64,000 bases of DNA from Escherichia phage saus132. The stretch lies in the sequence record NC_047884.1; one strand, written 5' to 3'. Positions 1 to 64,000 of the stretch are shown one piece after another. Numbering within the stretch: position 1 is the stretch's first letter; each line of letters opens with the position of its first letter. Position numbers and translations under genes: made by a program. The notes beneath the pieces are model-generated. The model saw nothing but the letters and a program-made list of their open reading frames with translations. It was not told the DNA's origin and did no database searches.

Positions 1-8
1 TTTAATTG

Positions 9-743
9 TTAGGCAACTTTTAATTTATCAATGAATTGTTGCGGAGTGGTACTATATTCCGCGCGTTCTTCCTCGGTCATACCTTCCCAACACATTTTTA
101 AACGTTCGGCTAGGAATTGATAATCGTTATCATCATCAAGCGATTCATCAATAAAGGTTTCACCGATCAATGTTACGCCGATTGATAGGATATCATTAAC
201 GGCTTGAGCGTCCAGCGTTTTAAATCCAGCACTTGCCGCCGCCGATAATACACCTTTATGATCATCAATCATTGTAAAATCAGCGTTAGGATATAGCTGT
301 TTAAACAGTTCAAAGTAATAAGATTTATATACAGCGTCTTTGCTGTGATATATTTCGCTAACCTTATTTGCATCAAAGTATTTATGTAATGTATCGCGGG
401 AAAATACGCGAATATTACTATTTCCGCGCCCTCGCAAGCCTTGTTTACGCAAATAAAAGTAATCGCTTTTAGACATTAAGCGAGCGGTACAAATAATATT
501 TAAAGTATTTGCATCATTCATGCACTGGCGCATATATTCAACCAACGGCAATAAAGAATCCTGCATAATTAAATCATGTTTACAGGCTTCGCGGAAATAC
601 TTATTTAAATCTAAATTCCCGTTATCATCAAAGCAAGGCGCTACACGGTGGAAAGAATTAATGATAGTTCCGTCTAAGTCCCAAATCATAACGCGGGAAA
701 TATGCGGGAAAGTGCGGGTAATATTCATATTGACTTGATTCAT
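9..743 (-). CDS. dmp: 5'-deoxyribonucleotidase, HAD-family phosphatase (T5 Dmp-like)
   Basis: 244-aa ORF; HAD motif I DLDGT near N-terminus; first gene of the pre-early block. Confidence 0.75.
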   Translation of the reverse strand: MNQVNMNITRTFPHISRVMIWDLDGTIINSFHRVAPCFDDNGNLDLNKYFREACKHDLIMQDSLLPLVEYMRQCMNDANTLNIICTARLMSKSDYFYLRKQGLRGRGNSNIRVFSRDTLHKYFDANKVSEIYHSKDAVYKSYYFELFKQLYPNADFTMIDDHKGVLSAAASAGFKTLDAQAVNDILSIGVTLIGETFIDESLDDDNDYQFLAERLKMCWEGMTEEERAEYSTTPQQFIDKLKVA

Positions 744-830
744 TTGTTACATTCTCCATTTAAGGGATTTAGGTTAATTCAATCTTGCCAGCTAATTATA
801 TTAGATTAGCTGGCAATGTTCAATTAACTA

Positions 831-1223
831 TTAATTAGTGAGGCCATACGCTAGCGCGTCACCGATAAAGGAAAGATCTTCACCATGTACGCTAGAACGG
901 ATACCCGCGCAAGTGTAAACCATCGCGCTAGCTTCTGGATTGCAGACCGGACACGGCTTAACAACTGCAAACGCTAGACCGGATTTAAGCGCATCAATAA
1001 TAATTGTTTGCACTGTCAAAGTATCAGCGTAAACTCCTTTTGCTTTTGTATGGCTTGCCACTTTGCCGGTATCATAAGCAAAGGTAGTAACCTGCAAAGC
1101 GTCGTTATAATTCAGCAAATCGAAATTAACTTGCCCCGCCTCGACGTGATAACGTTCGCCATTAGAATAAACTAGAACGATGGAAGAAGTAGCACGATCA
1201 AAAGGAATGTTTTGGTTTTTCAT
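831..1223 (-). CDS. hypothetical pre-early protein
   Basis: 130-aa ORF co-directional with dmp and A1; no recognisable motif. Confidence 0.5.
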   Translation of the reverse strand: MKNQNIPFDRATSSIVLVYSNGERYHVEAGQVNFDLLNYNDALQVTTFAYDTGKVASHTKAKGVYADTLTVQTIIIDALKSGLAFAVVKPCPVCNPEASAMVYTCAGIRSSVHGEDLSFIGDALAYGLTN

Positions 1224-1255
1224 GTTTATGACTCCAGATTATTTAATTACGGGAT

Positions 1256-1534
1256 TTATTGAAAAAATACATTTAAAGATAAATCAGTTTTACGAAAATA
1301 TGTTTCGTCGCCGTCTTTCCTTTCTTGATTAAGGTAATCGCCTGTCATTACCTGAATAGAATCTTTTCCGAAAAAGATCATATTTTCGCCAATATTACTA
1401 TCCCATACGGCATACATTCCCGCGTACATTCCACGGGTAACTAAATAAACGCAACTATCAAAAGACATTTCAGACCATGCAATATCTTCTAAACAATTGC
1501 TATCAGGGATAGATATATTAATTTTACTAGCCAT
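1256..1534 (-). CDS. hypothetical pre-early protein
   Basis: 92-aa ORF, tight spacing in same operon. Confidence 0.45.
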   Translation of the reverse strand: MASKINISIPDSNCLEDIAWSEMSFDSCVYLVTRGMYAGMYAVWDSNIGENMIFFGKDSIQVMTGDYLNQERKDGDETYFRKTDLSLNVFFQ

Positions 1535-1586
1535 TTAATAAACCTTTTATTAATGGCGGTATATTTCAACCGCCGATTAAATTTAA

Positions 1587-3251
1587 TTATGCAAAGAATT
1601 TTCCATTCTTAAAGTCAATCAAAGTACGCTGCCCGTTTGCGTATGTAATTAAATGGGTTTGCGTCCAGCTACTAGCGCCAACGTTGTAACCCATATCGAG
1701 ACTACCAGCAACGCCAGCGGTATAAACGCCGCCATAAATACTAGCCGTGTGAGTGTGGCCAGTATTGAGGCGTCCCAACTTTTTGAACTGTTTTGGATTG
1801 CCCCGACTGCCATTAATGCCGTTGTGACCATGAACACCGCATTCAATTCCTGCAATCTTGAAAGATTGGTCAGTGGTTAGGAAAATGGCGTTAAATTCGC
1901 AACCTGCAACGTTTCTAAGCGCGTAATCCAATACGTTAAAGGTATCATCTTGTTTTGCAATAGCTGCATAAATCGCGGCGTTTAGGCTGTGATACAGTTC
2001 GGCGTTTGCGGGGTCGTCTTTAATGTTAGCGTTGCGATCATCAAGCCAACGGGATAACGCCAAATCATGATTGGATTCCACGATGATTGTTTGAGAAAAA
2101 TCGCGCTCCATTGACTCCAACACGCGACCGGTATCAATGAGATCGTCAATAACTTTGTCACGTCCGGCGGCGTACTGTTTAGCTAGGAATACACCAGAGG
2201 CACGATTATGATGATTGCGGGATGTAAAATCGTGTACGTCATGGATAAACTGATATTTCGGTTTAAGAATATCAAGCAAGCTATTTTCGCCCACCCATGA
2301 TGCAACGGCGCAATCATCATCTAATTTTTCGGCGTGAATATCGCCATATTGCAAGCCTAAAACATGATCAGATGTTTTGAAACATCCGGTGGGCACAGCG
2401 CAAACGTTCAAATCGTAGAACATCCCGCTTTCGTCCATAGTTTCAAGCTGGCGAACAAAAAATTCTCCGTCGTCGTCAAATTCTACCAGTAAAGCACCGA
2501 AATTATGCAGCGCCTCGGCCTTTTGTCCTGCCTTTTGCTGAATATAGTTTTTAAGTGTAGCCGTTCCGGTGGAGTACATACGGCGCACTACTTCACCTTT
2601 TAACGCTGGCACACTTTCAGCGGTAATTTTTGCGTGACCAATTGCCAGACCTTCGATGTTTAAAGCCGTTGCAGTTTCTGCGAATCCAGAAAGCGGATAA
2701 TCTGCCGTTGGTAATACATTAATTTCAGCCATGAAAGCAAAACGGCGATTATTCAAAAACACGTTTTTCTCACAAATATATTTATCAAATGCGGGATCAT
2801 ATTTGATTTTTTCGCCGCCTTCCCCGTTCTGAAATCCGTTTTTGTTGTAAATGAATTTGCTAACAAGTAATTCAGCGCCGTAATAACTAGCGTACTGCTC
2901 AAGCGCTTTCAAAAAGTTTTTATGCGGGAAAGTATTGTTTTGAATCGACGTTAGAATAAAACGGCGACCGGATTTAACTTCCCACTGTTCAACGGTGCTA
3001 GAAACAATCCCCGCCGCTTCTGGGCGATCATCGTTTTTAATGGCTTTTACTGCCTTCGCTGCCTTCGGTTTCGCTGGCTTATTTGCTTCCAACCAGTCAC
3101 AAATTGCCGTTGAATGTTTCGGCGTATCATAAACAGCTTTTGAAATATCGTCGCAAACTTCCAATTTAGTAGCGCGTAAACGCTTACCGTAGAAGTTAAA
3201 ATCTGCGGCCATTTTCAAAATTTGAGCTTGTTTTTCTGCGGAAATATTCAT
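1587..3251 (-). CDS. A1: A1-like pre-early protein with metallophosphatase-type motifs (putative nuclease/phosphoesterase)
   Basis: 554-aa ORF; GDIHAE, VHGHNG and GHTHTAS motifs resemble calcineurin-like phosphoesterase signatures; size and position fit T5 A1. Confidence 0.7.
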   Translation of the reverse strand: MNISAEKQAQILKMAADFNFYGKRLRATKLEVCDDISKAVYDTPKHSTAICDWLEANKPAKPKAAKAVKAIKNDDRPEAAGIVSSTVEQWEVKSGRRFILTSIQNNTFPHKNFLKALEQYASYYGAELLVSKFIYNKNGFQNGEGGEKIKYDPAFDKYICEKNVFLNNRRFAFMAEINVLPTADYPLSGFAETATALNIEGLAIGHAKITAESVPALKGEVVRRMYSTGTATLKNYIQQKAGQKAEALHNFGALLVEFDDDGEFFVRQLETMDESGMFYDLNVCAVPTGCFKTSDHVLGLQYGDIHAEKLDDDCAVASWVGENSLLDILKPKYQFIHDVHDFTSRNHHNRASGVFLAKQYAAGRDKVIDDLIDTGRVLESMERDFSQTIIVESNHDLALSRWLDDRNANIKDDPANAELYHSLNAAIYAAIAKQDDTFNVLDYALRNVAGCEFNAIFLTTDQSFKIAGIECGVHGHNGINGSRGNPKQFKKLGRLNTGHTHTASIYGGVYTAGVAGSLDMGYNVGASSWTQTHLITYANGQRTLIDFKNGKFFA

Positions 3252-3359
3252 AACTAAATCAACTCCTATAAAGGGATAAATATTAATACTGGCAATATTG
3301 CCAAATATAACGCCTTACCTGAAGTGAGGACAATTTAAAAGGCGTTATAATTTGCAATA

Positions 3360-3605
3360 TTATTCTAGAATTGGCATAAGACTAGAACTAAAACCGCAAC
3401 TAATAGCCAGCGTTAAAAATATAATCGCCAGATATTTTTGTTTATTAGCTTGACGTTTAAACATATCAGCGGCATAAGCTGAATTAATGCCGATAATAGA
3501 AATTATATATTTGCCGTAATTAAATATAAATATAGCGGCAACTATAAATAAACCTAAAATAAACGCTTCACTAGGGAAGAAGATCATTTTAATAACTCCG
3601 GTCAA
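3360..3605 (-). CDS. small membrane protein
   Basis: 81 aa with two hydrophobic segments. Confidence 0.45.
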   Translation of the reverse strand: MTGVIKMIFFPSEAFILGLFIVAAIFIFNYGKYIISIIGINSAYAADMFKRQANKQKYLAIIFLTLAISCGFSSSLMPILE

Positions 3606-3645
3606 AGGGAAATTATAGCGGGGAATAATCCCCGCTAATTAAAAT

Positions 3646-4062
3646 TTATTCACCTGCGGCCTGTTTTACTTCCTCCGCTACGCCTAACAATTGCGCTACG
3701 GCTTCCAGCGTTTCCAGTTTTGCACTTTCCAGACTTGCCAGATCATCAGCGTCTTTGATAACGCCAGCATCAATGGCATGTTTAGCCATAACGCGCACAT
3801 AGTGAGCTTTACGGACACTAGACCCGCCGCCAACTTTACGCGGTTTATCACTTTTCTGGTACGCTTTTGCGCTTGTCAGTTTAGAACGTACAGAAACAGG
3901 GCTTGCAGCGCCAACGGCGGCGGCAATTTCTTTCAGGCCGTCACTGTTAGCAAATTCAATTCCGCTTTTAGCGACCATTTCAGAATACATAGAAACAGCC
4001 TTTTCGGTGTTTTCTTCGTTCCAAGAGAATTTTGCGGTTTTTTCGGTTTTAACGTTAGACAT
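3646..4062 (-). CDS. A2: A2-like pre-early protein (putative DNA-binding)
   Basis: 138-aa ORF immediately upstream of A1 in transcription order, as in T5; Ala-rich. Confidence 0.5.
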   Translation of the reverse strand: MSNVKTEKTAKFSWNEENTEKAVSMYSEMVAKSGIEFANSDGLKEIAAAVGAASPVSVRSKLTSAKAYQKSDKPRKVGGGSSVRKAHYVRVMAKHAIDAGVIKDADDLASLESAKLETLEAVAQLLGVAEEVKQAAGE

Positions 4063-4348
4063 AATTTAATACTCCATTCAATTATTAATTAAGGGATTAT
4101 GATTAACTAAATGTTAATCGCTATATATTCTATTAGCTAGAATATATAACGGAAACATTTTATTTTTATTTCCAGTTTCAAGCGGTTTATTAATTCCCGA
4201 ATATATTTATATTCTCACCTTATCCGGCTTGCCAGAGAATTAATAAGGCAACATTGTATTTATACGCTGTTTATTATTCCGTTCACGCTAGGAATATTTC
4301 GAGTTATCTTTATTGCCTAACTAAGCATGATATGTAAGGCGCATTAAT

Positions 4349-4600
4349 TTATGCGATAGCTTGCCATTTATCATCTTTCTGAATGATTTTTACAACGTCG
4401 CCAGATTTAACACGGACGTTATAAATAGGCTTGCCGTGGTTACTGCGTTCCGTTTCCGCATAGACCGCTTCAATCTTATCAAAGGGATCAAGCGCCGCAC
4501 CTTTAATACGTTCGGCTTTTCCGGTTAATTCATCCGTTTTAGTTACAAAAGGAATGAATACAGATTGACCTACTTTCGGCGCGGTAATAACGTTTTGCAT
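4349..4600 (-). CDS. hypothetical protein
   Basis: 83-aa ORF in pre-early block. Confidence 0.45.
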   Translation of the reverse strand: MQNVITAPKVGQSVFIPFVTKTDELTGKAERIKGAALDPFDKIEAVYAETERSNHGKPIYNVRVKSGDVVKIIQKDDKWQAIA

Positions 4601-4764
4601 TTTTAATACTCCGGTTTATTGGGGATTATTCCACAATAGCGCCTCGATACTTTGAAACGCTATTAGATTATAATCCGCTAGGAGTTAGCCTAAACATTAC
4701 CGTTATCCAAATTGTTAAAGAGCAGTTACTACGGGGAACATCTTAAAACCTATCGGCTAGCGTG

Positions 4765-4974
4765 TCAAGCGTTTTTTAAACTTTTTTCGATTTGATGTGA
4801 GTTATATAAATCAATCATTATATTACGCCACACCATTTCCAGACCTTGCTGCTTACCTTTCTTGTATTGCTTGAATCTGTATTTTACAGATCTTTGCGCT
4901 ACTGTCAACAAATTTTTTGTTCTGCTATCAAGTGACTTGATAGGCTTGCCAGTGATCAAAAGCGTTTGTTTCAT
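4765..4974 (-). CDS. hypothetical basic protein
   Basis: 69-aa ORF. Confidence 0.4.
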   Translation of the reverse strand: MKQTLLITGKPIKSLDSRTKNLLTVAQRSVKYRFKQYKKGKQQGLEMVWRNIMIDLYNSHQIEKSLKNA

Positions 4975-5129
4975 TTGAGATCCTCCAAAGCATATAAACC
5001 ATCCCCATCATTGCAGATTATTACCGCTTCCGAATGATTAGCATAGTATTCATTTGCAGTCTTTACCCATTGTTCGATTTTTTCGATAGTGTCGTGGGTA
5101 GCTGGATGATCGTTAAATATTATTGTCAT
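4971..5129 (-). CDS. hypothetical small protein (52 aa)
   Basis: ATG ORF whose TGA overlaps the ATG of the downstream gene (ATGA); below the track size cutoff. Confidence 0.3.
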   Translation of the reverse strand: MTIIFNDHPATHDTIEKIEQWVKTANEYYANHSEAVIICNDGDGLYALEDLK

Positions 5130-5504
5130 ATCGTCGATTCCTTATAATGTATAAGTTTACCGCCGATAGGCTTTAAGATGTTCCCTAGTTTTTAAAGAGC
5201 ATGGCGGTAAACTTCCCCGCCGTGTAGTTCGTCATTGCCGCCCTACGTGATAAATATTAGGGGAATACCGAAAAGGGCGCAACCATATTTTTGTAAAGAA
5301 ACGTAAAGACAAACGCCACCGCACCACGTCCAGCGGCGCACTAAATTTAATGAAACGGGCGCGCGAATAACACCAAAACAACCATTTTAGCAAGTAATTT
5401 TTTCATTTATATCTGCTCTAGGGTACTTGACAAAATCTAAAATCCTCGTGGTGAGGTTTTCTCGGTGTGCCCCTTATGGTTGCCTATCTTTTCCTTTGAG
5501 GCGC

Positions 5505-5531
5505 TTAGAATGCGTTACAGAGCGTTTTAGA
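5505..5531. repeat. 27-bp perfect direct repeat, copy 1 (TTAGAATGCGTTACAGAGCGTTTTAGA)
   Basis: identical 27-mer recurs at 8081-8107 in the same orientation. Confidence 0.8.
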
Positions 5532-5854
5532 CCCTGTTAATAACTTATACAAAAAGCAAAAATGAAATTTAATGAGTTATCCACTTGATTTTTCAAAAAA
5601 GTATTTTCTGCTATTATTTTTCATTGACAAATAAGTTTAGACGTGCATTGATTGGTTAGCAGACTAACAATCGCTAGGATGATAATCACGCTGGTGGATT
5701 GTAACAGCTGAAACAGTTAGCAGACTATTAATACTCTAAAAACCTATTAGCCAACTAACTATTTCATATTATATAATATACTTATAAATTAAAGAGAAAT
5801 AATAACTATAAGAAACTATCGGCTAAGTGAGAACCACTATCATTTAGGTTATTC

Positions 5855-5960
5855 ACAAAGTTATCCACAGCACAAAATAACTTGACGCAATAGGCGACGT
5901 TTTGGCGACTTATCCACAGACTTATATACAGGTTATCCTACTGTATAAATATACAGGGTA
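5855..5960. promoter_or_regulatory. left arm of ~105-bp inverted repeat carrying two DnaA boxes and a LexA-type box
   Basis: TTATCCACA at 5861-5869 and 5910-5918; TACTGTATAAATATACAGGG at 5939-5958 (CTGT-N8-ACAG); reverse complement of 8135-8250 is about 75-90 percent identical. Confidence 0.6.
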
Positions 5961-6095
5961 GAATGGTAGCAGTAACAACCGCAATCAAATTTAAGCGGCC
6001 TAGAACACGCTATACGGCGTTTTCTCACTGCTACCCTTATTATAATAAAGCCTTGTGTACGCTTACAGAGAACTAGAAATAGAAAACGCGCGGCA

Positions 6096-6209
6096 ATGGA
6101 AGCGGCAATGTTGGAAATGGTACAAAGTTTCAATATTGCTGAAATGATCGATGAAATGGTAAAAGGTATTGACATTTCAACCTTTACCCAAAATGCTGAA
6201 AGCGAGTAA
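6096..6209 (+). CDS. hypothetical small protein (37 aa)
   Basis: ATG ORF followed by hairpin plus T-run; below the track size cutoff. Confidence 0.3.
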   Translation: MEAAMLEMVQSFNIAEMIDEMVKGIDISTFTQNAESE

Positions 6210-6237
6210 TAATTAGTCTAATGTAAAGTTTTGTAAA

Positions 6238-6263
6238 GGTCGCCCTAATCGGCGGCCTTTTTT
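6238..6263 (+). terminator. putative intrinsic terminator
   Basis: GGTCGCC-CTAATC-GGCGGCC hairpin followed by TTTTTT. Confidence 0.5.
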
Positions 6264-6271
6264 GTTATAAT
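6263..6271 (+). promoter_or_regulatory. extended -10 promoter element (TGTTATAAT)
   Basis: TGnTATAAT about 58 nt upstream of the 6329 ATG; -35 weak. Confidence 0.35.
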
Positions 6272-6328
6272 GCCTTTACACCGAAACGGTGGATTGAAAA
6301 TTTTCCCCTGATTTCTAGGAGGCGTTAA

Positions 6329-6556
6329 ATGGTACATTCATCATCTTCTGCAATTTTTAACGGTATGGAATGGGTATCCGTTCCCGCTATTGTCAGCGTT
6401 ATGGTTTCTGAGTTCGGCATAGGTAAAACTTATGTTACCATTCAGGGGCTTTACGACAATGACAAGATTGACCAGCAAACCGCCGGATTTTTGCTGGATG
6501 AATTGAAAGCTAACCATTGCACTAAAAAGCAAGCGGCAAAAATTGTTTTAATGTAA
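6329..6556 (+). CDS. hypothetical protein
   Basis: 75-aa ORF; AGGAGG RBS upstream of ATG; first gene of an opposite-strand cassette. Confidence 0.55.
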   Translation: MVHSSSSAIFNGMEWVSVPAIVSVMVSEFGIGKTYVTIQGLYDNDKIDQQTAGFLLDELKANHCTKKQAAKIVLM

Positions 6557-6602
6557 TTATTAAAGGGGATATATTATCCCCTAATTTCTAGGAGCTAATA
6601 AA

Positions 6603-6752
6603 ATGGTTATTTTTCGATCTATTCTGGCTAGTATCTTGGGCGCTATTTTATCGTTGTTTGCAATAGCTTTCGGTGTTCATGCCGTTATTATCGGAGCAGG
6701 TATCGCGGGGTTTTCTTACTTGTTAGGCTGTATGACTGGTAAAGGGGAATAA
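6603..6752 (+). CDS. small membrane protein (49 aa)
   Basis: AGGAG RBS; hydrophobic; stop 2 nt before next ATG. Confidence 0.4.
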   Translation: MVIFRSILASILGAILSLFAIAFGVHAVIIGAGIAGFSYLLGCMTGKGE

Positions 6753-6754
6753 AA

Positions 6755-6967
6755 ATGTTAAAGAATGTTTCCCTTGCCCGTTCCAAAGGTTTTAAGCTGG
6801 TGGATGTTAACACGTTCGAGCGTCCAGATTGTAAAATTGAATATGTAGCACGCAACAAAAACGCTTTCCGTGTCACTGAAAAGAAATTTGACAAGCGCGG
6901 CAATTTGGTAGCCGAAACGGTTAAACACTTTGCCACTTTTTACGCTGCATTTCGTGGGGTATTATGA
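6755..6967 (+). CDS. hypothetical protein
   Basis: 70-aa ORF in plus-strand cassette. Confidence 0.5.
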   Translation: MLKNVSLARSKGFKLVDVNTFERPDCKIEYVARNKNAFRVTEKKFDKRGNLVAETVKHFATFYAAFRGVL

Positions 6968-7104
6968 AAACTTTATTTTCTATTTTGCTCGGTGCTGCTG
7001 GTGGCTTTATTGCTACCTGCTTTAAAAGTGATCCTGCACTGTTAGGCGTTTATTCGATTTGTTTTGGCTATTTGCTAGGGAGGCTGGCAGATGGTTATTT
7101 ATGA
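6964..7104 (+). CDS. small membrane protein (46 aa)
   Basis: ATGA overlap with upstream stop; hydrophobic. Confidence 0.35.
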   Translation: MKTLFSILLGAAGGFIATCFKSDPALLGVYSICFGYLLGRLADGYL

Positions 7105-7435
7105 GGGCAATCGCTTTGTTACTAATTGCCGTCCGGCATTATTAGCAAACTATTTAAACCAGCTTTCACCAGTTTATAAAGGCGTAATTAATATCTATGA
7201 GGGCAAAGCACATTATAAGATTAATGCCATTGTTGCCCGTGAACTAGCGTTTCAATTTTTAACTTTTGGATCTTGTGACGTTCAGGTTATGGGGGAAGCG
7301 TTAATAGCAGAAAATGAAAATGAATTTATCGACATTTTCCGCAAAGTATGTACAGAGCGCCTGATTATGAAAGGCGCGTATATTCAATCAACCGCTGAAA
7401 GTATAGAAACAGCGTTTCGAAAGGTGGCGCAATGA
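7091..7435 (+). CDS. hypothetical protein
   Basis: 114-aa ORF. Confidence 0.5.
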   Translation: MVIYEGNRFVTNCRPALLANYLNQLSPVYKGVINIYEGKAHYKINAIVARELAFQFLTFGSCDVQVMGEALIAENENEFIDIFRKVCTERLIMKGAYIQSTAESIETAFRKVAQ

Positions 7436-7629
7436 CTAAAGATGAAGCACTAGAAAAAATGAAACAAGGTTTCAAAGTTCGTCAAGAATACTTCACTAGT
7501 GAGGAATTTTTGTACATGAAAAATGGCGTGATCATGTCAGAAGATGGATATACTTTTAATGACTGGTTTTTCAAGATTACCCCTGCTACACGTTGGAAGC
7601 TAGACGGTTGGAGCGTCTACCGTGAATAG
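7432..7629 (+). CDS. hypothetical protein
   Basis: 65-aa ORF, ATGA overlap with upstream gene. Confidence 0.5.
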   Translation: MTKDEALEKMKQGFKVRQEYFTSEEFLYMKNGVIMSEDGYTFNDWFFKITPATRWKLDGWSVYRE

Positions 7630-7752
7630 CTGGTGGCGAAAAACACAAAGCCATAAATCTAATAATACCGCTGGGAAACATTCCCAGCGTTTACGATTTA
7701 GTAGCGGGCTTGTAATGGTAATAATAATCATTCTCATTCTAGGAGCGATGGC

Positions 7753-7992
7753 ATGGCTGTAAGAATTTTACGATATGTGGAACGTAAAGAAACCGATATT
7801 ATGCAACATCATTTAACTGATGCGCAATACGCGCAATTTTTAGAAATGCAGAAAAGCGGAGCTGATACGGCAACGCTAGGAGCGTGGATCAACTCAGTTT
7901 CAACGTGTACGCATTTTGATTCATACGGGTATACGCCAGCCGAAACCGTCCAGATCTTTGATGACTACGAGAAAGAATACATAGCAGACTAA
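7753..7992 (+). CDS. hypothetical protein
   Basis: 79-aa ORF; GGAG RBS. Confidence 0.5.
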   Translation: MAVRILRYVERKETDIMQHHLTDAQYAQFLEMQKSGADTATLGAWINSVSTCTHFDSYGYTPAETVQIFDDYEKEYIAD

Positions 7993-8080
7993 TAATAACG
8001 GGGCGCAACTATCGGCCCCGCTTTTTCTGGCCTTCCTCAAATTTCCCCTTATTAAAATACCTCCTCCAAAAATAAACGCG

Positions 8081-8107
8081 TTAGAATGCGTTACAGAGCG
8101 TTTTAGA
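8081..8107. repeat. 27-bp perfect direct repeat, copy 2
   Basis: identical to 5505-5531. Confidence 0.8.
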
Positions 8108-8134
8108 GCTATATTAGAGTTATTCACTACGCAG

Positions 8135-8250
8135 GAATACTGTATAAATATACAGTAGAATAACCTGTTGATAAGTCTGTGGATAACGCCTCAAAATCGC
8201 TAGGATTTTGTCAAGTCAAATCGTGCTGTTAATAAACCGGTGGATAACTT
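8135..8250. promoter_or_regulatory. right arm of inverted repeat with LexA-type box and DnaA boxes (inverted)
   Basis: TACTGTATAAATATACAGTA at 8137-8156; TGTGGATAA at 8178-8186; GTGGATAA at 8240-8247. Confidence 0.6.
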
Positions 8251-8279
8251 AAATAACAGTGTTTCTCACTTCGCTTTGT

Positions 8280-8424
8280 AAATGCGAGTCACTCTCATTA
8301 TCATTCGCGTTTCCCTTCCTAAATGCAAATCATTCTCATTCGTATTCCGGTAGTCAAATGATAACTATTCTCATTCGCATTCAACTTCTCAAATGCGAAT
8401 CAATCTCATTATCATTTGCATTTC
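8280..8424. repeat. four tandem ~35-bp imperfectly palindromic direct repeats (AAATGCGA..TCTCATT..TCATTCGC-like)
   Basis: units beginning near 8280, 8321, 8356 and 8391. Confidence 0.7.
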
Positions 8425-8459
8425 GGCAGGCAGGGCATTTTCTATTTGCCCTGCGCTTT

Positions 8460-9061
8460 TGTGCAAATCCGACATTTGCCCCCACGGATTACGTGCCAGC
8501 GTGCATGTGCGAATCCGACAATTTTTGGTAGTGTGCAAATCCGATGGCAAATATTTTTTATATGTGCGAATCCGACAATGAATTTTCCTAAAAACTCCAG
8601 CAATCCGCAACTGCGATGCAATCCAGCTGGGTTTACTAGAGTATGTGCAAATTCGACAAGTGTTAAGGTGTGCGAATCCGACAAGATTTTTGTGACTTCG
8701 ATGAGAGGGTGTGTGATTGTGTGGGTTTGGGGAGAAGTGCGAATCCGATGAGATTTTGGGAGGAACTACGGAAGGAGCAGCGGTGATGGTGCTTTAGCAC
8801 CGGTTTGCTGCATTTTTGGGGATAATGCGGGATGTTTTGGATAGAATTGAGATTATGGGAGATAAAGCGAAATTTTATTAGCAAAATGGGGCAAAATAGC
8901 TTGACAGGTGAAAATTCCTGTGGCTCTAAAAACTCAGGCAAATATGGGCCTTCGGCCCGAAATAATGCTGCTATTTTCAGTGTTCCTAAAAACTTTGGAG
9001 ACTCCTATCAATGTGCAAATCCGACCATAAATTTCTAGAAACATAATGTGCAAATCCGACA
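8460..9061. repeat. array of nine same-orientation 15-bp repeats, consensus TGTGCRAATCCGAY
   Basis: copies at about 8460, 8506, 8532, 8563, 8644, 8669, 8737, 9012 and 9047; irregular spacing; no credible ORF. Confidence 0.75.
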
Positions 9062-9547
9062 GTAATTTCCAGACTGACAAGAGTCAATTATTTTTCCTAG
9101 AAATAACCGCCTCCCTATAACCGCCCTGTATAGGAAACCGCCCTAGGATATGTAACGTTGGAGAGAAACTGCCTTAGAATGCGTGAGTTTTCCTAGAAAC
9201 TTAGGAGTCTACTAGAAAGTGGTGTGCCATCCTAGCAGATGAGCGGCAACCGGTGTATCATCTTGAACACAAATATTGCCTTTAAATATTATAAGGTAAA
9301 TAAAAGTTAATATACCCCCATTTCATGAGAGTTAGTCCCTCTAGGCGCGTGCGATTTGATACATCCTCCTGAGTCTCGGGGAGGAAGAACAATTGACGAG
9401 AACCTGCAAGCAGAACCGTCATCAAGTATTTTCCTACGAGGAATGATGTAAATCTACGGCCTAGAGGTAAAAACAAGTTGATGTTTTTAATCTATGAGAT
9501 TATTATAACATGCAGCTCAAATAATGTCAAGAAGATTTTGCTAACGT

Positions 9548-10273
9548 TTATAGATCGTGATTGACTTTGAGTATGACTCCCCTCGATGCCATGAAAAGGA
9601 ATGTTGCTAGGTAAGATGACTCGGAATTTAGCGCAGAATAATCTACACTTCCTCTAGGTCTAGTTTCTTGTTTAGTGTCAAGAATTGTTTCGATATCAAA
9701 CTTAACAGATCTTGCAACTTTTCTAGCTTGTTCAGGATCACGTAAGATTTCAAAGTGAGCAGCATCTAGAATATGGTTAGATGATGTTGATTCGTCAACT
9801 ATACTTAGATGAACCTGCGCAAGTGTAGATACGATTCCTAGCTTTAATTCAGATAGAGAAGAATATGGTGGTTCTACTTTCTTTGTAAGTCTAGGGAGAT
9901 GATCGTATTTACATTGCTTTTGAGGAATCATCAGAATATTAGGATAACATTCTAAACATGACTTTGCATTTCCTTCTTTAAAATGCGGGAGTTCTTTATC
10001 TGCAAAGACGTGGAATGAATCTGCTGAAAATCCTTTAATAGTAGGATCAACAGCTTGAATCAGACGACGTAAACTAATATATGAAGGAGCTAATGTGACT
10101 TCTTCTGCATCTTTATTATATTTAGGTTGCCCACTAGCATTAATATATGCTGGATAAAACTCTGCACAAAATGCTACTGCATGAGCTTCTAACTCATTAA
10201 GTTCGGAAACATTCTTTCCATTACAAGCTCTAGCTAACTTAATAATCTCTGCTAAATTCTTTTTTATACTCAT
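9548..10273 (-). CDS. hypothetical protein
   Basis: 241-aa ORF, first gene after the repeat region. Confidence 0.55.
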   Translation of the reverse strand: MSIKKNLAEIIKLARACNGKNVSELNELEAHAVAFCAEFYPAYINASGQPKYNKDAEEVTLAPSYISLRRLIQAVDPTIKGFSADSFHVFADKELPHFKEGNAKSCLECYPNILMIPQKQCKYDHLPRLTKKVEPPYSSLSELKLGIVSTLAQVHLSIVDESTSSNHILDAAHFEILRDPEQARKVARSVKFDIETILDTKQETRPRGSVDYSALNSESSYLATFLFMASRGVILKVNHDL

Positions 10274-10578
10274 ATATAATCATCCGGTTTTGGTTTAGTT
10301 TTTGTTACTGATTTCACTGAAGGATCTAACTTAATCCACGTAAACCCTAGCTGCTCAGATAAGTGAGATATATTTCTAGGTGTTATTTTTATATTTGGAG
10401 GTAACTTAAATACTAGGTCTTTAAGTAACTTCATATCATCTGAACCAATGAAGAGAATATACTGCATATCTTCTTTTTGTTCATATTCGTTTTCAGATAA
10501 TGTACTAACTCCGACTGTATGTTTATTGAGTGTGGCCACCTTACAGCGGCCTACAGTAAACTGAGTAATTATATCCAT
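10270..10578 (-). CDS. hypothetical protein
   Basis: 102-aa ORF, overlapping stop/start with neighbours. Confidence 0.5.
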   Translation of the reverse strand: MDIITQFTVGRCKVATLNKHTVGVSTLSENEYEQKEDMQYILFIGSDDMKLLKDLVFKLPPNIKITPRNISHLSEQLGFTWIKLDPSVKSVTKTKPKPDDYI

Positions 10579-11189
10579 TAACGACCTCTAGCCTTATCTG
10601 CATCAATAGCTTCGAATACTTTCGTTAACATTTCTTCAAGCTCACCATCTTTGCTAGGATTGCTCAAATGGATAGTATAAGAGTTCCTAGAAACTACGGA
10701 GTCTTCCTGTGCTCCGCGATCTTTTGCAAAGCTCATCATTGTAACGCCAGCTTTATTCCACTCGTCTACACTAGATGCTTCCCCAAACTTATATGATTGC
10801 GTATTACTTATCACACCACCACAAGGAACATTGTGCATATCCGACATTAATCTTTTATCAGAATTATTCAACATTGCGATTGGCCCCGACTGCCACGGAT
10901 CTCGAATAGTCACTGGAGTACTCGGGCGGTTCACCTCAGTCTTCACGAGTTTGTATCCTGCATCGATTAGTGAATTAATCAGATTATCCGCCGGGATGCG
11001 AGCTGTGCCAAAGATCTTACGAGCATTCATGAGCTTAGCCTGAAACTCTTTGCAAGCCTGAAGATCAATGTGCAAAAACGACAGTTGCATAGATTTAAAC
11101 TGTACTGTAGCAGTCAGATCTTTAAAGCTGTAATCCCATGTGTCGAGTTCGTGGTCTGCAACTACTTTAATGGTTTGTTGTGTAAACAT
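10578..11189 (-). CDS. hypothetical protein
   Basis: 203-aa ORF. Confidence 0.55.
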   Translation of the reverse strand: MFTQQTIKVVADHELDTWDYSFKDLTATVQFKSMQLSFLHIDLQACKEFQAKLMNARKIFGTARIPADNLINSLIDAGYKLVKTEVNRPSTPVTIRDPWQSGPIAMLNNSDKRLMSDMHNVPCGGVISNTQSYKFGEASSVDEWNKAGVTMMSFAKDRGAQEDSVVSRNSYTIHLSNPSKDGELEEMLTKVFEAIDADKARGR

Positions 11190-11374
11190 TATCTATTCTC
11201 CAGTTTATCTAACAGCTTACGAGCTGCGATATTATGTTGTTTAATTTCTCTGTTAAGAATCTCGTTCTCACAGTTTAACTCTAGATTCTTAACATTGAGG
11301 CGACTACATACAATTATCAAGCCTAGAATAGTTAAGAGTGAGCCGCCTAGTAGTACAAGAAGTAATGTTTCCAT
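11189..11374 (-). CDS. small membrane protein
   Basis: 61 aa, hydrophobic N-terminus. Confidence 0.4.
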   Translation of the reverse strand: METLLLVLLGGSLLTILGLIIVCSRLNVKNLELNCENEILNREIKQHNIAARKLLDKLENR

Positions 11375-11607
11375 TATTTGATTCCCATGTAACGTTTAAG
11401 ATATACTATGAAGTCTTCTGCTGTATGTTCTAGGCTACCTTGGGCCACGAATAGCTTGAGAGATTCACGTTGTAATTTAAGAGTAGCCACCTCTCCACGT
11501 AACTTTGTTAGATCCTCTGCTAATTCTCTGGCTCTACGCATAATAACGAAAGATACGCGTATTACTATGAATAACATAACTACTAAGACGCTTGCTACAA
11601 TTTCCAT
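11374..11607 (-). CDS. small membrane protein
   Basis: 77 aa, hydrophobic N-terminus then charged helix. Confidence 0.4.
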   Translation of the reverse strand: MEIVASVLVVMLFIVIRVSFVIMRRARELAEDLTKLRGEVATLKLQRESLKLFVAQGSLEHTAEDFIVYLKRYMGIK

Positions 11608-11894
11608 TAGTTACTCCAAATTAACATCCAACTCTTATCAAAATTAGATGCTCTATTAATTAATTCGCCCATAGAAACATTATTGTCGTCTATGGCTTCT
11701 TGTACAAACTCTTTACCAAAATCATCTAATAAGTATTCTGTATCATTTATAATGATCTTATAGAGAGTTGGGACTAAAGGATGCTGATGATTAAGTGGAT
11801 TCTCGTTAACAGTTATCTCATGCCTCCCCCACGTCGTCTTGAATAGTTTGTGGGAGAGTAGAGCTAAGGGGTTTGACCAGACTACGTACTCCAT
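11607..11894 (-). CDS. hypothetical protein
   Basis: 95-aa ORF; N-terminus overlaps upstream ORF by 77 nt in another frame, start uncertain. Confidence 0.35.
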   Translation of the reverse strand: MEYVVWSNPLALLSHKLFKTTWGRHEITVNENPLNHQHPLVPTLYKIIINDTEYLLDDFGKEFVQEAIDDNNVSMGELINRASNFDKSWMLIWSN

Positions 11895-12360
11895 CTTTCT
11901 TTAACTCCTGTTTTAACTTTTGATCTTTATTATACCAAATTATGTGCTCACCGTCAACTACAAATTTGTGGAAAGATGCTGGTACGGTGTACACTCCATA
12001 TTCTGTTAAGCGTGTCACAACTTTATGGGCGCATAATCGGCAACCGTGTCCTTCTAAGTGAGACCGTGCAGTTTGCAAGAAGTAACCACCGTGATCTGGA
12101 CAATAGATTTCAACTTGCTGTTGCATCGTTCTATACTTAACTCTTTCATACCCAAAGAACTTACCATGTGCTTCTACAGCTCTTCTAATAAAGATAAGAT
12201 TAAGTGCATCTTGCTGAAAGTCTGGATGAAGTTGTTTGAGTTTAGTTCTATTAATAGATCCATCTGACTTAGTGAATCTATTTATGGGGAATTGTAGTGC
12301 TTCCTCATACAGTAATTCATTTATTTTATCACGCATAGTATACACGAAAGGCCAGAACAA
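11818..12360 (-). CDS. hypothetical protein with Cys/His zinc-ribbon-like motif
   Basis: 180 aa; CPDHGGYF...HLEGHGCRLC resembles the Zn-ribbon repeats in the 59519 ORF. Confidence 0.5.
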   Translation of the reverse strand: MFWPFVYTMRDKINELLYEEALQFPINRFTKSDGSINRTKLKQLHPDFQQDALNLIFIRRAVEAHGKFFGYERVKYRTMQQQVEIYCPDHGGYFLQTARSHLEGHGCRLCAHKVVTRLTEYGVYTVPASFHKFVVDGEHIIWYNKDQKLKQELKKDGVRSLVKPLSSTLPQTIQDDVGEA

Positions 12361-12381
12361 TTAAGTCCTGGCCTCTAGAAA

Positions 12382-12804
12382 TTAGGTAGCGTCAATGCTC
12401 ACTAAATCCGTTATAAATTCACCTGATTCCATAGGGATAGAGATCGCAGGGTCACATTCACAGGAGGTTATCCATTCGTCCCATTTACTATCAAGTAAAG
12501 AGATAAAGCTATTAGGACTTCCTCTTTCTTTATACCTAGCTAAATATTCTTCTTTTAGCTCTCGTTCTGGATAAAGCAGAATAAAATCTATTCCAGCAGC
12601 ATGAAGAGCATCTCGTACTTCTTTATGGCTAGAAACTAAGATCAGTTTACCCTCTTCTATAGCTTGTGAAATGTGCTCAATATAGTTCGCTGGAAAGTTA
12701 TCCTTCGGGAATTTAGAAGAATCCGAATCTAGTACACGTGGAAAACACTTAGTAAAGTAAGTCTTACCACACCCTGGAAAAGCAGATATAACATTAAATT
12801 GCAT
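12382..12804 (-). CDS. small P-loop NTPase (putative nucleotide kinase)
   Basis: Walker A GCGKT at residues 11-15; 140 aa. Confidence 0.5.
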   Translation of the reverse strand: MQFNVISAFPGCGKTYFTKCFPRVLDSDSSKFPKDNFPANYIEHISQAIEEGKLILVSSHKEVRDALHAAGIDFILLYPERELKEEYLARYKERGSPNSFISLLDSKWDEWITSCECDPAISIPMESGEFITDLVSIDAT

Positions 12805-12814
12805 AATTATTTCC

Positions 12815-13198
12815 TTAGTGAAGTTGCTTGCCGTTTAAGGTCATATCAGCTGTTTCCAGAAGAGATTCGGTAATCTCACGAGAAACTAGATATTCATCTA
12901 TTGAGTGGCGGCGTTTATAGGCATAAGCATTAACAATCAGATCTAGAGCACCAAGAACATCATGAACAGTTACTTCTCCATTATTATCTAGCTCTTCTTG
13001 TGTAATCTCAATTAACTGGCCAACTGCCATTAAAAGCCCAAGAATATCTGCTGTTTCGCCTGCCACCAGCGGATTAGCACATCCTACTGTAAGATCGAAA
13101 GCATGATTGACAATTGACTGCCCATCAACGCTTCCTTCCTCAATCTGCTTCTCCAACTGCTTCATCTGCTCTAGCACTGGATTTTTCTTTTGTGTCAT
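12815..13198 (-). CDS. hypothetical protein
   Basis: start trimmed to in-frame ATG (MTQKKNPV) with AGGAAA RBS; track start at 13264. Confidence 0.45.
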   Translation of the reverse strand: MTQKKNPVLEQMKQLEKQIEEGSVDGQSIVNHAFDLTVGCANPLVAGETADILGLLMAVGQLIEITQEELDNNGEVTVHDVLGALDLIVNAYAYKRRHSIDEYLVSREITESLLETADMTLNGKQLH

Positions 13199-13607
13199 GG
13201 TAAAGATTTCCTGTATCAGTTGGAAGGAATGCCGATTGTGCCTTCGGCGGATGTTGTTTAGCAATCCAGTTGAGGATCAGTACACGGCTAGGAACGATAT
13301 CGGTATTATACCAGAAATCATGAACCCAATGTCGTGCATTTTCAAACTTACCGAACTTATACGCTTTCTTGAACAGCTCAAAACCAAAACAGTCAGGTGC
13401 AAAATCTACATCACGATAAGGAATTACCTTAGATCCGGTGAGATCTTGAATCGCTGCGTTAATCTCTGTATGCGAGAACTTCGTTTCATGGAAAGTATTA
13501 AAGAAGCGGTAATTAAAACGTCCGTTCGTTTCGACAAACAACTGGATGAATAAATCATTAAATTGGCCATCAAACCAGTAATTCTGTAATCTTTGCAGTG
13601 CTGTCAT
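13140..13607 (-). CDS. hypothetical protein
   Basis: 155-aa ORF; 59-nt overlap with downstream gene. Confidence 0.45.
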   Translation of the reverse strand: MTALQRLQNYWFDGQFNDLFIQLFVETNGRFNYRFFNTFHETKFSHTEINAAIQDLTGSKVIPYRDVDFAPDCFGFELFKKAYKFGKFENARHWVHDFWYNTDIVPSRVLILNWIAKQHPPKAQSAFLPTDTGNLYHDTKEKSSARADEAVGEAD

Positions 13608-13804
13608 TTACGAACCCCATTTATTGCTGCGATAACGCCTTCATACATGAAAGGAAGAACTTGTGAAATGTGGAAATCTTGGACTGTCCAACCAGCTTCT
13701 TGATACATAATGTTAATGATTGCACAACTTAACATAAAAGCTGGTAGAATTATAAAGTAATCCCACGTTGCTTTCTGCAAGTTAGGGTTATAAAAATTAA
13801 TCAT
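13604..13804 (-). CDS. small membrane protein
   Basis: 66 aa, hydrophobic. Confidence 0.4.
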   Translation of the reverse strand: MINFYNPNLQKATWDYFIILPAFMLSCAIINIMYQEAGWTVQDFHISQVLPFMYEGVIAAINGVRK

Positions 13805-13904
13805 CTGTTTTTAAGTCTCCGTATTACTTTGGCCTGCTCAACGATTATGAAAACGGCAACCACTAAACCGAAGATTAGGATTGCCGTAACAGTTGTTAAA
13901 TCAA

Positions 13905-14237
13905 TCAAGGCAGACGCCAAATATAATGGGCTGTCCAAAGTGTTTCTGGTTCATCGTCATGATGCATCACTAGGGACTCTGGAGAATAACTATTAGCCAG
14001 TTCTTTACGAACCATCTCACGTTCTTCACCAGTTTCAATATTTTTAACAATCACTTTCATATTAAGAGGAGTTAGCTCAGAAAGTGGTCGCCATAAGTCT
14101 TCCAGATCTGTTTTAGTTTTATTCTGGATGGATTGCAAGACTTCTAGTGTCTGAGGATCTACATTAATAAACCCACGTTCAGTAACAAAACCTAGAAACT
14201 CGTCCAGCAGGGTTAATTCACTAAAATTAAGCTTCAT
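13905..14237 (-). CDS. hypothetical protein
   Basis: 110-aa ORF. Confidence 0.5.
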   Translation of the reverse strand: MKLNFSELTLLDEFLGFVTERGFINVDPQTLEVLQSIQNKTKTDLEDLWRPLSELTPLNMKVIVKNIETGEEREMVRKELANSYSPESLVMHHDDEPETLWTAHYIWRLP

Positions 14238-14472
14238 CTTTCAGAATATCCTCGATCATGTCAGAAGATTGCTGTAGTTCGTCTACAATGCGTTTAACGT
14301 CAGTTTTTGTCACTTTACCGGCCAACATCGTGAACAGCATTGCAACGATGATGATAGGAACTGGCAGAACAAACAGTGCTACTTTACCAACGTTCTTCGG
14401 GGTCCAGGTATGATACTTAGTAACCAGAACACCAACAATAACCAGATAAAAAGCTAAGATAATTAACATCAT
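14227..14472 (-). CDS. small membrane protein
   Basis: 81 aa, two TM-like segments. Confidence 0.45.
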   Translation of the reverse strand: MMLIILAFYLVIVGVLVTKYHTWTPKNVGKVALFVLPVPIIIVAMLFTMLAGKVTKTDVKRIVDELQQSSDMIEDILKDEA

Positions 14473-14750
14473 TTCTTAATCTCCGTGATTACCTGAGCGC
14501 GCAGGACTTTAATAGGAAGTTTAGTGTTACCAACAAGAGTTTCAATATTCATTAGCTTTTCTTTAAGGAGATCTGAACGTCTTTGGGCTAATTCGATATC
14601 TTCTTCCTGTTCGACAAGGCGTTTAACTAGCCCATCATTGGTGAGGCGCATCCTCTCCATATTTTTATTAGTATTAAGAATGCCAATGATTCCACCAATT
14701 GCTGCTAAAGTCGTGAGAACTAGCAATCCAATTAAAATTTCTGTAATCAT
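14469..14750 (-). CDS. small membrane protein
   Basis: 93 aa, N-terminal TM then coiled coil. Confidence 0.45.
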   Translation of the reverse strand: MITEILIGLLVLTTLAAIGGIIGILNTNKNMERMRLTNDGLVKRLVEQEEDIELAQRRSDLLKEKLMNIETLVGNTKLPIKVLRAQVITEIKK

Positions 14751-15163
14751 TAATCCGTTACTCCATTACTACATTTAATGTAGGGGCTTATAGTTTCATA
14801 AAACTTAATTTTTACTAAGGAGGAATCATTCATTTTACAGAATCTTTTACCCTCTTCAATTTGAAGCTTGACTTCAATTGAGTCTTCCATTTTGTAGGCA
14901 TCTACTACTTCAACCCCAGAATATTTCGATAACGCTTCATCTAATTCTGTTTGTTTAAGTGCAACGTTTGCTTCTGCGAGCACTCTATTACGTTCCGCTA
15001 TTGCTTGTACTTCAGGACTAGTATAAACGTATACTTCTTTAGTTACTGGTTTTGGTAAATCTGCATCTCTTTGACTAAGCATATAGCCCGTCGTGCCCAT
15101 CGAAATACAGAGTGAAACTAAGGCACCAAGCCCTAGTGAATAGAAGAATTGGCTGTAAGTCAT
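14750..15163 (-). CDS. hypothetical membrane-anchored protein
   Basis: 137 aa, N-terminal hydrophobic segment. Confidence 0.5.
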   Translation of the reverse strand: MTYSQFFYSLGLGALVSLCISMGTTGYMLSQRDADLPKPVTKEVYVYTSPEVQAIAERNRVLAEANVALKQTELDEALSKYSGVEVVDAYKMEDSIEVKLQIEEGKRFCKMNDSSLVKIKFYETISPYIKCSNGVTD

Positions 15164-15414
15164 TATTTCTTACCTTTTAGTTGCTTAACTTCACGCTCAA
15201 AAGATGCTGCACGACGTTCGGCAGTTGCTTGATGCTCTTTCGCAAAACGTGCTTCCTGTTTTGCGAGGTTGAATGCCATAGCATTCTTGTTCAGAGAATC
15301 GTACATCTTTTTCATTGCCGGAATAGACATCTTCATGAGCTGACCTTCAAACCCTTGCATGTCCAGCAGGATAGCCAATACGTTTGCCATTTCAGTTTTA
15401 GTCATGTTTTCCAT
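15163..15414 (-). CDS. hypothetical protein
   Basis: start set at ATG after GAGAGGAAG RBS in the conserved promoter leader; track start 15432 is inside the leader. Confidence 0.5.
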   Translation of the reverse strand: MENMTKTEMANVLAILLDMQGFEGQLMKMSIPAMKKMYDSLNKNAMAFNLAKQEARFAKEHQATAERRAASFEREVKQLKGKK

Positions 15415-15446
15415 TTGAACTTCCTCTCTCATTAATTTATAAATAT

Positions 15447-15475
15447 ATTATATAAGATTTCTGGACATTTAGCAA
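15447..15475 (-). promoter_or_regulatory. T5-type early promoter (-35 TTGCTA, 17-bp spacer, -10 TATAAT)
   Basis: minus-strand TATAAT at 15447-15452 and TTGCTA at 15470-15475, followed by the conserved AT-rich leader with GAGAGG RBS. Confidence 0.6.
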
Positions 15476-15480
15476 TTAAA

Positions 15481-16011
15481 TTATTTATTTAATTCTTCTA
15501 ATGCTGGAAGCAACCCGCGAAAGACTTCCTTAACTGCTAGCTCTCCGTGAAGCTCTTCTCTTAATGTATTAGCTGCTTCAACAGCTAAATTTAGATCTTG
15601 GTATCTAAAGTAGCCACCATGTACTGGAGTACTTTCAGAATTTCTGGCTTGGACTCTCCATTGCTGGCGATCTTTCTTCCAGCTAACCCCTAGATATCCA
15701 GAATTAGATTGTGCGACTTTATTACGATTATTTTCCTGAGATGTGGCATCCTTTAGATTACACCATCTGTTATCTTTTCTTATATTATTTAAGTGATGAA
15801 CTAAATCTGGAATATAACCTTCCATATACAGGAAGGCTAATCTATGGGCTGCATATCTTTTTCTGTTTATCCCGATAAATATATAGCCATCTTTATCGGG
15901 ACTGCCAGCGATAGTTCCAGCTTTGGCTCTACCCTTACTGACTTTCCTTATAAAGTCTCCTGTATCGGGATTATATTCAAATAGTTCTTTCAGTAGTTCT
16001 TGTGTTATCAT
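15481..16011 (-). CDS. HNH homing endonuclease
   Basis: 176 aa; N-terminal EYNPDTG motif and AHRLAFLYMEGY..HHLNN.R.DNR HNH-like core; one of four paralogs. Confidence 0.65.
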   Translation of the reverse strand: MITQELLKELFEYNPDTGDFIRKVSKGRAKAGTIAGSPDKDGYIFIGINRKRYAAHRLAFLYMEGYIPDLVHHLNNIRKDNRWCNLKDATSQENNRNKVAQSNSGYLGVSWKKDRQQWRVQARNSESTPVHGGYFRYQDLNLAVEAANTLREELHGELAVKEVFRGLLPALEELNK

Positions 16012-16443
16012 TTACCAATCGTTAACGAAACCTGAGAACTCCGAAGCAAATACTAACTCAAATTTCTCAGCAATTTCAGGATAATCCTTACAGATCAGTT
16101 CGATGCACTTCTCAGGTTCCATACCGTCTTCTTCAGGATCACCGTAATACTTATCCCAAAGATCATCAGGAATAACTTGCTCAGCTAGATCTTGGAAGTT
16201 CACTAACTGATAGCGTGGAGTATCCTCATTAATAAAGATCTCATGCAATTCCTCAGATACTTCTCCCTTATAATCGGAAATTAGCAGAGCATTGCAAGCA
16301 AAACATTCCCACATCATCAAACGCTCAGAAATAGGGTTCGATTTGTCTTGAACATAGGACTGAAAGACTGCCTTAAAAGTAGCTTTAACTTGCTCAAACT
16401 TATCAGCTGTTGCGATTAAGAGTGCTTTATCAATCTTTTGCAT
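16012..16443 (-). CDS. hypothetical acidic protein
   Basis: 143-aa ORF with promoter and RBS upstream. Confidence 0.5.
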   Translation of the reverse strand: MQKIDKALLIATADKFEQVKATFKAVFQSYVQDKSNPISERLMMWECFACNALLISDYKGEVSEELHEIFINEDTPRYQLVNFQDLAEQVIPDDLWDKYYGDPEEDGMEPEKCIELICKDYPEIAEKFELVFASEFSGFVNDW

Positions 16444-16473
16444 TTTGATTCCTTCTCATCAATTTATAAAGTA

Positions 16474-16502
16474 ATTATACAGAAAACTAAGCATTTTAGC
16501 AA
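16474..16502 (-). promoter_or_regulatory. T5-type early promoter
   Basis: TATAAT 16474-16479 and TTGCTA 16497-16502 on minus strand, 17-bp spacer. Confidence 0.55.
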
Positions 16503-16510
16503 ATGAAGTT

Positions 16511-16537
16511 TTAAAATAAAAGGCCTAAGCCTAGGCC
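16511..16537 (-). terminator. putative intrinsic terminator
   Basis: GGCCT..AGGCC hairpin with adjacent A/T run, downstream of the 16605 gene. Confidence 0.4.
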
Positions 16538-16604
16538 CGTAAAGAAAGAGATAAGAACTACTATCCCTATTGCTACAAATATCTCACGAGCCATGCCATC
16601 AAAA

Positions 16605-17072
16605 TCAAACATAATTCCACGTTCTTCCTGTCTTTATATTACTGATAGTAGACTGATCTACTTTATAGATTTTGGCAATTTCGGTATTAGATCTGCCTTG
16701 TATAAGCAGACTTCTAATTTCCCATACTTGTTCTACTGTAAGCGCATCTGTAGTTAACCCATTAATTCTAGCATGCCTATTATTTTCCAGTATAGTAGAC
16801 CATTCTACATTAGATTTATGGTTATTCTGCTTATCCCCATCCTTGTGATTAACAGGTAGGTTTTCCCAGTTATCTGGTAAATCTAGATGGTATTGCGCGA
16901 CTAATCTATGGGCTTTTAACTTTTTAGGTTTACCCTTATTATATAGTGTATAAATAACATATCCATCTCTATCTATATGGGGAGTTAAAAGTCTACCCCG
17001 TGATATATTCTTAACTTCCCCATCTTCTGATACAGCATAGTTAGGATATTCTGTAATTTGTATCCATATCAT
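16605..17072 (-). CDS. HNH endonuclease (distinct subfamily)
   Basis: 155 aa; HKDGDKQNNHKSNVEW HNH motif and C-terminal helix-turn-helix-like tail. Confidence 0.6.
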   Translation of the reverse strand: MIWIQITEYPNYAVSEDGEVKNISRGRLLTPHIDRDGYVIYTLYNKGKPKKLKAHRLVAQYHLDLPDNWENLPVNHKDGDKQNNHKSNVEWSTILENNRHARINGLTTDALTVEQVWEIRSLLIQGRSNTEIAKIYKVDQSTISNIKTGRTWNYV

Positions 17073-17587
17073 TCCAACATCCAGCTAGTTTTATCATGAG
17101 AAGTATACTTACCACTCATAATATCTTCTAATCGTACAGGCGACTTTGCATACTCAACACAAACGTTAATGTAACGTGGATCTCCCATTAATTCAAAGTG
17201 AGTATGCCCATGCAAATTCTTTTTACCCCTTAACTCTCCTGGGTGCACTGGGGCATGAGAAAGCCAGAAGTTCTTATATTTAACTAAAGACTGCACATTA
17301 TCTACTACACCTACTAAGTCTGTAAAAGATAAGCCTTCTCGTTCCAAATCGTGGTTTCCCAGAACTAGAGTAGTCCTAACATTGCTAAATAGTTTTTCAA
17401 ACTTCTCCAGACCCTTTCTAGATACAAATGCGTCCCCTAAAATGAAAAATACAGTACGTTTATCCTTCATAGACGTAATAGTATCCATGATAAATTCGTC
17501 GTGCTCTTCCATACTAGAGAACATAGTTCGAAACTTAGGGATATTAACATGCCCTAAGTGTAGGTCGCTCCAAAAATAAACTTTCAT
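17069..17587 (-). CDS. metallophosphoesterase
   Basis: 172 aa; WSDLHLGH, GDAF, GNHD and GHTH motifs. Confidence 0.65.
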   Translation of the reverse strand: MKVYFWSDLHLGHVNIPKFRTMFSSMEEHDEFIMDTITSMKDKRTVFFILGDAFVSRKGLEKFEKLFSNVRTTLVLGNHDLEREGLSFTDLVGVVDNVQSLVKYKNFWLSHAPVHPGELRGKKNLHGHTHFELMGDPRYINVCVEYAKSPVRLEDIMSGKYTSHDKTSWMLE

Positions 17588-17955
17588 TACAGAACTTCCT
17601 CCGCATATTTATTCCAACCTTGACAATAGCTGCTAATACCACGAAGTTTGAATATTTCATCATGAATCTCGTGATGTTCTTTTGCTTCTTGATATCCTTT
17701 GTCAAGTTCTTCCTGTCGTGCTTGCTCAAAATCAACACGATTCTCTAGCATTTTCCAGACTTCTTCATACTCTGGCCAGTCATGCTCTACCACAACGGTT
17801 TTGAGATCCTTTTTTCCACGTTGTGCTCGACTATACCAGAGCTTAGTTAGTATATGTTCCAAAGTGGTAAAGTTACTCTGAGTGATATGCCCTAATTCTA
17901 GGGCTTTCTCAATATCAGACAACTTTATTACTACATAACGTTCTTCACGTTCCAT
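17587..17955 (-). CDS. hypothetical protein
   Basis: 122-aa ORF. Confidence 0.5.
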   Translation of the reverse strand: MEREERYVVIKLSDIEKALELGHITQSNFTTLEHILTKLWYSRAQRGKKDLKTVVVEHDWPEYEEVWKMLENRVDFEQARQEELDKGYQEAKEHHEIHDEIFKLRGISSYCQGWNKYAEEVL

Positions 17956-18818
17956 TATAGAATCCTCTGCTCACCACAGCTATCATTTTTATCTGTGGTA
18001 AATGTCATGATTTTACCGGCTTCATCATTAACTTGCGCAACCGTCAACTGCCCGTTGAAAACACCGCCAGTATCAAGATAAACACGGTTCTTATATAGAA
18101 TCGGGTAAGGAACACCAGTGTGGCCGTGGAATACGAAATCCACACTTTCAACTTCTGGTACTTCCACCGTCAATTCATCTTTAAAGCCTGTATAACGCTG
18201 GAAATAAGGATGTTCTGCACCTTGCTTAGATAGATGAAAACCAATTTCCTGAATTACATCACGATCCCACAAATATGGTTCAATATAATAACTAGGATGG
18301 TCATTAGGATCATTTTCACTTGCAGCGATATGATCAATAATATCATCCCAGTTAGGTGTATGTACATCGAATCCAGCATCTTTATACTGGAACGGTATTC
18401 CACCATGAACAACACCATATTTCTTGCCACGATGGAGTACGGTCATGAATACCGGCATTTTAGCAGCCATATCTTCTGCGATACCTTTAATTGTATCGGT
18501 ATCCAGATCATTCATTGCCCACATTCCACCATTATACATCCAGTTGGCATAGTCACCAGCAATCATAAACTGATCATGGTTGCCACGAACGCTACGGAAG
18601 CGTGGGTTATATAAGAATTTGGCTAGAACCTGTAAGTTCTGCGGGCCACGGTCAATTAGGTCGCCAACACAGACAACATAGTCACGCTTTTCTTTATATC
18701 CTGCTAGTTTAAGAGCATCTTCCAGCATATCATTACAGCCGTGAATATCTCCTACGAAGAACAGGTTAACATCGTCTGGTACTACTAACATTTCGTGCAG
18801 GTTAAATTCTTTTTTCAT
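17955..18818 (-). CDS. serine/threonine protein phosphatase (lambda-PPase-like)
   Basis: 287 aa; GDIHGC, GDLIDRG, GNHD and GHTG motifs. Confidence 0.7.
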   Translation of the reverse strand: MKKEFNLHEMLVVPDDVNLFFVGDIHGCNDMLEDALKLAGYKEKRDYVVCVGDLIDRGPQNLQVLAKFLYNPRFRSVRGNHDQFMIAGDYANWMYNGGMWAMNDLDTDTIKGIAEDMAAKMPVFMTVLHRGKKYGVVHGGIPFQYKDAGFDVHTPNWDDIIDHIAASENDPNDHPSYYIEPYLWDRDVIQEIGFHLSKQGAEHPYFQRYTGFKDELTVEVPEVESVDFVFHGHTGVPYPILYKNRVYLDTGGVFNGQLTVAQVNDEAGKIMTFTTDKNDSCGEQRIL

Positions 18819-18849
18819 TATCTGGTTCCTTTCTCAAGTTTATAGGTAT

Positions 18850-18878
18850 ATTATATCAAAAATTTTAGCAGAAAGCAA
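18850..18878 (-). promoter_or_regulatory. T5-type early promoter
   Basis: TATAAT 18850-18855, TTGCTT 18873-18878, 17-bp spacer. Confidence 0.55.
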
Positions 18879-18885
18879 CTGAATT

Positions 18886-19407
18886 TTAGGGCTGTTCTTC
18901 ATATTTCTCATACAAAGCAAATTCGCCAAATAATTCAAATCTCAATTCATTGGCTGCCTCCACAGCATCTTTCTTATGAATAAAAGTGCCACCATAAATA
19001 GACTTGCCATCTTTTTGTACTGTTACTTGCCATTTCCCCGTACTTTTATCCCAAGAAACATTTTTATAACCAGAAGTATTATCAGACCGTTTAGTAATAT
19101 TGGCTATATTTTGGGATTGTGTACAAGATCTGAGATTGTCATAAATATTGTTATCTCTAACCCTATCTTTGTGGTCTACCCGTTTTGGTAGGTATCCTTC
19201 CATGTATAAGATAGCCAATCTATGAGCTTGTTGGGCTTTACCATTTACTCGTATATAGATATATCCATTCTGCTTACTACCTGCTTTATTACCCGCATTT
19301 TTCTTATTCCACGCTAGGGATGCATCTGCCCTCTCTTTCCATGTGAACTCTCCAGTGAGAGGATTGTAATCAAGTATTGATTTAATATATTCTTGTGTTA
19401 ATTCCAT
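18886..19407 (-). CDS. HNH homing endonuclease
   Basis: 173 aa; paralog of the 15481 and 19750 ORFs. Confidence 0.65.
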   Translation of the reverse strand: MELTQEYIKSILDYNPLTGEFTWKERADASLAWNKKNAGNKAGSKQNGYIYIRVNGKAQQAHRLAILYMEGYLPKRVDHKDRVRDNNIYDNLRSCTQSQNIANITKRSDNTSGYKNVSWDKSTGKWQVTVQKDGKSIYGGTFIHKKDAVEAANELRFELFGEFALYEKYEEQP

Positions 19408-19466
19408 AATTATTACTTGCCTTTATATAATAAAACCCAGATCAGCTAAGATCTGGGTTGGATTTA

Positions 19467-19757
19467 TTAATCTTCTGGATTATCTTCCAGGAAGTTTTTG
19501 ATTGCATCGTGCATAGTTTCTTTACGAAGCTGACGACCAATCAGAATGTGGTTGGCTTCCACACGACCATTAGGGAGACGATCTGCTAGAACTACTACAG
19601 GAACCTGACGAACGCCAAATTTCTGCATAAGTTCTGTGTTATCAGTCTCTTTATGAACTTCTAGACTGTAGTCCTGTACTACTTTATCGAATACAGGCTC
19701 GAACATTTTGCACGGATTGCAGGTAGATCCCTTTAATAGATATACTAATTTACTCAT
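19467..19757 (-). CDS. thioredoxin-like protein
   Basis: CxxC motif STCNPCK; start set to the in-frame ATG that avoids overlap with the upstream HNH gene. Confidence 0.45.
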   Translation of the reverse strand: MSKLVYLLKGSTCNPCKMFEPVFDKVVQDYSLEVHKETDNTELMQKFGVRQVPVVVLADRLPNGRVEANHILIGRQLRKETMHDAIKNFLEDNPED

Positions 19758-20277
19758 GTTTATCTCCTTTAAATGGTTCATATAGGGCAAATTCCCCAAA
19801 TAATTCAAATCTTAACTCATTGGCAGTTTCTACAGCATCTTTGAGGTTTGTGAAGTATCCTCCCGAGTAGGATTTACCATCTTTCATAACCTGTACTTGC
19901 CATTTACATGTTTTCTTTGTCCAATATACGTTCTTATATCCAGAACTATTGTTCGAATACTTTAACGCATTAGCACCATTTTGAGAGACTGTAGCTTCTC
20001 GTAGGTTAAGCCATTTATTATCAGACCTAACTCTGTTTTCGTGGTCTACTCTTGCAGGCATATAGCCTTCCATGTAAAGAAAGGCTAATCTATGTGCCCC
20101 ATGCACTTCAGAATCAACAGTAATATTGATATAACCGTTATTTTGAGGATTGCCAGCAATTTTTCCTGCAAATTGCTTGTTAAAACCACTTCTATCTACC
20201 TTTCGGCTCTTCCATATAAATATCCCTGTATCTGGATTGTACTCTAGAAGTTCCTTCAATCTTTCTTGGGTAATCAC
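19750..20277 (-). CDS. HNH homing endonuclease
   Basis: 175 aa; same N-terminal and HNH motifs. Confidence 0.65.
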   Translation of the reverse strand: MITQERLKELLEYNPDTGIFIWKSRKVDRSGFNKQFAGKIAGNPQNNGYINITVDSEVHGAHRLAFLYMEGYMPARVDHENRVRSDNKWLNLREATVSQNGANALKYSNNSSGYKNVYWTKKTCKWQVQVMKDGKSYSGGYFTNLKDAVETANELRFELFGEFALYEPFKGDKHE

Positions 20278-20681
20278 AATTTATTAACTGCCTCTAAAAA
20301 CGCACGCATCACTTTAACAGTTGCAGTGCTAAGATCTGCGGTAGCACCTAAGCACTCAGATACAGCAGCCTGATAAGGGGCTTTTAGCCTGCCTTCCGGT
20401 ACTTGTACTTTCTTATAGGTTTTCTTTTTGACTTTATCCAGCATCGTTTCAAGAACATTGAGAGGCAACTTCTGACCTTCAATATTCACGCCAAGCTCTT
20501 CCATTAGCATGGTATTTAAGTCAATACGAGTAAGTTTCTTGCCCTTGCTAGACATACGAATTCCCGCCTTTTTCTCAAGTTTTGCACGCTCTGGTGAATC
20601 GAGGTCACGTAATGCGATGTTCAATTCATACGGAGCCATATTGTAATGGTTAGCCATCTGAGTATAGTAACGATCTGACAT
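20274..20681 (-). CDS. hypothetical protein
   Basis: 135-aa ORF; GAGGAG RBS. Confidence 0.5.
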   Translation of the reverse strand: MSDRYYTQMANHYNMAPYELNIALRDLDSPERAKLEKKAGIRMSSKGKKLTRIDLNTMLMEELGVNIEGQKLPLNVLETMLDKVKKKTYKKVQVPEGRLKAPYQAAVSECLGATADLSTATVKVMRAFLEAVNKL

Positions 20682-20714
20682 TTGTGAAACTCCTCTGATT
20701 CAATTTATACAAAT

Positions 20715-20743
20715 ATTATATAAAAATTTCAGCGGAAAGTCAA
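20715..20743 (-). promoter_or_regulatory. T5-type early promoter
   Basis: TATAAT 20715-20720, TTGACT 20738-20743. Confidence 0.5.
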
Positions 20744-20751
20744 TTACTTTT

Positions 20752-21174
20752 TTATATTAGTGTGCTTGATGTGGGGAATCTCTTCCTAACTAAGTACATA
20801 GTTATTGGATATATTGAATACATAAGTATAGGGGAGAAAAGGGTGGAATAAGCCGTGACTCCCCCAGCTAACATTAGTGGTATCAATGCTAGAGTAAGGG
20901 CCATAAGAATCATACCGAATGTGACAGCCAGGGCTACTGTGATGCAGTTTTCTAACTCCATCCAAAGCCAACAATATTTCGTATTTCTCTGGCAGTTGCA
21001 TTTGCAAACGCCGAATGTGCCCATAATTATATACTCTAGCCCATGAACGACTTTCTTTAATGTATCATTTTGGGTAACTAGTGCGACAACAGTGAGAATT
21101 ATCATTAAGATGAAAACTACTAGACTTATTTTCCATACTCCTAGTAATATCATGGTGAATAGTTCTGCAAACAT
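20752..21174 (-). CDS. membrane protein
   Basis: 140 aa, several TM-like segments. Confidence 0.45.
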   Translation of the reverse strand: MFAELFTMILLGVWKISLVVFILMIILTVVALVTQNDTLKKVVHGLEYIIMGTFGVCKCNCQRNTKYCWLWMELENCITVALAVTFGMILMALTLALIPLMLAGGVTAYSTLFSPILMYSIYPITMYLVRKRFPTSSTLI

Positions 21175-21249
21175 GGCTTTCTCCTATCATTAAGTTTTTA
21201 AAGCCCCCTTTGCTTTAAAAGGCGGGAATTACCCCGCCTTGATTTATTA

Positions 21250-21663
21250 TCAGACTAATTCTACGTGACCACCGTCGTAAGTACCACGATCGATCTCATC
21301 ATGATAATCACCAGAACTATTCCAGTCGGCACCAAAACGAAGTTTGATACCAAGTTCCTTACCGGCTTGTTCAAAAGCCTTCTTAACAGCCCAAAATGCT
21401 TCCAGATCTTTCCAATCAATCTTACCATTAATATATGGTGCAAAATCTATAGCGTCTCCAGTTACATGCTTACTTTTGCTAGGGTCTTTCAAGAATGAAG
21501 TACCATTAGCAATATTTTGGGCACTTTGTGCTACTGTACGAATACCTTGTACGATTGTGAAATCGTATGGGGATAGTTCTAAAGCCCTACGAGCTACCTT
21601 TTGTAGCTCGGGCTTAACAGTTGCTAATTGTTTTTCGCTATTTTTACCAAATTTAAAACTCAT
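21250..21663 (-). CDS. lys: endolysin (L-alanyl-D-glutamate peptidase type)
   Basis: 137 aa; matches recalled T5 endolysin; SKHVTGDAIDF and GGHVEL metal-site-like motifs. Confidence 0.65.
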   Translation of the reverse strand: MSFKFGKNSEKQLATVKPELQKVARRALELSPYDFTIVQGIRTVAQSAQNIANGTSFLKDPSKSKHVTGDAIDFAPYINGKIDWKDLEAFWAVKKAFEQAGKELGIKLRFGADWNSSGDYHDEIDRGTYDGGHVELV

Positions 21664-22316
21664 ATAGATCTACCTAATGATCTCCGTTGTGGGGAACAGA
21701 GCTTTGCTAAGTACTCGTTAAATTGTTCCGAATCAGCTGTATCTACGGGTTTATCCTTCCATGCAATACCTATGTATCCAGCATAGATATTATTTAGGTT
21801 GAAATATGGACAAGTGTAGACGTAATTAAAAGTAATGTTCTTAAACGCTGGTATATTTGACCCCGTATATTTATTTACTTTTACACTTAAATCCGCAGCG
21901 TAGTTAAAGCCTTCCAGGTGACGTCTATAAAGTTCAGACGTCTTATTTACTGCTTTATCGGCCAAGTCAGCCCTATCCAATTGCGCATTGCTTTCCCATG
22001 CAATAATGTTTGAATAATCATTTATAGCATCTGGTTTATACTTTACTACAAAAACGGCATCCGCACCAGTCTGGGAGAAAAGAACCATACTCTTTTCTCG
22101 TGCTACATTAGGAAAGTTATCTATCCTTTGGGTTTGAACATCCTGTAAAACCGAAGACGTGGAGAAAGTCTTTAAAAATGACATCACCTCGCTAGTGTTA
22201 CTTACAAACAAGAAAATAATGACAGCAACTAAGATAGTTAGCAGACGTTTTAGTAGTGAAGCTGGATCTTTCGCTTCTTGTAGCAGTATCGTTAATAGTT
22301 GTATAAACTTTTCCAC
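21660..22316 (-). CDS. holin-like membrane protein
   Basis: 218 aa with N-terminal TM segment, immediately upstream of endolysin with overlapping stop/start. Confidence 0.4.
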   Translation of the reverse strand: MEKFIQLLTILLQEAKDPASLLKRLLTILVAVIIFLFVSNTSEVMSFLKTFSTSSVLQDVQTQRIDNFPNVAREKSMVLFSQTGADAVFVVKYKPDAINDYSNIIAWESNAQLDRADLADKAVNKTSELYRRHLEGFNYAADLSVKVNKYTGSNIPAFKNITFNYVYTCPYFNLNNIYAGYIGIAWKDKPVDTADSEQFNEYLAKLCSPQRRSLGRSI

Positions 22317-22430
22317 TTGTAACCTCCTCTAACCACTACCATTATACTAATTCTAGAGTAAAATTACAATGTGTTTTTTAAGATCACTTCTGGAGCACAA
22401 TTTTTTGTCGTTGTCAAGAAGAATTTTAGG

Positions 22431-22461
22431 CAAAAGAAAAGCCAGAGTCGTTAAACTCTGG
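22431..22461 (-). terminator. putative intrinsic terminator
   Basis: 8-bp stem GCCAGAGT..ACTCTGGC with A/T run, downstream of the ClpP-like gene. Confidence 0.5.
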
Positions 22462-22472
22462 CTTAAAACTAC

Positions 22473-23072
22473 TTACACTTCTCCATGTTCTTCTGGATGC
22501 GGGGCTTGAGCTTTACTACACTGCTCTTTACGATAATTCGCCAAAATTTCAATACGCTTATTGATTTCTTTGCTGTTGAGATAGATATTCTTATTCTCTT
22601 TTACCATGTCCTCGATTTCATCGACAGAGAAGAACGGAAAGTAAATATCTAGCATCATATCTTCTACAAACTGGTTGTAGGATTCATAGGCTTTCTTGAT
22701 TTCTTGACCTTTCTCGCAGAATCCGCCAGAGAACGTATGTCCCATAAGCGTAGCATGTGGATGTACAACCCAACCGTGGCAAGATAGGAAGATTGTGCAG
22801 TAAGCAGAAGCACTAGGACCGAGCAGGTGTCCAATAACCGTTCCACGACAGTTAGCGATTAGGTTAGATAGCTGTGCAGCAGTATCAACATAACCACCAG
22901 GCCCATTAATCATCAGATTAATTTCATCATCTTCACCAGCCTGCATCAGTATCATTGATAGATCACGATACTCATCCGGTGAGCCTAACTCTTCGTCAAA
23001 GAAAAAGGTATACTCATTAGATTGGCGAACAGTGTGAAATAGGTTAGTCTTTTCTTCTTTCTTATTAGTCAT
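22473..23072 (-). CDS. ClpP-family serine peptidase
   Basis: 199 aa; INGPGGYV and GPSASAY align with ClpP INxPGG and active-site Ser region. Confidence 0.55.
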   Translation of the reverse strand: MTNKKEEKTNLFHTVRQSNEYTFFFDEELGSPDEYRDLSMILMQAGEDDEINLMINGPGGYVDTAAQLSNLIANCRGTVIGHLLGPSASAYCTIFLSCHGWVVHPHATLMGHTFSGGFCEKGQEIKKAYESYNQFVEDMMLDIYFPFFSVDEIEDMVKENKNIYLNSKEINKRIEILANYRKEQCSKAQAPHPEEHGEV

Positions 23073-23084
23073 AGTGATCCTTAA

Positions 23085-23837
23085 TTATCCAACTAGTGGT
23101 TCTAGCTCTAAGTCACAGAAGTGGTACACATCGGTACGAAGTGCATCAAGTCCGTTGAAGGTATTCTCAAATTTATGAGAAATGTATTTTTCAGGAATAC
23201 CGCTTTCAGACGGATGATCTGTCTCGATGCGATACTTATTAGTAATACCAGATTCAACCTTAATAAGTATGGAATCCATATCTAGAGTATTGGATTCCAT
23301 GATTAGCTCTCCCTCATTTGGAAAACGCACATCGGTAACGATTGCGACGTCTGGGTCGTCTTTATCGATGGATTGCTCCAGAATTATGAGCCAAATGCGT
23401 TCATGCACCAGCTGCCTTCCTAACTCAGTACCTACAAGCTGTAGCATTTTTCTTGGGGAGATAAATACGCTATACAGCGCATCATCAGCTTGCCCAATTA
23501 ACTGCTGAGGATCAAGGTATTTTCCTTCAAAAATAGGCCAAACGTACGAGAAGTCCTCAAACTTATCGATACCATACTTAAACCATACGTCTCTAGCTCG
23601 CTCCAGCTGAGATTGTGTGACCGTAAACCATTGGTCAATCTCCTTTCCCCTGCGCTCTCCCAGAAACTCTGGAGTTACCCCGAGGATTACGGATGCAAGT
23701 TCGTAAACGGGTTTAGCAAAACTGTAACGACGGGATAAACACGTTGGGAACGTGTCATTACACCAGTCAATCATTAATTCTGCAACGGTATCTTTTCCCG
23801 CACCAGCCTCACCATGTAAACCGACTAATACTGACAT
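23085..23837 (-). CDS. dnk: deoxynucleoside monophosphate kinase
   Basis: 250 aa; Walker A GEAGAGKDT near N-terminus. Confidence 0.55.
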   Translation of the reverse strand: MSVLVGLHGEAGAGKDTVAELMIDWCNDTFPTCLSRRYSFAKPVYELASVILGVTPEFLGERRGKEIDQWFTVTQSQLERARDVWFKYGIDKFEDFSYVWPIFEGKYLDPQQLIGQADDALYSVFISPRKMLQLVGTELGRQLVHERIWLIILEQSIDKDDPDVAIVTDVRFPNEGELIMESNTLDMDSILIKVESGITNKYRIETDHPSESGIPEKYISHKFENTFNGLDALRTDVYHFCDLELEPLVG

Positions 23838-24190
23838 TAATCTTTCCTATTTGTAATGGGTGGATAGTAAACTAAGCAACGTTTTTCTTGTAAATCTTGA
23901 CGATAGAAGCAAACCATACCAGTCAGTCGTGAAATGTAAGAGTAAACTGCTTCCTCGCATTTTGCTTTTGCATTCCAATCTTTGTAAGGTACAACAACTA
24001 CTACGCCATCTTCACCATTTGTAGCTAATTTATTTTCGAATTTGAAATCAAAACTACACGGCTGAAGTCCTTTAGGCCAATCTACATGAGCTTGCTTTAA
24101 CTCATGGGATGGCTCCGGTTTTATTTCTTCTGCACAGCCTGTGATTGTGATTGCGGCTGCAAGCAGTACTCCAAGTTTCCAGTTAAACAC
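23837..24190 (-). CDS. lipoprotein (o-spanin-like)
   Basis: signal peptide with lipobox ITGC; 117 aa; 5' end overlaps the 3' end of upstream ORF in another frame. Confidence 0.4.
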   Translation of the reverse strand: MFNWKLGVLLAAAITITGCAEEIKPEPSHELKQAHVDWPKGLQPCSFDFKFENKLATNGEDGVVVVVPYKDWNAKAKCEEAVYSYISRLTGMVCFYRQDLQEKRCLVYYPPITNRKD

Positions 24191-24564
24191 GCTAATCTTT
24201 CCTCGAACTCTTTATTCTGCTTTTTAGCAATTAATGTTACCAATCCAGGCTTTGCAGCGATAATATCTTGACGACTAAGAGCTTTATCTAACTGCTTAAT
24301 CTTTTTGTCTAGATCTGCTTGCGAAATATTATTCATTGTGAAATACTGATTCATTCGAGTCTCACGAAGTTCACTCTCAGCTTTCACCTTATTAAGGGAG
24401 GTTTCTAGAGAAGAGATTTTTTTAGTAGCTACCGCAAGATCTCCCGCTAAAGTCTCCACTTTATCTACTAAGTGATAAGCACCGAATCCGATACCTATCG
24501 CAAGACCAGCTCCCAGGATATACCACTTACCTTGCCATAGAGAACTAATAAAGTTTTTTATCAT
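24121..24564 (-). CDS. membrane-anchored coiled-coil protein (i-spanin-like)
   Basis: 147 aa; N-terminal TM then helical region; overlaps the lipoprotein ORF. Confidence 0.4.
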   Translation of the reverse strand: MIKNFISSLWQGKWYILGAGLAIGIGFGAYHLVDKVETLAGDLAVATKKISSLETSLNKVKAESELRETRMNQYFTMNNISQADLDKKIKQLDKALSRQDIIAAKPGLVTLIAKKQNKEFEERLACLTGNLEYCLQPQSQSQAVQKK

Positions 24565-25241
24565 CTTTTCATATTCCTGAATGACGTAACCGTATCAAAT
24601 CCATGTGCTGCTAGGCGGTCTTTATCAGAAATGGTAATAATATCTGGTTCTCCTGTTCCAAGCACGCCCCAGATATATTGTTCAATTCTCTGGTGTAATC
24701 GATATAGGTTGCTTTCAATTTCCTGCCACGGAATACCTGATAGGTGTAGACGCGGATTAGTTATAACCTTGAAGTATTTATTGTTATCTTTATCATTTGG
24801 AACTAATGAATCTAGAACTGCTAACGGTACTCTTAGCTCAGATAAGGCTTCTTTAGCTTTCGGGGTAACTTCATCTTGCCATGATAAGATAGACTCTTTT
24901 GGCTTCCCTCTATTTATATCTAGTAGAGAAAATCCCGTTGACCATCCATTCTCTTTCAAAACTTCTAATGCTTTGTCTAGGTTGAAAGTTTTTACTTGGG
25001 TATCCAATACATCAATATGGTACATCCAGTAAATCTCTCCTGCTAGGAAAAACGGTAGAATTTTAAAGTAGCCTTTCTTTTCACCAACACGAGCAATCAT
25101 ACGTTCTTGCATAATCATGTAGTTGCCATCATCTGGAGCCTTTATTATTAGCTCTTCAGTTTTACGCTCCCAAGCACGATCGGGGTCAAACAAGCTGTTC
25201 TGCAAATCATATACATCTGCCCATTTACTAATAATTCTCAT
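24561..25241 (-). CDS. hypothetical protein
   Basis: 226-aa ORF with promoter leader and RBS. Confidence 0.5.
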   Translation of the reverse strand: MRIISKWADVYDLQNSLFDPDRAWERKTEELIIKAPDDGNYMIMQERMIARVGEKKGYFKILPFFLAGEIYWMYHIDVLDTQVKTFNLDKALEVLKENGWSTGFSLLDINRGKPKESILSWQDEVTPKAKEALSELRVPLAVLDSLVPNDKDNNKYFKVITNPRLHLSGIPWQEIESNLYRLHQRIEQYIWGVLGTGEPDIITISDKDRLAAHGFDTVTSFRNMKR

Positions 25242-25393
25242 ATTTAATCCTCTTGCCTCAATCTATAAACATATTATATAATACTTGTGGCATCTGAGCA
25301 ACTGAAATTTTATTACAAAAAATAGCCCAGTCGCAAAATTGCAGGCTGGGCTTTGTCATTATTATTCTTGCTAGGAGGTGATTATCATCACTC

Positions 25394-25735
25394 TTATTTA
25401 CTTAATTCTCTAGCACGACGTAGCGATCCAGCGGTTCTCCATAGTTTAATGTCGTCAATAACTTCTTTATAGGGCGCAATAGTAAGACCTAGCGGTCCTG
25501 CTACCAACAGTCCAAAGAAACCAATTACACGCATGTAGAGCAAGCATTCTTTGGGAGTCATTGACTGGACAGCCTGCCTTTCCTCATCACTGTCGAACTC
25601 GTATTCTTGATCGTCTAAACGTAGGTACTTAATAAACCATTCAGCAGAATATTCATCCAGATGACGAATAACTGCAATAGCATAGCCTAAACCAATAATA
25701 AACCATGCTGCTACAATGAATAAAATAAAGCTCAT
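25394..25735 (-). CDS. membrane protein
   Basis: 113 aa, two to three TM segments. Confidence 0.45.
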   Translation of the reverse strand: MSFILFIVAAWFIIGLGYAIAVIRHLDEYSAEWFIKYLRLDDQEYEFDSDEERQAVQSMTPKECLLYMRVIGFFGLLVAGPLGLTIAPYKEVIDDIKLWRTAGSLRRARELSK

Positions 25736-25851
25736 GATATCTCCAGTTAAAGTTTAGGTCCGCGACCAACTCACCACTTACCGCACTAAGGGGCACGACT
25801 CCCTTATCCGTAACAGTTGCAGGTGACGCAACTCGGTCCTACGCGAGTTCT

Positions 25852-26136
25852 TTACTTGCTCTGCATTTCAGCACGGAATTTTTTCATCTTACGAGTTTTA
25901 CGGAAGAAGAAATAAGTAGCTACTGGCCCGAACAAGGTGTCCATAATAAGCATACCTGACATAATGAATTTGAACATCTTTTCATCGTCAAATCCTGCTA
26001 ATTCTGGTGGACGATATTTGTTTATAACATAAAGAATAACATCTTTATTTTTAGAGATATACAGATCATCAATCAGACTGTAAATCGCGACAACTGCACC
26101 AATAACAAACCACAAAGCAAATGGAGAGATAATCAT
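25852..26136 (-). CDS. small membrane protein
   Basis: 94 aa. Confidence 0.45.
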   Translation of the reverse strand: MIISPFALWFVIGAVVAIYSLIDDLYISKNKDVILYVINKYRPPELAGFDDEKMFKFIMSGMLIMDTLFGPVATYFFFRKTRKMKKFRAEMQSK

Positions 26137-26429
26137 TTAAGATCCTTTTCGTCAATTAGAATAGTAACAAACAATGGTATACAACCTGGGCACAAATCTT
26201 TACCAAACTTTTCCATTACATCCCAAAGTGGTAAGGTAATCATACCATTTTTAACTCTAGGATCTATATACTCAGCTATTCGTTTATCCGCGAATGTTAT
26301 TGCACTAGAAGTTTCTTCGTACTGTTCTGCATAGTTAGTCCAGAACTTAATATGTTCCTGTTTGAGGAAGCCTAGTACAGCATCAGTTGCTGGAATCTGT
26401 ACTAGACTGTTGAGATTTAGCTCTTTCAC
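26133..26429 (-). CDS. hypothetical protein
   Basis: 98-aa ORF. Confidence 0.45.
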   Translation of the reverse strand: MKELNLNSLVQIPATDAVLGFLKQEHIKFWTNYAEQYEETSSAITFADKRIAEYIDPRVKNGMITLPLWDVMEKFGKDLCPGCIPLFVTILIDEKDLK

Positions 26430-26802
26430 GTTCTGCTCTCCGACGTTTGCGTTCTTTCATCATGTAAGCTGCTACAACTTCATGATAGTAGTCATTAATG
26501 TTATCTTCTGGCAAGAAATGTTTAATTGTTTCTAGCTGACAGATAACACGGTAAAGATGTTTATTTGGTAGACATAGTTTCATGCCCATAACAAATCCAG
26601 AGAAGCCTGGAACACTGAACATGGGTTGGGCTTCTACGGTACCCTCGGGATTGATACTAAGTTCAATCGAGATACCCATTTTCATGCTATAAAGCTGACA
26701 ACCTTCACCATTACCGAATTTTGACCAAACAGTGAAATCCTCATCGATTTGATCTTGGATTTCTTCGACTGCATGTTTAATTCTAGGGTCTAAATTACTC
26801 AT
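26383..26802 (-). CDS. hypothetical protein
   Basis: start trimmed to in-frame ATG with AAGGTG RBS; track start 26880. Confidence 0.45.
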   Translation of the reverse strand: MSNLDPRIKHAVEEIQDQIDEDFTVWSKFGNGEGCQLYSMKMGISIELSINPEGTVEAQPMFSVPGFSGFVMGMKLCLPNKHLYRVICQLETIKHFLPEDNINDYYHEVVAAYMMKERKRRRAERERAKSQQSSTDSSN

Positions 26803-27094
26803 CTTCACCTTCAAAGCCGCAGTCATAACGGCAAGTAAAAGAATCAGAACTATTAGTACGTTGAGTAGTGATTTCACCACGTTTACTAACAGTAATAGCC
26901 GGAGTAGAGAAGTTTTTATTAGTATATATTTCTACTTTGCCATTACGTTCTTTTACATCACGTACTTTACCATATTCGGTGGTAATGCCATTCTGCTGAA
27001 CTTTAACATTACCATTTTTCATAGAAACTTTGGTAGATGCCAGAGAACCGAAACTAACTGCTGAGATTACTAGAGCAATAATAAACTTATTCAT
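26795..27094 (-). CDS. secreted/periplasmic protein
   Basis: signal-peptide-like N-terminus MNKFIIALVISAVSFGSLAS; start trimmed. Confidence 0.45.
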   Translation of the reverse strand: MNKFIIALVISAVSFGSLASTKVSMKNGNVKVQQNGITTEYGKVRDVKERNGKVEIYTNKNFSTPAITVSKRGEITTQRTNSSDSFTCRYDCGFEGEDE

Positions 27095-27368
27095 CTTCAT
27101 CGTCCTCTTTACAGTCACGGCATACATCATAATCATTGAAAGAATGTTCGTGAGCTTCACACCACCAAGAACAAGAATCGCACAAGAAAATTTCTGTTTT
27201 CTCTATTGCCTGTCCAAGCAGTTCGTCTGCTTCATCTTCGGTGATTTTCAAACTACAAACATCAGCAACACGTTTAACAATCATTTTACCTGCTTCATGA
27301 TAAGACATACAAGTCCCAACAACATCATGCTCAAGTACGTGAACAGCACAGTCTAGGCGAGTTTTCAT
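27087..27368 (-). CDS. small Cys-rich protein
   Basis: 93 aa; CDSCSWWC and CRDC motifs; promoter leader upstream. Confidence 0.45.
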   Translation of the reverse strand: MKTRLDCAVHVLEHDVVGTCMSYHEAGKMIVKRVADVCSLKITEDEADELLGQAIEKTEIFLCDSCSWWCEAHEHSFNDYDVCRDCKEDDEDE

Positions 27369-27398
27369 TTCAAAGCCCTCTCATCAATTTATATAAAT

Positions 27399-27427
27399 AT
27401 TATATCAAAAGGAGAGGGTTTTAGCAA
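27399..27427 (-). promoter_or_regulatory. T5-type early promoter
   Basis: TATAAT 27399-27404, TTGCTA 27422-27427, 17-bp spacer. Confidence 0.55.
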
Positions 27428-27444
27428 ATGAATTATTTACGAAA

Positions 27445-27798
27445 TTAGTCGTAGCACCACCATAACCCACGCTTACGTAGGTCATGATCGCAGTTGTAGT
27501 CGTAATTTTCCGGATCTTGCATAACACGATGCAGTTCCATACGGTTTCCTTGACGAACCATTTTGTTAGAGTGCCACTTGACGGCTTGGCTGATAGAATC
27601 CCAGTTGTAACCATCCTTCTTCTCATATTTAATGATATCGTCTTGTAATTCCTTTTCAACTTCTTCTCTAGTATACGGGACTGCTGGCTCCTTCAAAGCA
27701 AAGAAACGACGATTGTACCCAAGAGTAAAGTTGAATTTAGAACGATGTGCATCACGCCAGTGACGATTTCCCGATTGTTTACGATATGTACGGCTCAT
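27445..27798 (-). CDS. hypothetical protein
   Basis: 117-aa ORF. Confidence 0.5.
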   Translation of the reverse strand: MSRTYRKQSGNRHWRDAHRSKFNFTLGYNRRFFALKEPAVPYTREEVEKELQDDIIKYEKKDGYNWDSISQAVKWHSNKMVRQGNRMELHRVMQDPENYDYNCDHDLRKRGLWWCYD

Positions 27799-27857
27799 AA
27801 TACCTCCATTAAGTCTGTTAAAGTAACTTAATGTGGTCTAACTTCAAAATATAACAT

Positions 27858-28043
27858 TTAGTAGTCTCCGTTATCGTTGTATACTACCCCACTGCTAGGG
27901 AGTTCTTCTGCTGTCACATTCTCGAATTCTATAGAACTTCTATGATTTCTAGCCAGTTCGATTGCTTCTTCCGCAGTTTCCGCAACAACAATAGCTGTAC
28001 CACCTAACCACAGGCCGCTATAGTTCACTTTAAAAATTTTCAT
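27858..28043 (-). CDS. hypothetical small protein
   Basis: 61-aa ORF. Confidence 0.4.
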   Translation of the reverse strand: MKIFKVNYSGLWLGGTAIVVAETAEEAIELARNHRSSIEFENVTAEELPSSGVVYNDNGDY

Positions 28044-28107
28044 TTCGAAAATCCTATATACAAGAAAACCCCAGACTACGTATTCAATAGCTGGGGTTTA
28101 TTATTAA

Positions 28108-28407
28108 TTAGATAATTTCGACAATATCCTGAGTTACAAAACCGTCGAATTCATCAGAGATACCACCTGTAAAGGTGATGCCCATAATCATTGCATCCAT
28201 CTTTTTAATCTCCGAGATTTTCATGCCTGCTTTACTATTCTTATAGTATTTGCGAGGATTCCCACACATCCAACAAGAACAGATGCAAGGAGTGGTAGTG
28301 ATAATGCCTAACCTCTTAGGGCTTTCTTCATGTGGGAAGACTGTCCAATACTTCTTGCGATTGTTTTTCACACGTTGCCGGTGATGGCGTCTTAATGCTC
28401 GATCCAC
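28108..28407 (-). CDS. small radical-SAM-like protein (NrdG-like glycyl-radical activase candidate)
   Basis: CICSCWMC gives C-x3-C-x2-C; GITFTGG resembles the NrdG ISLSGG region; only 99 aa, so tentative. Confidence 0.4.
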   Translation of the reverse strand: MDRALRRHHRQRVKNNRKKYWTVFPHEESPKRLGIITTTPCICSCWMCGNPRKYYKNSKAGMKISEIKKMDAMIMGITFTGGISDEFDGFVTQDIVEII

Positions 28408-28488
28408 ACATTTCTCCTAAAACTTGGGAGATAAATGGAGTTTGCTCGACTACCTTGCGTAGTTGGGAGAAATCGTATCCAAACCCCA

Positions 28489-28857
28489 TTATATCGCCTG
28501 AGTAAATGTACGACTAATAACGTCGTTCTGTTGTTCACGCGTCAATGCGTTAAATCGAACAGCATAGCCAGAGACACGGATGGTCAACTGAGGATATTTT
28601 TCAGGATGTTTCTGTGCATCCAAAAGCTGATCACGGCTTAACACATTGACATTTAGGTGCTGACCACCCTCGACTTGAGGAACCACTTCTACATCTACAA
28701 TGCGGAAGGCCTCAGGGTCAAAATGAGGTGTGATACCCTCTAGATCTTCAACTAGAACCTTTTGTTTAAGTTCACCATCTTTAGAATATAGCTGAATGAT
28801 CTGGTTATCATGAACAAGGTTAATTACGCCAGACTTAAGACTTTGATATGCTTTCAT
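28489..28857 (-). CDS. grcA: autonomous glycyl radical cofactor GrcA/YfiD homolog
   Basis: 122 aa; C-terminal [32 protein letters not shown] matches recalled E. coli GrcA including the RVSGY glycyl-radical motif. Confidence 0.75.
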
Positions 28858-29040
28858 TAGATCTCCCTGATGTTAGAATTTGGCTCAGCTTTTTGTTAAC
28901 CCAGAAGCAAGATAAAAACTGGGAGGCAGGCTGTTTATTAAGTGAATACCCGATAATCGCTCGTAGTCCGGCTTGTGGATTGATAGTCCCATTCAGTTTA
29001 ATAAACACAGAGATCTGGCACAAAGGCCTGATCTTATCTT

Positions 29041-29116
29041 TGGTAGTTAGTAGTGGAGTTGAACCACTGTAGTCGCTCCGTATGAAGGAGGTGCATAACC
29101 ACTCTGCCAACTAACT
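29041..29116 (-). tRNA. tRNA-Met-type (anticodon CAU; could be Met, fMet or Ile2)
   Basis: 76 nt with encoded CCA; acceptor AGTTAGT/ACTAACT; T-arm AGTGG-TTCAACT-CCACT; anticodon loop TTCATAC. Confidence 0.6.
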
Positions 29117-29122
29117 ATAATT

Positions 29123-29198
29123 TGGTACTCCGACTTGGGATCGAACCAAGATTTGACGATTATCGGTCGCCTGTTCTAACCTGTTGAACTATCAGAGC
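29123..29198 (-). tRNA. tRNA-Ile (anticodon GAU), non-canonical C33
   Basis: encoded CCA; T-arm CTTGG-TTCGATC-CCAAG; anticodon loop CCGATAA; acceptor with G-U pairs. Confidence 0.5.
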
Positions 29199-29199
29199 A

Positions 29200-29493
29200 T
29201 TACATCATTTCATCCAAGTAAGAAGTATACTGGTATTTAGCTTCCCCAGTTTTATCTACTTCGACTTCTGTTCTAGGTACTTTTCGTACCAGACCGTGAA
29301 TCATCTTGTACTGAATAGACTTAGATGGTTCGTGATCTTTTGGAAAGACTTGTTTAACCGTTACTACTTTGAAGCCTTCACGAGGTGTTAATACAACAAC
29401 TTGATCACCTTCTTTAATTTTCCAGGACTCAGGAAATTCATAAGTGTAGCGTTGACCACCAGTTTGGAACACGACAGAAAGATAACGTTTCAT
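29200..29493 (-). CDS. hypothetical protein
   Basis: 97-aa ORF; promoter leader with GAGAGGG RBS. Confidence 0.5.
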   Translation of the reverse strand: MKRYLSVVFQTGGQRYTYEFPESWKIKEGDQVVVLTPREGFKVVTVKQVFPKDHEPSKSIQYKMIHGLVRKVPRTEVEVDKTGEAKYQYTSYLDEMM

Positions 29494-29567
29494 TTGGTTT
29501 CCCTCTCATTAATTTATATAAATATTATAACAAGAAATAAGAGAGAAGGCAAATGAATTTTTAAATT

Positions 29568-29642
29568 TGGTGCTCCCACCAGGAGTCGAACCCAGTTCAG
29601 ATGCTTACAAGGCAACTGCATCGCCAGCAATGCTTTAGGAGC
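29568..29642 (-). tRNA. tRNA-Thr (anticodon UGU)
   Basis: encoded CCA; acceptor GCTCCTA/TGGGAGC; anticodon loop CTTGTAA; T-loop TTCGACT. Confidence 0.6.
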
Positions 29643-29652
29643 AATAAACCCG

Positions 29653-29817
29653 TCATTTCAACGGGATTTCTTTTTCAAATACAGGAGACTTATCAGACAT
29701 TACTGTCATCGCCAACTGCTGAAGAAACTCGAAGGATAGTGCTAGGCGTTCGTCACCAAGCTCAATCTCTACACGTTTCTTTTGTTTGTCAACCTTTAGT
29801 TTCAGGTTATCAGCCAT
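29653..29817 (-). CDS. hypothetical small protein (54 aa)
   Basis: ATG ORF between tRNA genes; below track size cutoff. Confidence 0.3.
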   Translation of the reverse strand: MADNLKLKVDKQKKRVEIELGDERLALSFEFLQQLAMTVMSDKSPVFEKEIPLK

Positions 29818-30031
29818 CTTCGGATTCTAGTTGCTCGGCTACTGCTAGCCAGTCTGGTAAAAGAAACTTAGTACGAAACTCTTCATAAGGTTCTTCTGGA
29901 TAAAAGCTAAAATTTGCTTTCTCATCATTCAAGATAACAGAGCCGTCAGTTTGTTCGTATGCTAGGTATGTTTCTCCAATAACAATAACTCGTTTATTGT
30001 TACTTTTATCACGAAACTCAAAAACGTGCAT
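29810..30031 (-). CDS. hypothetical protein
   Basis: 73-aa ORF. Confidence 0.45.
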   Translation of the reverse strand: MHVFEFRDKSNNKRVIVIGETYLAYEQTDGSVILNDEKANFSFYPEEPYEEFRTKFLLPDWLAVAEQLESEDG

Positions 30032-30048
30032 AAATGTTTCCTTAAAGT

Positions 30049-30124
30049 TGGAGCGGCTAGAGGGAATCGAACCCTACTCAGCGGGGCTTGGAAGGCCTGC
30101 GGCACAACCCGTGTGCTTAACCGC
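30049..30124 (-). tRNA. tRNA-like gene, isotype uncertain (possibly Gly UCC); weak anticodon stem
   Basis: 76 nt; good acceptor and T-arm (TTCGATT) with CCA; only a 3-bp anticodon stem around loop CTTCCAA. Confidence 0.35.
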
Positions 30125-30132
30125 TTATTGTT

Positions 30133-30210
30133 TGGCAGGGGATATTGGATTTGAACCAATGATCTCGACTTCAAAGGCCGAAGCTTTAGGCCAAGCTAAG
30201 CTAATCCCCA
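30133..30210 (-). tRNA. tRNA-Gln (anticodon UUG)
   Basis: T-arm ATTGG-TTCAAAT-CCAAT; anticodon arm TCGGC-CTTTGAA-GTCGA; CCA encoded. Confidence 0.55.
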
Positions 30211-30216
30211 ATTGTT

Positions 30217-30292
30217 TGGCTGGAATGTCTAGGATCGAACTAGAAACCTACGGTGTCAGAAACCGTCGCTCTGCCAGTTGAGCTACACTCCA
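30217..30292 (-). tRNA. tRNA-Gln (anticodon CUG)
   Basis: T-arm TCTAG-TTCGATC-CTAGA; anticodon arm ACGGT-TTCTGAC-ACCGT; D-stem GCTC/GAGC. Confidence 0.6.
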
Positions 30293-30300
30293 ATAATTTT

Positions 30301-30501
30301 TTATTCTACAGGAACCGTGGCGATTGGATCAGGCTCTTCTAGACGTTTACCATTATGATCAACACGGATAATGCCACAACCTTCACAGATTACAACAGCA
30401 CCATAGCCTTCTTTAACTTCGGCTTCTGTAATCAGACCAGAAAGATCACCAGTATCTCTTCCCCACATATCAATAGAGCATTCTTTGCAGAAATCAGCCA
30501 T
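30301..30501 (-). CDS. small Cys-containing protein
   Basis: 66-aa ORF; CKEC...CEGC. Confidence 0.45.
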   Translation of the reverse strand: MADFCKECSIDMWGRDTGDLSGLITEAEVKEGYGAVVICEGCGIIRVDHNGKRLEEPDPIATVPVE

Positions 30502-30525
30502 ATTTTATTTCCTGTTTAAGTTAAT

Positions 30526-30600
30526 TGGTGCATCCTCAGGGAATCGAACCCCGATCGTAAAGTTCGTAGCTTTACATTCTTTCCGTTGAAATAAGGACGC
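30526..30600 (-). tRNA. tRNA-Arg (anticodon ACG)
   Basis: T-loop TTCGATT; anticodon arm TAAAG-CTACGAA-CTTTA; CCA encoded. Confidence 0.55.
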
Positions 30601-30606
30601 AATATT

Positions 30607-30683
30607 TGGGGTGGCTAGTGGAATTCGAATCCACATAGGCCTGATTCACAATCAGGATCATTAACCAATTATGATATAGCCAC
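30607..30683 (-). tRNA. tRNA-His (anticodon GUG)
   Basis: perfect acceptor GTGGCTA/TAGCCAC; T-arm GTGGA-TTCGAAT-TCCAC; anticodon loop TTGTGAA; discriminator C. Confidence 0.65.
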
Positions 30684-31063
30684 AATTGAATACTATTAGG
30701 GGATGATCAGTCCTCCATTTGGCCGTCTAAGGTACCAAAGTTAGTCATTCTGCGCACAGGTTTTTCTCCTGATTCTTTCTTGCGAATGCTCTCTAGTAAT
30801 ACTCAATTGTGGCGGCTCTCCGAAACTCTTCTACTCTAGCCTTAGCAGCTTACTCCCGAACGCATGTCGGGAAAGTCTTACTAAGAACATCAAATAGCAC
30901 CGTTACACTTTGAGCCATTGAATATCAAGAAGCAGAAGGACTTGAACCTTCATGAGATAGACCATTTATCTCAGCCTCGTTTTCGGGTATCTTATGAGGA
31001 GTGGATGTTCCCCTTACGCCCTTTAGGAAGCCCCGTCTACCGATTCCGGCATACTTCAAGATT

Positions 31064-31153
31064 TGGCAGAAGATAATGGAGTCGAACCATCACCGTATCA
31101 CTACAGCGGGCCGGTTTTCAAGACCGGTTACGTACCACTACGTCCTATCTTCT
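31064..31153 (-). tRNA. tRNA-Ser (anticodon UGA), long variable arm
   Basis: 90 nt; anticodon arm CCGGT-CTTGAAA-ACCGG; about 19-nt variable arm; perfect acceptor. Confidence 0.65.
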
Positions 31154-31380
31154 AGTATTTGTTCTACTTCTTTTCGAAGATCTTCTGGATTATCATGATA
31201 GGTTGTTTGCCATACATAAATAACTCCAGCATCACATGCTTTATCAAATATTTCTCGCTCAGGAAGTTTCATGCCCATTGCGTACTTGATATGAAACTCT
31301 AAAGCTTGCTTACTAGGGAATGTATGACGCAAGAAAAACTTATCATTAGCTAAATCCAACATCATAATCTTGACTTTCAT
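31138..31380 (-). CDS. hypothetical protein
   Basis: 80-aa ORF; 3' end overlaps tRNA-Ser 5' end. Confidence 0.45.
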   Translation of the reverse strand: MKVKIMMLDLANDKFFLRHTFPSKQALEFHIKYAMGMKLPEREIFDKACDAGVIYVWQTTYHDNPEDLRKEVEQILEDRT

Positions 31381-31401
31381 TTATATTCCCTATTAGTTGT
31401 T

Positions 31402-31477
31402 TGGTGGAAGAAGAGAGATTCGAACTCTCAAGCCTGCTTTAACAAGTCAGCCACTTTCCAAGCGGTTTTCGTCACCT
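31402..31477 (-). tRNA. tRNA-like remnant (canonical 3' half, 5' half does not pair)
   Basis: CCA, acceptor 3' strand and T-arm GAGAG-TTCGAAT-CTCTC present; Asn-like loop TTGTTAA with weak stem; no complementary 5' acceptor strand. Confidence 0.3.
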
Positions 31478-31653
31478 AATCGATTTGCTCTTCCGTAGAT
31501 CTCAGGATTAAATCATAAACTTCATTAGCGGATACTGGAAGTATGAGATTATACATCTTTTGGTCATACCTCTGACCATACTCTATAAACACATACTCTT
31601 TAGTCAATGTATTAACAGCTAACCAGATATCAGTTATAGGAGTTTTCATCATG
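31476..31653 (-). CDS. hypothetical small protein (59 aa)
   Basis: ATG ORF overlapping the 5' side of the tRNA-like element. Confidence 0.3.
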
Positions 31654-31668
31654 AGTTAATCCAATGTT

Positions 31669-31749
31669 TGGTAGGGATGGAGGGACTCGAACCCACACCC
31701 GAAGACTAGAACCTAAATCTAGCGCGTCTGCCAATTTCGCCACATCCCC
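31669..31749 (-). tRNA. tRNA-Leu (anticodon UAG)
   Basis: anticodon arm CTAGA-TTTAGGT-TCTAG; 9-nt variable region; CCA encoded. Confidence 0.5.
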
Positions 31750-31756
31750 ATTTTAT

Positions 31757-31975
31757 TTAGTTAGAAATAAATAGTAACCCTGCAACAATGGAACCTATGC
31801 CACTGAATACCATTATCAGCATAGCTTCTAAGCTGATAAAGCGGACGTTATATGGAGCGCCCCAAGAATAATCAGTAAAGAAAGTTTTCTTTTCTTTAGC
31901 TAAATCTTTAATAGTTCTAAAATAGATAGCTAGTGCTAAAGCTGCAAGAACTACAGAGGCTGCTAAGAATACCAT
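31757..31975 (-). CDS. small membrane protein
   Basis: 72 aa, two TM segments. Confidence 0.45.
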   Translation of the reverse strand: MVFLAASVVLAALALAIYFRTIKDLAKEKKTFFTDYSWGAPYNVRFISLEAMLIMVFSGIGSIVAGLLFISN

Positions 31976-31994
31976 ATTATTTCCTTAATTTGTT

Positions 31995-32070
31995 TGGTGG
32001 AGTCACTCAGAATTGAACTGAGTTCCACTGCTTGCAAGGCAGTAAGTTTAACCAAATAACCTATGACCCC
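31995..32070 (-). tRNA. tRNA-Ala (anticodon UGC)
   Basis: G3-U70 wobble in acceptor (GGGGTCA/TGACTCC); anticodon arm ACTGC-CTTGCAA-GCAGT; CCA encoded. Confidence 0.65.
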
Positions 32071-32075
32071 GAATT

Positions 32076-32154
32076 TGGTGGAGAATAACGGAATCGAACC
32101 GTTCTGATGTCCTCGGTGCAAGCGAGGTGTCCACTCCATGCAGACCCATTCCCC
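32076..32154 (-). tRNA. tRNA-Ala (anticodon UGC), second divergent copy
   Basis: G3-U70 in acceptor (GGGGAAT/ATTCTCC); anticodon arm CCTCG-CTTGCAC-CGAGG; 7-nt variable loop. Confidence 0.55.
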
Positions 32155-32509
32155 AAAATCTTTAAGTTTACTAAGGCTATTAGCTCGGTGTGCGTATTAC
32201 CCTCAGACATTATCCAGTAGAGGATAACCGCTCTTCACAAACCCGATACACTATTCAGTTGCCGCTGAATCTAGTGGACTAATCTAGAACTTCTCCCGAG
32301 TCGTAGGGATCGTGCTTTTTGGCAGCCAGTCCTAGGTCGAGCTAATACCTTAGTGAACTAAATTGATGGATATCAGACTAATTTTGCTACGGCGTTTATC
32401 CTGAGGATCTCTTTTTCGGTAGCTCTGCTAGTGTAGACGTCATACACCTGATATCTAGGCAGCTATTTTCACATCAATTTATATAAATATTATAACAAGA
32501 AATTAAGCA

Positions 32510-32863
32510 TTAAGCAAGTACATTTTTAGCGATTTCTTGTAGTTCCTTAACGTCGCTAACGAAAAGGTAATCAGAGCTTCCAGAGTGCATACTCTGCATA
32601 ACCACACCACCATCCGGTGCATCTTCTTTCAAAGTAATACCTAACCAGAACTTGGCAAAACTAGGTGTTACCTCACCTTGACTTGCCTTGAACACATCGC
32701 CTTCTGTGATCTCTTGACCAGTGGAGAGTCCCATGTATGGTACGTTCAGATCAATATCTTTGTAGAACTCAGCTAGATCTTGCTCGAAATCCCAACCTTT
32801 AGAGATAGCGAACTCCATTGTTACATGACCGAAATAGCCTTGAACCTTGCTTGATAATTGCAT
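32510..32863 (-). CDS. hypothetical protein
   Basis: start moved to ATG after AAGGA RBS (track start is TTG). Confidence 0.5.
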   Translation of the reverse strand: MQLSSKVQGYFGHVTMEFAISKGWDFEQDLAEFYKDIDLNVPYMGLSTGQEITEGDVFKASQGEVTPSFAKFWLGITLKEDAPDGGVVMQSMHSGSSDYLFVSDVKELQEIAKNVLA

Positions 32864-32888
32864 TTGCAATTCCTTATTTTGAGTTAAT

Positions 32889-32962
32889 TGGTACTCGGTG
32901 ATAGAATCGAACTATCGCAACCGCCGTGTAAAGACGGGGTTCTCCCATTAAACTAACCGAGC
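32889..32962 (-). tRNA. tRNA-Val (anticodon UAC)
   Basis: T-arm GATAG-TTCGATT-CTATC; anticodon loop TTTACAC. Confidence 0.55.
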
Positions 32963-33095
32963 AAAAGACGTCCTATAATATAGGCTTCAACTACAAATTC
33001 ACAGAAACCTGCTAAAAACATACCTATTGTAAAATCGGCAGAGAATACATAGGAATCTTTTATTTTCTGCTTCATTAAGTAAAACCAGATAGTCA

Positions 33096-33413
33096 TTAAA
33101 ATCTCTCCATTCTAAAGCCAATGAAGTAAGGTGCATTACATGGAACATGCTTAAGATCTTTAAGAGTAATTTTACGTCCTAAGCGTCGTTCCATACAAGT
33201 GAAACATAGAACAATATCTTTGGGCTGCTCTTTTCTTATCTGATCCCAGACCCAATCTTCAACCATACACATTTCATGGTATTGTTCACAGTCTCGACAA
33301 TAGTGACACTGATGTTCTGGTACTTTTTGATTTTTAATACACAGTTCAGTAAAGCGTTTTCCGGCTCTGCCAGACATTTCTGATATTGTTTCTAGAACTT
33401 TGTTAATATTCAT
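33096..33413 (-). CDS. Cys-rich zinc-finger-like protein
   Basis: 105 aa; HQCHYCRDCEQYHEMC and CFTC motifs. Confidence 0.5.
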   Translation of the reverse strand: MNINKVLETISEMSGRAGKRFTELCIKNQKVPEHQCHYCRDCEQYHEMCMVEDWVWDQIRKEQPKDIVLCFTCMERRLGRKITLKDLKHVPCNAPYFIGFRMERF

Positions 33414-33430
33414 AACAAATTCCTTTAAAT

Positions 33431-33509
33431 TGGTAGACCGCCTGGGACTCGAACCCAGAACCTTCCGGTTAAAAGCCGGGTGCTGCTAAACCAATTGAGC
33501 TAGCGATCT
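33431..33509 (-). tRNA. tRNA-Lys (anticodon UUU)
   Basis: T-arm CTGGG-TTCGAGT-CCCAG; anticodon loop CTTTTAA. Confidence 0.55.
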
Positions 33510-33511
33510 AT

Positions 33512-33676
33512 TTAGTACATATATACTTCTTTAATAGAGTAGACTTTTAAGTAAGGATGATTAATACCAAATTCCGCCATCACTTCGTTTTCATCTTTAC
33601 CGTAATGGGCTAGTGGATACTTCTTACGATCTTTGCTAGAACGTAGATCACTTACTTTTAAGCGAAATAATTTCAT
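33512..33676 (-). CDS. hypothetical small protein (54 aa)
   Basis: ATG ORF between two tRNA genes. Confidence 0.3.
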   Translation of the reverse strand: MKLFRLKVSDLRSSKDRKKYPLAHYGKDENEVMAEFGINHPYLKVYSIKEVYMY

Positions 33677-33697
33677 TTCGAAATCCTTCTATTAAAT

Positions 33698-33775
33698 TGG
33701 AAGCGGGTGTAGGAATCGAACCTACCTCTTTCTAGCTTATGAGACTAGCGATCTCTACCAGAGATCTAACCCGCA
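33698..33775 (-). tRNA. tRNA-Met-type (anticodon CAU), mismatched 1-72 pair
   Basis: anticodon arm CTAGT-CTCATAA-GCTAG; T-loop TTCGATT; U1/U72 mismatch. Confidence 0.55.
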
Positions 33776-33781
33776 ATTGTT

Positions 33782-33859
33782 TGGTCTCCGTGGGAGGATT
33801 TGAACCCCCGACCCTACCGCCCCAAACGGAACGCTCTGGCCAAACTGAGCTACACGGAG
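33782..33859 (-). tRNA. tRNA-Pro (anticodon UGG)
   Basis: perfect acceptor CTCCGTG/CACGGAG; anticodon loop TTTGGGG; D-stem GCTC/GAGC. Confidence 0.6.
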
Positions 33860-34336
33860 AATATTATCTTTTTAACCATAGTAAGGTTATACCTAACATG
33901 GTAAATCCAGTACCCAGCCCAATACTTTTTTCTATGAAATTGAAGGTATCAGTATTGACTGCGGTAATTAGTATAGGTATAGACCATAGTACCATGAATA
34001 CTTGAGCTATCTTATATTTCACTTTGCTTTCCTTCTTAACATTTTATAAGATATATTATACAGAGAATTAAGCAAAGTAGCAAATGAATTTTTAATAAAT
34101 TTACTTATTGCGTAGGCCACCTGGAGGGTTCAAGCCCCACGGCTGACAAAGAAGTTTGCGAGACTTCTCTTAAACGCCAGAATAGACCCGCCGATCTATC
34201 GGAACCTACTCAATAAGTAAACTTTCATTTACTTACACCTACCTGGTCGGGAGGATTTTCAGCGACTAGAACCGGCCGGAAACTCATCGCCTTGTTTATC
34301 TAGGAGTCCGTTCTCTAGGAAGCAGAAACCTAAATT

Positions 34337-34410
34337 TGGTGCGGTCGGAGGGAATCGAACCCTCAACTTCTGGTTGGCAACCAAAAATTATACCTTTTAA
34401 CTACGAACGC
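34337..34410 (-). tRNA. tRNA-Gly (anticodon GCC)
   Basis: T-arm GAGGG-TTCGATT-CCCTC; anticodon arm TTTGG-TTGCCAA-CCAGA. Confidence 0.6.
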
Positions 34411-34608
34411 ATAATAAGTCAATCTAGGCAGGACTTGAACCTGCTATCACTTGTGCGGATTTACGAGAACCATTCTTTCACTCGAATCGAACGAGCTTCT
34501 ACCCTCGGCAAGCTGGTGTCCCCTCTCCACCACGCTAGAATGTTTGATAAAGAGTCCGGTGTAGCAATCCGTAAGGGTGCACCTACTGTAGCCTTTACTC
34601 TTTAAATT

Positions 34609-34684
34609 TGGTACACCCACTAGGACTTGAACCTAGAACCCTCCGCTTAAGAGGCGGTAGCTCTAACCATTGAGCTATGGATGT
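34609..34684 (-). tRNA. tRNA-Lys (anticodon CUU)
   Basis: T-arm CTAGG-TTCAAGT-CCTAG; anticodon loop CTCTTAA; D-stem GCTC/GAGC. Confidence 0.55.
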
Positions 34685-34690
34685 ATTATT

Positions 34691-34767
34691 TGGCGCGACC
34701 GATGGGATTCGAACCCACATTCTCTCCCGTGACAGGGGAGTACCATTACCAAGCCAGCCCCGATCGC
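34691..34767 (-). tRNA. tRNA-Asp (anticodon GUC)
   Basis: anticodon arm CTCCC-CTGTCAC-GGGAG; discriminator G; CCA encoded. Confidence 0.6.
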
Positions 34768-34776
34768 ATAATTTGT

Positions 34777-34962
34777 TTACTCAGCTTTGAGTTTTTCGAT
34801 AGCTTCCTCAACCTCTTTTAGAGCTTCACGACGTGCATTCTGTTGCTGCATATCTTGAATTAATGTCAGTTTTTGGTTTTCAATTTCTTGATCCCAAACC
34901 TTAATATTATTAATCAGACTATCACGATCAGCTTCTAGTCGAGCAATTGCACGAGTTGTCAT
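34777..34962 (-). CDS. hypothetical coiled-coil protein
   Basis: 61-aa ORF. Confidence 0.4.
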   Translation of the reverse strand: MTTRAIARLEADRDSLINNIKVWDQEIENQKLTLIQDMQQQNARREALKEVEEAIEKLKAE

Positions 34963-35065
34963 ATCTATTTCCTCAGTTGTTAATGAAAAATGGTATCTGT
35001 GACTGAATTCGATATCAGCAATGATAGCTGGTTGGCTACCGGTTTACTTAACTCTACACAGAATT

Positions 35066-35143
35066 TGGCGGTTCCTGCTGGATTCGAACCAGCAACCCTC
35101 AACTTAACAAGATGCCGCTCTAACCAATTAGAGCTAAGGAACC
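35066..35143 (-). tRNA. tRNA-Asn (anticodon GUU), weak anticodon stem
   Basis: perfect acceptor GGTTCCT/AGGAACC; T-arm GCTGG-TTCGAAT-CCAGC; loop TTGTTAA; two stem mismatches. Confidence 0.5.
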
Positions 35144-35638
35144 ATATAAGTCAGAACTAGAGTTAATACGTTCTAGATATTTACTAAGATCCCTAGAATT
35201 TATACTAAACCACTCATGTTCTTTTAAGTCTTTGAAATATTGGTGAATTTGTTTTTCACCTTTTCGTTTGTCAAACCAAAACGACCAATGCTCTAGTTTA
35301 TAGTCCCTATAAGGACTATAAGTTTGATACTGAGCTAATCTCTCTTTTGGATTTTGACTCATACCTATTTTATACTGGTTTTTCCATGCAGGATTACTGA
35401 TACAGTATACAAAACCTTCAGAAATAGGAAGCTTATTTTCCTGTTTAAACTTTATAAAGGAAAGTGCGGCAAGTTTCCTCGAATACAGAGTATTTGTATT
35501 CTTTTTGGTATTACCACTGGTTCCTGAAAGATTTATATACTCTTCCATAAATCTTTGGATTAGTTCTGTGGTTATGTAGAAAGGCTCATTAGTAACAATG
35601 CCTTTCTCTACCAAGCTGTCAAAAACTTTTGTATGCAC
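35120..35638 (-). CDS. T5orf172/GIY-YIG-like domain protein
   Basis: 172 aa; GFVYCISNP...YKIGMSQNPKERLAQY resembles the T5orf172 core. Confidence 0.5.
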   Translation of the reverse strand: MHTKVFDSLVEKGIVTNEPFYITTELIQRFMEEYINLSGTSGNTKKNTNTLYSRKLAALSFIKFKQENKLPISEGFVYCISNPAWKNQYKIGMSQNPKERLAQYQTYSPYRDYKLEHWSFWFDKRKGEKQIHQYFKDLKEHEWFSINSRDLSKYLERINSSSDLYGSLALIG

Positions 35639-35659
35639 TACTTCTTTCCTTTAGTAATT

Positions 35660-35734
35660 TGGAGCATCCTGTTGGAATTGAACCAACCTAGACGATTTTG
35701 CAGACCGTCACCTAAGCCACTCGGACAAGGATGC
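35660..35734 (-). tRNA. tRNA-Cys (anticodon GCA)
   Basis: perfect acceptor GCATCCT/AGGATGC; anticodon loop CTGCAAA; T-loop TTCAATT. Confidence 0.65.
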
Positions 35735-35737
35735 AAA

Positions 35738-36010
35738 TTAATCTACTTCACACATATCATCATAGCCACAAGTTGGGCATTCCCAATGACATTCGTCATG
35801 CTCACCGCATTGAGCACATTCATAAATCTTTGGCTTTTCAACTTCTTCTAGATTAATAAATTCTAGATCATCGAAGTTACCAATGGATCTGGCATAGTAA
35901 CCATCGCCTGCGTCATAACCTGATTTACCACACTCACACATCTTAAACTCACGCAGATGTGTGAAGATATGTTCAGAGCCACAACACTTAAATTTAACTA
36001 ACTTTTTCAT
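35738..36010 (-). CDS. zinc-ribbon protein
   Basis: 90 aa; several CxxC pairs. Confidence 0.5.
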   Translation of the reverse strand: MKKLVKFKCCGSEHIFTHLREFKMCECGKSGYDAGDGYYARSIGNFDDLEFINLEEVEKPKIYECAQCGEHDECHWECPTCGYDDMCEVD

Positions 36011-36059
36011 TTGCTTCTCCAGTTCAATTTATGTAATAATTATACAGAACTTTAAGCGG

Positions 36060-36347
36060 TTAAGCAACTACATTTTTCAGAAATATGATGCCTTTCTTTT
36101 TCTTCTTATACTTCCACGTTAACGGGTTCTGTCGATTATGAACGCTTGAGATCTTTGTCTCGTCAAAGTTCTTCAATACCATGTAATCACAGGCCAACTG
36201 TTCTAGTGGAATGTGATCTCCGTCAAAAGCGTAAACGTAAGGCTGTTGACTGGCACGATAATGATAGACTTTGTTAATTCTGCGTTTCAGTGACTTATCC
36301 GCACAGTAAATAAAGAAGTTTTCAGGATGCATCAGCATCTCCTTCAA
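36060..36347 (-). CDS. hypothetical protein
   Basis: 95-aa ORF; track start is TTG, a likelier ATG lies 9 nt in. Confidence 0.45.
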   Translation of the reverse strand: MKEMLMHPENFFIYCADKSLKRRINKVYHYRASQQPYVYAFDGDHIPLEQLACDYMVLKNFDETKISSVHNRQNPLTWKYKKKKKGIIFLKNVVA

Positions 36348-36349
36348 AT

Positions 36350-36424
36350 TGGTGCACCCTGTTCGAATTGAACGAACCTCTCAAGCTCTTCAGGCAAGCG
36401 CTAATCCATCTCAGCTAAAGGTGC
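36350..36424 (-). tRNA. tRNA-Phe (anticodon GAA), anticodon stem with two U-U mismatches
   Basis: T-arm GTTCG-TTCAATT-CGAAC; loop CTGAAGA; CCA encoded. Confidence 0.45.
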
Positions 36425-36430
36425 AAATAT

Positions 36431-36507
36431 TGGCAAACCTACTAGGACTCGAACCTAGACCGTACGGTTTTGGAGACCGACATGCTGTCCAGTAACACTC
36501 TAGGAAT
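36431..36507 (-). tRNA. tRNA-Trp (anticodon CCA)
   Basis: T-arm CTAGG-TTCGAGT-CCTAG; anticodon arm TCGGT-CTCCAAA-ACCGT; two U-U mismatches in acceptor. Confidence 0.5.
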
Positions 36508-36515
36508 GCAGAAAT

Positions 36516-36592
36516 TGGCGTCCTGTGCGGGGATCGAACCCGCAAATCCTACCTTGAAAGGGTAGTGACTTTACCAGTTTGTCTAACAGGAC
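36516..36592 (-). tRNA. tRNA-Glu (anticodon UUC)
   Basis: perfect acceptor; T-arm GCGGG-TTCGATC-CCCGC; anticodon arm CTACC-CTTTCAA-GGTAG. Confidence 0.65.
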
Positions 36593-36599
36593 TTAAATT

Positions 36600-36690
36600 T
36601 GGTGTTGGATGATGGAGTCGAACCACCCGAGACCCTTCCGAGTCGGCAGATTTACAGTCTACTTCGCTACCTCTACGATACTAATCCAAC
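36600..36690 (-). tRNA. tRNA-Tyr (anticodon GUA), long variable arm
   Basis: 91 nt; perfect acceptor GTTGGAT/ATCCAAC; anticodon loop CTGTAAA; about 18-nt variable arm. Confidence 0.6.
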
Positions 36691-36879
36691 ATATTTGAAT
36701 GAAAAGTAAGTCGGTTAAACTCAAGGTGGAATATTTCAGGATTTCCTGACTTTACCCCTAAAAGCAACTCGCTTAATTACTTCTCATTCAGATATGTTTC
36801 CAAATTAGATAAATATTATATCAAGTTTTAAGGCACTGAGCAAGTCAAATTTTAAAGAACTTGCTCAGTGCTGTATCAG

Positions 36880-37173
36880 TTAATCAAATGAAGGAGTGAC
36901 TTTCAAAGTGAATGGAAGTTCGAATACCTCTTCACCTTCATCAGTAACAGTGACTACTCGACCCTCTAGCTTATTCATGCTGATTTCAACATCAGCCGTA
37001 GCATCAGGAGCCATACCAGCCTCAATACATTGAGCTTTGATCTCTGGAAGAAGTTCTACATTGTAGAAATAAAGCCACTCGATCTCACCTTCCCAACCAC
37101 CCCAGGATTTACATACTGAGCTTTCAATACCAGTTGCTGCAAAACGTTTTAACATTCTGATTCCTCTCATCAA
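36880..37173 (-). CDS. hypothetical protein
   Basis: 97-aa ORF. Confidence 0.45.
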   Translation of the reverse strand: MMRGIRMLKRFAATGIESSVCKSWGGWEGEIEWLYFYNVELLPEIKAQCIEAGMAPDATADVEISMNKLEGRVVTVTDEGEEVFELPFTLKVTPSFD

Positions 37174-37244
37174 CTTATATAACTATTATAGCAGAAATCT
37201 TAAGCAAAAAGCAAGTACATTTTTAAAATTTCTGCTTGGAGGAG

Positions 37245-37517
37245 TTAAACTCCTGATTCTTCAGCCAGATCAAGCCCAACCAATGTGATTGCCATAATAG
37301 CCGCGCCATGTTCTTTCTCTCCTAGCTCTTTGGCTTGAGTGAGAATATTGAGGAATTGCTTTTGAAAATCTGCAACTTCTTCTGTCATGCCTGCTTCAGC
37401 AATAATTCCTTTCAGCATAAAGCGTTGTGCCGTAATTTCAGGATTAGCCATTTGTTTTCTCCAGTTATTTAGAATGTAAGCCAAACTTAGGATCATAGCG
37501 ATCGTAAGTAGTACCAT
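37245..37517 (-). CDS. hypothetical protein
   Basis: 90-aa ORF. Confidence 0.45.
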   Translation of the reverse strand: MVLLTIAMILSLAYILNNWRKQMANPEITAQRFMLKGIIAEAGMTEEVADFQKQFLNILTQAKELGEKEHGAAIMAITLVGLDLAEESGV

Positions 37518-37602
37518 TAGTTGAAGCCTTGATGCTATGAAAACGACAATACATAAATTTACGCAGTGCTTTCTTAATAGCTTTCATTTTATTTCCTTAA
37601 TT

Positions 37603-37679
37603 TGGTAGGGGTGGTGGGATTCGAACCCACAAAACCTGAATTTTAAGTCCAGTACCTATGCCAATTCGATTACACCCCC
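37603..37679 (-). tRNA. tRNA-Leu (anticodon UAA), short variable loop
   Basis: T-arm GTGGG-TTCGAAT-CCCAC; anticodon loop CTTAAAA; 77 nt. Confidence 0.45.
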
Positions 37680-37687
37680 ATGTAATC

Positions 37688-38041
37688 TTAGCGAATCTCT
37701 AAACCCTGGAAATATCGAGGGAATGGAGAGCCAACTTCAAAATTGATGCCCCAGTTAAGTTCAACGAGTTCAGATTTATTAAGATCTAGGCCATTACCTT
37801 CAAAGATATAGCCGTAAACCGCAGGGAACATAGCTGCTAGATCTTCCATATCGGAATGAGCATTGTGTTCTTCACGTAACTGCTCAAACTCTTCAAAGAA
37901 CTTTTCTAGGAAGAACTCAGGTACGATGAACGTTACCACATCAGTAGAATCATCAGTACGATACACCGTAGCTTGGAACAAGCCAACACCTAAAAGGTTT
38001 ATTGCCGGAGTAGTAAAAATATCCATCTTAACCTCGCTCAA
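37688..38041 (-). CDS. hypothetical protein
   Basis: 117-aa ORF. Confidence 0.5.
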   Translation of the reverse strand: MSEVKMDIFTTPAINLLGVGLFQATVYRTDDSTDVVTFIVPEFFLEKFFEEFEQLREEHNAHSDMEDLAAMFPAVYGYIFEGNGLDLNKSELVELNWGINFEVGSPFPRYFQGLEIR

Positions 38042-38213
38042 TGTCTAGAGAAATACCACATTCAGGATTAATACCAGAACCATTACAATATGTACAAACG
38101 TATGTATTATACCGTGTATCACCGGGTTCAGCATCGTTCCACTCACCTACTCCGAAGCATTTTGGGCAGGCACACTCTTCTAGCTCTTGCTTGAGTTCTT
38201 GAAATTTGGACAT
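38028..38213 (-). CDS. small zinc-finger protein
   Basis: 61 aa; CPKCFGVGEW and CTYCNGSG motifs. Confidence 0.4.
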   Translation of the reverse strand: MSKFQELKQELEECACPKCFGVGEWNDAEPGDTRYNTYVCTYCNGSGINPECGISLDIERG

Positions 38214-38221
38214 ATAGTCTC

Positions 38222-38410
38222 CTAGTTAATTACTTTTGAGGCTTCTAAAGCATTGACGTAGTAAACGTCTTCTACTTTATACATATAGTCTACTACTTTG
38301 TCCATAGCATGTAGTTCAGATGTAGCCTTTACTAGTCTGTACCCTTGTTTAAACTCGTCCGAATGTTCTCTATCTTGTGCAAATTTAACAGAAACTATGA
38401 ATAATTCCAT
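38222..38410 (-). CDS. hypothetical small protein
   Basis: 62-aa ORF. Confidence 0.4.
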   Translation of the reverse strand: MELFIVSVKFAQDREHSDEFKQGYRLVKATSELHAMDKVVDYMYKVEDVYYVNALEASKVIN

Positions 38411-38429
38411 TAGTTGTCCTTATTTAATT

Positions 38430-38507
38430 TGGTGGCTCCCGGAGGATTCGAACCTACCTACCTTTCGCTTATGAGGCGACGGCTCATACCAAATGAGCTT
38501 GAGAACC
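38430..38507 (-). tRNA. tRNA-Met-type (anticodon CAU), third CAU copy
   Basis: T-loop TTCGAAT; anticodon arm GTCGC-CTCATAA-GCGAA; CCA encoded. Confidence 0.5.
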
Positions 38508-38512
38508 AAATT

Positions 38513-38606
38513 TGGAGGAAGATGCCAGATTCGAACTGGCACACCGTGTCTCCACAGCTACTGGCTGTTTAGCAAACAGCTCCCTTACCTTTAGGGTTAA
38601 TCTTCC
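38513..38606 (-). tRNA. tRNA-Ser (anticodon GCU), long variable arm
   Basis: 94 nt; perfect acceptor GGAAGAT/ATCTTCC; anticodon arm GCTGT-TTGCTAA-ACAGC. Confidence 0.6.
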
Positions 38607-38626
38607 AAATTTATGAATATATTATA

Positions 38627-39028
38627 TTAGAAATTTAGCTTCATGGCAAGAAAATTTTTCAAGTTTTCTGTATTCATTTCATCTAAATCCATGAGGGAAG
38701 TAAACCCATTTAGTTTTTTAGCAAAATTCTCACCAGCAGAATCATTATCGCCTACGGCTACTACTTTAAAAGGTTGTAATTTTAGCTGCTTTAGCAATGC
38801 TTTGCTAGGGGAAGATCCTAGCATTGCTAGTGCGGGATATCCCGCGTTGTGTAGTGCCACAGCTTTAAATACAGATTCTGCAACTAATACTAGGTCTTCA
38901 TTACCTGTAAGAGTTTCTAAACCCCATAGACATTGAGTAGAAGAATGCGTAAAATATTTAGCTTCAGAAGGACATTTTCCATGACCTTTAGCTGCACTAG
39001 GGTTATATGTTTGATATCCACGTAACAT
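38627..39028 (-). CDS. Toprim-like small protein (possibly N-terminally disrupted)
   Basis: 133 aa; VVAVGDNDSAG acidic motif; short out-of-frame ATG ORF directly upstream. Confidence 0.35.
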   Translation of the reverse strand: MLRGYQTYNPSAAKGHGKCPSEAKYFTHSSTQCLWGLETLTGNEDLVLVAESVFKAVALHNAGYPALAMLGSSPSKALLKQLKLQPFKVVAVGDNDSAGENFAKKLNGFTSLMDLDEMNTENLKNFLAMKLNF

Positions 39029-39213
39029 GCCAGAGAAATCATACAGTGGAACTGTTAACCATCCATGTGGAGAGAGCCAACAGTGATACTTATCACTATC
39101 AAAGCCCCTAGATTAAAGATGTTGTTTTAACTCGTCAACAGTCATATATGACTCCTATCTATAATTTATAGAATATATTATATAGAAAATTTCGGCATTA
39201 AGCAAGTGAAATT

Positions 39214-39510
39214 TTACTGAACACTGCACTGATACACTTGTTTGATACGTGTCACTGACTTCTTAGTTGGATTGATAGAAGAACCTTGCCACCAACGTGA
39301 TTCTGAGCTGAGAACAGCACCAGGAACAGCTTGTTCTTTTGGCAGAACAATATCAAAACATTGCTCACCCATATTATCTTTAATGTGTGACCAAATATCC
39401 AAAGTAAATCGTTCTAGCTTATTACAAACTTGAACTTGACAAAGTTCCTGTTGTGGAGCAGCAAATACAGAAGTAGATACTAGAGTCAATGCAAGTACAA
39501 TGCGTTTCAT
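39214..39510 (-). CDS. secreted protein with signal peptide
   Basis: start set at ATG after GAGAGG RBS; MKRIVLALTLVSTSVFAAPQ signal sequence. Confidence 0.5.
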   Translation of the reverse strand: MKRIVLALTLVSTSVFAAPQQELCQVQVCNKLERFTLDIWSHIKDNMGEQCFDIVLPKEQAVPGAVLSSESRWWQGSSINPTKKSVTRIKQVYQCSVQ

Positions 39511-39540
39511 ATTTGATTCCTCTCTCAAATTTATAAATAT

Positions 39541-39569
39541 ATTATACAGAAATTTTCTATATTAAGCAA
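39541..39569 (-). promoter_or_regulatory. T5-type early promoter
   Basis: TATAAT 39541-39546, TTGCTT 39564-39569, 17-bp spacer, conserved leader. Confidence 0.6.
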
Positions 39570-39616
39570 GTGAAAATTTCTGTATAATAGCCCTCTAAGC
39601 GAGGGCTATAACTACT

Positions 39617-40309
39617 TTATTTGTTAACGCGTACAAAGTATCCTTTATAGGCTCCCATAATAGAGTTACCTAAGAATACTAGCCACATTGCTAGGATTGC
39701 ATAAGATGCACCTGTAGATTGAGCAGTTACAAGCCAAATGTATACAGTACCAATGTTAATAGCAATCCAGATCAGCCATTGTTCAGCATATTGTTTGACC
39801 ATAAGCCACATAGCAATCACACTACCAACCGCAGTAAATGCGTCAAGCATTGGGAATGGATCAGCGGTAGTAGCAAGGAAGCTGCCGTAACCTAAAGTAG
39901 CTACTGCTAGAATCCCTAGAGTCAGCAGAGCTTGGGCTTTAGTCAGAACCTTAGTTGGAACATCTGGCAGATTACTTGGCTTATTTTTATGCCATAAGTA
40001 CATTCCATAAAACTGCATAGGAACGTAGTATAGCAGGTTTAGTGCAGCGTTACCATAAAGATCTGCGTTTAAAGCTGTAATACCATATGTAAGAACACCC
40101 ACTAAGCCCCAAATATAGTTGGAAACACGTCCTTTTGCAACCAGAATAACACAAACCACATTGGTTATTGCAGTAGCCCAATCTAGAGCTGTACCATTAT
40201 AGTTTGCTAAACTAATGAAGACAACCGCTATGAACAGCCACAGATATTCCAGAGGTTTCCAGTTTTTAAAGTCATTTACGAGATAGTTAGTCATATTAAA
40301 ACTCTCCAA
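39617..40309 (-). CDS. pnuC: nicotinamide riboside transporter PnuC-like
   Basis: 230 aa polytopic membrane protein; SNYIWGLVGVLTYG and WHKN region resemble PnuC. Confidence 0.6.
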   Translation of the reverse strand: MESFNMTNYLVNDFKNWKPLEYLWLFIAVVFISLANYNGTALDWATAITNVVCVILVAKGRVSNYIWGLVGVLTYGITALNADLYGNAALNLLYYVPMQFYGMYLWHKNKPSNLPDVPTKVLTKAQALLTLGILAVATLGYGSFLATTADPFPMLDAFTAVGSVIAMWLMVKQYAEQWLIWIAINIGTVYIWLVTAQSTGASYAILAMWLVFLGNSIMGAYKGYFVRVNK

Positions 40310-41351
40310 CGTTAAAGTGATGAATCAGCCAGTCTACTGCGTTTACTGCTTCGTCCATACGAACTTTGTAGTCCGGGGAGTCGATGTAAACAGTACGCCC
40401 TTCAGGGAACTGATTTGGAAATTCTTTCTTCATCTGCTCGAACAGTTCAGAAGTAATTGAACGATCGGAGTTAATACGTAAACCATCATCTACCCACTTG
40501 ACAGTAGGCGCTAGAACAATTACTAAATCGTAATGTTCTTCTTTTGCAATTGCTGTAACCACAGGGTTCTTACTATGTTCATAAAGTCTGTGGTAGAACT
40601 CAGTAATAAAAGCATTTGTATCCACAAACATGATCTTATTTGCAGTACGTTCTGCTTCAAACTCTAGCTCTTTGTGTCTGAACGCAATTTTACTATAGTC
40701 TTCGCTGGTAAGCAGATTTTCGTTACCAACTAGATCAACTTCACAATACGTTCGGCCATATTCTTCTACCCACGAAGTGTTGTATAGCTTCGCAAGGTAT
40801 TTTGTTAAAGTAGTCTTTCCTGAGCTTTCAGTCCCAATGATTACAACCTTACGCACGTAATCTTTACGAACTACGCTAGGAAGAAACTCCCAATACTTCA
40901 TAAGATCATTACGAATCATTGTAGCTGAGATTGGAACACGAGTCCGATCAGAATCTACAATATAATGACCAAACTTCGGCAGATATTTCTTATATTCTGC
41001 ATCATAGTCTAGTTCGCTAGAGAAAATGGTGATCTCAGGCAAATGTCCGTAATTTTCATTAAGGATTCTAGCATATTCCGGCCAACCATTCGGATATTCA
41101 GGAATATCATCTTCAATAGTGTACTCTACCGAAATGTGCTCAATATCCGCGTAAGTTTGTTCTAACCAACGAAGTCGATTCTTTAACTGTAATACTTCCT
41201 GATCACGTGTGTTCTGCTTATCCAACCAACGATTATCATGACTAACTACAACAATAACTCGTTCACACATAGTTGCTGCTGTGTTTATTAGGTTAATATG
41301 ACCACGCGTTAATGGTGCGAACTTACCAATTACTAGACCAGTCTTAATCAT
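40296..41351 (-). CDS. nadR: NadR-like bifunctional NMN adenylyltransferase / ribosylnicotinamide kinase
   Basis: nucleotidyltransferase motif GKFAPLTRGH; Walker A GTESSGKTTL in C-terminal half; start set at ATG after GAGAGG RBS. Confidence 0.65.
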   Translation of the reverse strand: MIKTGLVIGKFAPLTRGHINLINTAATMCERVIVVVSHDNRWLDKQNTRDQEVLQLKNRLRWLEQTYADIEHISVEYTIEDDIPEYPNGWPEYARILNENYGHLPEITIFSSELDYDAEYKKYLPKFGHYIVDSDRTRVPISATMIRNDLMKYWEFLPSVVRKDYVRKVVIIGTESSGKTTLTKYLAKLYNTSWVEEYGRTYCEVDLVGNENLLTSEDYSKIAFRHKELEFEAERTANKIMFVDTNAFITEFYHRLYEHSKNPVVTAIAKEEHYDLVIVLAPTVKWVDDGLRINSDRSITSELFEQMKKEFPNQFPEGRTVYIDSPDYKVRMDEAVNAVDWLIHHFNVGEF

Positions 41352-41381
41352 ATTTGATTCCTCTCTCAAATTTATAAATAT

Positions 41382-41410
41382 ATTATACAGAGAATTTAGC
41401 ATTCAAGCAA
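41382..41410 (-). promoter_or_regulatory. T5-type early promoter
   Basis: TATAAT 41382-41387, TTGCTT 41405-41410, 17-bp spacer. Confidence 0.6.
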
Positions 41411-41623
41411 TCGAATTTTTTAACTTTTTAGTGGAAAAAATCTCAAGGCATTTAGTGGTAGCACGTTGTTGCTACAATAATAGTATATGATTCTAAAGAA
41501 TTAAAGAATTAAATACTAAAGACCTTAGTTGAATAACTTATGGGCTTTTCTTTTGCCTTAAATACAGAAAAGCCCGCGCTCTCGGAGGAAACGCGGGCTT
41601 ATTTCGAAGATTACGTGTAACTA

Positions 41624-42568
41624 TTACTTATTACGCATATCCATAATCATCTGGCCATCATAACCAGTACCTACAACAGTCTGAGGAACGCCACCCTGAT
41701 ATTTTTCAGCGCGTTTCATATCAACTTCCAGCTGTTTCCAGCGAATCATCTCTGGAGTGATGGTACGCTGCAGAGCGGTGTTAGCTTCAGCTTCTTTCTT
41801 AGCCGCATACAGTTTAGCATCTGCGTCACGTTCGTTAGCTACTGCCATATTTTCACGAGCAGAACGATCAGCCTCAGCTTGCTTAACTTTCTGCTGTGCT
41901 TCTTGTTCAACACGAGCTAGTTCAGCTTTTGCAGCGTTAACTTGTTCTTCACGAACTTTGGTGTTTTGTACCTGTTCCATGATTACCGGTGGCAGAGTAA
42001 TATCCTGAAGGAATACTTGCTTAACGGTGTAGCCATAAGGACGCGCATACTCTTCTACTTCTTGCTGAATAGCGGTTTGCAGTTGAGCCTGAATCTTAGC
42101 GTCGAACAGATCTTGTGCTTTTGGTACAGACTTACCAAACTCACGAATCGTAGACAGCATCTTCTCTTCAACGTACTTGTTCAGAGCTTGATCCTGAGTA
42201 CCTGCGTTAACACGGTTCATAGGAGCTTTAGCACCATCAAACTGCAACATAACGGTAATGTCAACTGTAGACTTAAACTTATCCTGGCTAGGAACCTGAA
42301 GTTTATCCAGTTTCATAGAAATATCTTTCGTACTAAAAGTATCAAAAGAGGCGAATGGGTTGACAATATGGAACCCCGGCAATACAGGATTAGGACTAAC
42401 TTTACCCAGGAAAGTCTGAGTTTTAACCGTACCGTCCTGAACAACTGTATAGGAATTGAGAGCCAGAATAAGAGCGCCAAGACCAACTACAGCACCAACA
42501 CCCCAACGTTTAATAGTACGAATTACTTTTTGATCGGAAGTCAGTTCTTTAGTGTTTTTAGTAAACAT
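41624..42568 (-). CDS. SPFH/band-7 (prohibitin/HflC-like) membrane protein
   Basis: 314 aa; N-terminal TM; FLQDITLPPVIMEQV motif and long coiled coil. Confidence 0.55.
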   Translation of the reverse strand: MFTKNTKELTSDQKVIRTIKRWGVGAVVGLGALILALNSYTVVQDGTVKTQTFLGKVSPNPVLPGFHIVNPFASFDTFSTKDISMKLDKLQVPSQDKFKSTVDITVMLQFDGAKAPMNRVNAGTQDQALNKYVEEKMLSTIREFGKSVPKAQDLFDAKIQAQLQTAIQQEVEEYARPYGYTVKQVFLQDITLPPVIMEQVQNTKVREEQVNAAKAELARVEQEAQQKVKQAEADRSARENMAVANERDADAKLYAAKKEAEANTALQRTITPEMIRWKQLEVDMKRAEKYQGGVPQTVVGTGYDGQMIMDMRNK

Positions 42569-42579
42569 ATATTTCCTTA

Positions 42580-42780
42580 TTATTTAGAAGAGTTAGCTAC
42601 TACAGTTACTTTAGTTGCAGAAATAAACAGGCTAGCATCCACAGCAAATTCAGGAGCTTTGATATCTCCGTTATGAAATATGACTATACCGGAGACTACT
42701 TCAAATGCTAGCGCTGTAACATCGGTGGTATTTACTTGTGAATGTTCACCTACTACTTTTACTATATATCGTGTTTTCAC
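42580..42780 (-). CDS. hypothetical small protein
   Basis: 66 aa, GTG start with AGGAAA RBS, downstream of SPFH gene. Confidence 0.4.
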   Translation of the reverse strand: MKTRYIVKVVGEHSQVNTTDVTALAFEVVSGIVIFHNGDIKAPEFAVDASLFISATKVTVVANSSK

Positions 42781-42806
42781 TTTATTTTCCTAGCAGTTAA
42801 TAAAAT

Positions 42807-42881
42807 TGGCCGAGGTGACAGGATTCGAACCTGCATAAAGGAATTTAGAAGACTCCTGCCTATCCCTTAGACTACACCCCG
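42807..42881 (-). tRNA. tRNA-Arg (anticodon UCU)
   Basis: T-arm GCAGG-TTCGAAT-CCTGT; anticodon arm GGAGT-CTTCTAA-ATTCC; CCA encoded. Confidence 0.6.
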
Positions 42882-43777
42882 TTTAGGTATTTTTAAGAAC
42901 TCTTATAAAAGCTCTTAAAGATACCCGACGGTAGGTAGGGTCAGCCCCCTCAGATTAAGCTCTGCAGCCCTTCCGTCAGACAATATCTTCCAGTTTAAGT
43001 CAGGGTGACTTTGTGGTTATGTTCTCCGTATGTGAAGAACTCGGTTAGGCTTAGGTCATGACTCCCAGCCTACTGCTGCCGCTCAACAGGAATTATCGCG
43101 AATTACCTGTACTATTGGGCACCATTAGTGACATCTCTCATGTCAGCGTTTCCCACTCTCATATTCACGCGGTCTGTTAGAATCGCACCTCCGATTTTCG
43201 ATGCGAAGCTGGATGCCTAGTCTCAGGTTAAACGGGGCACACACTAGGCAGTGATCCCGAGTTCCGAGTTTGGTTGAGGCCGTCAGGTTTCCTCGTGGTT
43301 TAGCTGTTTCGATTCTAACCTAATACTGATCAGGTGGCGTACCTCCTGAACTGTCATAGTATGTACTCCAGCAGCGAATGCTTATCCGGTATAAGCCCGA
43401 GTTATCTGATTCTTTCCGACCGCAGGATTCGAACCTGCATCTTCCACCAGTTACGGTTTGATATTACCGTTTATACTAGGACGGCAGTGTTATCACATAA
43501 GTCAGTTCGACACCCCACTAACATAAACTAGAGAAGAGTTTACGAGATTTCGGGACAGCTCCCGAGTTTTCCGCAGATTTTCAGTTCCCTATCAATAGCA
43601 ATAAGCGTTAGCTCGTAGCCTCTCTCAGAGTACTTACTAGTCTCCAACTCACCGACTCTATTCAGTGGAATAGCTATCCTAGTAGGAATCACTAAACTCA
43701 CTCAGCGTAATCGGCTCGCTGTTCTCTAATTTATGAATCTATTATACAGAATTTTGAGGCGTTTAGCAAATCAATTT

Positions 43778-44221
43778 TTAATTAAATTCGCCAGCAACCT
43801 GAGCAGCAATGCCACCGTCGTAACGACCAGGAAACTCTTCCTTAATCGCTTTCATCAGCATACCTTTTGTAATCCCAGGGTTCAACTTAACTAATTCTGC
43901 AAAGTATTTGCGAATCTCAGAATCAGATAACTGAGGCGGCAGATACTGTTGTAGCCATTTGTTCAGTATATACTCATACTGAGCAGACTGCAAGCTATAA
44001 TTATCAAGGTCTTGACCGTGAAGTTTAGCTTTCGTCTGATTAATGCTTTTCAGTTGAGCTTTTAGATAAGATACAAACTGTTCAGAAGTAATGAAGTCTT
44101 TATCAACACGCTGAAGATCTCCGATTATGGTCTGGTAGCTTTTAGCTACTTCTTTATCAGAACCATCAACCTTAGATTCCTGCAAAGCCCTACGCAAAAC
44201 ATCTAGAATATTCTCTTCCAT
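43778..44221 (-). CDS. GatB/YqeY-domain-like protein
   Basis: 147 aa; C-terminal MKAIKEEFPGRYDGGIAAQV resembles YqeY tail. Confidence 0.4.
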   Translation of the reverse strand: MEENILDVLRRALQESKVDGSDKEVAKSYQTIIGDLQRVDKDFITSEQFVSYLKAQLKSINQTKAKLHGQDLDNYSLQSAQYEYILNKWLQQYLPPQLSDSEIRKYFAELVKLNPGITKGMLMKAIKEEFPGRYDGGIAAQVAGEFN

Positions 44222-44391
44222 TATTTAATTCCCAGTGCTTGGTTAAAAGATTGTTCTGTCATAACTGCCGAGACTTTAGCGAAATCAAACTTCTTAGGGT
44301 TTGTAGTAATTTCAGCAACGTTAGTAGTTTTAACTGTTTTCGTAGTACGGATACCACGAGTATTAACACCAATAATTACAACTGATTTCAT
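44221..44391 (-). CDS. hypothetical small protein (56 aa)
   Basis: ATG ORF; TAATG overlap with downstream gene. Confidence 0.3.
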   Translation of the reverse strand: MKSVVIIGVNTRGIRTTKTVKTTNVAEITTNPKKFDFAKVSAVMTEQSFNQALGIK

Positions 44392-44459
44392 ATTTCGCTT
44401 CCTCTCATTAATTTATGAAAGTATTATACAGAAATTTAAGGCTTTAAGCAATCGAATTT

Positions 44460-44909
44460 TTAAGTTTTCTTAACCACAGGCTTGTAGAATGTATGGCCTT
44501 GAATCTTCGTTGTTTTCTTAAACTTCTTTGTCCAGTACGGTTTATCTTTACCACTATGGAAGTATAACGCTCCATGTGTTGGATCTTGTGGTAAATCAAC
44601 GTAGTATATCACTCTAGCTAAATTCTTAGCAACTTGCCAAGCCTCATCGGTTTTATCAACTTTTGGTCTCCTGGCCACCCAAGAGAACTGGTTAGACTGA
44701 TATACTACTTTACAGTAAGAATCAGGAAAAGTACCAGAGTTAACACGGTTTTTAGTAACCTGTGCAACTGCGATCATTCCTTTAGTGCCCTCACCTCGTG
44801 CTTCGAAGTAGATATTTTTTGCAATGCAATCAATCTGCTTTGAGTCGTAGGTCGCATGACTATTGAAGCTATAGGTTAGGGCAGCTATTAAAAGCAAAGC
44901 TGCCTTCAT
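44460..44909 (-). CDS. cell-wall hydrolase (SleB/Hydrolase_2-like) with signal peptide
   Basis: NIYFEARGE...GMIAVAQVTKNRV motif; start set to ATG after GGAG RBS. Confidence 0.5.
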   Translation of the reverse strand: MKAALLLIAALTYSFNSHATYDSKQIDCIAKNIYFEARGEGTKGMIAVAQVTKNRVNSGTFPDSYCKVVYQSNQFSWVARRPKVDKTDEAWQVAKNLARVIYYVDLPQDPTHGALYFHSGKDKPYWTKKFKKTTKIQGHTFYKPVVKKT

Positions 44910-44914
44910 TTTAT

Positions 44915-45232
44915 TTACTCCGGCCAATCGTACTCAATACGATTAGGGCTTTCTTGATACCCTTCGTCTAAGAGATCATTACGCATGGTCTCTTTAGCTA
45001 CTGGGTTCGAGGTTACTAGTACCACTTTCTTGGGTCTCTGACCAAATTCTAGGAGTAAACGAAGAATTTGATAACCTTCCATACCATCTACAGCCAGATC
45101 GTTATCCATATAAACGAAATGACCTGTGGTATCGGTTTTATTCAGAAACTCAACAGCGGCTTCGGGGGTTCGAATGATAATGTCCATTCCATGAAGGTTA
45201 CGCACATCATCAATCAGAATATGAAAAATCAT
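44915..45232 (-). CDS. hypothetical protein
   Basis: 105-aa ORF. Confidence 0.45.
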   Translation of the reverse strand: MIFHILIDDVRNLHGMDIIIRTPEAAVEFLNKTDTTGHFVYMDNDLAVDGMEGYQILRLLLEFGQRPKKVVLVTSNPVAKETMRNDLLDEGYQESPNRIEYDWPE

Positions 45233-45675
45233 AATAGCCTCGTCTCATCAATTTAAAAATATATTATACAGAAAACTAAACTAATTAGCAAATACATTTT
45301 TAAATTGAGAGACTAGTAAACCGATAAACAGCCTAGAGGCGCCACAGGCCATATCTTATGAGCCATGTACCTTTGATCTAGGGTTTGAATCATCAACGAA
45401 TACTTTGCATCTTTTAGCTTTAGAAGGTTAGAAGTTTGAGTGCTTTTAACTTTTCAGCTTTCATACTTGAGCGTTGATCTTTGAAGTTGTGTTGGTACTA
45501 CCAACGACCTTTTGTTTTTACGTGTCAGATTAAATGTCTGATGTAATAAACATAATCTCCAATAGATTATACTTTATAGTATGGTCAGCGGTCTTATTTA
45601 ACCTCGTATTTCAACCGCTGCTGCGAGGTAAGATGCTTGGGCTTTCGTCTACCGATTTACTAGTCTTTTAAATTA

Positions 45676-46314
45676 TTACTCTACTTCGATAAAAGTAGAG
45701 GCGTTGGACTCAGACAGAACAAAGTCAACGTTAGTTGCAAAGTCCTGGTATTCTTCGTCGTGTTGCTTGATCAGCTTTTCCAGCTCCAGCGGATCGATCA
45801 GGAACGGAGTGTTCTTGAGTTCCAGCAGGTTAAGCTGCATCTTAACTTCATCCTCGGAAGTCTTCTTGTCGCGGGTAGCCATGGTATCCTGCAAACGCTC
45901 ATACTTGGCATCAAACTGAGCCTTCTGAGTGTTAAACTTAACAGTAGCAGCATGGAACTGCTTACGCATGTTAGCCAGCAACTGAGCCTTGAGTTCCATA
46001 GAACGCTTAGCTTCGATTGCTTCCGCAACAGTCATAGAGCGAGAGCCGATCTCTACAACAGTTTCAGCATTGCTCTTGATCAGCGCAGCTTTCAGACGAT
46101 CACGCTGGGACATCATATCCAGCAGAGACTGGAAATCAGTCTTAATACGAGTAGACAGAGCATCTACTTCGATTGCAGCGCCAACTACAACTTGGTTCTT
46201 GTCCTTACCTTCACCAACAGCAATCAAAAGCTGTTGTTCAGTAGCTTTACGGATTTTAGCTTCCAGAGACTTGATAGTTGCCAGAGCACGAGTTTTAGAG
46301 ATACGAGTAGTCAT
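45676..46314 (-). CDS. coiled-coil protein, GC-rich gene
   Basis: 212 aa; AAGGAAG RBS; codon usage markedly more GC-rich than neighbours. Confidence 0.5.
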   Translation of the reverse strand: MTTRISKTRALATIKSLEAKIRKATEQQLLIAVGEGKDKNQVVVGAAIEVDALSTRIKTDFQSLLDMMSQRDRLKAALIKSNAETVVEIGSRSMTVAEAIEAKRSMELKAQLLANMRKQFHAATVKFNTQKAQFDAKYERLQDTMATRDKKTSEDEVKMQLNLLELKNTPFLIDPLELEKLIKQHDEEYQDFATNVDFVLSESNASTFIEVE

Positions 46315-46367
46315 TATTTGCTTCCTTATATGAAGTTTGAGATTTGAATTTGTTTTAAAATGGTCTA

Positions 46368-46550
46368 TTACAGACCGATTGCCAGCAGAGTGCGCAGAAC
46401 AGTATCAGAACTGTTATCAATATTCGGATTAGCGCGATTCAGCACGTTAAAGATTTTCTGGATGCCGGACTGACGCTCAGCCATACGACGCAGACCCAGG
46501 TTACGTTTTGCTACTTTACCATTTTTACGGACGTTTTTAGATACTGGCAT
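46368..46550 (-). CDS. hypothetical small basic protein
   Basis: 60-aa ORF. Confidence 0.35.
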   Translation of the reverse strand: MPVSKNVRKNGKVAKRNLGLRRMAERQSGIQKIFNVLNRANPNIDNSSDTVLRTLLAIGL

Positions 46551-46620
46551 AATTATTTTCCTTTTGTTGTTCTCTCAAATTTATGAATATATTATACAGA
46601 ATTTTGGAGCTGAAAGCAAA

Positions 46621-47322
46621 TCAAATTTTGATTTTTTCGATCATGATGGCTACACAATAACTTTCAACTAAAGCATCGAATGCTGGATCATGCTTCACGG
46701 GATAGATTCCATAACGAATGGTGTCCATCTTTTCCATTTTAGCTTTTGCCCAGCTAGCACCTTCGGCTTCTAGATCTTTATAACTATAACCAGCTTGCAT
46801 CCACTGATTACGGAAAGATCGAACGTTACCTAAGTTCCAGAATTTCCACGGAACTATTTCTTCATGGGTTCCGGCATGGAACGTATTTGCAGAGTAGATA
46901 GTCATATCAAACTCTGGGCCATTGCCGTAATACAGAGCATTATCTCCTAGAGACAATTCCATAATGTTCTGAGCCATAGAGAAGGCAGCGTAATTAGAAC
47001 CTACATCATTAGTGCAGTGATGCTTACCATCACGGAAGGCAATCAGTTTCGGATTGCGATTAGTCAATGCTTCTACTATATGGCAAGCTGAAGTACTCAG
47101 TCTAGCTTGTTCCATCCAGAATGCAATAGTAGAGGCAGTTACCTTAGCACCCGCATTAAGCTGATCCTGAACGTCTAGAGTAACGAAAACCAGATCAGGA
47201 TCTTTATCAATTCCGTGCATCGCTACAAAAGCGAAAGAAGGCATTGCGATATGAGTAGTACCGCAATTTCCTGGAGTACCTAGAGATTCAATGTCCAGCA
47301 TACCAAAGGGCTTGAATTTCAT
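46621..47322 (-). CDS. exonuclease (DexA-like)
   Basis: 233 aa; LDIESLG and KFWNLGNVR motifs resemble T4 DexA. Confidence 0.4.
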   Translation of the reverse strand: MKFKPFGMLDIESLGTPGNCGTTHIAMPSFAFVAMHGIDKDPDLVFVTLDVQDQLNAGAKVTASTIAFWMEQARLSTSACHIVEALTNRNPKLIAFRDGKHHCTNDVGSNYAAFSMAQNIMELSLGDNALYYGNGPEFDMTIYSANTFHAGTHEEIVPWKFWNLGNVRSFRNQWMQAGYSYKDLEAEGASWAKAKMEKMDTIRYGIYPVKHDPAFDALVESYCVAIMIEKIKI

Positions 47323-47352
47323 AATTATGTCCTTTATTGTTGTAGAAAACTA

Positions 47353-47565
47353 TTAAAGAGCTGTCTCTTTAATAGACTCCCACTGTTTGGGGTCTTTCAG
47401 AGGAATTTCCTCTTCTTCAAACAGGTCTGTTCCATTTTCGTTAACATCCCAGTTTTCTTCCATGATTTCTTCTAGAAGCTCATGTTTAGAAAGACGAGTG
47501 TAGTCTCTAGCAGACTTATGAGTGCTAGCACGGTTAAAATCATTCTTTGCAACGAAGTTACGCAT
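47353..47565 (-). CDS. hypothetical acidic protein
   Basis: 70-aa ORF. Confidence 0.4.
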   Translation of the reverse strand: MRNFVAKNDFNRASTHKSARDYTRLSKHELLEEIMEENWDVNENGTDLFEEEEIPLKDPKQWESIKETAL

Positions 47566-47570
47566 AGTTT

Positions 47571-47596
47571 CTCCAAATAAGAGGGGCTTTCGCCCC
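47571..47596 (-). terminator. putative intrinsic terminator (GGGGCTTTCGCCCC hairpin)
   Basis: hairpin recurs near 47861 and 53728. Confidence 0.45.
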
Positions 47597-47606
47597 CTGA
47601 TTTAAA

Positions 47607-47822
47607 TTACTTGCCCAGTAGTTTAAGGATATTTTCCTTAATAGTTTGAGCAGATTTTTCACTCTTATTGGTTTCAGCCAGTTTCAGAGCGAGTTCTTCC
47701 TGCTGTTTCTGAATATCAGCAGCAGTTTTCTGGTCAGCTTCAATACGAGCTTGAAGTTCATCAGTAATAGTGGTAAAGGAAGCAACGATTTCAGTAACGG
47801 AACGTGGTTTCTTAGAGAACAT
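47607..47822 (-). CDS. hypothetical coiled-coil protein
   Basis: 71-aa ORF. Confidence 0.4.
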   Translation of the reverse strand: MFSKKPRSVTEIVASFTTITDELQARIEADQKTAADIQKQQEELALKLAETNKSEKSAQTIKENILKLLGK

Positions 47823-47860
47823 AAAAATATCCTTAATTAGTCAGAGAAAGAGTTAATATA

Positions 47861-47876
47861 TGGGGCTTTCGCCCCA
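47861..47876 (-). terminator. putative intrinsic terminator (GGGGCTTTCGCCCC hairpin)
   Basis: same hairpin core. Confidence 0.45.
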
Positions 47877-47883
47877 TCAATCA

Positions 47884-48399
47884 TTACTTCGCTTTACGCT
47901 TACGAGCAGGTTTAGCGGATTTACGATCAGAAGCACCAGTAAACTTAATACCGATACCATAGCACAGAGCGCGAACGTTGTCACGGCTGTACTCTACACC
48001 GAAGATATTCGGTTTAACGGAGCCAAACTGTCCACGCGATTCACGCATTACGTCAGCCATTGGCTTACGCTTCTGATTGACTGCTTTTTCGTAGTCTTTC
48101 AGAGCCATACCGTTGCGGGCGAACATTTCAGCACCGCCGTTAAAGCTCAGAGTTACCGGTACAGACTTATGACCTTCACCCTTGATGAACACAACCTGCT
48201 TAGCAGTTGCGCGAGTAGAGTTCTTGGCCTTCGGCTTCTGGCGAACCGGAGCCGGAGACTTCAGGGCAGTCTGAGCCTGAGCATCAGTAGGATGCTTACG
48301 CAGATGACGTTCCAGACGAGCCTTACGATTGGCTTCGGTCTGAGCGAAAGTTTTAACTGCCGGAGCTGCCTGAGTTTTTGCGTTTTTCTGCTTAGCCAT
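47884..48399 (-). CDS. basic Lys/Ala-rich protein (putative nucleic-acid binding), GC-rich gene
   Basis: 171 aa with K/R/A-rich termini; elevated GC. Confidence 0.5.
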   Translation of the reverse strand: MAKQKNAKTQAAPAVKTFAQTEANRKARLERHLRKHPTDAQAQTALKSPAPVRQKPKAKNSTRATAKQVVFIKGEGHKSVPVTLSFNGGAEMFARNGMALKDYEKAVNQKRKPMADVMRESRGQFGSVKPNIFGVEYSRDNVRALCYGIGIKFTGASDRKSAKPARKRKAK

Positions 48400-48482
48400 T
48401 ATTTGTTTTCCTTTTTGTTGATCAATTTATGAGATATATTATACGAAATTTTGAAGCGTTTAGCAAATGAATTTTTTAAAAA

Positions 48483-48761
48483 TTATCTGCCAATCATCTT
48501 AGCTTGTTCCTCACTGGAAACGTACTGATAACCACCCTTGTTATACGCAGGAGCAGTACACAGTTTCTTGCGCTCAATTTCTTCTTGAGCTTTGCGTTCC
48601 CTTTCGGCTAATTCTTCGTCTAGGTAAACTAGACGTTGCTCCGGAGGTGGTGGAAGCCTAGTTTCTGGCTCACCAATATTTGCCTTTCTGATCTGACGCG
48701 GAGGTTGTGCGCGTTTTCTCAAAGGTTTAAATCCTAATGAATTTGAGTTGTAAATTCGCAT
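48483..48761 (-). CDS. hypothetical protein
   Basis: 92-aa ORF. Confidence 0.4.
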   Translation of the reverse strand: MRIYNSNSLGFKPLRKRAQPPRQIRKANIGEPETRLPPPPEQRLVYLDEELAERERKAQEEIERKKLCTAPAYNKGGYQYVSSEEQAKMIGR

Positions 48762-48837
48762 AAAGCCCTCCTCACTTTCAATACGAATATTATACTAAAT
48801 TCGAGGGCTTTAAGCAAGTGAATTTTTAATTTATTTA

Positions 48838-49326
48838 TTACATCTCAGCAAGTTCTTGCTCAGTAATTACAGTATTGCATAGAGCATCAACTTCTTCGTT
48901 ACCACGAATACCTGAGTGACCTTTAACCTTAACAAAGGTTGGGTTAGTATCATGGAAATTAATATACTGTTGAGTTAGTTTAAACGCTTCTTGCCAGAGT
49001 TCTAGATTAAGAGGAGTTTCACCATCTCCTTTCTTCCATCCTTTCTTCTGCCAAGACCACATCCAGCTTTCCATACCATTTTTGCAGTAAGCAGAATCAG
49101 TGTATATAATTACTGGACGATTATCTTTCTTAGTAGACCAACGAAGAACTTCAACAATTGCAGTGAGTTCCATTTCATTGTTAGTAGTTTTAGGACTGAA
49201 GCCAGATTTAGAGCCAATACGATCATCATTATCATTATAGACAACGAATCCCCACGCACCTAAACCAGGATTGCCTTTACATGCACCATCTGTATATATG
49301 TGGAAAACCGACATTATTTGCTCCAA
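48838..49326 (-). CDS. rnh: ribonuclease H
   Basis: HIYTDGACKGNPG and YTDSAY motifs of RNase HI; real start may be the second ATG. Confidence 0.7.
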   Translation of the reverse strand: MEQIMSVFHIYTDGACKGNPGLGAWGFVVYNDNDDRIGSKSGFSPKTTNNEMELTAIVEVLRWSTKKDNRPVIIYTDSAYCKNGMESWMWSWQKKGWKKGDGETPLNLELWQEAFKLTQQYINFHDTNPTFVKVKGHSGIRGNEEVDALCNTVITEQELAEM

Positions 49327-49583
49327 TCAATTTCAAGCCAAAAACCTTCACGCTGTTCATACTTAGCTTCCACAACATAACCTAGTTTGCTAAGTTTTTG
49401 CATAACGCTATTTCTAGCGTTTTCTGAGTATTCAGTCAATCCCTGGATGTGACAGTTAAATTCTTTATCTTTGATAGCTTTGTCAATCTCTACGGCAATA
49501 AGTGATTCTAAATCAAGTACTTCCTTTTTAATACTAGCAATAGTATTTTGTTTTGCTTCTAAAGCAGATAAAAGAATAGACAT
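49314..49583 (-). CDS. hypothetical protein
   Basis: 89-aa ORF. Confidence 0.4.
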   Translation of the reverse strand: MSILLSALEAKQNTIASIKKEVLDLESLIAVEIDKAIKDKEFNCHIQGLTEYSENARNSVMQKLSKLGYVVEAKYEQREGFWLEIDWSK

Positions 49584-49585
49584 AT

Positions 49586-50164
49586 TTATTCTCCAATTAC
49601 TAAAACATCATGTTGAGAAGATACACCACACATATAATCTGCACAATGCGTAAAAGCCAGATCAATGATTTCAAATATATCATCTACATCTAAATCTGTG
49701 GCTCGACAATCCGCAATAGCTAAACCTGTACGAATACTGGAAAGTACATCTTCTCCTCCACAGCCTACACCGGCATATTCAACTTCTAGGATAGAAGCAT
49801 TAGATTGGAAAATAAAGATTCTTCCTTTGTAGAGCATAATAAATTGTCCCAGATTAGGTTCAGCATATTTTTCATTTTTCTTTTCGCCAAAATCTTTCTG
49901 GTTAAACATATCACGTAATTTAGGTACTATTTCCGTATATAAATATTTATCATCGGAAATATCTGCTAAACGTGGTGGTATAGTAAAGCTATGCTCTAGT
50001 AATTGTCCCATGTAGAAGGAACTAGTGTATCCGAAGTACAAATCATCGGAGATTTTGAATACTTTCGGATTTTTAACCAGCAGTTTCGTATAGCCATTAG
50101 AACCCATACGATCACCAGCTAAGTATACTTTATCTTTATATTTAAATGCTACTATGGCTGTCAT
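49586..50164 (-). CDS. HslV/proteasome-like Ntn-hydrolase
   Basis: N-terminal MTAIVAFKYKDKVYLAGD resembles HslV MTTIVSVRRNGHVVIAGD; GVGCGGED. Confidence 0.4.
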   Translation of the reverse strand: MTAIVAFKYKDKVYLAGDRMGSNGYTKLLVKNPKVFKISDDLYFGYTSSFYMGQLLEHSFTIPPRLADISDDKYLYTEIVPKLRDMFNQKDFGEKKNEKYAEPNLGQFIMLYKGRIFIFQSNASILEVEYAGVGCGGEDVLSSIRTGLAIADCRATDLDVDDIFEIIDLAFTHCADYMCGVSSQHDVLVIGE

Positions 50165-50262
50165 TATTAAATCCTTCTGTCAAATTAGAAGTATATTATA
50201 TTTGAATTTCACTAAGTAAGCAAATGAAATTTAAATATAATAGCCCCGAAGGGCTATTTGAA

Positions 50263-50616
50263 TTAGATTATAATCAAGATTATTAGGGCGTATGTCAGAT
50301 AATGCAGTAACTGATCAAATCCTAAAGCTATCCAAAACTTAGCATCGCTTATAGCATATTTACAGCGTTGTGCTTTCCAATAATCTATAATAAAGTGTAG
50401 AATTAATTCCATAATAGCTAAAGCTATAGACATTCCTGGTGATGTGAATAGGATTAGAATTGCAAATGTTAACCCAGCATGTACTAGCGAATGGGTTAAT
50501 AATGGAAGTTTCCACCCTATTTTATGCGTCTTTCTTAGCATATATGGTGTTTGGAGTGGATAATCGGCCATAAAATGTTTTAGAAAGAATATGACAAATA
50601 ATAGTATAATTAACAT
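50263..50616 (-). CDS. membrane protein
   Basis: 117 aa, three to four TM segments. Confidence 0.4.
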   Translation of the reverse strand: MLIILLFVIFFLKHFMADYPLQTPYMLRKTHKIGWKLPLLTHSLVHAGLTFAILILFTSPGMSIALAIMELILHFIIDYWKAQRCKYAISDAKFWIALGFDQLLHYLTYALIILIII

Positions 50617-50619
50617 ATG

Positions 50620-51474
50620 TTACACCGTAAATGGATATGCAATAGCAGGATGGTGTTCATAGCCATGAACAGTAAAATCATCCTTACTTACCCACGTTAA
50701 TACATCATCCAAAGTTCTAATATTTGGATTGATTTCTAAAGTAGGAGGTGCAAAAGGTTCACGATCGAATTGCTTGTGCTCCATCAGAACATTATACTGA
50801 TCTTCATAGATATGAAGATTGATAATCTTTTGACGAGCAATACCTGGCTTAAGACCTGTAATCTGTGCCATAATAGCTAGAAGTGCATAGCATTGTACCA
50901 TATTAAATACTTGGCCCAGCAAGAAATCATTAGACCTCTGGAAAGAGTTTAGGTATAGTGTATCACCTAAAATAGAGAATTGATGGGTATGCATACACGG
51001 ACGTAGGCATCCTTTACGAAATTCCCCAGGGTTCCAAAAAGTTAAAATTTCTCCACGATCGTCAATCCCTCTTTTCAAATTATGATAGACTTTGGCTAAC
51101 TGATCAAATACCATACCATCAGAATTAGTCCAATGACGTCCTTGAACACCATAGACTCGTCCCATATCATCCTCGCCTTTACGGAATGGATTACCTAGCC
51201 AGGCAATATTTTCATTTGCATTAGCATTCCATGTATTAACACCAATAGCGCGGAATTGTGCTGCTGAGTCGTACCCACGGAGATATCCGATCATTTCCAT
51301 TATTGCTTGTTTAGCAAATGCTTTACGAGTAGTTACTAGCGGCAGTTCTCCTGCTCCTACGTTAAAGGTAAAGTCTGCATCAATAATGGTTAGGCAACGA
51401 ACCCCTGTTCTAGGATTCGTTACCCATACACCCTCTTCAATAATACGTTTTCCAGTTTCAATATATTGGCGCAT
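50620..51474 (-). CDS. thyA: thymidylate synthase
   Basis: 284 aa; [10 protein letters not shown] and [22 protein letters not shown] align with ThyA catalytic Cys and folate-binding regions. Confidence 0.75.
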
Positions 51475-52001
51475 TAATAAGTCACCAGTTCTTGTACAAA
51501 AGATAAACTTTTGTCTGCATTATGCCCTACTGCATAGTCCATCCTAGTTGCTGTTGAATTAGTCATAGTAATATGATGGTGAAGATGTACATCAGCAGAT
51601 AATGGTGTAACTGAATTAATAGTAGATACATACGCCATATCTAGATGATTATTGACGTACATTTCAAGAAGCAGAGTTGCTCCTCCTAATACTACAGTTA
51701 CTTCTTCCTTGAGGAAATCAGGCAGACTGTACCCAATATTACTTATGCGTGTGGCTGATCCTACAGAGTTCGGTAGTGGTCTATTTGCATAAATAAATAG
51801 GTCAGAATCCCCTAGTATTCTTTTTTGCAGAGTCTCAGGGAATGCTAACCAAGTTCCTGCTCCTACAATAATATTGTCAGGTGCTAGAGAATCCAAAGTA
51901 GCATAGAAGATATCTAGTTCTTCTTTGAAAGAACCCCAAGGGAGTTTACCATTGAGGCCGAACTCCCCATTCGGCCCAGTTGCATAGATTGCTGCTATCA
52001 T
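51474..52001 (-). CDS. frd: dihydrofolate reductase
   Basis: 175 aa; N-terminal [22 protein letters not shown]; ATGA-coupled to thyA. Confidence 0.7.
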
Positions 52002-53146
52002 TAGAACATACCCTCAAATTCGTTGCCAAGATCTTTCAGAGTATCCATAGATGTTTCTGTGACTTGACCTACACGATATGCTGCGCCAATCTGAATCTCT
52101 TGCGGAGCAGGTTGTAAAGATGTAGTATCCAACCAGTTCATGATCCACGGAATAGGGTTCTTAGTAATTACAGGTAAGTGGCTTGGCCATTCTACACCAA
52201 TGTGCATAAATGCGTTACGTCCTACAAAGTAAAGGTATTCTTCAAGCAGTTCTGCGTTCAAACCAATCAGACTACGGCCTTTAAAGATAAAGTGACCCCA
52301 TTCAATCTCAGTTTTCAGAGTTTTTAGGAGTTGTGTTGGTGCTTTAGCTAATGCTTCATCTACCAGATCTTTATCAAATTGCTGAAACATAATCTGGATG
52401 ATAGCTTTAGACATTTGAGTATGTAGAGCTTCATCTTTAGCGATTAATTGCAGGTTCTTAGCAATACCTTGCAGAATATCGTTCTCTGCTAGAGCAAAGG
52501 TACATGCAAAGGATGCGTAGAACTGCATTGCTTCCAGACCGTAGATTGCAAAGTAAGCATCTAACAGCTTAGCCTGAGTTTCACGTTTAACTTCAGGGAA
52601 CTCAGTTTCTGGATAAGTATTATCACCACGATGATCACGTACTGCAAGGAAATACTGACCTAACAGATACAATTCATCAAACAGTTCAACAGAATCTGCG
52701 ATACGTGCAAATGCTTCTTGGTTTTTAGTTACAGAATCAATAAATTCTGCTGGATCAGTCAGAACGTTACGAATAATATTACTATACGCACGGCTGTGCA
52801 GATCTTCGAAGTAGCTCCACTGCTTGAGCATACCCTCCAATTCAGGACGGCTTACAAGCGGCATAATAGCTGCTTCAGGAGCACGGCTAATGAAAGAATC
52901 TGTTTGGGTCTGCCATGCTAAGTTCAGGAGAGTAATTTCCTGAATATCACGCGGAAGGTTTGGCCATTGTTTCTTATCGGCTTCCAGACTGATTTCAGTT
53001 TCAGTCCAAAATTGAGAACGTTGCAGAAGTGCTAGACGCTCAAGTTCAGGATGTGCTACACGAACGTAATCTGCGATACCAAGAGAATCGCCCAGGAAAA
53101 GGTCAGCGTTAGTATGATCCCAATTCAGGTTTAGTAAAGTAGTCAT
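52001..53146 (-). CDS. nrdB: ribonucleotide reductase small subunit
   Basis: 381 aa; di-iron helix motifs; overlapping stop/start with frd. Confidence 0.8.
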   Translation of the reverse strand: MTTLLNLNWDHTNADLFLGDSLGIADYVRVAHPELERLALLQRSQFWTETEISLEADKKQWPNLPRDIQEITLLNLAWQTQTDSFISRAPEAAIMPLVSRPELEGMLKQWSYFEDLHSRAYSNIIRNVLTDPAEFIDSVTKNQEAFARIADSVELFDELYLLGQYFLAVRDHRGDNTYPETEFPEVKRETQAKLLDAYFAIYGLEAMQFYASFACTFALAENDILQGIAKNLQLIAKDEALHTQMSKAIIQIMFQQFDKDLVDEALAKAPTQLLKTLKTEIEWGHFIFKGRSLIGLNAELLEEYLYFVGRNAFMHIGVEWPSHLPVITKNPIPWIMNWLDTTSLQPAPQEIQIGAAYRVGQVTETSMDTLKDLGNEFEGMF

Positions 53147-53212
53147 TGATTTTCCTCTTTCTCACTATTTCAGGAATATTATAGCAAATCTGGTAGCGAT
53201 TAGCAAGTAAAA

Positions 53213-53695
53213 TTATAAACTATCAAGCTCCAATAGTTTAGCATCGCGCCATTCTATAGCATCCTCTAATTCTTTAAATGTTTTAGTATGTTTTACACCT
53301 TTCCTAGCTATTTGGACTTGATAAGATCCACTTGCTTTTTGGTGTATATTTTTAATACCTAACTTATTGTCCTTATGTGCTCCAACGTTCTTTCCATTAC
53401 TAAATCTGTTAGAGGCTAGTAAATTAATTGCTCTATTATCATGACGTATTCTATTATCATGATCTACTTCTTTTGGGATGTACCCATGCGTAATATAGAA
53501 TGCTAGGATATGTGCGTAGTATTTTGTACCTCTTACCTGCATTACTATGTATCCTGAGCATTTTTCCAAAGAGCCTGCCTCTTTGCCTGCAAACTTAGTA
53601 TTAAATGATTTATCTTCTCTAGGTTTGTGGGTAAAGATTCCGGTTTCTGGATTATAGTCAAATAACTCAGCTATTTCTTTGTATTTTTCTTCCAT
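53213..53695 (-). CDS. HNH homing endonuclease between nrdA and nrdB
   Basis: 160 aa; EYNPETG and AHILAFYITHGY..DHDNRIRHDNR motifs. Confidence 0.6.
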   Translation of the reverse strand: MEEKYKEIAELFDYNPETGIFTHKPREDKSFNTKFAGKEAGSLEKCSGYIVMQVRGTKYYAHILAFYITHGYIPKEVDHDNRIRHDNRAINLLASNRFSNGKNVGAHKDNKLGIKNIHQKASGSYQVQIARKGVKHTKTFKELEDAIEWRDAKLLELDSL

Positions 53696-53727
53696 AATCT
53701 AAAATTACAGCCATTATAGGCCTAATA

Positions 53728-53745
53728 AAGGGGCTTTCGCCCCTT
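53728..53745 (-). terminator. putative intrinsic terminator (GGGGCTTTCGCCCC hairpin)
   Basis: third copy of the hairpin, downstream of nrdA. Confidence 0.45.
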
Positions 53746-53750
53746 ATTTA

Positions 53751-56084
53751 TTATAATTGACAACCACCAGATGCGCATCCAGCAGCAGCTTCCTCTCCTG
53801 CACCTCCACCATTTTCAGTGTTGAAGTTTGCATAATAAAAGGTTTTCCAACCGTACTTAACAGCAGTCATAAAGTCACGAACTACTACTGGGCCGGGAAT
53901 GATTTCATTCTCGAACTTGGTGTAGTCATAGTACATATTCGTACTGATAGACTGGCTGAAGAATTTCTGCATGGTTGCTACCCATTTGATCCACTCGATA
54001 CGATCTACATCATAAGCCAGTTTATAGCTCATTAATGTATCCCAATCAGTTGCACCTGGAGCAATTGCAATTACTTTATTCACTGCACTACCCTTGATAG
54101 ATACGATCTTACGGGGCGGTTCGATAGAGTTAGTAACACCTAGCAGTACAGAGGAACTTTCACCTGGCATCTGAGCAGTCAGAACAGAGTTGCGCATACC
54201 ATATTTCAGAATATCTGCACGCAGAGATTCCCAATCCATTTCTAGACCTACAGTTACCAGTTCATCAACAGTTTTCTTGTACGTGTCGATTACCAGAGTT
54301 CCTTGCGAAGGCTTAGTACGATTAAACCAGTCACATGCACCTTGTTCTTTAGCCAGACGTACAGAGGCTTTATGTAGGAAGTAGGACAGCTTTTCAGCTT
54401 CACGGTGAATCCAGTTACGTGCTTCAACACCTTCGTAAGCCAAACCTTCTGCTGCCATTGCACCTGCTGCGTTCATCAGACCAATACCAACGTTACGACG
54501 TTTCTTAGCCGTGTATTCCATAGTTGGGAATGGATAATCCTGAATCTCGATGATTGTATCAACGAATTTCAGAAGGATGTAGCAAGTTTTCTCCCATTCA
54601 GCCAGAGATTCCATGCGGCCTAGTACAACACCACCTAAGTTACACAGAGATACTTCACCAATATCTTCTGGACGCATATCGTCTAACTGATCTTGGGTTT
54701 TATACAGTTCCGTAACGTGATGGAATGGACGGGTTGGCTGAGTAATTTCAACACAAAGGTTGGTCATACGAATCGGGTCAAGGAAGTTACCATGACGGTT
54801 AGATTCACCAATGTGATGAGCATACATACGCCCTGTTTCCATACGGATACGTAACCAAGTATCTAGGATTTCTTTTGCAGAGATTCTAGGAGCTGCTGGA
54901 ATTGTTTTTCCTTCGTGGTCGATCTTTGTAAGAGATGCCACACGTTTCTCCGCTGCCACGTAGATTTCTTCAAACTTAGCCTCATCTTCACCATAAAACG
55001 CTTCATGAACTTCTGGTGCGTAGAAGTAGGACATTAGCGTAATATCTTCGTTTTTCAGGTAACGTTTTAACAGAAGGTTGTTAAAGCTCAGAGAATAATC
55101 CATCTTATCGATTTTATTCTCGTCTGTAGCACGTTGCTGCTTAACCTGCATCAACTGAATGATTTCAGGATCGAAGTATGGATAAGACACAGTAGCAGAA
55201 CCGCCACGGGTTTGCTGAGTGTTAGCTTTTACTGAACGGTCAATGTGTCGATAATATGGCAGTTTTCCGGAATGCGGGAATGCCCCATTTCGCACCGGAT
55301 CAGCAATTGATCGGCTTTCAAGATGATACCCGATTCCCGCTCTGGCTGCGACCATTTTGAAGACGATATGCTCGGCTGTGTCGATTGAATCCAGCGTGTC
55401 AGTGGAATCCACGAGGCAACAACTAGCAAATCCACGGTCACTAGAGCGCAGGCCAACCAGTGGCGGCGTAGGAACGTTGATTTTGTGGAGCGACATTGCA
55501 TTGTAGAGGTCGATTGCATCTAGAATTGTCCAGTTAGGTTGAGATAACATCGCCATTGCCATACCCATGTAGGCAAACTGCGGGGTTTCATAAATTTCAC
55601 CAGTTGCAATATTACGACGAGAATACTTGTCGAAGAACTGTTTCAGTCCACCACTGGTGAATAAACGATCGCGATCATGATCAATAACTTGGTTCAGAGC
55701 GTCAAACTGATCATCGCTAATCCATGCACTCATGTCTTCCCAAGCGCCAACACGAACCATATGATCGTGGAAGAAACGCAGAGAAGGTGGTTCGAAGGAA
55801 TCATATAGGCGTTTACGCATCTGCGCAAGACGTAATTCCTTTGCTGGCACATCGTATGCTGGGTTATCTTTGATAAGACCTTCAGCGGCTTTAATTAACG
55901 CATCCATTAGGGTATCGGAATCTACAACACCTTTAGGTAGAGTTTTTTGAGCAGACATAGTGATGGCTGACCAGCTCACATCAACTGTTTTGCAGCCATA
56001 TACTGCCCAACCATTGAGTTTTTCAGGAGCAAAGTCTTCTACAGTACCGTCACGTTTAATTACTTTTGTAATTCTAAAGTCCAT
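53751..56084 (-). CDS. nrdA: ribonucleotide reductase large subunit
   Basis: ATP-cone VIKRDG near N-terminus and class I RNR catalytic core; start set at ATG after AAGGAA RBS (track start 56144). Confidence 0.8.
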   Translation of the reverse strand: MDFRITKVIKRDGTVEDFAPEKLNGWAVYGCKTVDVSWSAITMSAQKTLPKGVVDSDTLMDALIKAAEGLIKDNPAYDVPAKELRLAQMRKRLYDSFEPPSLRFFHDHMVRVGAWEDMSAWISDDQFDALNQVIDHDRDRLFTSGGLKQFFDKYSRRNIATGEIYETPQFAYMGMAMAMLSQPNWTILDAIDLYNAMSLHKINVPTPPLVGLRSSDRGFASCCLVDSTDTLDSIDTAEHIVFKMVAARAGIGYHLESRSIADPVRNGAFPHSGKLPYYRHIDRSVKANTQQTRGGSATVSYPYFDPEIIQLMQVKQQRATDENKIDKMDYSLSFNNLLLKRYLKNEDITLMSYFYAPEVHEAFYGEDEAKFEEIYVAAEKRVASLTKIDHEGKTIPAAPRISAKEILDTWLRIRMETGRMYAHHIGESNRHGNFLDPIRMTNLCVEITQPTRPFHHVTELYKTQDQLDDMRPEDIGEVSLCNLGGVVLGRMESLAEWEKTCYILLKFVDTIIEIQDYPFPTMEYTAKKRRNVGIGLMNAAGAMAAEGLAYEGVEARNWIHREAEKLSYFLHKASVRLAKEQGACDWFNRTKPSQGTLVIDTYKKTVDELVTVGLEMDWESLRADILKYGMRNSVLTAQMPGESSSVLLGVTNSIEPPRKIVSIKGSAVNKVIAIAPGATDWDTLMSYKLAYDVDRIEWIKWVATMQKFFSQSISTNMYYDYTKFENEIIPGPVVVRDFMTAVKYGWKTFYYANFNTENGGGAGEEAAAGCASGGCQL

Positions 56085-56207
56085 TGCGGTTTCCTTTTTA
56101 TAGTTCTCAGGATTTAGATAGTATTCTACTTTGTTTTGAGTCATTATGCAAGTACAATTTTTCAGATAAAAAGAGCCCGGATATTTTCATACCCAGGCTC
56201 GTCTGTC

Positions 56208-56450
56208 TTACCATTTAAGTTTATCGGCTTGATCAAGTAACTGCTGTTGTATTTCTCGGTTAAAGAGAATATCTACAGAAGTACTTAGTTCATTATAGTT
56301 GAAAGGCCGATTTGGATTAGAGGCTACAATTTTCCACGCTAGGGTAGTCTTAGGACTTTCTTCTCCTTCCTTACGTGTAATCATATTAGCAGCACTCAAT
56401 GAAGTACGGTGGATCTTAGTTTTGCGGTGCAGATGTACGACGTTTCCCAT
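56208..56450 (-). CDS. hypothetical protein
   Basis: 80-aa ORF between phoH and nrdA. Confidence 0.4.
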   Translation of the reverse strand: MGNVVHLHRKTKIHRTSLSAANMITRKEGEESPKTTLAWKIVASNPNRPFNYNELSTSVDILFNREIQQQLLDQADKLKW

Positions 56451-56451
56451 A

Positions 56452-57204
56452 TTACACCTTCCCCATATCCTTAAAGATATCGTAGAATGCTTTAGACTCT
56501 GGTGAGCGAACGTTGTCGATCAGTTCGATCATAGAGAAAGGAGAGTTTTCGTACTTCTCATAGACTTCCATAAGAAGTGCTAGACCTGAATCACCCTTGA
56601 TGTCTTTCTGAGCTATATCTCCACAGATAATTAGACGACAATCTTGTCCGACACGAGTCAAGAGACAGATCATTGCTTCAACGGAGATATTCTGAGCTTC
56701 ATCGACAATTACATAGGAGTTGTTGAAAGTTCGGCCACGGGCATGTTCGATAGCCAGGAATTTGATTTTCTGACGTTCGACATATCCTTTGTAGGCGTGA
56801 TCACCGATTGCCCATTTCATGCCATCGGCTATTGGTTCCAACCAAGGCTCTAGCTTTTCTGCTAGATCACCTGGGAGCATACCAAGAGATTTACCTAGAG
56901 GTTCGTTCGGACGCACGAGGATCACTTGCTCAATATCTGAGTGAATGTCTACGAGTTCCTGAGCTGCAAGAACGGACGGAATAAAGGTTTTACCAGTACC
57001 TGGTTCACCGATACCCACAGTCACTGTGTTGTTCTTGATCATATTGATATATGATTTTTGCTCACGGTTTTTACCAACTAGGGATTTAGCAACTGGATTG
57101 GCGTAATCACCAGAGAAATCTGCTTGAATTACGTTACTCTCATACTTGTTGCCACGCTTTCTTGAACCATTGCGGTTCTCTCTTTTTTGACGTGCTTTTC
57201 CCAT
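56452..57204 (-). CDS. phoH: PhoH-like ATPase
   Basis: Walker A GEPGTGKTF; start set at ATG after AGGAG RBS (track start is GTG at 57213). Confidence 0.75.
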   Translation of the reverse strand: MGKARQKRENRNGSRKRGNKYESNVIQADFSGDYANPVAKSLVGKNREQKSYINMIKNNTVTVGIGEPGTGKTFIPSVLAAQELVDIHSDIEQVILVRPNEPLGKSLGMLPGDLAEKLEPWLEPIADGMKWAIGDHAYKGYVERQKIKFLAIEHARGRTFNNSYVIVDEAQNISVEAMICLLTRVGQDCRLIICGDIAQKDIKGDSGLALLMEVYEKYENSPFSMIELIDNVRSPESKAFYDIFKDMGKV

Positions 57205-57277
57205 AAATAACACTCCTATAGTGTACTTCGCTAACAGAGGATCAACAAAAAGATCTTGTTTATCAACTTACAAATAT

Positions 57278-57306
57278 ATTATACCAATATATGCGGGAGA
57301 AAGCAA
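57278..57306 (-). promoter_or_regulatory. T5-type early promoter for phoH
   Basis: TATAAT 57278-57283, TTGCTT 57301-57306, 17-bp spacer. Confidence 0.5.
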
Positions 57307-57498
57307 CTACAATTTTAAATAAGCCTATGATATTGCATTTAAATAAAAAATTTGCTTGCTTTTATTGGGAGATGTATGGTACTAGATAATCATTTTATAT
57401 CGCGTACACGGGCGCGTGATTATACTATTTTTAATAGAGGTTGGCAAATAAAATTTTTTGACTCAGATCATGTTACAGAACTTTATAGTAAAATATTG

Positions 57499-57527
57499 TT
57501 GACATCCGCCTTCGAATGAGTTATAAT
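57499..57527 (+). promoter_or_regulatory. consensus sigma70 promoter for nrdD (TTGACA-17-TATAAT)
   Basis: TTGACA 57499-57504, 17-bp spacer, TATAAT 57522-57527; GAAGGAGGG RBS before ATG 57557. Confidence 0.65.
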
Positions 57528-57556
57528 AGTAGTCTTAGTTAGAGAAGGAGGGTATA

Positions 57557-59431
57557 ATGAATCGCAATGAAGAACTAAAATATAAAGGAATGCAGTCCTT
57601 AATTCGAAACTGCAAAGAAATTATCGAAGGTTCAGCAGATGAAGAGCTGCTGTTTAATAATGCCAATAAGCCCTCAGAACGTTTCCCTACACAAAGGGAT
57701 ATGCTTGCAGGGGAATTGAGTAAATATCTGATTCTGGAAGAAATGCCAATCCAGATTCGAAATGCTCACATGATTGGTGATATTCACTTCCATGATGCTG
57801 ATTACGCTGCGTTAGGTATGACTAACTGTTGCCTGGTTGCTTTGGAAGATATGTTGAAGAATGGTATGAAGGTTGGTAATGCTGAAATCAGTACGCCAAA
57901 CTCCATTACTACTGCGGCTGCTATTACAGCTCAGATTATCACTCAGGTTAGCTCACACCAATATGGTGGTACTTCTGTAGACCGATTAGATGAAGTATTG
58001 GCTCCTTATGTTCGTAAGTCTTACGATAAGAATCATGCGTTTGCAAAACGTTGGACTAAGGATGAAGCCAAAGCATCTGTAATGGCTACGGAAATGACTG
58101 AGAAAGAAGTTTACGATGCCTGTCAAGGTCTAGAGTATGAAATCAATACGATGTTCAACTCTAATGGTCAGAGTCCATTTATTACCTTTGGTTTTGGTCT
58201 AGGAACTTCCTGGGAAGCACGTCTTGTACAGAAAGCAATCTTAGAAGTGCGTATGGATGGTTTGGGTATCAATAAACGTACAGCTATCTTCCCTAAACTG
58301 GTATTTGTTTTGCGTGATGGCGTAAATATGAAACCTGGTGATGTTAACTATGATATCAAGAAGTTAGCTATGAAATGTACTGCTGAACGTATGTATCCTG
58401 ACTACATCAGTTATGATAAGGTTGTAGAAGTTACGGGAGACTACAAAGTCTCTATGGGCTGTCGTTCATTCCTGGCTGCTGCGGAAGATGGTGAAACTTC
58501 TGGTCGTAACAACTTAGGCGTTGTTTCCGTAAACCTTCCTCGAATCGCTATCGAAGCGGAAGGAAATATTGATCTATTCTTCGATCTGCTTGAGCTGCGT
58601 GTGGATACCGCGTTAAAAGCATTGGAGTGGAGGGTTGATCGCTTAAAATACATCCAAGCTAAAGCTGCGCCCATCCTCTATATGTCAGGAGCCTTTGGAT
58701 TACGTCTGGGGCCAGATGAATATGTGTTTGATCATTTCTACAAGCGTGCTTCTGTATCTCTAGGATATATTGGTTGCCACGAAATGTTGCAGCTCATGTT
58801 TGGTAAAGATGTAGATACAATGTCTGAGTCTTGTATCAAGTTCGTTCAACGTGTGCTACAATACATGCGTGATCGTGCTGATCAGAAGAAGGAAGAGACT
58901 CAATTAGGGTATAGTCTGTATGCTACACCATCTGAATCTCTATGTGATCGCTTCTGTCGTCTAGATCGTGAGTATTTCCCAGAGCATGAAGATATTCTGG
59001 CTAAAGGATATTACACTAACTCTCATCACCTTGATGTGGAGCGTAAGGTTGCTCCGAACGTGAAGTTCGATTATGAGTCTAACTTTACCCCAATTGCTTC
59101 TGGTGGGTGCATTTCCTATGTGGAATTGCCTGATATGAAACGATTCCCAGATGCGCTGGAGTGGGTTATTAACTATGCTGCAAGTAAAGTTCATTACTTC
59201 GGTATTAATACTCCAGTAGACTCTTGTGGGGAATGTGGATTCTTGGGTGAAACTATAGCTTCTGAGGATGGTTTCAAATGCCCAATTTGTGGCAACCATG
59301 ATCCTGAGACTCTTGAGGTAACTCGTCGAGTTTGCGGATATCTTGGAAATCCAGGTGCTCGTCCATTTAACCCAGGTAAACAACATGAGGTTATGGGTCG
59401 AGTGAAACATCAGGACATTCGCGCTAAATAA
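57557..59431 (+). CDS. nrdD: anaerobic ribonucleoside-triphosphate reductase (class III RNR)
   Basis: 624 aa; C-terminal CPICG zinc site and TRRVCGYLG glycyl-radical motif. Confidence 0.8.
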   Translation: MNRNEELKYKGMQSLIRNCKEIIEGSADEELLFNNANKPSERFPTQRDMLAGELSKYLILEEMPIQIRNAHMIGDIHFHDADYAALGMTNCCLVALEDMLKNGMKVGNAEISTPNSITTAAAITAQIITQVSSHQYGGTSVDRLDEVLAPYVRKSYDKNHAFAKRWTKDEAKASVMATEMTEKEVYDACQGLEYEINTMFNSNGQSPFITFGFGLGTSWEARLVQKAILEVRMDGLGINKRTAIFPKLVFVLRDGVNMKPGDVNYDIKKLAMKCTAERMYPDYISYDKVVEVTGDYKVSMGCRSFLAAAEDGETSGRNNLGVVSVNLPRIAIEAEGNIDLFFDLLELRVDTALKALEWRVDRLKYIQAKAAPILYMSGAFGLRLGPDEYVFDHFYKRASVSLGYIGCHEMLQLMFGKDVDTMSESCIKFVQRVLQYMRDRADQKKEETQLGYSLYATPSESLCDRFCRLDREYFPEHEDILAKGYYTNSHHLDVERKVAPNVKFDYESNFTPIASGGCISYVELPDMKRFPDALEWVINYAASKVHYFGINTPVDSCGECGFLGETIASEDGFKCPICGNHDPETLEVTRRVCGYLGNPGARPFNPGKQHEVMGRVKHQDIRAK

Positions 59432-59518
59432 TGAATCAGCCAGGTTGCTAGTCGACCTGGCTTTTATTTTATTTGCTTTCGAGCTAAAACTTAGGTATAA
59501 TTGTACAAGGAGGGCTAA

Positions 59519-60205
59519 ATGGTACGAAGGAAGTTAGATAAAGACACTATCAATAAAGATTTAGAGCCTAGAAGAATTAAGCTAATAAGTGAGTATTCTG
59601 GAATCCTTAATAAAGGCACATTCATATGTAGTGTAGGTCATACATGGGAAGCTACTGTTAATAATGTAAGGAATAGCAAATCTGGCTGTCCAATATGCGC
59701 AGGTACTTTTAAACTTACTAAAGATTCGGTAAATGAAGGGTTACGTAGTAGGGGTATTACTCTTATTGGAGAGTATAAAAATAATGCTACTAAAACTCTT
59801 TTTGAATGTGAGCATGGGCATAGGTGGGAAGCCACAGTAGGCAATGTAAAGAATAAAAATTCTGGGTGTCCTGTGTGCGATACTGATTGGAATACCCCTG
59901 GTTTTATATACATTATGTGTAGTAGTATGGGAACTAAAATAGGAATTAGTATCTCTCCTGAAAGACGGTGGAAAGAGATAGTTAAAAGCTCCAATATACT
60001 AGATTTATATATTTTTGGTGTCTATTCAATAGATTCTGGTACCAAATCTAAAAGTAGGTCTATCGAGAAACAGACTCATGAATATTTTTCAGAATATAGA
60101 TTAAAGTATACAGGATTTGCTGGATGTACTGAATTCTTTGATATATCTCCCATAGCCGTAGAAAAGCACTTAATTAATAATGGGTGTATAAAGGTAGAAA
60201 AATAA
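59519..60205 (+). CDS. T5orf172-domain protein with two zinc-ribbon repeats
   Basis: two repeats GH(T/R)WEATV.NV.N..SGCP.C, then GFIYIMCSSMGTKIGISISPERRWKEI core. Confidence 0.55.
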   Translation: MVRRKLDKDTINKDLEPRRIKLISEYSGILNKGTFICSVGHTWEATVNNVRNSKSGCPICAGTFKLTKDSVNEGLRSRGITLIGEYKNNATKTLFECEHGHRWEATVGNVKNKNSGCPVCDTDWNTPGFIYIMCSSMGTKIGISISPERRWKEIVKSSNILDLYIFGVYSIDSGTKSKSRSIEKQTHEYFSEYRLKYTGFAGCTEFFDISPIAVEKHLINNGCIKVEK

Positions 60206-60270
60206 ATAAAGTACTTGCTTATATTACTTTTATTTGATATTATATTATTATAAATTAGAGAGGAGGGTGT

Positions 60271-60630
60271 ATGAAATTAAAACCATTTATTGTTGTATCT
60301 AAACTAGGGCATTATCACGTAGGAGTAGATACAATTCAGGAAGCTATTTTTGCTGCTACAGGTGATTACTCATTACTAGAAGGTATTGGGTATCCTACAT
60401 TACTAGGAGACTTCGTAGAGCAAGAACTAGATATTACTGTCTATAATCCTATATATGAAGAACCTGAAGACTTAAAAGAGACTCTAGAATTTGTATACTG
60501 GAACCACTTACAAGTATTTAATGTTACCTCTAATGGCACAGAGGATTTCTCTTCTGCTATTAAGTATTATATTAAACAAGTTTACTATGATTATTTCTAT
60601 GAGGATATTGGAGCGGAGCTAAAAGTATGA
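60271..60630 (+). CDS. hypothetical acidic protein
   Basis: 119-aa ORF; GAGGAGGG RBS. Confidence 0.5.
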   Translation: MKLKPFIVVSKLGHYHVGVDTIQEAIFAATGDYSLLEGIGYPTLLGDFVEQELDITVYNPIYEEPEDLKETLEFVYWNHLQVFNVTSNGTEDFSSAIKYYIKQVYYDYFYEDIGAELKV

Positions 60631-60830
60631 AAAACGTAAAACATCTTAAGTATCGCTTAATTTACAACGGACGTATGGAAATAGAAGATCTAGCTCAGCT
60701 AGCGATCAATTCAGATGAAGTTACAGTTCGTGCTTTGTCCATCGAGAAGCTGCGTGCTTCTTACGAAAATCGTATTATGGAATTAGAGGAGAAACTTTAT
60801 GGCATTCTCGAGTCAGAAGCTACCAGGTGA
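60627..60830 (+). CDS. hypothetical protein
   Basis: 67-aa ORF, ATGA overlap. Confidence 0.4.
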   Translation: MKNVKHLKYRLIYNGRMEIEDLAQLAINSDEVTVRALSIEKLRASYENRIMELEEKLYGILESEATR

Positions 60831-61044
60831 AAATGTTAGTCTTATTGATCTGAATAAGCTCAATCAAGAGTTTCAGGGAGTTTTAATGAAGCACTGGGAA
60901 ACTGGTTATAAGGATGGTGTTGAATCCTGTGCTACTATGCTAGAAGTTCTTGCTGATAACCTAGTGGAGAAAGGCAATAAAGAATTAGCTGAGCTGTTAG
61001 ACAGTATTGGGCAAAACTTTAGAGAACAGGTGAAAAATGCGTAG
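60799..61044 (+). CDS. hypothetical protein
   Basis: 81-aa ORF; start uncertain. Confidence 0.4.
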   Translation: MAFSSQKLPGENVSLIDLNKLNQEFQGVLMKHWETGYKDGVESCATMLEVLADNLVEKGNKELAELLDSIGQNFREQVKNA

Positions 61045-61888
61045 ACTAATCGTTGTTAGTGGTGCAGGTTTGAGTGTAGATAGTGGTGTTCGTGCTTTCC
61101 GTACTGATACTGCTAGTGGGAAATCCTTGTGGGATGAGTACGATCTAGAGGAAGTATGTAGCTTGCCTAACTTTGAAGCTGGCTTCCGTCGCTTCTGTGG
61201 TGAAGATGATCCTAACTACTTCAGTGCTCGTTTCCCTGGCATTGATGAAGATGGTAACGATCTGTATCTCAAGACTCATGAGTTCTACAACATGCGTCGT
61301 CAGGAATTACAGACTGTTGAGCCTAACATTGCCCATCTGCGAATTGCAGAATGGTTCCAGCGTTATGGTGCGGATAGCGTGAAGAACTTCACTACTAACG
61401 TTGATGACCTTCTGGAGCGCGCTGGTATCCCTCGTGATGAAATCATCCATGCTCACGGATACTTGAAAGAGGTGATCTATCGTCGGGGTCGCAATCAAAT
61501 CATCGAAGATGTTGGATACACTGCAATTGTTCCTGAAGATTACGAATGGGTAAAACCAAACGTGGTGTTCTTTGGTGAAACAGCTCCGTGGTACATGGGT
61601 CAGATCAACCTGTTTGATACGCTTACTAGCAATGATATGGTTATTGTGGTGGGTTGTAGCAACCAAGTTATCAACTTCAACTGGGAATTATTCCCTGCTG
61701 TATGTCGTGGAACTAAGATGATGGTTGTTAACCCTCAAGTTCGTTATGATGAACAGCTTGAGTATGAGAAACGTGGTGTTACTGTATGGCGGGCTGGAGC
61801 TGCCGAAGTTTTTGGTAACAAGAATTTCATTGGTCAAGTAGAAGCCTTTATGGAAGGAACTATTTATGCACCGCAAGAGCATGTGTGA
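61037..61888 (+). CDS. Sir2-family NAD-dependent protein (deacylase/ADP-ribosyltransferase-like)
   Basis: GAGLSVDSGVRAFR NAD-binding motif, TTNVDDL, HAHG catalytic His, FFGE and VVGCS motifs; no CxxC zinc module. Confidence 0.65.
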   Translation: MRRLIVVSGAGLSVDSGVRAFRTDTASGKSLWDEYDLEEVCSLPNFEAGFRRFCGEDDPNYFSARFPGIDEDGNDLYLKTHEFYNMRRQELQTVEPNIAHLRIAEWFQRYGADSVKNFTTNVDDLLERAGIPRDEIIHAHGYLKEVIYRRGRNQIIEDVGYTAIVPEDYEWVKPNVVFFGETAPWYMGQINLFDTLTSNDMVIVVGCSNQVINFNWELFPAVCRGTKMMVVNPQVRYDEQLEYEKRGVTVWRAGAAEVFGNKNFIGQVEAFMEGTIYAPQEHV

Positions 61889-62048
61889 TCTTTTAGTATG
61901 GCCGGACGGTAGTTGGTGCTACCGTTTCGAATTTGCTACCGATGACTTCTCATGGAAGAGTGATGATTTCTGCGTTATCTATGAGGATACAGCAGAATGG
62001 AAAGAGTTCCTTATTAAGGAGGGAGAATATGGTGAAGAAGATTTTTAA
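61866..62048 (+). CDS. hypothetical small protein
   Basis: 60-aa ORF. Confidence 0.35.
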   Translation: MHRKSMCDLLVWPDGSWCYRFEFATDDFSWKSDDFCVIYEDTAEWKEFLIKEGEYGEEDF

Positions 62049-62214
62049 GGGTATCTGGAAGGGTCTAGTATGGTTTGTCAACCTAATTGGTATGATTACC
62101 ATTTATTCTCTGTTCCTATCTGTTATGTGGGGTAAAGGTGAGCTGAAGGTTCCGGTTCCTTTTACTGATGAAGTTAAAGTCTGGACGTGGGATGCTACTG
62201 GTGGAAATAAGTAA
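62029..62214 (+). CDS. small membrane protein
   Basis: start at ATG after AGGAGGGAG RBS; hydrophobic core. Confidence 0.4.
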   Translation: MVKKIFKGIWKGLVWFVNLIGMITIYSLFLSVMWGKGELKVPVPFTDEVKVWTWDATGGNK

Positions 62215-62707
62215 TACTCCTGTGATTTTCCTGGATATTGATGGGGTACTCAATTCGAGCATCTCTCACCATCATGCTCTAGACAGTGAAAAGCTGTTCT
62301 TTGGCAGTGATTGGGTTTATAAGCCATTACTCCAGGTTTTTCAGAACTTTCTTAAACCCTCCCCAATAATGATTGTTGGGGTCTCTTCATGGTTTTCTGT
62401 ACGAAATGAAATGGAGAACGTTCAGATTATGACCGGACTCGGTTTGATCGATCGTTTCCTTGGTACAACAGATTTTACTGGAGGTGGTTTATATCGGGGT
62501 AATTCTGTTTTACGTTTCGTCGAAAAACATAAGCTCAAGCATTGGTGTGTCTTAGACGATGCTGGTGCTATGATGTATCAATTTCCTACTGTTATTGTAA
62601 ATGGCAGGACTGGAGTAAACCTTCAAGATTTAAATGCTATAAGCTATATGCTGGAATTTAGTCCAGATCTTGAAATGTGTAAGGCTCTTCAGAAACTTAA
62701 GGTATAA
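62192..62707 (+). CDS. HAD-like hydrolase (putative phosphatase)
   Basis: FLDIDGVLN HAD motif I near N-terminus; start set to in-frame ATG. Confidence 0.5.
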   Translation: MLLVEISNTPVIFLDIDGVLNSSISHHHALDSEKLFFGSDWVYKPLLQVFQNFLKPSPIMIVGVSSWFSVRNEMENVQIMTGLGLIDRFLGTTDFTGGGLYRGNSVLRFVEKHKLKHWCVLDDAGAMMYQFPTVIVNGRTGVNLQDLNAISYMLEFSPDLEMCKALQKLKV

Positions 62708-62709
62708 GC

Positions 62710-63138
62710 ATGTTCAATAATATTTTCATGAAAGAGGTAAATCCTATGCTCCTCAACTTCTGGCGTTCTCTCCCTAATGGTATGTATAATGAAACCATCA
62801 ATCTGCTTAAGATTTGGTGTGAGAATAATGATATCTTCTTATCCTTTAAAGGCCCACTAGAGGAAGCTCCATGTATTGGAGTTAGTGTGGATTTAGGTGA
62901 GGGAGTAGAAGAGATTGTAGACTGGAAAGAACTCGATGAAATGGGTCTGGTTTTTGCCTTAAATCATAAGCTGTTTATGCCTGCAAATCACCGTCTTATT
63001 GTAAATTATCGCACTGGTGAAGCTCCTGCTTTCCAGGTAAATGAACGTGAGGGCTGGTCATATTCGCCCGAGGAAGTAAATGAGGGGATTCAGAAACTTC
63101 GTCGTTTCGGGTATATGATCCCAGGTTTAACTGCTTAA
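62710..63138 (+). CDS. hypothetical protein, paralog A
   Basis: 142 aa; AAGGAGG-type RBS; similar in sequence to the next ORF. Confidence 0.5.
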   Translation: MFNNIFMKEVNPMLLNFWRSLPNGMYNETINLLKIWCENNDIFLSFKGPLEEAPCIGVSVDLGEGVEEIVDWKELDEMGLVFALNHKLFMPANHRLIVNYRTGEAPAFQVNEREGWSYSPEEVNEGIQKLRRFGYMIPGLTA

Positions 63139-63147
63139 GGAGGCAGA

Positions 63148-63543
63148 ATGGAACAAGTATTTTGGCGTCAGATAGATCCTAGTTTGGTAGAGCGTGCTGA
63201 GGGGCTCCTTGCACGTTGGTTGGGGGTTGACAAGGTTAGTGTAACATTTCCGTTTACTTCTGTAACAGACCCTAGTGTAGGTGTCTTTGTGGACGAAGAT
63301 GAAGATGATGGTTGGGAAGCTGACTGGAATGAATTGTCCAGTATGGGCTTGATTGTTGCCCTCAACTTCTCTATATTCCATCCACGTGGCTTAGCCATTA
63401 CACGTGACCCCGAAACTGGTGAATCCCCTTATCTTTTGCAAGTAGAAGATGATATTTGGGAGTACACCGAAGATATTCTCGAAGAAGCTAAAGGTCAATT
63501 AAATCGCATTGGGATCTATGTTCCAGGCCTAAATGATGATTGA
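63148..63543 (+). CDS. hypothetical protein, paralog B
   Basis: 131 aa; shares WxELxxMGL(V/I)xALN and C-terminal IxVPGLxxx pattern with 62710 ORF. Confidence 0.5.
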   Translation: MEQVFWRQIDPSLVERAEGLLARWLGVDKVSVTFPFTSVTDPSVGVFVDEDEDDGWEADWNELSSMGLIVALNFSIFHPRGLAITRDPETGESPYLLQVEDDIWEYTEDILEEAKGQLNRIGIYVPGLNDD

Positions 63544-63567
63544 TTTTCATTAGTCCAATCCTGATTA

Positions 63568-63596
63568 CCGAGTCATTTTGGCTCGGTTTTCTCTGT
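63568..63596 (+). terminator. putative intrinsic terminator
   Basis: ACCGAGTCATTTTGGCTCGGT hairpin followed by TTTTCTCTG. Confidence 0.5.
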
Positions 63597-63633
63597 GCTC
63601 AAAGACACTGATAGCACCTTCGGAAAAATTTTA

Positions 63634-63662
63634 CTTGCAGGATGCTCAAAATCTTGATATAA
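63634..63662 (+). promoter_or_regulatory. T5-type promoter on the plus strand (TTGCAG-17-TATAAT)
   Basis: same -10 plus leader motif (TATAATATTTATATTGAATTGAGAGAC) as the minus-strand promoters, oriented rightwards. Confidence 0.5.
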
Positions 63663-64000
63663 TATTTATATTGAATTGAGAGACATTAGTAAAAATTGAT
63701 TTTGCTAATTTTTCTTGTTTACAATCCGCAATACGGAACAGTTAGGCTGCCCCATTAAGGGTTGTTTTAACTATTACTAGTGTTTATACTGCATTAGTTA
63801 ATTATCAATTAAGTGATCTGCGTACCCTGAATTCGGAAAGGTAAATCCAAACCGTGCATATTTAGCTCGTTATATAGGCAGAGCTTTATATGGGGGTGCG
63901 AACGAAAAGAGCAGCGAATGGTGACACGTCCAGTAGCCACCTACCAATAGGATAGTGAGGGCAATCAGAATCGGCTTAGCGGCCAATGACCTAGGTTCTG

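What the first reader, a model, noticed from the sequence alone, without database searches (positions are those of the whole stretch)
30133..32154. Tandem isoacceptor pairs: two tRNA-Ala(UGC) and Gln(UUG)/Gln(CUG)
Adjacent genes at 31995-32070 and 32076-32154 both read UGC and both keep the G3-U70 alanine identity pair while differing elsewhere. 30133-30210 and 30217-30292 are adjacent Gln genes with different anticodons. Divergent duplicate copies may be decoys or variants with different nuclease sensitivity.
Basis: seen in the sequence. Interest (0 to 1): 0.4.

Follow-up and report, generated by a model that had tools for sequence, protein, structure and literature searches.

The report
Phage tRNA pairs; one odd alanine tRNA
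The four genes are real, already annotated tRNAs in the tRNA cluster of a T5-like phage; the glutamine pair is ordinary, but one of the two alanine tRNAs belongs to a conserved, apparently phage-restricted family with an unusual core that standard tRNA models score as a non-tRNA.

Summary
The window is the left 64 kb of T5-like phage chee130_1 (MF431736), and all four tRNAs sit at the stated coordinates on the minus strand.

The "divergent duplicates" reading does not hold. Ala-1 and Ala-2 are 60% identical and the two Gln genes 62%, the same as unrelated tRNAs.

The Gln(CUG)/Gln(UUG) pair is a normal complementary isoacceptor pair. It is positionally conserved in T5-like phages.

The Ala pair joins two independent lineages:
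- **Ala-1** is canonical (Rfam tRNA model 59.6 bits). It is present or absent among very close relatives.
- **Ala-2** fails the general tRNA model but belongs to a strongly covarying family: 65 distinct sequences, 99.7% of cells paired, 14 of 23 pairs compensated. The family has G8-G9, a predicted 6-bp D stem with a 5-nt D loop, a 6-8-nt variable loop ending CAG, and an invariant G3·U70.

The family occurs in phage tRNA arrays from many hosts and is usually the array's only Ala tRNA. A close homologue is annotated as a working amber suppressor.

Both Ala genes are therefore most likely functional alanine tRNAs. Differential nuclease sensitivity is plausible but untested, and a decoy role is unsupported.

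The parts
32076..32154 (-). Ala-2: tRNA-Ala(UGC), 79 nt with encoded CCA. It has a non-canonical core. Features: G3 (32152) paired with U70 (32082); A73; G8-G9 at 32147-32146; predicted 6-bp D stem (32145-32140 with 32134-32129) and 5-nt D loop; anticodon at 32120-32118; 7-nt variable loop ACAUCAG.
   Evidence: Found by ARAGORN. No RF00005 listing; best clan match is tRNA-Sec at 23.6 bits. The family model R1 scores it 97.6 bits. Family covariation is strong. The minimum-energy fold is the same cloverleaf with a 6-bp D stem.
31995..32070 (-). Ala-1: canonical tRNA-Ala(UGC), 76 nt with encoded CCA. Features: G3 (32068) paired with U70 (32001); A73; U8; 4-bp D stem; anticodon at 32036-32034.
   Evidence: Found by ARAGORN. 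RF00005 score 59.6 bits. 305 phage records hold a relative; 151 of them are at least 99% identical, and FelixO1-like phages are about 82% identical with compensated stems.
30217..30292 (-). tRNA-Gln(CUG), 76 nt. Features: U1-A72, G2-C71, G3-C70, G73, G10; anticodon at 30259-30257.
   Evidence: Found by ARAGORN. RF00005 score 60.0 bits. Compared with Q2 of Salmonella phage 5, stem changes are largely compensated.
30133..30210 (-). tRNA-Gln(UUG), 78 nt. Features: U1·U72 mismatch, G2-C71, G3-C70, G73; anticodon at 30174-30172.
   Evidence: Found by ARAGORN. RF00005 score 54.5 bits. It is 100% identical to T5 tRNA-Q1, which the T5 record annotates as an effective amber suppressor after an anticodon swap.
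30049..30124 (-). tRNA-Gly(UCC), 8 nt downstream of Gln(UUG) in the same tight cluster. ARAGORN does not call it.
   Evidence: Annotated in MF431736. 97% identical to T5 tRNA-G1, which the T5 record annotates as an effective suppressor after an anticodon swap. Rfam gives only tRNA-Sec at 28.5 bits.
32235..32347 (-). Homologue of the 5' 113 nt of T5 'RNA2H', a stable RNA of unknown function. It lies just upstream of Ala-2 in the same transcription direction.
   Evidence: blastn against the T5 feature gives 96.5% identity. The feature is annotated in the T5 and phage 5 records. It is not annotated in MF431736.
32472..32539 (-). Conserved counterpart of T5 early promoter P13b (TTGCTT ... TATAAT). 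It is the likely start of the transcript that carries RNA2H, Ala-2, Ala-1 and the downstream tRNAs.
   Evidence: A 46-nt stretch is 100% identical to T5 P13b, and a 68-nt stretch is 98.5% identical to the 'P13b-like' feature of phage S114. The generic promoter scan found nothing above chance. Operon membership is inferred.
31669..31749 (-). tRNA-Leu(UAG). In many relatives it directly follows the Ala-2-type gene. Here it is separated from Ala-2 by Ala-1 and a 72-codon ORF (31757-31975).
   Evidence: for the genes. Relatives with an identical Ala-2 allele followed directly by Leu are shown. Phage 5 has the same Ala-2-type then Leu layout.

Best explanation
All four genes are functional translation tRNAs. 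They belong to the roughly 30-gene early tRNA array of a T5-like phage (Epseptimavirus). They are probably transcribed from the conserved P13b-type promoter as multi-tRNA precursors and cut out by host RNase P and 3' processing enzymes.

**Gln pair.** Gln(CUG) and Gln(UUG) are complementary isoacceptors for CAG and CAA.

**Ala pair.** The two Ala(UGC) genes are not a duplication. They are two independent lineages placed side by side by the cassette-like gene turnover typical of this region.
- Ala-2 is the long-standing occupant of the slot. It belongs to an apparently phage-restricted tRNA-Ala family with a remodelled core: G8-G9 instead of U8, a D stem extended to 6 bp that uses up positions 14, 15 and 21, a 5-nt D loop that keeps G18-G19, and a 6-8-nt variable loop ending CAG.
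- Ala-1 is a canonical tRNA-Ala that is gained or lost between close relatives.

**How they work.** Both keep G3·U70 and A73, so host AlaRS should charge both. AlaRS reads the acceptor stem and not the core or anticodon. Both would then read GCA, GCU and GCG, which are 88% of the phage's alanine codons.

**What is shown and what is inferred.**
- Shown: the genes exist, they are not related as duplicates, the family structure is conserved, and the distribution is as described.
- From database annotation: suppressor activity of an Ala-2-type homologue and of the identical Gln(UUG).
- Inferred: charging, expression and co-transcription in this phage.
- Also inferred: the benefit of two Ala genes is extra supply plus robustness against loss of one species.
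For: **Genes and identity elements.**
- The window is identical to the annotated record MF431736.

**Not duplicates.**
- Identity within each pair is 60-62%, the same as between different tRNA species.

**Ala-2 family structure.**
- The alignment holds 65 distinct sequences. 99.7% of pair cells are standard pairs.
- 14 of 23 pairs show changes on both sides.
- The covariation score is 0.489, against 0.076 or less when partners are slid.
- RNAalifold and RNAfold independently give the same cloverleaf with a 6-bp D stem.

**Alanine identity tracks the anticodon.**
- In scans that left the 3' end unconstrained, every UGC member parsed has G3·U70 and A73.
- Members with a GUC anticodon instead have G73 and lack G3·U70.

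**Used as the working tRNA-Ala.**
- 105 of 118 loci hold a scaffold-type Ala(UGC) inside dense tRNA arrays (median 14 tRNAs per locus).
- Only 10 of those also hold a canonical Ala gene in the fetched stretch.
- Phage 5's Ala-2-type gene is annotated 'replacement of the anticodon with CUA converts this tRNA into amber suppressor'.

**Purifying selection in the tandem state.**
- L035 carries an identical Ala-1 next to an Ala-2 that differs from the window's only in loops and in compensated T-stem pairs.

**Ala-1 and the Gln genes.**
- Ala-1 versus the FelixO1-like gene shows compensated D, anticodon and T stems.
- Gln(UUG) is identical to T5 Q1, annotated as an effective suppressor.

**Codon usage.**
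- Ala codons: GCA 36.5%, GCU 41.0%, GCG 10.4%, GCC 12.1%.
- Gln codons: CAA 50.3%, CAG 49.7%.

**Turnover at the locus.**
- T5's Ala, Q2, Ser2 and Leu1 have no blastn match in the window, while Q1 and G1 do.
- Four Ala(UGC) types occupy this slot in T5-like phages.
- An identical Ala-2 allele occurs with or without Ala-1.

**Promoter.** The T5 P13b promoter is conserved upstream.
Against: - There are no expression, processing or aminoacylation data for this phage.
- The suppressor evidence consists of depositors' notes on homologues. I could not read a paper behind them.
- Ala-2 lacks U8 and A14 and fails the general tRNA model. Reduced or altered performance on EF-Tu or the ribosome cannot be excluded.
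- D-stem pairs 13·22, 14·21 and 15-20a never vary. The 6-bp stem therefore rests on thermodynamic prediction and invariance, not on covariation.
- Both IMG/VR search patterns fixed part of the sequence, so the sampled diversity is biased. U70 was forced in the second scan.
- Two Ala genes with the same anticodon are not needed for decoding. Supply alone does not explain why two such different structures are kept.
Confidence: 0.72

Rival explanations
1. Anti-defence hedging. The two Ala(UGC) tRNAs are kept because they differ in sensitivity to host tRNA-targeting nucleases. The remodelled core, D arm, variable loop and anticodon stem of Ala-2 would escape a nuclease, or a modification-dependent recognition step, that hits host or canonical tRNA-Ala. 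The reverse could also hold. Either way, at least one charged tRNA-Ala survives in any host. This adds a selective reason to the best explanation and does not exclude it.
For: - The structural differences are large: G8-G9, a 6-bp D stem, a 7-nt variable loop and a different anticodon stem.
- Four unrelated Ala(UGC) lineages rotate through one locus in T5-like phages. That pattern fits diversifying pressure.
- A bacterial Schlafen nuclease activated by a T5 protein is reported to cleave T5-encoded tRNA-Ala(UGC) among its best substrates (PMC13056530).
- T5 tRNA-Lys, Thr and Asn variants resist the PARIS nuclease AriB (PMC12409363).
- The scaffold is essentially absent from cellular genomes: 12 true hits in 185,579 species genomes, 10 of them in dense tRNA arrays. 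There are none in 5,426 E. coli genomes.
Against: - No cleavage or rescue data exist for Ala-1 or Ala-2.
- The nuclease result concerns T5's own Ala type, which is 57% and 65% identical to Ala-1 and Ala-2.
- Nucleases with mapped cut sites in the papers read here act on the anticodon arm, plus the variable loop in one case. I found none recognising the D-arm core.
- Most phages that carry the scaffold have it as their only Ala gene, so pairing is not a general feature of the family.
- Ala-1 is present or absent among near-identical relatives. That also fits neutral gain and loss.
Confidence: 0.3
2. Neutral or dosage-only redundancy. Ala-1 is a recent passenger, brought in by recombination or homing-endonuclease-driven exchange in the tRNA region. 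It adds at most some extra tRNA-Ala(UGC), and the structural difference from Ala-2 has no functional meaning.
For: - Ala-1 is nearly invariant in T5-like phages (151 records at 99% or more), as expected for a recent spread.
- An identical Ala-2 allele occurs with Ala-1 in the window. It occurs without it in L015, L026, L039, L045 and L046.
- Only 134 records carry the adjacent pair, against 431 with an Ala-2-type gene.
- HNH endonuclease genes lie in the T5 and phage 5 tRNA regions.
- Alanine makes up 7.4% of codons, and 88% of them are readable by UGC.
Against: - S114 keeps a two-gene Ala(UGC) state but with a different upstream partner. That hints at selection for two genes, not chance.
- Same-amino-acid neighbours are somewhat more frequent than chance (p = 0.034).
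- Ala-1 relatives in FelixO1-like phages show compensated stems, so the gene is maintained.
Confidence: 0.3
3. Ala-2 is a decoy or other non-translational tRNA-like RNA. It would soak up a nuclease or bind a phage or host protein and would not decode alanine codons.
For: - It fails the general tRNA model.
- tRNAscan-based annotation of a Yersinia jumbo phage calls its homologue 'tRNA-Pseudo-TGC'.
- The same region holds several tRNA-like 'stable RNAs of unknown function'.
Against: - The anticodon UGC, the 7-nt anticodon loop with U33, G3·U70, A73, G18-G19 and the T-loop consensus are conserved almost throughout the family. One member has C33.
- Alanine identity elements switch to aspartate ones exactly when the anticodon is GUC.
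- It is usually the only Ala tRNA in otherwise near-complete phage tRNA sets.
- A close homologue is annotated as an amber suppressor.
Confidence: 0.05
4. Ala-2 is a decaying pseudogene copy of a tRNA-Ala.
For: It has a low generic covariance score, and one record labels the homologue a pseudogene.
Against: - 99.7% of stem cells are paired across 65 distinct sequences, and 14 pairs are compensated.
- The family is conserved in phages of widely different hosts.
Confidence: 0.02

Closest known systems
tRNA gene region of bacteriophage T5, BF23 and Salmonella phage 5 (records NC_005859 and AJ604531)
   Same: - Same genome region, strand and neighbours, and the same P13b promoter.
- The RNA2H-Ala-Leu and Q2-Q1-G1 orders are shared.
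- Gln(UUG) is 100% identical and Gly(UCC) 97% identical to the T5 genes.
- Phage 5's tRNA-Ala is of the Ala-2 type.
   Different: - T5 has a single Ala(UGC) of a third, unrelated type, and its Q2 is flagged as a pseudogene.
- Phage 5 has Ala-2 alone, followed directly by Leu.
- The window adds the canonical Ala-1 and a small ORF between Ala-2 and Leu.
Nuclease-resistant phage tRNAs, such as T5 tRNA-Lys(UUU), Thr and Asn against PARIS AriB, and phage tRNA-Tyr against retron Eco7
   Same: They are phage-encoded copies of a host tRNA species that differ in sequence from the host tRNA and come from the same T5 tRNA array (PMC12409363 and PMC11555353).
   Different: In those cases resistance maps to a few substitutions around the cut site in the anticodon arm, and rescue was shown by experiment. 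For Ala-1 and Ala-2 no nuclease, cut site or rescue is known. The one published datum on a T5-like tRNA-Ala is that it is cleaved, not resistant (PMC13056530).
tRNA-Sec D arm (6-bp D stem, 4-nt D loop)
   Same: Ala-2 is predicted to have a 6-bp D stem that absorbs positions 14, 15 and 21, so the usual 8-14 and 15-48 tertiary pairs cannot form. The best Rfam clan match is the tRNA-Sec model. The description of the tRNA-Sec D arm is from PMC7609411.
   Different: Ala-2 has a 7/5 acceptor/T arrangement, not 8/5. It also has a 5-nt D loop with G18-G19, a 7-nt variable loop instead of a long arm, anticodon UGC, A73 and G3·U70. The tRNA-Sec score of 23.6 bits is far below the gathering score of 47.
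Tandem Gln isoacceptor genes in E. coli (glnU/W and glnV/X in the metT operon; from my own knowledge)
   Same: UUG and CUG glutamine tRNA genes lie next to each other in one transcript.
   Different: The host copies are about 91% identical to each other, by my remembered sequences as used. The phage pair is 62% identical, and its two genes are exchanged independently between related phages.

Membership tests
Canonical bacterial-type tRNA (Rfam RF00005) | Score at or above the gathering score of 29 bits on the general tRNA covariance model | tested here: met
   Ala-1 scores 59.6 bits, Gln(CUG) 60.0 and Gln(UUG) 54.5.
Canonical bacterial-type tRNA (Rfam RF00005) | The same score criterion, applied to Ala-2 | tested here: not met
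   There is no RF00005 listing at 32076-32154. The best clan match is tRNA-Sec at 23.6 bits, E = 0.86. A homologue is annotated 'tRNA-Pseudo-TGC'.
Canonical bacterial-type tRNA (Rfam RF00005) | Core nucleotides U8 and A14, a 3-4-bp D stem and a 4-5-nt variable loop (class I) | tested here: not met
   Ala-2 has G8, G9 and G14, a predicted 6-bp D stem and a 7-nt variable loop. G8, G9 and G14 are invariant in the 65 family sequences. Ala-1 and both Gln tRNAs have U8 and 4-bp D stems.
tRNA-Ala (substrate of alanyl-tRNA synthetase) | G3·U70 wobble pair in the acceptor stem, plus discriminator A73 | tested here: met
   Both genes have them. G3·U70 is present in 65 of 65 family sequences. This includes every Ala-type sequence from scans that did not constrain the 3' end.
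tRNA-Ala (substrate of alanyl-tRNA synthetase) | Actual aminoacylation with alanine | not testable with these tools
   The only evidence is indirect. Phage 5's Ala-2-type gene is annotated as an amber suppressor after an anticodon swap. The inserted amino acid is not stated.
tRNA-Gln (substrate of glutaminyl-tRNA synthetase) | Weak or absent 1-72 pair, G2-C71, G3-C70, G73, G10, U35, G36 and A37 (the identity set is from my own knowledge of E. coli tRNA-Gln) | tested here: met
   Read from the sequences. Gln(UUG) has U1·U72, G2-C71, G3-C70, G73 and G10. Gln(CUG) has U1-A72, G2-C71, G3-C70, G73 and G10. Position 38 is A or C, not the host's U.
tRNA-Sec | 13-bp acceptor/T domain (8/5 in bacteria), UCA anticodon, long variable arm and G73 | tested here: not met
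   Ala-2 has a 7/5 arrangement, anticodon UGC, a 7-nt variable loop and A73. Only the long D stem resembles tRNA-Sec.
tRNA pseudogene | Loss of stem complementarity and no conservation beyond close relatives | tested here: not met
   99.7% of cells are paired and 14 of 23 pairs are compensated. Homologues are found in 431 phage records, in 52 and 82 IMG/VR stretches and in MAG contigs binned to distant taxa.
Anti-defence phage tRNA (nuclease-resistant variant) | Shown resistance to a defined host tRNase, and rescue of infection | not testable with these tools
   No data exist for Ala-1, Ala-2 or the Gln pair. The literature covers T5 Lys, Thr, Asn and Tyr, and reports cleavage of T5's own Ala type.
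Recent tandem gene duplicates | Members of a pair more similar to each other than to other tRNA species | tested here: not met
   Ala-1 and Ala-2 are 60% identical and the Gln pair 62%. Comparisons between Ala and Gln genes give 56-61%.

The most novel reading that the evidence does not exclude
Ala-2 would represent a phage-restricted, structurally non-canonical tRNA scaffold. Its features are G8-G9, a 6-bp D stem that abolishes the 8-14 and 15-48 tertiary pairs, and an enlarged variable loop ending CAG. Phages of many bacterial phyla use the scaffold for tRNA-Ala(UGC) and, in some large phages, tRNA-Asp(GUC).

The scaffold would persist because it makes these tRNAs invisible to host factors that read the canonical tRNA core, such as defence tRNases, core modification enzymes or quality-control decay. 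AlaRS would still charge it because it reads only the acceptor stem.

On this reading the canonical/non-canonical tandem in this phage is a bet-hedging pair.
Probability: 0.2. Interest if true: 0.7.

Novelty: new variant of a known kind. Interest (0 to 1): 0.4.

Why it matters
As stated, the finding is ordinary. Tandem tRNA genes in T5-like phages have been sequenced, annotated and partly tested as suppressors.

The new point is that one of the two alanine genes is not a degenerate copy. It belongs to a widespread family that looks specific to phages and has a remodelled tRNA core. Standard tools score this family as a non-tRNA or pseudogene, so it is probably under-counted in phage tRNA surveys.

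If the altered core changes recognition by host nucleases or modification enzymes, two things would follow. It would extend the current picture of phage tRNA immune evasion from point changes in the anticodon arm to a change of architecture. It would also supply a natural AlaRS-compatible scaffold of interest for orthogonal-translation engineering.

The rapid rotation of four unrelated Ala(UGC) genes through one locus also marks tRNA-Ala as a possible battleground. One published defence nuclease cuts T5's tRNA-Ala.

Tried and rejected
- **Pseudogene reading of Ala-2:** rejected on covariation.
- **Recent duplication:** rejected on pairwise identities.
- **tRNA-Sec membership:** rejected. Only the long D stem matches, and the score is far below threshold.
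- **Generic promoter and terminator scan of 29900-32700:** nothing above chance. The promoter was located by homology to T5 P13b instead.
- **Ala-2-like sequence in 5,426 complete E. coli genomes:** none found. This is a weak test, because the query is 79 nt and the database holds 28 Gb.
- **Literature searches for a description of a long-D-stem or G8 phage tRNA-Ala:** none found. Much of the older T5 tRNA literature is not in the searchable library, so prior description cannot be excluded.
- **DARNA and OLD tRNase preprints:** no mention of Ala or Gln targets.
- **Covariation proof for the inner three D-stem pairs (13·22, 14·21, 15-20a):** not possible, because they are invariant in all 65 sequences. 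A few divergent members (L069, L075, L106) suggest alternatives but were not resolved.
- **Scan of bacterial and archaeal genomes:** the pattern required A6 and U7, so cellular variants with other acceptor stems would be missed.
- **First attempts that failed on syntax:**


Full report
**1. What the window is**

The 4-kb stretch around the finding is 100% identical, at the same coordinates, to Bacteriophage T5-like chee130_1 (MF431736.1; Demerecviridae, Epseptimavirus). The finding lies in the phage's tRNA gene region. ARAGORN tRNAs between 29041 and 42881, all on the minus strand. The record annotates 30, adding Gly(UCC) at 30049-30124 and a Ser gene at 31402-31494.

**2. Check of the observation**

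- Gln(UUG) at 30133-30210
- Gln(CUG) at 30217-30292
- Ala(UGC) at 31995-32070, here called Ala-1
- Ala(UGC) at 32076-32154, here called Ala-2

Both Ala genes have G3·U70, A73 and an encoded CCA. The spacers are 5 and 6 nt.

Tight spacing is the rule in this array: 11 junctions are 10 nt or less. Two of the 11 join tRNAs for the same amino acid, which is modestly more than chance (permutation p = 0.034).

Against Rfam, Ala-1 (59.6 bits), Gln(CUG) (60.0) and Gln(UUG) (54.5) are clear tRNAs. Ala-2 gets no tRNA-model listing. Its best match within the clan is tRNA-Sec at 23.6 bits, E = 0.86, far below that family's threshold.

**3. They are not duplicates**

Ala-1 and Ala-2 are 60% identical and the two Gln genes 62%. 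Comparisons between Ala and Gln genes give 56-61%. Each gene has its own relatives elsewhere.

- Gln(UUG) is 100% identical to T5 tRNA-Q1.
- T5's Q2(CUG) is only 60% identical to the window's Gln(CUG) and is flagged as a pseudogene.
- Phage 5's Q2 resembles the window's Gln(CUG), with largely compensated stem changes, but its Q1 is different.
- T5 has a single Ala(UGC) of a third type, 57% and 65% identical to Ala-1 and Ala-2.
- Salmonella phage S114 has a fourth Ala(UGC) type upstream of an Ala-1 gene.
- By blastn, T5's Ala, Q2, Ser2 and Leu1 have no counterpart in the window, while Q1 and G1 do.

The region is therefore a mosaic in which individual tRNA genes are replaced.

**4. The Gln pair**

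A CUG gene followed by a UUG gene is a positional constant of T5-like tRNA regions, often annotated 'tRNA-Gln (x2)'. The exact combination seen here occurs in only 48 phage records.

Both genes keep the acceptor and D-stem elements that I know as the E. coli GlnRS identity set. The phage uses CAA and CAG equally: 50.3% and 49.7% in 34 ORFs of 150 codons or more. The T5 record notes that Q1 becomes an effective amber suppressor when given a new anticodon.

This is an ordinary complementary isoacceptor pair.

**5. Ala-1**

Ala-1 is a canonical cloverleaf. Relatives occur in 305 phage records. About 170 are at 95% identity or more (T5-like phages). About 135 are near 82%, and those listed are mostly FelixO1-like phages. 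Against the FelixO1-like gene of phage LMP25, the D, anticodon and T stems differ by compensated changes and the acceptor stem is identical. The gene is therefore maintained as a tRNA.

**6. Ala-2**

The sequence folds as follows:
- a 7-bp acceptor stem
- G8-G9
- D stem GUCUGC/GUGGAC (6 bp, including U13·G22 and G14·U21) with D loop AUGGA
- anticodon stem CCUCG/CGAGG with loop CUUGCAC
- 7-nt variable loop ACAUCAG
- T arm AACGG-UUCGAUU-CCGUU

*Distribution.* Homologues occur in 431 phage records. They include:
- Demerecviridae, among them Klebsiella Sugarlandvirus, where the gene stands alone before Leu
- Vequintavirinae (Cronobacter phage EspYZU14)
- a 354-kb Yersinia phage, where it is annotated 'tRNA-Pseudo-TGC'

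Two pattern scans of IMG/VR returned 52 and 82 stretches from contigs of 5.8-479 kb.

*Covariation.* I aligned 65 distinct family sequences.
- 99.7% of stem cells form standard pairs.
- 14 of 23 pairs show changes on both sides.
- The covariation score is 0.489, against 0.076 or less with slid partners.
- RNAalifold predicts the same structure independently.
- D-stem pairs 10-25, 11-24 and 12-23 covary.
- Pairs 13·22, 14·21 and 15-20a, and also G8 and G9, are invariant. The variable-loop CAG is invariant at C and A and nearly so at G.
- The extended D stem is therefore predicted but not proven by covariation.

*Alanine identity.* G3·U70 is present in 65 of 65 sequences. In the scans that did not constrain the 3' end, every UGC member parsed has G3·U70 and A73.

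*Same scaffold with another anticodon.* Some large-phage contigs carry the same D-arm scaffold with a GUC anticodon. Those genes have G73 and lack G3·U70, which makes them tRNA-Asp. Identity elements that follow the anticodon argue that these RNAs are aminoacylated.

*The window.* A covariance model built from the family scores Ala-2 at 97.6 bits. The next best hit in the window is Ala-1 at 41.7 bits.

**7. The family is probably phage-specific and is used as the working tRNA-Ala**

A scan with a pattern covering the 5' half of the tRNA, run over one genome for each of 185,579 bacterial and archaeal species, gave 16 hits.
- Four are chance matches with no tRNA nearby.
- Ten lie in dense arrays of 7-23 tRNAs per 8 kb or less, on MAG contigs binned to very different taxa. 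I read these as phage DNA, but did not check.
- Two lie in Myxococcota with few neighbouring tRNAs.

None was found in 5,426 E. coli genomes.

In 118 fetched loci, 105 carry a scaffold-type Ala(UGC), with a median of 14 tRNAs per locus. Only 10 also hold a canonical Ala gene in the fetched stretch.

The GenBank record for the tRNA region of Salmonella phage 5 annotates its Ala-2-type gene (88.6% identical) as follows: 'replacement of the anticodon with CUA sequence converts this tRNA into amber suppressor'. This is a depositor's note, not a paper I could read. It still fits everything above.

**8. The pair as a state**

The adjacent Ala-2/Ala-1 pair occurs in 134 phage records. An Ala-2 allele identical to the window's is followed directly by tRNA-Leu in several IMG/VR genomes (L015, L026, L039, L045, L046). 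Ala-1 is therefore gained or lost between very close relatives.

In L035 an identical Ala-1 sits next to an Ala-2 that differs from the window's only in loops and in compensated T-stem pairs. Ala-2 is thus under purifying selection in the tandem state as well.

S114 keeps two Ala(UGC) genes but with a different upstream partner.

**9. Context and expression (inferred)**

T5's early promoter P13b is conserved at 32472-32539 on the minus strand. Downstream in order come:
- a homologue of T5 'RNA2H', a stable RNA of unknown function (32235-32347)
- Ala-2
- Ala-1
- a 72-codon ORF
- Leu(UAG)

I found no expression data for this phage.

**10. Mechanism**

AlaRS recognises the acceptor stem through G3·U70. 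This is established knowledge and is restated in PMC7609411. A tRNA with a remodelled core can therefore still be charged.

A UGC anticodon can read GCA, GCU and GCG if U34 is modified as in the host (my own knowledge). These three codons make up 88% of the phage's Ala codons.

The most likely account is that both Ala genes and both Gln genes are working tRNAs that supply the phage's A/U-rich codon usage. Why two structurally different Ala tRNAs coexist is not settled.

- *Hedging against tRNA-targeting defences* is plausible. A bacterial Schlafen nuclease triggered by a T5 protein cleaves T5's own tRNA-Ala(UGC) efficiently (PMC13056530). T5 tRNA variants resist PARIS (PMC12409363). Four Ala lineages rotate through this locus. 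No result bears on Ala-1 or Ala-2 themselves.
- *Neutral gain and loss, or simple dosage,* fits the patchy presence of Ala-1 equally well.
- *A decoy role* has no support.

**11. Novelty**

The genes, their annotation and the tandem arrangement are already public. I did not find a description of the Ala-2 type as a distinct, conserved, phage-restricted structural class shared with tRNA-Asp. The older T5 literature is largely outside the searchable library, so prior description cannot be ruled out.

I rate it a new variant of a known kind and of moderate interest.

Noticed in passing
window 30810-30916, 30917-31060, 32235-32347, 34109-34209, 34418-34542, 34991-35063, 42882-43540 (all minus strand): These are homologues of T5 'stable RNAs with unknown functions': RNAI, RNA1, RNA2H, RNAIV, RNA2, RNA3 and RNAX, at 80-97% identity. 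The T5 and phage 5 records annotate them. MF431736 does not, and these stretches appear there as gene-free gaps. RNA1, RNA2 and RNA3 are described as tRNA-like.
   Followed up: partly
window 30049-30124 and 31402-31494 (minus strand): tRNA-Gly(UCC) and a tRNA-Ser are annotated in the record but not called by ARAGORN. In Rfam they appear only as weak tRNA-Sec matches (28.5 and 23.8 bits). The Gly gene is 97% identical to T5 G1, which is annotated as an effective suppressor. Ala-2 is therefore not the only atypical but probably functional tRNA in this array.
   Followed up: partly
window 43414-43485 (minus strand): A borderline RF00005 tRNA match (29.3 bits; the gathering score is 29). It lies inside the stretch homologous to T5 RNAX and is not annotated as a tRNA.
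   Followed up: no
L012 145-220, L051 1589-1665, L071 13086-13160, L038 1986-2062, L022 3745-3819, L092 3854-3929, L009 3949-4022, L041 1366-1455, L044 1061-1153: In other phage contigs the Ala-2 D-arm scaffold (mostly GG-NNCUGC-NNGGN-GUGGNN, with slight variants) also carries a GUC anticodon. Those genes have G73 and lack G3·U70, which makes them tRNA-Asp. Two of them have a long insertion in the variable region. No other amino acid was seen on this scaffold.
   Followed up: partly
L069 241-313 and L106 5885-5957: Two tRNA-Ala(UGC) genes have the family's acceptor stem, G8-G9 and a variable loop ending CAG. Their D arm is different: a G/C-rich stem with a 2-3-nt loop and no G18-G19. The usual D-loop/T-loop contact would therefore be missing.
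   Followed up: no
L114 5473-5548 (Paraliomyxa miuraensis isolate genome, 713-kb contig) and L124 (Myxococcota MAG): These family members are not in a dense tRNA array; only Gly and Gly/Trp tRNAs lie nearby. They could sit in a prophage or be a cellular copy. They are the only hint that the scaffold exists outside phages.
   Followed up: no
window 30159-30281 (plus strand): The annotated 40-codon CDS P1301_0054 lies antisense across the two Gln tRNA genes. It is probably a spurious gene call.
   Followed up: no
L130 552-622 (Salmonella phage S114) and L005 4715-4789 (T5): Counting these two, at least four unrelated tRNA-Ala(UGC) gene types occupy the same slot, between RNA2H and tRNA-Leu, in different T5-like phages. 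All keep G3·U70.
   Followed up: partly
window 36600-36690 and 36431-36507 (minus strand): tRNA-Tyr(GUA) and tRNA-Trp(CCA) score only 29.4 and 36.3 bits on the general tRNA model, the lowest among the tRNAs that ARAGORN calls. T5's tRNA-Tyr is reported to complement a phage tRNA-Tyr in a retron/PrrC evasion study (PMC11555353).
   Followed up: no

What the first reader, a model, noticed from the sequence alone, without database searches (positions are those of the whole stretch)
30690..45675. Additional ORF-free gaps that may encode stable RNAs
Gaps at 30690-31060, 32155-32470, 34085-34335 and 45290-45675 lack credible ORFs on either strand and lie in the direction of minus-strand transcription. 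The first contains a T-arm-like hairpin (30935-30951). Older T5 literature mentions stable RNAs of unknown function in the tRNA region.
Basis: partly seen in the sequence, partly recalled or inferred. Interest (0 to 1): 0.45.

Follow-up and report, generated by a model that had tools for sequence, protein, structure and literature searches.

The report
Structured RNA genes between phage tRNAs
The four "empty" gaps in this T5-like phage's tRNA region hold promoters and genes for folded non-coding RNAs: three match stable RNAs long annotated in phage T5, and the fourth holds an unannotated ~355-nt doubly pseudoknotted RNA that is conserved in distant phages.

Summary
The window is the first 64 kb of T5-like phage chee130_1 (MF431736.1). 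All four gaps are real and ORF-poor. They lie on the strand from which the 28 tRNAs are transcribed.

- **Gaps 1-3** correspond to misc_RNA features of the T5 reference record AY543070.
- Gap 1 holds RNA1, RNAI and a non-homologous hairpin cassette in the RNAIII slot.
  - Gap 2 holds promoter P13b, a 5' leader hairpin and RNA2H.
  - Gap 3 holds RNAIV, promoter P13a and a 127-nt insert.
- **RNA1's fold** is proven by covariation (16 compensatory pairs). It is a class-II tRNA body whose anticodon loop is replaced by a ~45-nt arm with a conserved ACAUCCAC loop.
- **Gap 4** is not annotated as RNA anywhere I looked. It holds a 355-nt RNA (45666->45310).
  - It has a 19-bp closing helix, an H-type pseudoknot followed by ACCA, and a second long-range pseudoknot.
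  - Across 8 lineages, 98% of cells pair and 32 pairs are compensatory.
  - G.U outnumbers A.C by 32 to 1, and the folding z-score is -5.8.
  - It follows a DIP1984-like gene in 12 of 12 lineages sampled and has no Rfam match.

Functions remain unknown. It is mostly a rediscovery, plus one new RNA family.

The parts
30927..31058 (-). RNA1, a non-decoding tRNA-like RNA. It has an acceptor stem (31057-31052 with 30934-30929), a Leu-type D arm, an anticodon stem, a ~45-nt extension (31026->30979) with the conserved loop ACAUCCAC (31008->31001), a long variable arm, and a T arm (30951->30935).
   Evidence: 80.7% identical to T5 rna1. On 19 distinct sequences, 36 pairs give 95.3% paired cells against 40-50% for slid controls. 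16 pairs are compensatory and 0/500 shuffles reach this. RNAalifold gives the same helices. ARAGORN calls it a tRNA only when a 41-nt 'intron' is allowed.
30810..30916 (-). RNAI, a 107-nt rod-like RNA with a 5-bp terminal stem and an encoded GCCA 3' end.
   Evidence: 90.7% identical to T5 rnaI. Consensus fold of 29 pairs, 8 with compensatory change. A homologue is present in the Pectobacterium phage DU_PP_V.
30684..30809 (-). Hairpin cassette in the slot that T5 RNAIII occupies. It is closed by a ~17-bp stem (CAAUUGAGUAUUACUAG / CUAAUAGUAUUCAAUUG). It is not homologous to RNAIII.
   Evidence: No BLAST match to T5 rnaIII. Found only in close relatives. MFE -25.9 kcal/mol, z = -1.4.
32489..32517 (-). 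Promoter P13b (-35 TTGCTT at 32517-32512, -10 TATAAT at 32494-32489).
   Evidence: Read directly from the sequence. Matches the T5 P13b position and the repeated promoter module.
32360..32480 (-). 5' leader hairpin that starts at about the P13b transcription start. Its closing stems are AAAUUGAUG/CAUCAAUUU and GAUAUCAG/CUGAUAUC. T5 lacks it.
   Evidence: z = -1.5. Only 3 distinct sequences are available, so covariation cannot be tested.
32175..32347 (-). RNA2H, with closing helix UAUUAGCUCG/CGAGCUAAUA. The first 113 nt are 96.5% identical to T5. The 3' interior is replaced but the closing helix is kept.
34210..34336 (-). 127-nt insert that travels with tRNA-Gly(GCC). T5 lacks it. It is predicted to form three hairpins.
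   Evidence: z = -1.4. Its nature is unresolved.
34109..34209 (-). RNAIV, a 101-nt three-way structure closed by GUAGG/CCUAC.
   Evidence: 94% identical to T5 rnaIV. On 17 distinct sequences there are 35 pairs: 3 compensatory, 7 changed on one side, and 5 of 595 cells broken.
34055..34083 (-). Promoter P13a (TTGCTA, 17-nt spacer, TATAAT), upstream of the unannotated 52-aa T5.066 homologue.
45310..45666 (-). New ~355-nt structured RNA.
- P1: 45665-45647 with 45329-45311.
- PK2: 45634-45629 with apical loop 45358-45353.
- S1: 45629-45624 with 45606-45601.
- S2: 45620-45614 with 45592-45586, followed by ACCA at 45585-45582.
- Hairpins H3 to H6.
- AAAG[N]U(U) repeat region: 45488-45386.
- P7a: 45382-45378 with 45336-45332.
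- P7b and P7c, the latter with a 12-nt loop UCAUAAGAUAUG (45361-45350).
45263..45291 (-). Promoter for gene 0082 (TTGCTA, 17-nt spacer, TATAAT).
   Evidence: T5 annotates a promoter at the same place.
45676..46314 (-). Gene 0083 (T5.085 family, phrog_1491, DIP1984-like fold). It is always immediately upstream of the gap-4 RNA.

Best explanation
The gaps are filled with two things: T5-type sigma-70 early promoters at their edges, and genes for structured non-coding RNAs transcribed on the same strand as the tRNAs.

**Shown**
- Gap 1 encodes RNA1, a class-II tRNA body in which the 7-nt anticodon loop is replaced by a ~45-nt arm capped by the conserved loop ACAUCCAC.
- Gap 1 also encodes RNAI, a rod that ends in an encoded CCA, and a long hairpin cassette.
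- Gap 2 encodes a 5' leader hairpin and RNA2H. Gap 3 encodes RNAIV.
- Gap 4 encodes a 355-nt RNA with a 19-bp closing helix, an H-type pseudoknot directly followed by ACCA, and a second pseudoknot between a 5' strand and the apical loop of the 3' domain.
- Every element is closed by a terminal helix.

**Inferred**
- The elements are cut out of polycistronic early transcripts by the host tRNA-processing enzymes (RNase P, RNase E, 3' exonucleases). Their paired ends then make them stable.
- Function, about 0.35: RNA1, RNA2 and RNA3 are non-decoding tRNA mimics. They would occupy tRNA-binding factors such as host tRNA-targeting defence nucleases or processing enzymes.
- Function, about 0.3: the gap-4 RNA is a trans-acting RNA. 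Its pseudoknot plus ACCA would imitate a tRNA acceptor arm, and it would act in the tRNA or RNA-repair context of its neighbours (cREC, YqeY, tRNA genes).
For: **Homology**
- The gaps align to the T5 and phage 5 misc_RNA features.

**RNA1**
- 95.3% of cells pair, against 40-50% for slid controls.
- 16 pairs are compensatory and 0/500 shuffles reach this. RNAalifold agrees independently.
- The element is conserved into Sugarlandvirus and Hongcheonvirus.

**Other small RNAs**
- RNAI, RNAIV and RNA2 show compensatory pairs.

**Promoters**
-.

**Gap-4 RNA**
- It is more conserved than the flanking CDSs.
- MAFFT plus RNAalifold finds 20 compensatory pairs.
- On 39 pairs including the pseudoknot, 93.4% of cells pair against 34-49% slid, with 19 compensatory pairs and 0/500 shuffles.
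- On 46 pairs in 10 sequences, 98.2% pair against 35-47% shifted, with 32 compensatory pairs.
- Four further lineages give 179/182 canonical pairs.
- PK2 changes completely yet stays complementary: AUCUUA/UAAGAU, AUCUCA/UGGGAU, AUCUUG/CAAGAU, GUAUCGGC/GCCGGUAC, UCACGCA/UGCGUGA.
- G.U outnumbers A.C by 32 to 1, which marks the transcribed strand.
- Folding z-score is -5.8.
- The module boundary is marked by a homing-endonuclease insertion right after P1, and by tRNA genes 3-7 nt after P1 in three lineages.
Against: - No transcript data were available here. 'Stable RNA' for gaps 1-3 rests on the depositors' annotation. For gap 4 nothing shows transcription or accumulation.
- Thermodynamic z-scores of the small elements are modest, -1 to -1.5.
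- RNA2H, the leader hairpin, the RNAIII-slot cassette and the 127-nt insert have too little sequence diversity for a covariation test.
- In my structure-anchored counts, the strands in divergent lineages were partly located by their complementarity. This favours pairing, although positions are fixed by conserved anchors and the slid controls are low.
- No function is demonstrated. The RNA1 loop has no enriched complementary sites in the window.
- The neighbouring protein is acidic, pI about 6. This does not favour a simple RNA-protein complex.
Confidence: 0.82

Rival explanations
1. The elements are structured spacers or processing by-products. Their helices exist only to punctuate the polycistronic tRNA transcripts, insulate neighbouring tRNAs from misfolding and guide RNase P and RNase E. 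The excised pieces persist because they are hairpins, and they have no function of their own.
For: - Every element is closed by a terminal helix that brings together the ends of neighbouring tRNA-like units.
- The RNAIII slot and the 3' half of RNA2H are swapped for unrelated sequence while the closing stem is kept.
- From my own recollection of Glukhov et al. 2018, cited in PMC11464382: T5 tRNA-region deletion mutants are reported to be viable.
Against: - Interior loops and helices are conserved or covary across genera. This applies to the RNA1 loop ACAUCCAC, the gap-4 12-nt loop, and PK2 and S1/S2.
- Gap-4 blocks are more conserved than the coding genes.
- The gap-4 RNA is kept in genomes where no tRNA is adjacent.
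Confidence: 0.3
2. The small elements are decaying tRNA pseudogenes and scars of cassette exchange driven by homing endonucleases, and they evolve neutrally.
For: - RNA1, RNA2 and RNA3 are tRNA-derived.
- The region is a mosaic with HNH genes and indels.
- The apparent 'anticodon' differs between phages: aaa here against taa in JLBYU40.
Against: Compensatory changes keep all RNA1 helices, including the non-tRNA extension, across three genera. Neutral decay would break pairs.
Confidence: 0.08
3. The gaps encode small proteins that the annotation missed.
For: Some records annotate short 'hypothetical proteins' over these regions. ORFs of 34-52 aa exist.
Against: - These ORFs are not conserved between lineages.
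- Substitutions are pair-preserving rather than codon-patterned.
- The three differences in the 14-codon ORF of gap 4 between T5 and the window are all non-synonymous (sequences).
Confidence: 0.03
4. Gap 4 acts in cis or as DNA. It could be a 3'-UTR or 5'-UTR regulator of the neighbouring genes, or a replication origin or primer-RNA region whose AAAG[N]TT repeats bind a protein or unwind.
For: - It always follows the same gene.
- In DU_PP_V and My1 it ends 20 nt before the hydrolase start codon.
- The central region is an A-rich repeat array in all lineages.
- T5 origins are unmapped.
Against: - The downstream neighbour varies: promoter plus cREC gene, hydrolase, or tRNAs.
- G.U outnumbers A.C by 32 to 1, which shows selection on one RNA strand.
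- The two pseudoknots and the closing helix are typical of an autonomous folded RNA.
- A primer-RNA role is not excluded by any of this.
Confidence: 0.15

Closest known systems
T5 stable RNAs RNA1, RNAI, RNAIII, RNA2H, RNAIV (misc_RNA features of AY543070 and AJ604531)
   Same: Same positions between the same tRNA genes, and 81-96% sequence identity for RNA1, RNAI, RNA2H (first 113 nt) and RNAIV. They carry the same depositor labels 'stable RNA' or 'tRNA-like ... unknown functions'.
   Different: - The RNAIII sequence is absent and is replaced by another hairpin.
- The RNA2H 3' interior is replaced.
- An extra leader hairpin and a 127-nt insert are present.
- Gap 4 has no counterpart feature in those records.
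Canonical tRNA-Leu, or a tRNA with an intron
   Same: RNA1 has the acceptor stem, U8, a class-II D arm (GCCGGAAUCGGUAGACGG), a 5-bp anticodon stem, a long variable arm and a T arm with a UUCAAGU loop. One GenBank record calls the homologue tRNA-Leu(taa), 134 nt.
   Different: - There is no 7-nt anticodon loop and no conserved anticodon.
- The 41-45-nt insert itself covaries as a helix.
- It has no Rfam tRNA match.
- It has no encoded CCA, and the discriminator position is U.
Phage T4 stable RNAs 'species 1 and 2' (rnaC/rnaD) in the T4 tRNA cluster. This comparison is from my own knowledge and was not tested here.
   Same: They are small stable RNAs of unknown function, co-transcribed and co-processed with phage tRNAs.
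   Different: No sequence comparison was possible with these tools, so homology is unknown.
Pseudoknotted tRNA-like structures of plant RNA viruses (TYMV type). This comparison is from my own knowledge.
   Same: In the gap-4 RNA, S2 (5-8 bp) stacked on S1 (5-6 bp) gives an arm of about 12 bp. It is followed directly by NCCA in 10 of 13 sequences, like a pseudoknotted acceptor arm.
   Different: - The ACCA is internal, not 3'-terminal, unless the RNA is cleaved there.
- There is no anticodon-arm analogue.
- Loop L2 is 7 nt in the window lineage.
- This is a resemblance only.
tmRNA (standard or permuted)
   Same: Similar size, a long helix that pairs the two ends, and a 5' pseudoknot.
   Different: - ARAGORN finds no tmRNA and there is no Rfam tmRNA hit in the element.
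- There is no T arm or acceptor stem outside P1.
- There is no conserved tag reading frame.
Large phage-associated RNAs found next to tRNA genes (ROOL, GOLLD)
   Same: It is a large, ornate, pseudoknotted RNA of unknown function encoded in phage genomes. In three lineages it is directly adjacent to tRNA genes.
   Different: It gives no Rfam match to those or any other family, and it is smaller (310-360 nt).

Membership tests
T5 RNA1 (tRNA-like stable RNA) | Sequence homology to T5 rna1 and position between tRNA-Ser(UGA) and RNAI / tRNA-His | tested here: met
   80.7% identity over 144 nt, with the same neighbours.
T5 RNA1 (tRNA-like stable RNA) | Accumulates as a stable RNA in infected cells | not testable with these tools
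   Only the depositors' annotation is available.
T5 RNAI | 107-nt sequence homologous to T5 rnaI, ending in an encoded CCA | tested here: met
   90.7% identity over 107 nt. The 3' end is GAGAGCCGCCA.
T5 RNAIII | Sequence homology to T5 rnaIII | tested here: not met
   No BLAST match. Only the position and a long closing stem are shared.
T5 RNA2H | Sequence homology and the closing helix UAUUAGCUCG/CGAGCUAAUA | tested here: met
   The first 113 of 172 nt are 96.5% identical. The closing helix is kept and the 3' interior differs.
T5 RNAIV | Sequence homology to T5 rnaIV, upstream of promoter P13a | tested here: met
   94% identity over 101 nt. The promoter lies at 34083-34055.
Canonical decoding tRNA | Cloverleaf with a 7-nt anticodon loop and a conserved anticodon | tested here: not met
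   The loop is replaced by a covarying arm of about 45 nt. The 'anticodon' is aaa here and taa in JLBYU40.
Canonical decoding tRNA | Reaches the Rfam tRNA gathering score | tested here: not met
   No RF00005 hit in 30684-31063, even at E<=10.
Canonical decoding tRNA | Aminoacylation and CCA end | not testable with these tools
   CCA is not encoded in RNA1, whose 3' trailer is UUGAUAUU. Charging cannot be tested here.
tmRNA | tRNA-like domain formed by the two ends, plus a tag reading frame | tested here: not met
   ARAGORN -m finds none. No Rfam tmRNA hit in gap 4 or its homologues.
Any Rfam 15 family (RNase P RNA, 6S, group I/II introns, ROOL, GOLLD, riboswitches and others) for the gap-4 RNA | Covariance-model match | tested here: not met
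   No match at E<=10 in the window. No match at E<=1 in eight homologous loci.
TYMV-type tRNA-like structure | Pseudoknotted acceptor arm ending in a 3'-terminal (A)CCA that is a substrate for tRNA enzymes | tested here: inconclusive
   A pseudoknot followed by NCCA is present in 10 of 13 sequences. However, the CCA is internal. Cleavage and enzyme recognition cannot be tested here.
Intrinsic terminator or plain UTR | Only a GC-rich hairpin with a U tract, or no conserved structure | tested here: not met
   The terminator scan gives no excess over shuffles. The only 'terminator-like' hit in gap 1 is the RNA1 T arm. Multi-helix covariation is present.

The most novel reading that the evidence does not exclude
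The gap-4 element founds a previously undescribed family of ~310-360-nt phage RNAs.

Its architecture:
- a long closing helix;
- an H-type pseudoknot followed by NCCA, which mimics an acceptor arm;
- a second long-range pseudoknot;
- an A-rich repeat core.

It is genetically coupled to a DIP1984-like protein. It occurs in Tequintavirus, Epseptimavirus, Hongcheonvirus, Myunavirus and several uncultured large phages, and in one Solibacillus genome.

It may be a tRNA-mimicking RNA or a ribonucleoprotein that acts in tRNA or RNA-repair conflicts with the host.
Probability: 0.5. Interest if true: 0.8.

Novelty: new member of a known kind. Interest (0 to 1): 0.55.

Why it matters
T5's "stable RNAs of unknown function" have stayed unexplained since the 1980s, and most modern T5-like genome annotations leave them blank. 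This work adds three things.

- **Testable models.** It gives explicit, covariation-backed structures. RNA1 is a tRNA body that carries an elongated arm with an invariant loop.
- **Cross-genus conservation.** It shows that the family extends across genera.
- **A new RNA.** It uncovers a larger, doubly pseudoknotted RNA just outside the classical "tRNA region". That RNA is conserved more strongly than its neighbouring genes and is widespread in virulent phages.

Phage tRNAs are now known to counter host tRNA-cleaving defences such as PARIS and retron Eco7. Non-decoding tRNA mimics and an RNA with an acceptor-arm-like pseudoknot, sitting next to predicted RNA-end-processing genes, are therefore obvious candidates for new counter-defence or RNA-metabolism functions.

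Tried and rejected
- **Rfam.** Searches at gathering and permissive thresholds on the window and on eight homologous loci found nothing in any gap.
- **ARAGORN.** It finds no tmRNA. It finds a tRNA in gap 1 only when introns are allowed, and in RNA2 and RNAX only with relaxed scores.
- **Literature.** Five full-text searches found no paper that describes the T5 stable RNAs or a T5 transcriptome. The 2023 catalogue of viral structured RNAs does not mention these phages in its text. The 1976 paper on T5 replication origins is not held.
- **Antisense idea for the RNA1 loop.** The complement GTGGATGT is not enriched in the window, with 3 sites against 1.1 expected, one of them RNA1 itself.
- **Ribonucleoprotein idea for gene 0083.**
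  - There is no Pfam, NCBIfam or PDB sequence match.
  - The confident AlphaFold model matches only 3kdq, a DIP1984-family protein of unknown function.
  - The protein is acidic, so I found no positive support.
  - The afdb50 fold library was unavailable.
- **Local self-pairing of the 12-nt loop.** RNAalifold predicted it. I rejected it in favour of PK2 because it breaks in L119, L120 and My1, whereas PK2 covaries.
- **Pattern scans of public collections.** The metagenome scan returned mostly chance hits, 21 of 27. One hit in the viral-contig scan (L082) was also a chance match in a coding region.

Full report
**Identity and observation**

The window is identical to the first 64 kb of the T5-like phage chee130_1 (MF431736.1, Epseptimavirus), with the same coordinates. 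ARAGORN finds 28 tRNA genes, all on the minus strand, between 29041 and 42881.

The record annotates nothing in 30684-31063, 32155-32509, 33860-34336 or 45233-45675. Only ORFs of 52 aa or fewer occur there. That includes the hairpin GAAGG-UUCAAGU-CCUUC at 30951->30935.

**What is already known**

The T5 reference record AY543070 and the phage 5 tRNA-region record AJ604531 come from the same laboratory. They carry these misc_RNA features:
- rna1 ("tRNA-like stable RNA with unknown functions");
- rnaI, rnaIII, rna2H, rnaIV, rna2, rna3 and rnaX.

BLAST maps them onto the window as follows:

| T5 feature | Window position (minus strand) | Identity |
|---|---|---|
| rna1 | 31060->30917 | 80.7% |
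| rnaI | 30916->30810 | 90.7% |
| rna2H (first 113 nt) | 32347->32235 | 96.5% |
| rnaIV | 34209->34109 | 94% |
| rna2 | 34542->34418 | 89.6% |
| rna3 | 35063->34991 | 97% |
| rnaX | patches in 42882-43540 | 79.5-88.9% |
| rnaIII | no match | none |

Gaps 1-3 are therefore a rediscovery of annotated T5 RNAs. Most modern T5-like annotations, including this record, leave them blank. I could find no paper on them in the held library.

**Gap 1**

I aligned RNA1 homologues from 19 distinct sequences. They include Klebsiella phage Spivey and Pectobacterium phage DU_PP_V, which belong to other genera of the family.

My tRNA-like model has these parts:
- an acceptor stem of 6 pairs;
- a D arm;
- a 5-bp anticodon stem;
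- two extra helices, P2 and P3;
- a long variable arm;
- a T arm.

The model has 36 pairs. Of the cells, 95.3% pair, against 40-50% when the 3' partner is slid. Sixteen pairs have changes on both sides, and 0 of 500 shuffles reach this. RNAalifold finds the same helices independently.

The 7-nt anticodon loop is replaced by an arm of about 45 nt, capped by the loop ACAUCCAC. This loop is invariant except for one G in T5.

ARAGORN accepts RNA1 only as a "tRNA with a 41-nt intron" and reads the anticodon as aaa. The JLBYU40 record calls its homologue tRNA-Leu(taa). So there is no conserved anticodon, and RNA1 is a non-decoding tRNA mimic. It encodes no CCA.

RNAI follows after four nucleotides. 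It is a rod with a 5-bp terminal stem and an encoded GCCA, and it is conserved into DU_PP_V with compensatory changes in the terminal stem.

The remaining 126 nt (30809->30684) are unrelated to T5 RNAIII. They also form a long closing stem that starts at the same CAAUUGA.

**Gaps 2 and 3**

Gap 2 holds, in order:
- promoter P13b, with -35 at 32517-32512 and -10 at 32494-32489;
- a 121-nt hairpin whose closing stem includes the first transcribed bases (32480->32360), which T5 lacks;
- RNA2H (32347->32175). Its 3' interior differs from T5 but its 10-bp closing helix is kept.

Gap 3 holds, in order:
- a 127-nt insert that travels with tRNA-Gly(GCC);
- RNAIV (34209->34109), with 35 pairs, 3 compensatory, 7 changed on one side, and 5 of 595 cells broken;
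- promoter P13a at 34083-34055.

A promoter module of about 60 nt recurs at the edges of gaps 2, 3 and 4 and at other places.

**Gap 4: conservation**

The T5 records annotate only a promoter here, and AJ604531 stops before this region.

The 443 nt are 92-100% identical in 435 Tequintavirus and Epseptimavirus records. In a 26-sequence alignment, the blocks 45683->45564 and 45413->45294 have 5 and 9 variable columns per 120. The flanking coding sequences have 5-16 per 30.

**Gap 4: homologues**

Homologues exist at the same genomic position in:
- DU_PP_V (62% identity, E = 2e-14);
- My1;
- a 147-kb metagenomic phage contig;
- eight further lineages, reached through the neighbouring protein.

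**Gap 4: structure and covariation**

The common architecture is:
- a closing helix P1 of 14-22 bp whose sequence differs completely between lineages;
- an H-type pseudoknot (S1/S2) with an A-rich loop 3;
- hairpins H3 to H6;
- an A-rich array of AAAG[N]U(U) repeats;
- a 3' domain P7a/b/c with a 12-nt apical loop;
- a second pseudoknot, PK2, between the strand just 5' of S1 and that apical loop.

The covariation tests gave these results.
- MAFFT plus RNAalifold on six sequences recovers P1, S1 and P7, with 20 compensatory pairs.
- The pair-count tool on 39 pairs, including the S1/S2 pseudoknot, gives 93.4% paired against 34-49% slid. Nineteen pairs are compensatory and 0 of 500 shuffles reach this.
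- A structure-anchored count on 10 sequences from 8 lineages gives 98.2% paired over 46 pairs, against 35-47% shifted. Thirty-two pairs are compensatory.
- Four more lineages give 179 of 182 canonical pairs, with the strands in the same order.

PK2 changes completely yet stays complementary:
- AUCUUA/UAAGAU;
- AUCUCA/UGGGAU;
- AUCUUG/CAAGAU;
- GUAUCGGC/GCCGGUAC;
- UCACGCA/UGCGUGA.

G.U pairs outnumber A.C mismatches by 32 to 1. So the selection acts on an RNA of the transcribed strand, not on duplex DNA.

The window sequence folds at -99.4 kcal/mol with z = -5.8.

**Gap 4: boundaries and database status**

Two facts mark the module boundary:
- In phage bastian, a homing-endonuclease cassette is inserted exactly after the last P1 base and leaves the RNA intact.
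- In three lineages a tRNA gene starts 3-7 nt after P1.

No Rfam family matches the element in any lineage, and ARAGORN finds no tmRNA.

**Gap 4: context**

In all 12 lineages sampled, the RNA directly follows a homologue of gene 0083 (T5.085, phrog_1491). What lies downstream varies:
- a promoter followed by cREC_REC, Hydrolase_2, DUF7616 and YqeY genes;
- the hydrolase gene directly;
- tRNA genes.

Sugarlandvirus lacks both the gene and the RNA.

Gene 0083 is labelled "tail fiber protein", but that label is doubtful:
- It has no Pfam hit.
- Its confident AlphaFold model (pLDDT 90.8) matches only the DIP1984-family structure 3kdq, whose function is unknown.
- It is acidic.

The cREC domain of gene 0082 is predicted to resolve 2',3'-cyclic phosphate RNA ends (PMC9503650).

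The 3' strand of S2 is followed directly by NCCA in 10 of 13 sequences. The stacked S2+S1 arm of about 12 bp plus ACCA therefore resembles a pseudoknotted tRNA acceptor arm. This is a lead from my own knowledge of plant-virus tRNA-like structures, not a tested membership.

**Mechanism**

Shown:
- the homology to annotated T5 RNAs;
- the conserved folds;
- the promoters;
- the module boundaries;
- the gene-RNA linkage.

Inferred:
- The RNAs are transcribed within early polycistronic transcripts.
- They are excised by host tRNA-processing enzymes and are stable because their ends are paired.

Function is unknown. My preferred readings are these:
- RNA1, RNA2 and RNA3 are non-decoding tRNA mimics that engage tRNA-binding factors (about 0.35).
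- The gap-4 RNA is a trans-acting, acceptor-arm-mimicking RNA tied to tRNA or RNA-repair biology (about 0.3).

The main rival is that the small elements are structured spacers or processing by-products (about 0.3). For gap 4, a cis-regulatory or origin/primer role is a further rival (about 0.15). Missed small proteins and neutral pseudogene decay are unlikely.

**Verdict**

Three of the four gaps are already known, though neglected. Gap 4 is a new, well-supported RNA family.

Noticed in passing
window 34418-34542 (minus strand): T5 RNA2 homologue. It is tRNA-like, 125 nt long, with an acceptor stem, a T arm and 7 compensatory pairs, and it is conserved into DU_PP_V. The record's plus-strand CDS P1301_0063 (34453-34605) lies on top of it and is probably spurious.
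   Followed up: partly
window 34991-35063 (minus strand): T5 RNA3 homologue (97% identity). It is a degenerate 73-nt tRNA-like RNA that ends in ACCA, next to tRNA-Asn.
   Followed up: partly
window 42882-43777 (minus strand): Counterpart of T5 'RNAX', a 719-nt stable RNA of unknown function, lying upstream of tRNA-Arg. It is only patchily conserved with T5. It contains a tRNA-like unit at 43414-43485 (Rfam tRNA 29.3 bits, just at threshold) that also occurs in Spivey, DU_PP_V ('tRNA-OTHER') and My1. The region folds with z = -2.6.
   Followed up: partly
window 35120-35638 (minus strand): A 172-aa ORF, 94% identical in DNA to the T5.069 region, is not annotated in MF431736. This 'gap' is a missed gene, not RNA.
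   Followed up: no
window 33864-34022 (minus strand): A 52-aa ORF homologous to T5.066 (a two-TM protein, annotated in phage Seafire) is missing from this record's annotation.
   Followed up: no
window 30049-30124, 31402-31494, 32076-32154: Three tRNAs in the record are weak. tRNA-Gly and the second tRNA-Ser are not found by default ARAGORN. The second 'tRNA-Ala' fails the Rfam tRNA threshold. These may be further tRNA-like RNAs rather than decoding tRNAs.
   Followed up: no
window 44915-45232 (gene 0082): This 'hypothetical protein' is a cREC_REC domain (PF20274, E = 1e-14), predicted to process cyclic-phosphate RNA ends. The cluster cREC, Hydrolase_2, DUF7616 and YqeY is conserved downstream of the gap-4 RNA in several lineages.
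   Followed up: partly
window 45676-46314 (gene 0083): The annotation 'tail fiber protein' is doubtful. The gene lies in the early region, its model is an all-helical bundle, and its best match is the DIP1984-family protein 3kdq of unknown function.
   Followed up: yes
L126 (phage bastian) 515-1051; equivalent to window 45311/45312: A 537-bp homing-endonuclease cassette is inserted exactly at the 3' edge of the gap-4 RNA and leaves the RNA 100% intact.
   Followed up: yes
window 32472-32517, 34023-34095, 45243-45304, 39160-39213, 41355-41420, 43720-43777: A conserved T5 early-promoter module of about 60 nt recurs at the edges of many intergenic gaps. It includes the transcribed AAATTGATG motif.
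   Followed up: partly
L118 1110-1230: A weak YrlA (Y RNA-like) covariance-model hit (25.4 bits, below the gathering score of 69) lies between two tRNA genes of an uncultured large phage. That phage also carries the gap-4-type RNA.
   Followed up: no
L122 (Solibacillus silvestris assembly GCA_051967575.1, contig JBQCJW010000003.1): The gene-plus-RNA pair also occurs on a 228-kb contig of a Firmicute genome, next to oppositely oriented genes. I did not resolve whether this is a prophage or a cellular copy.
   Followed up: no
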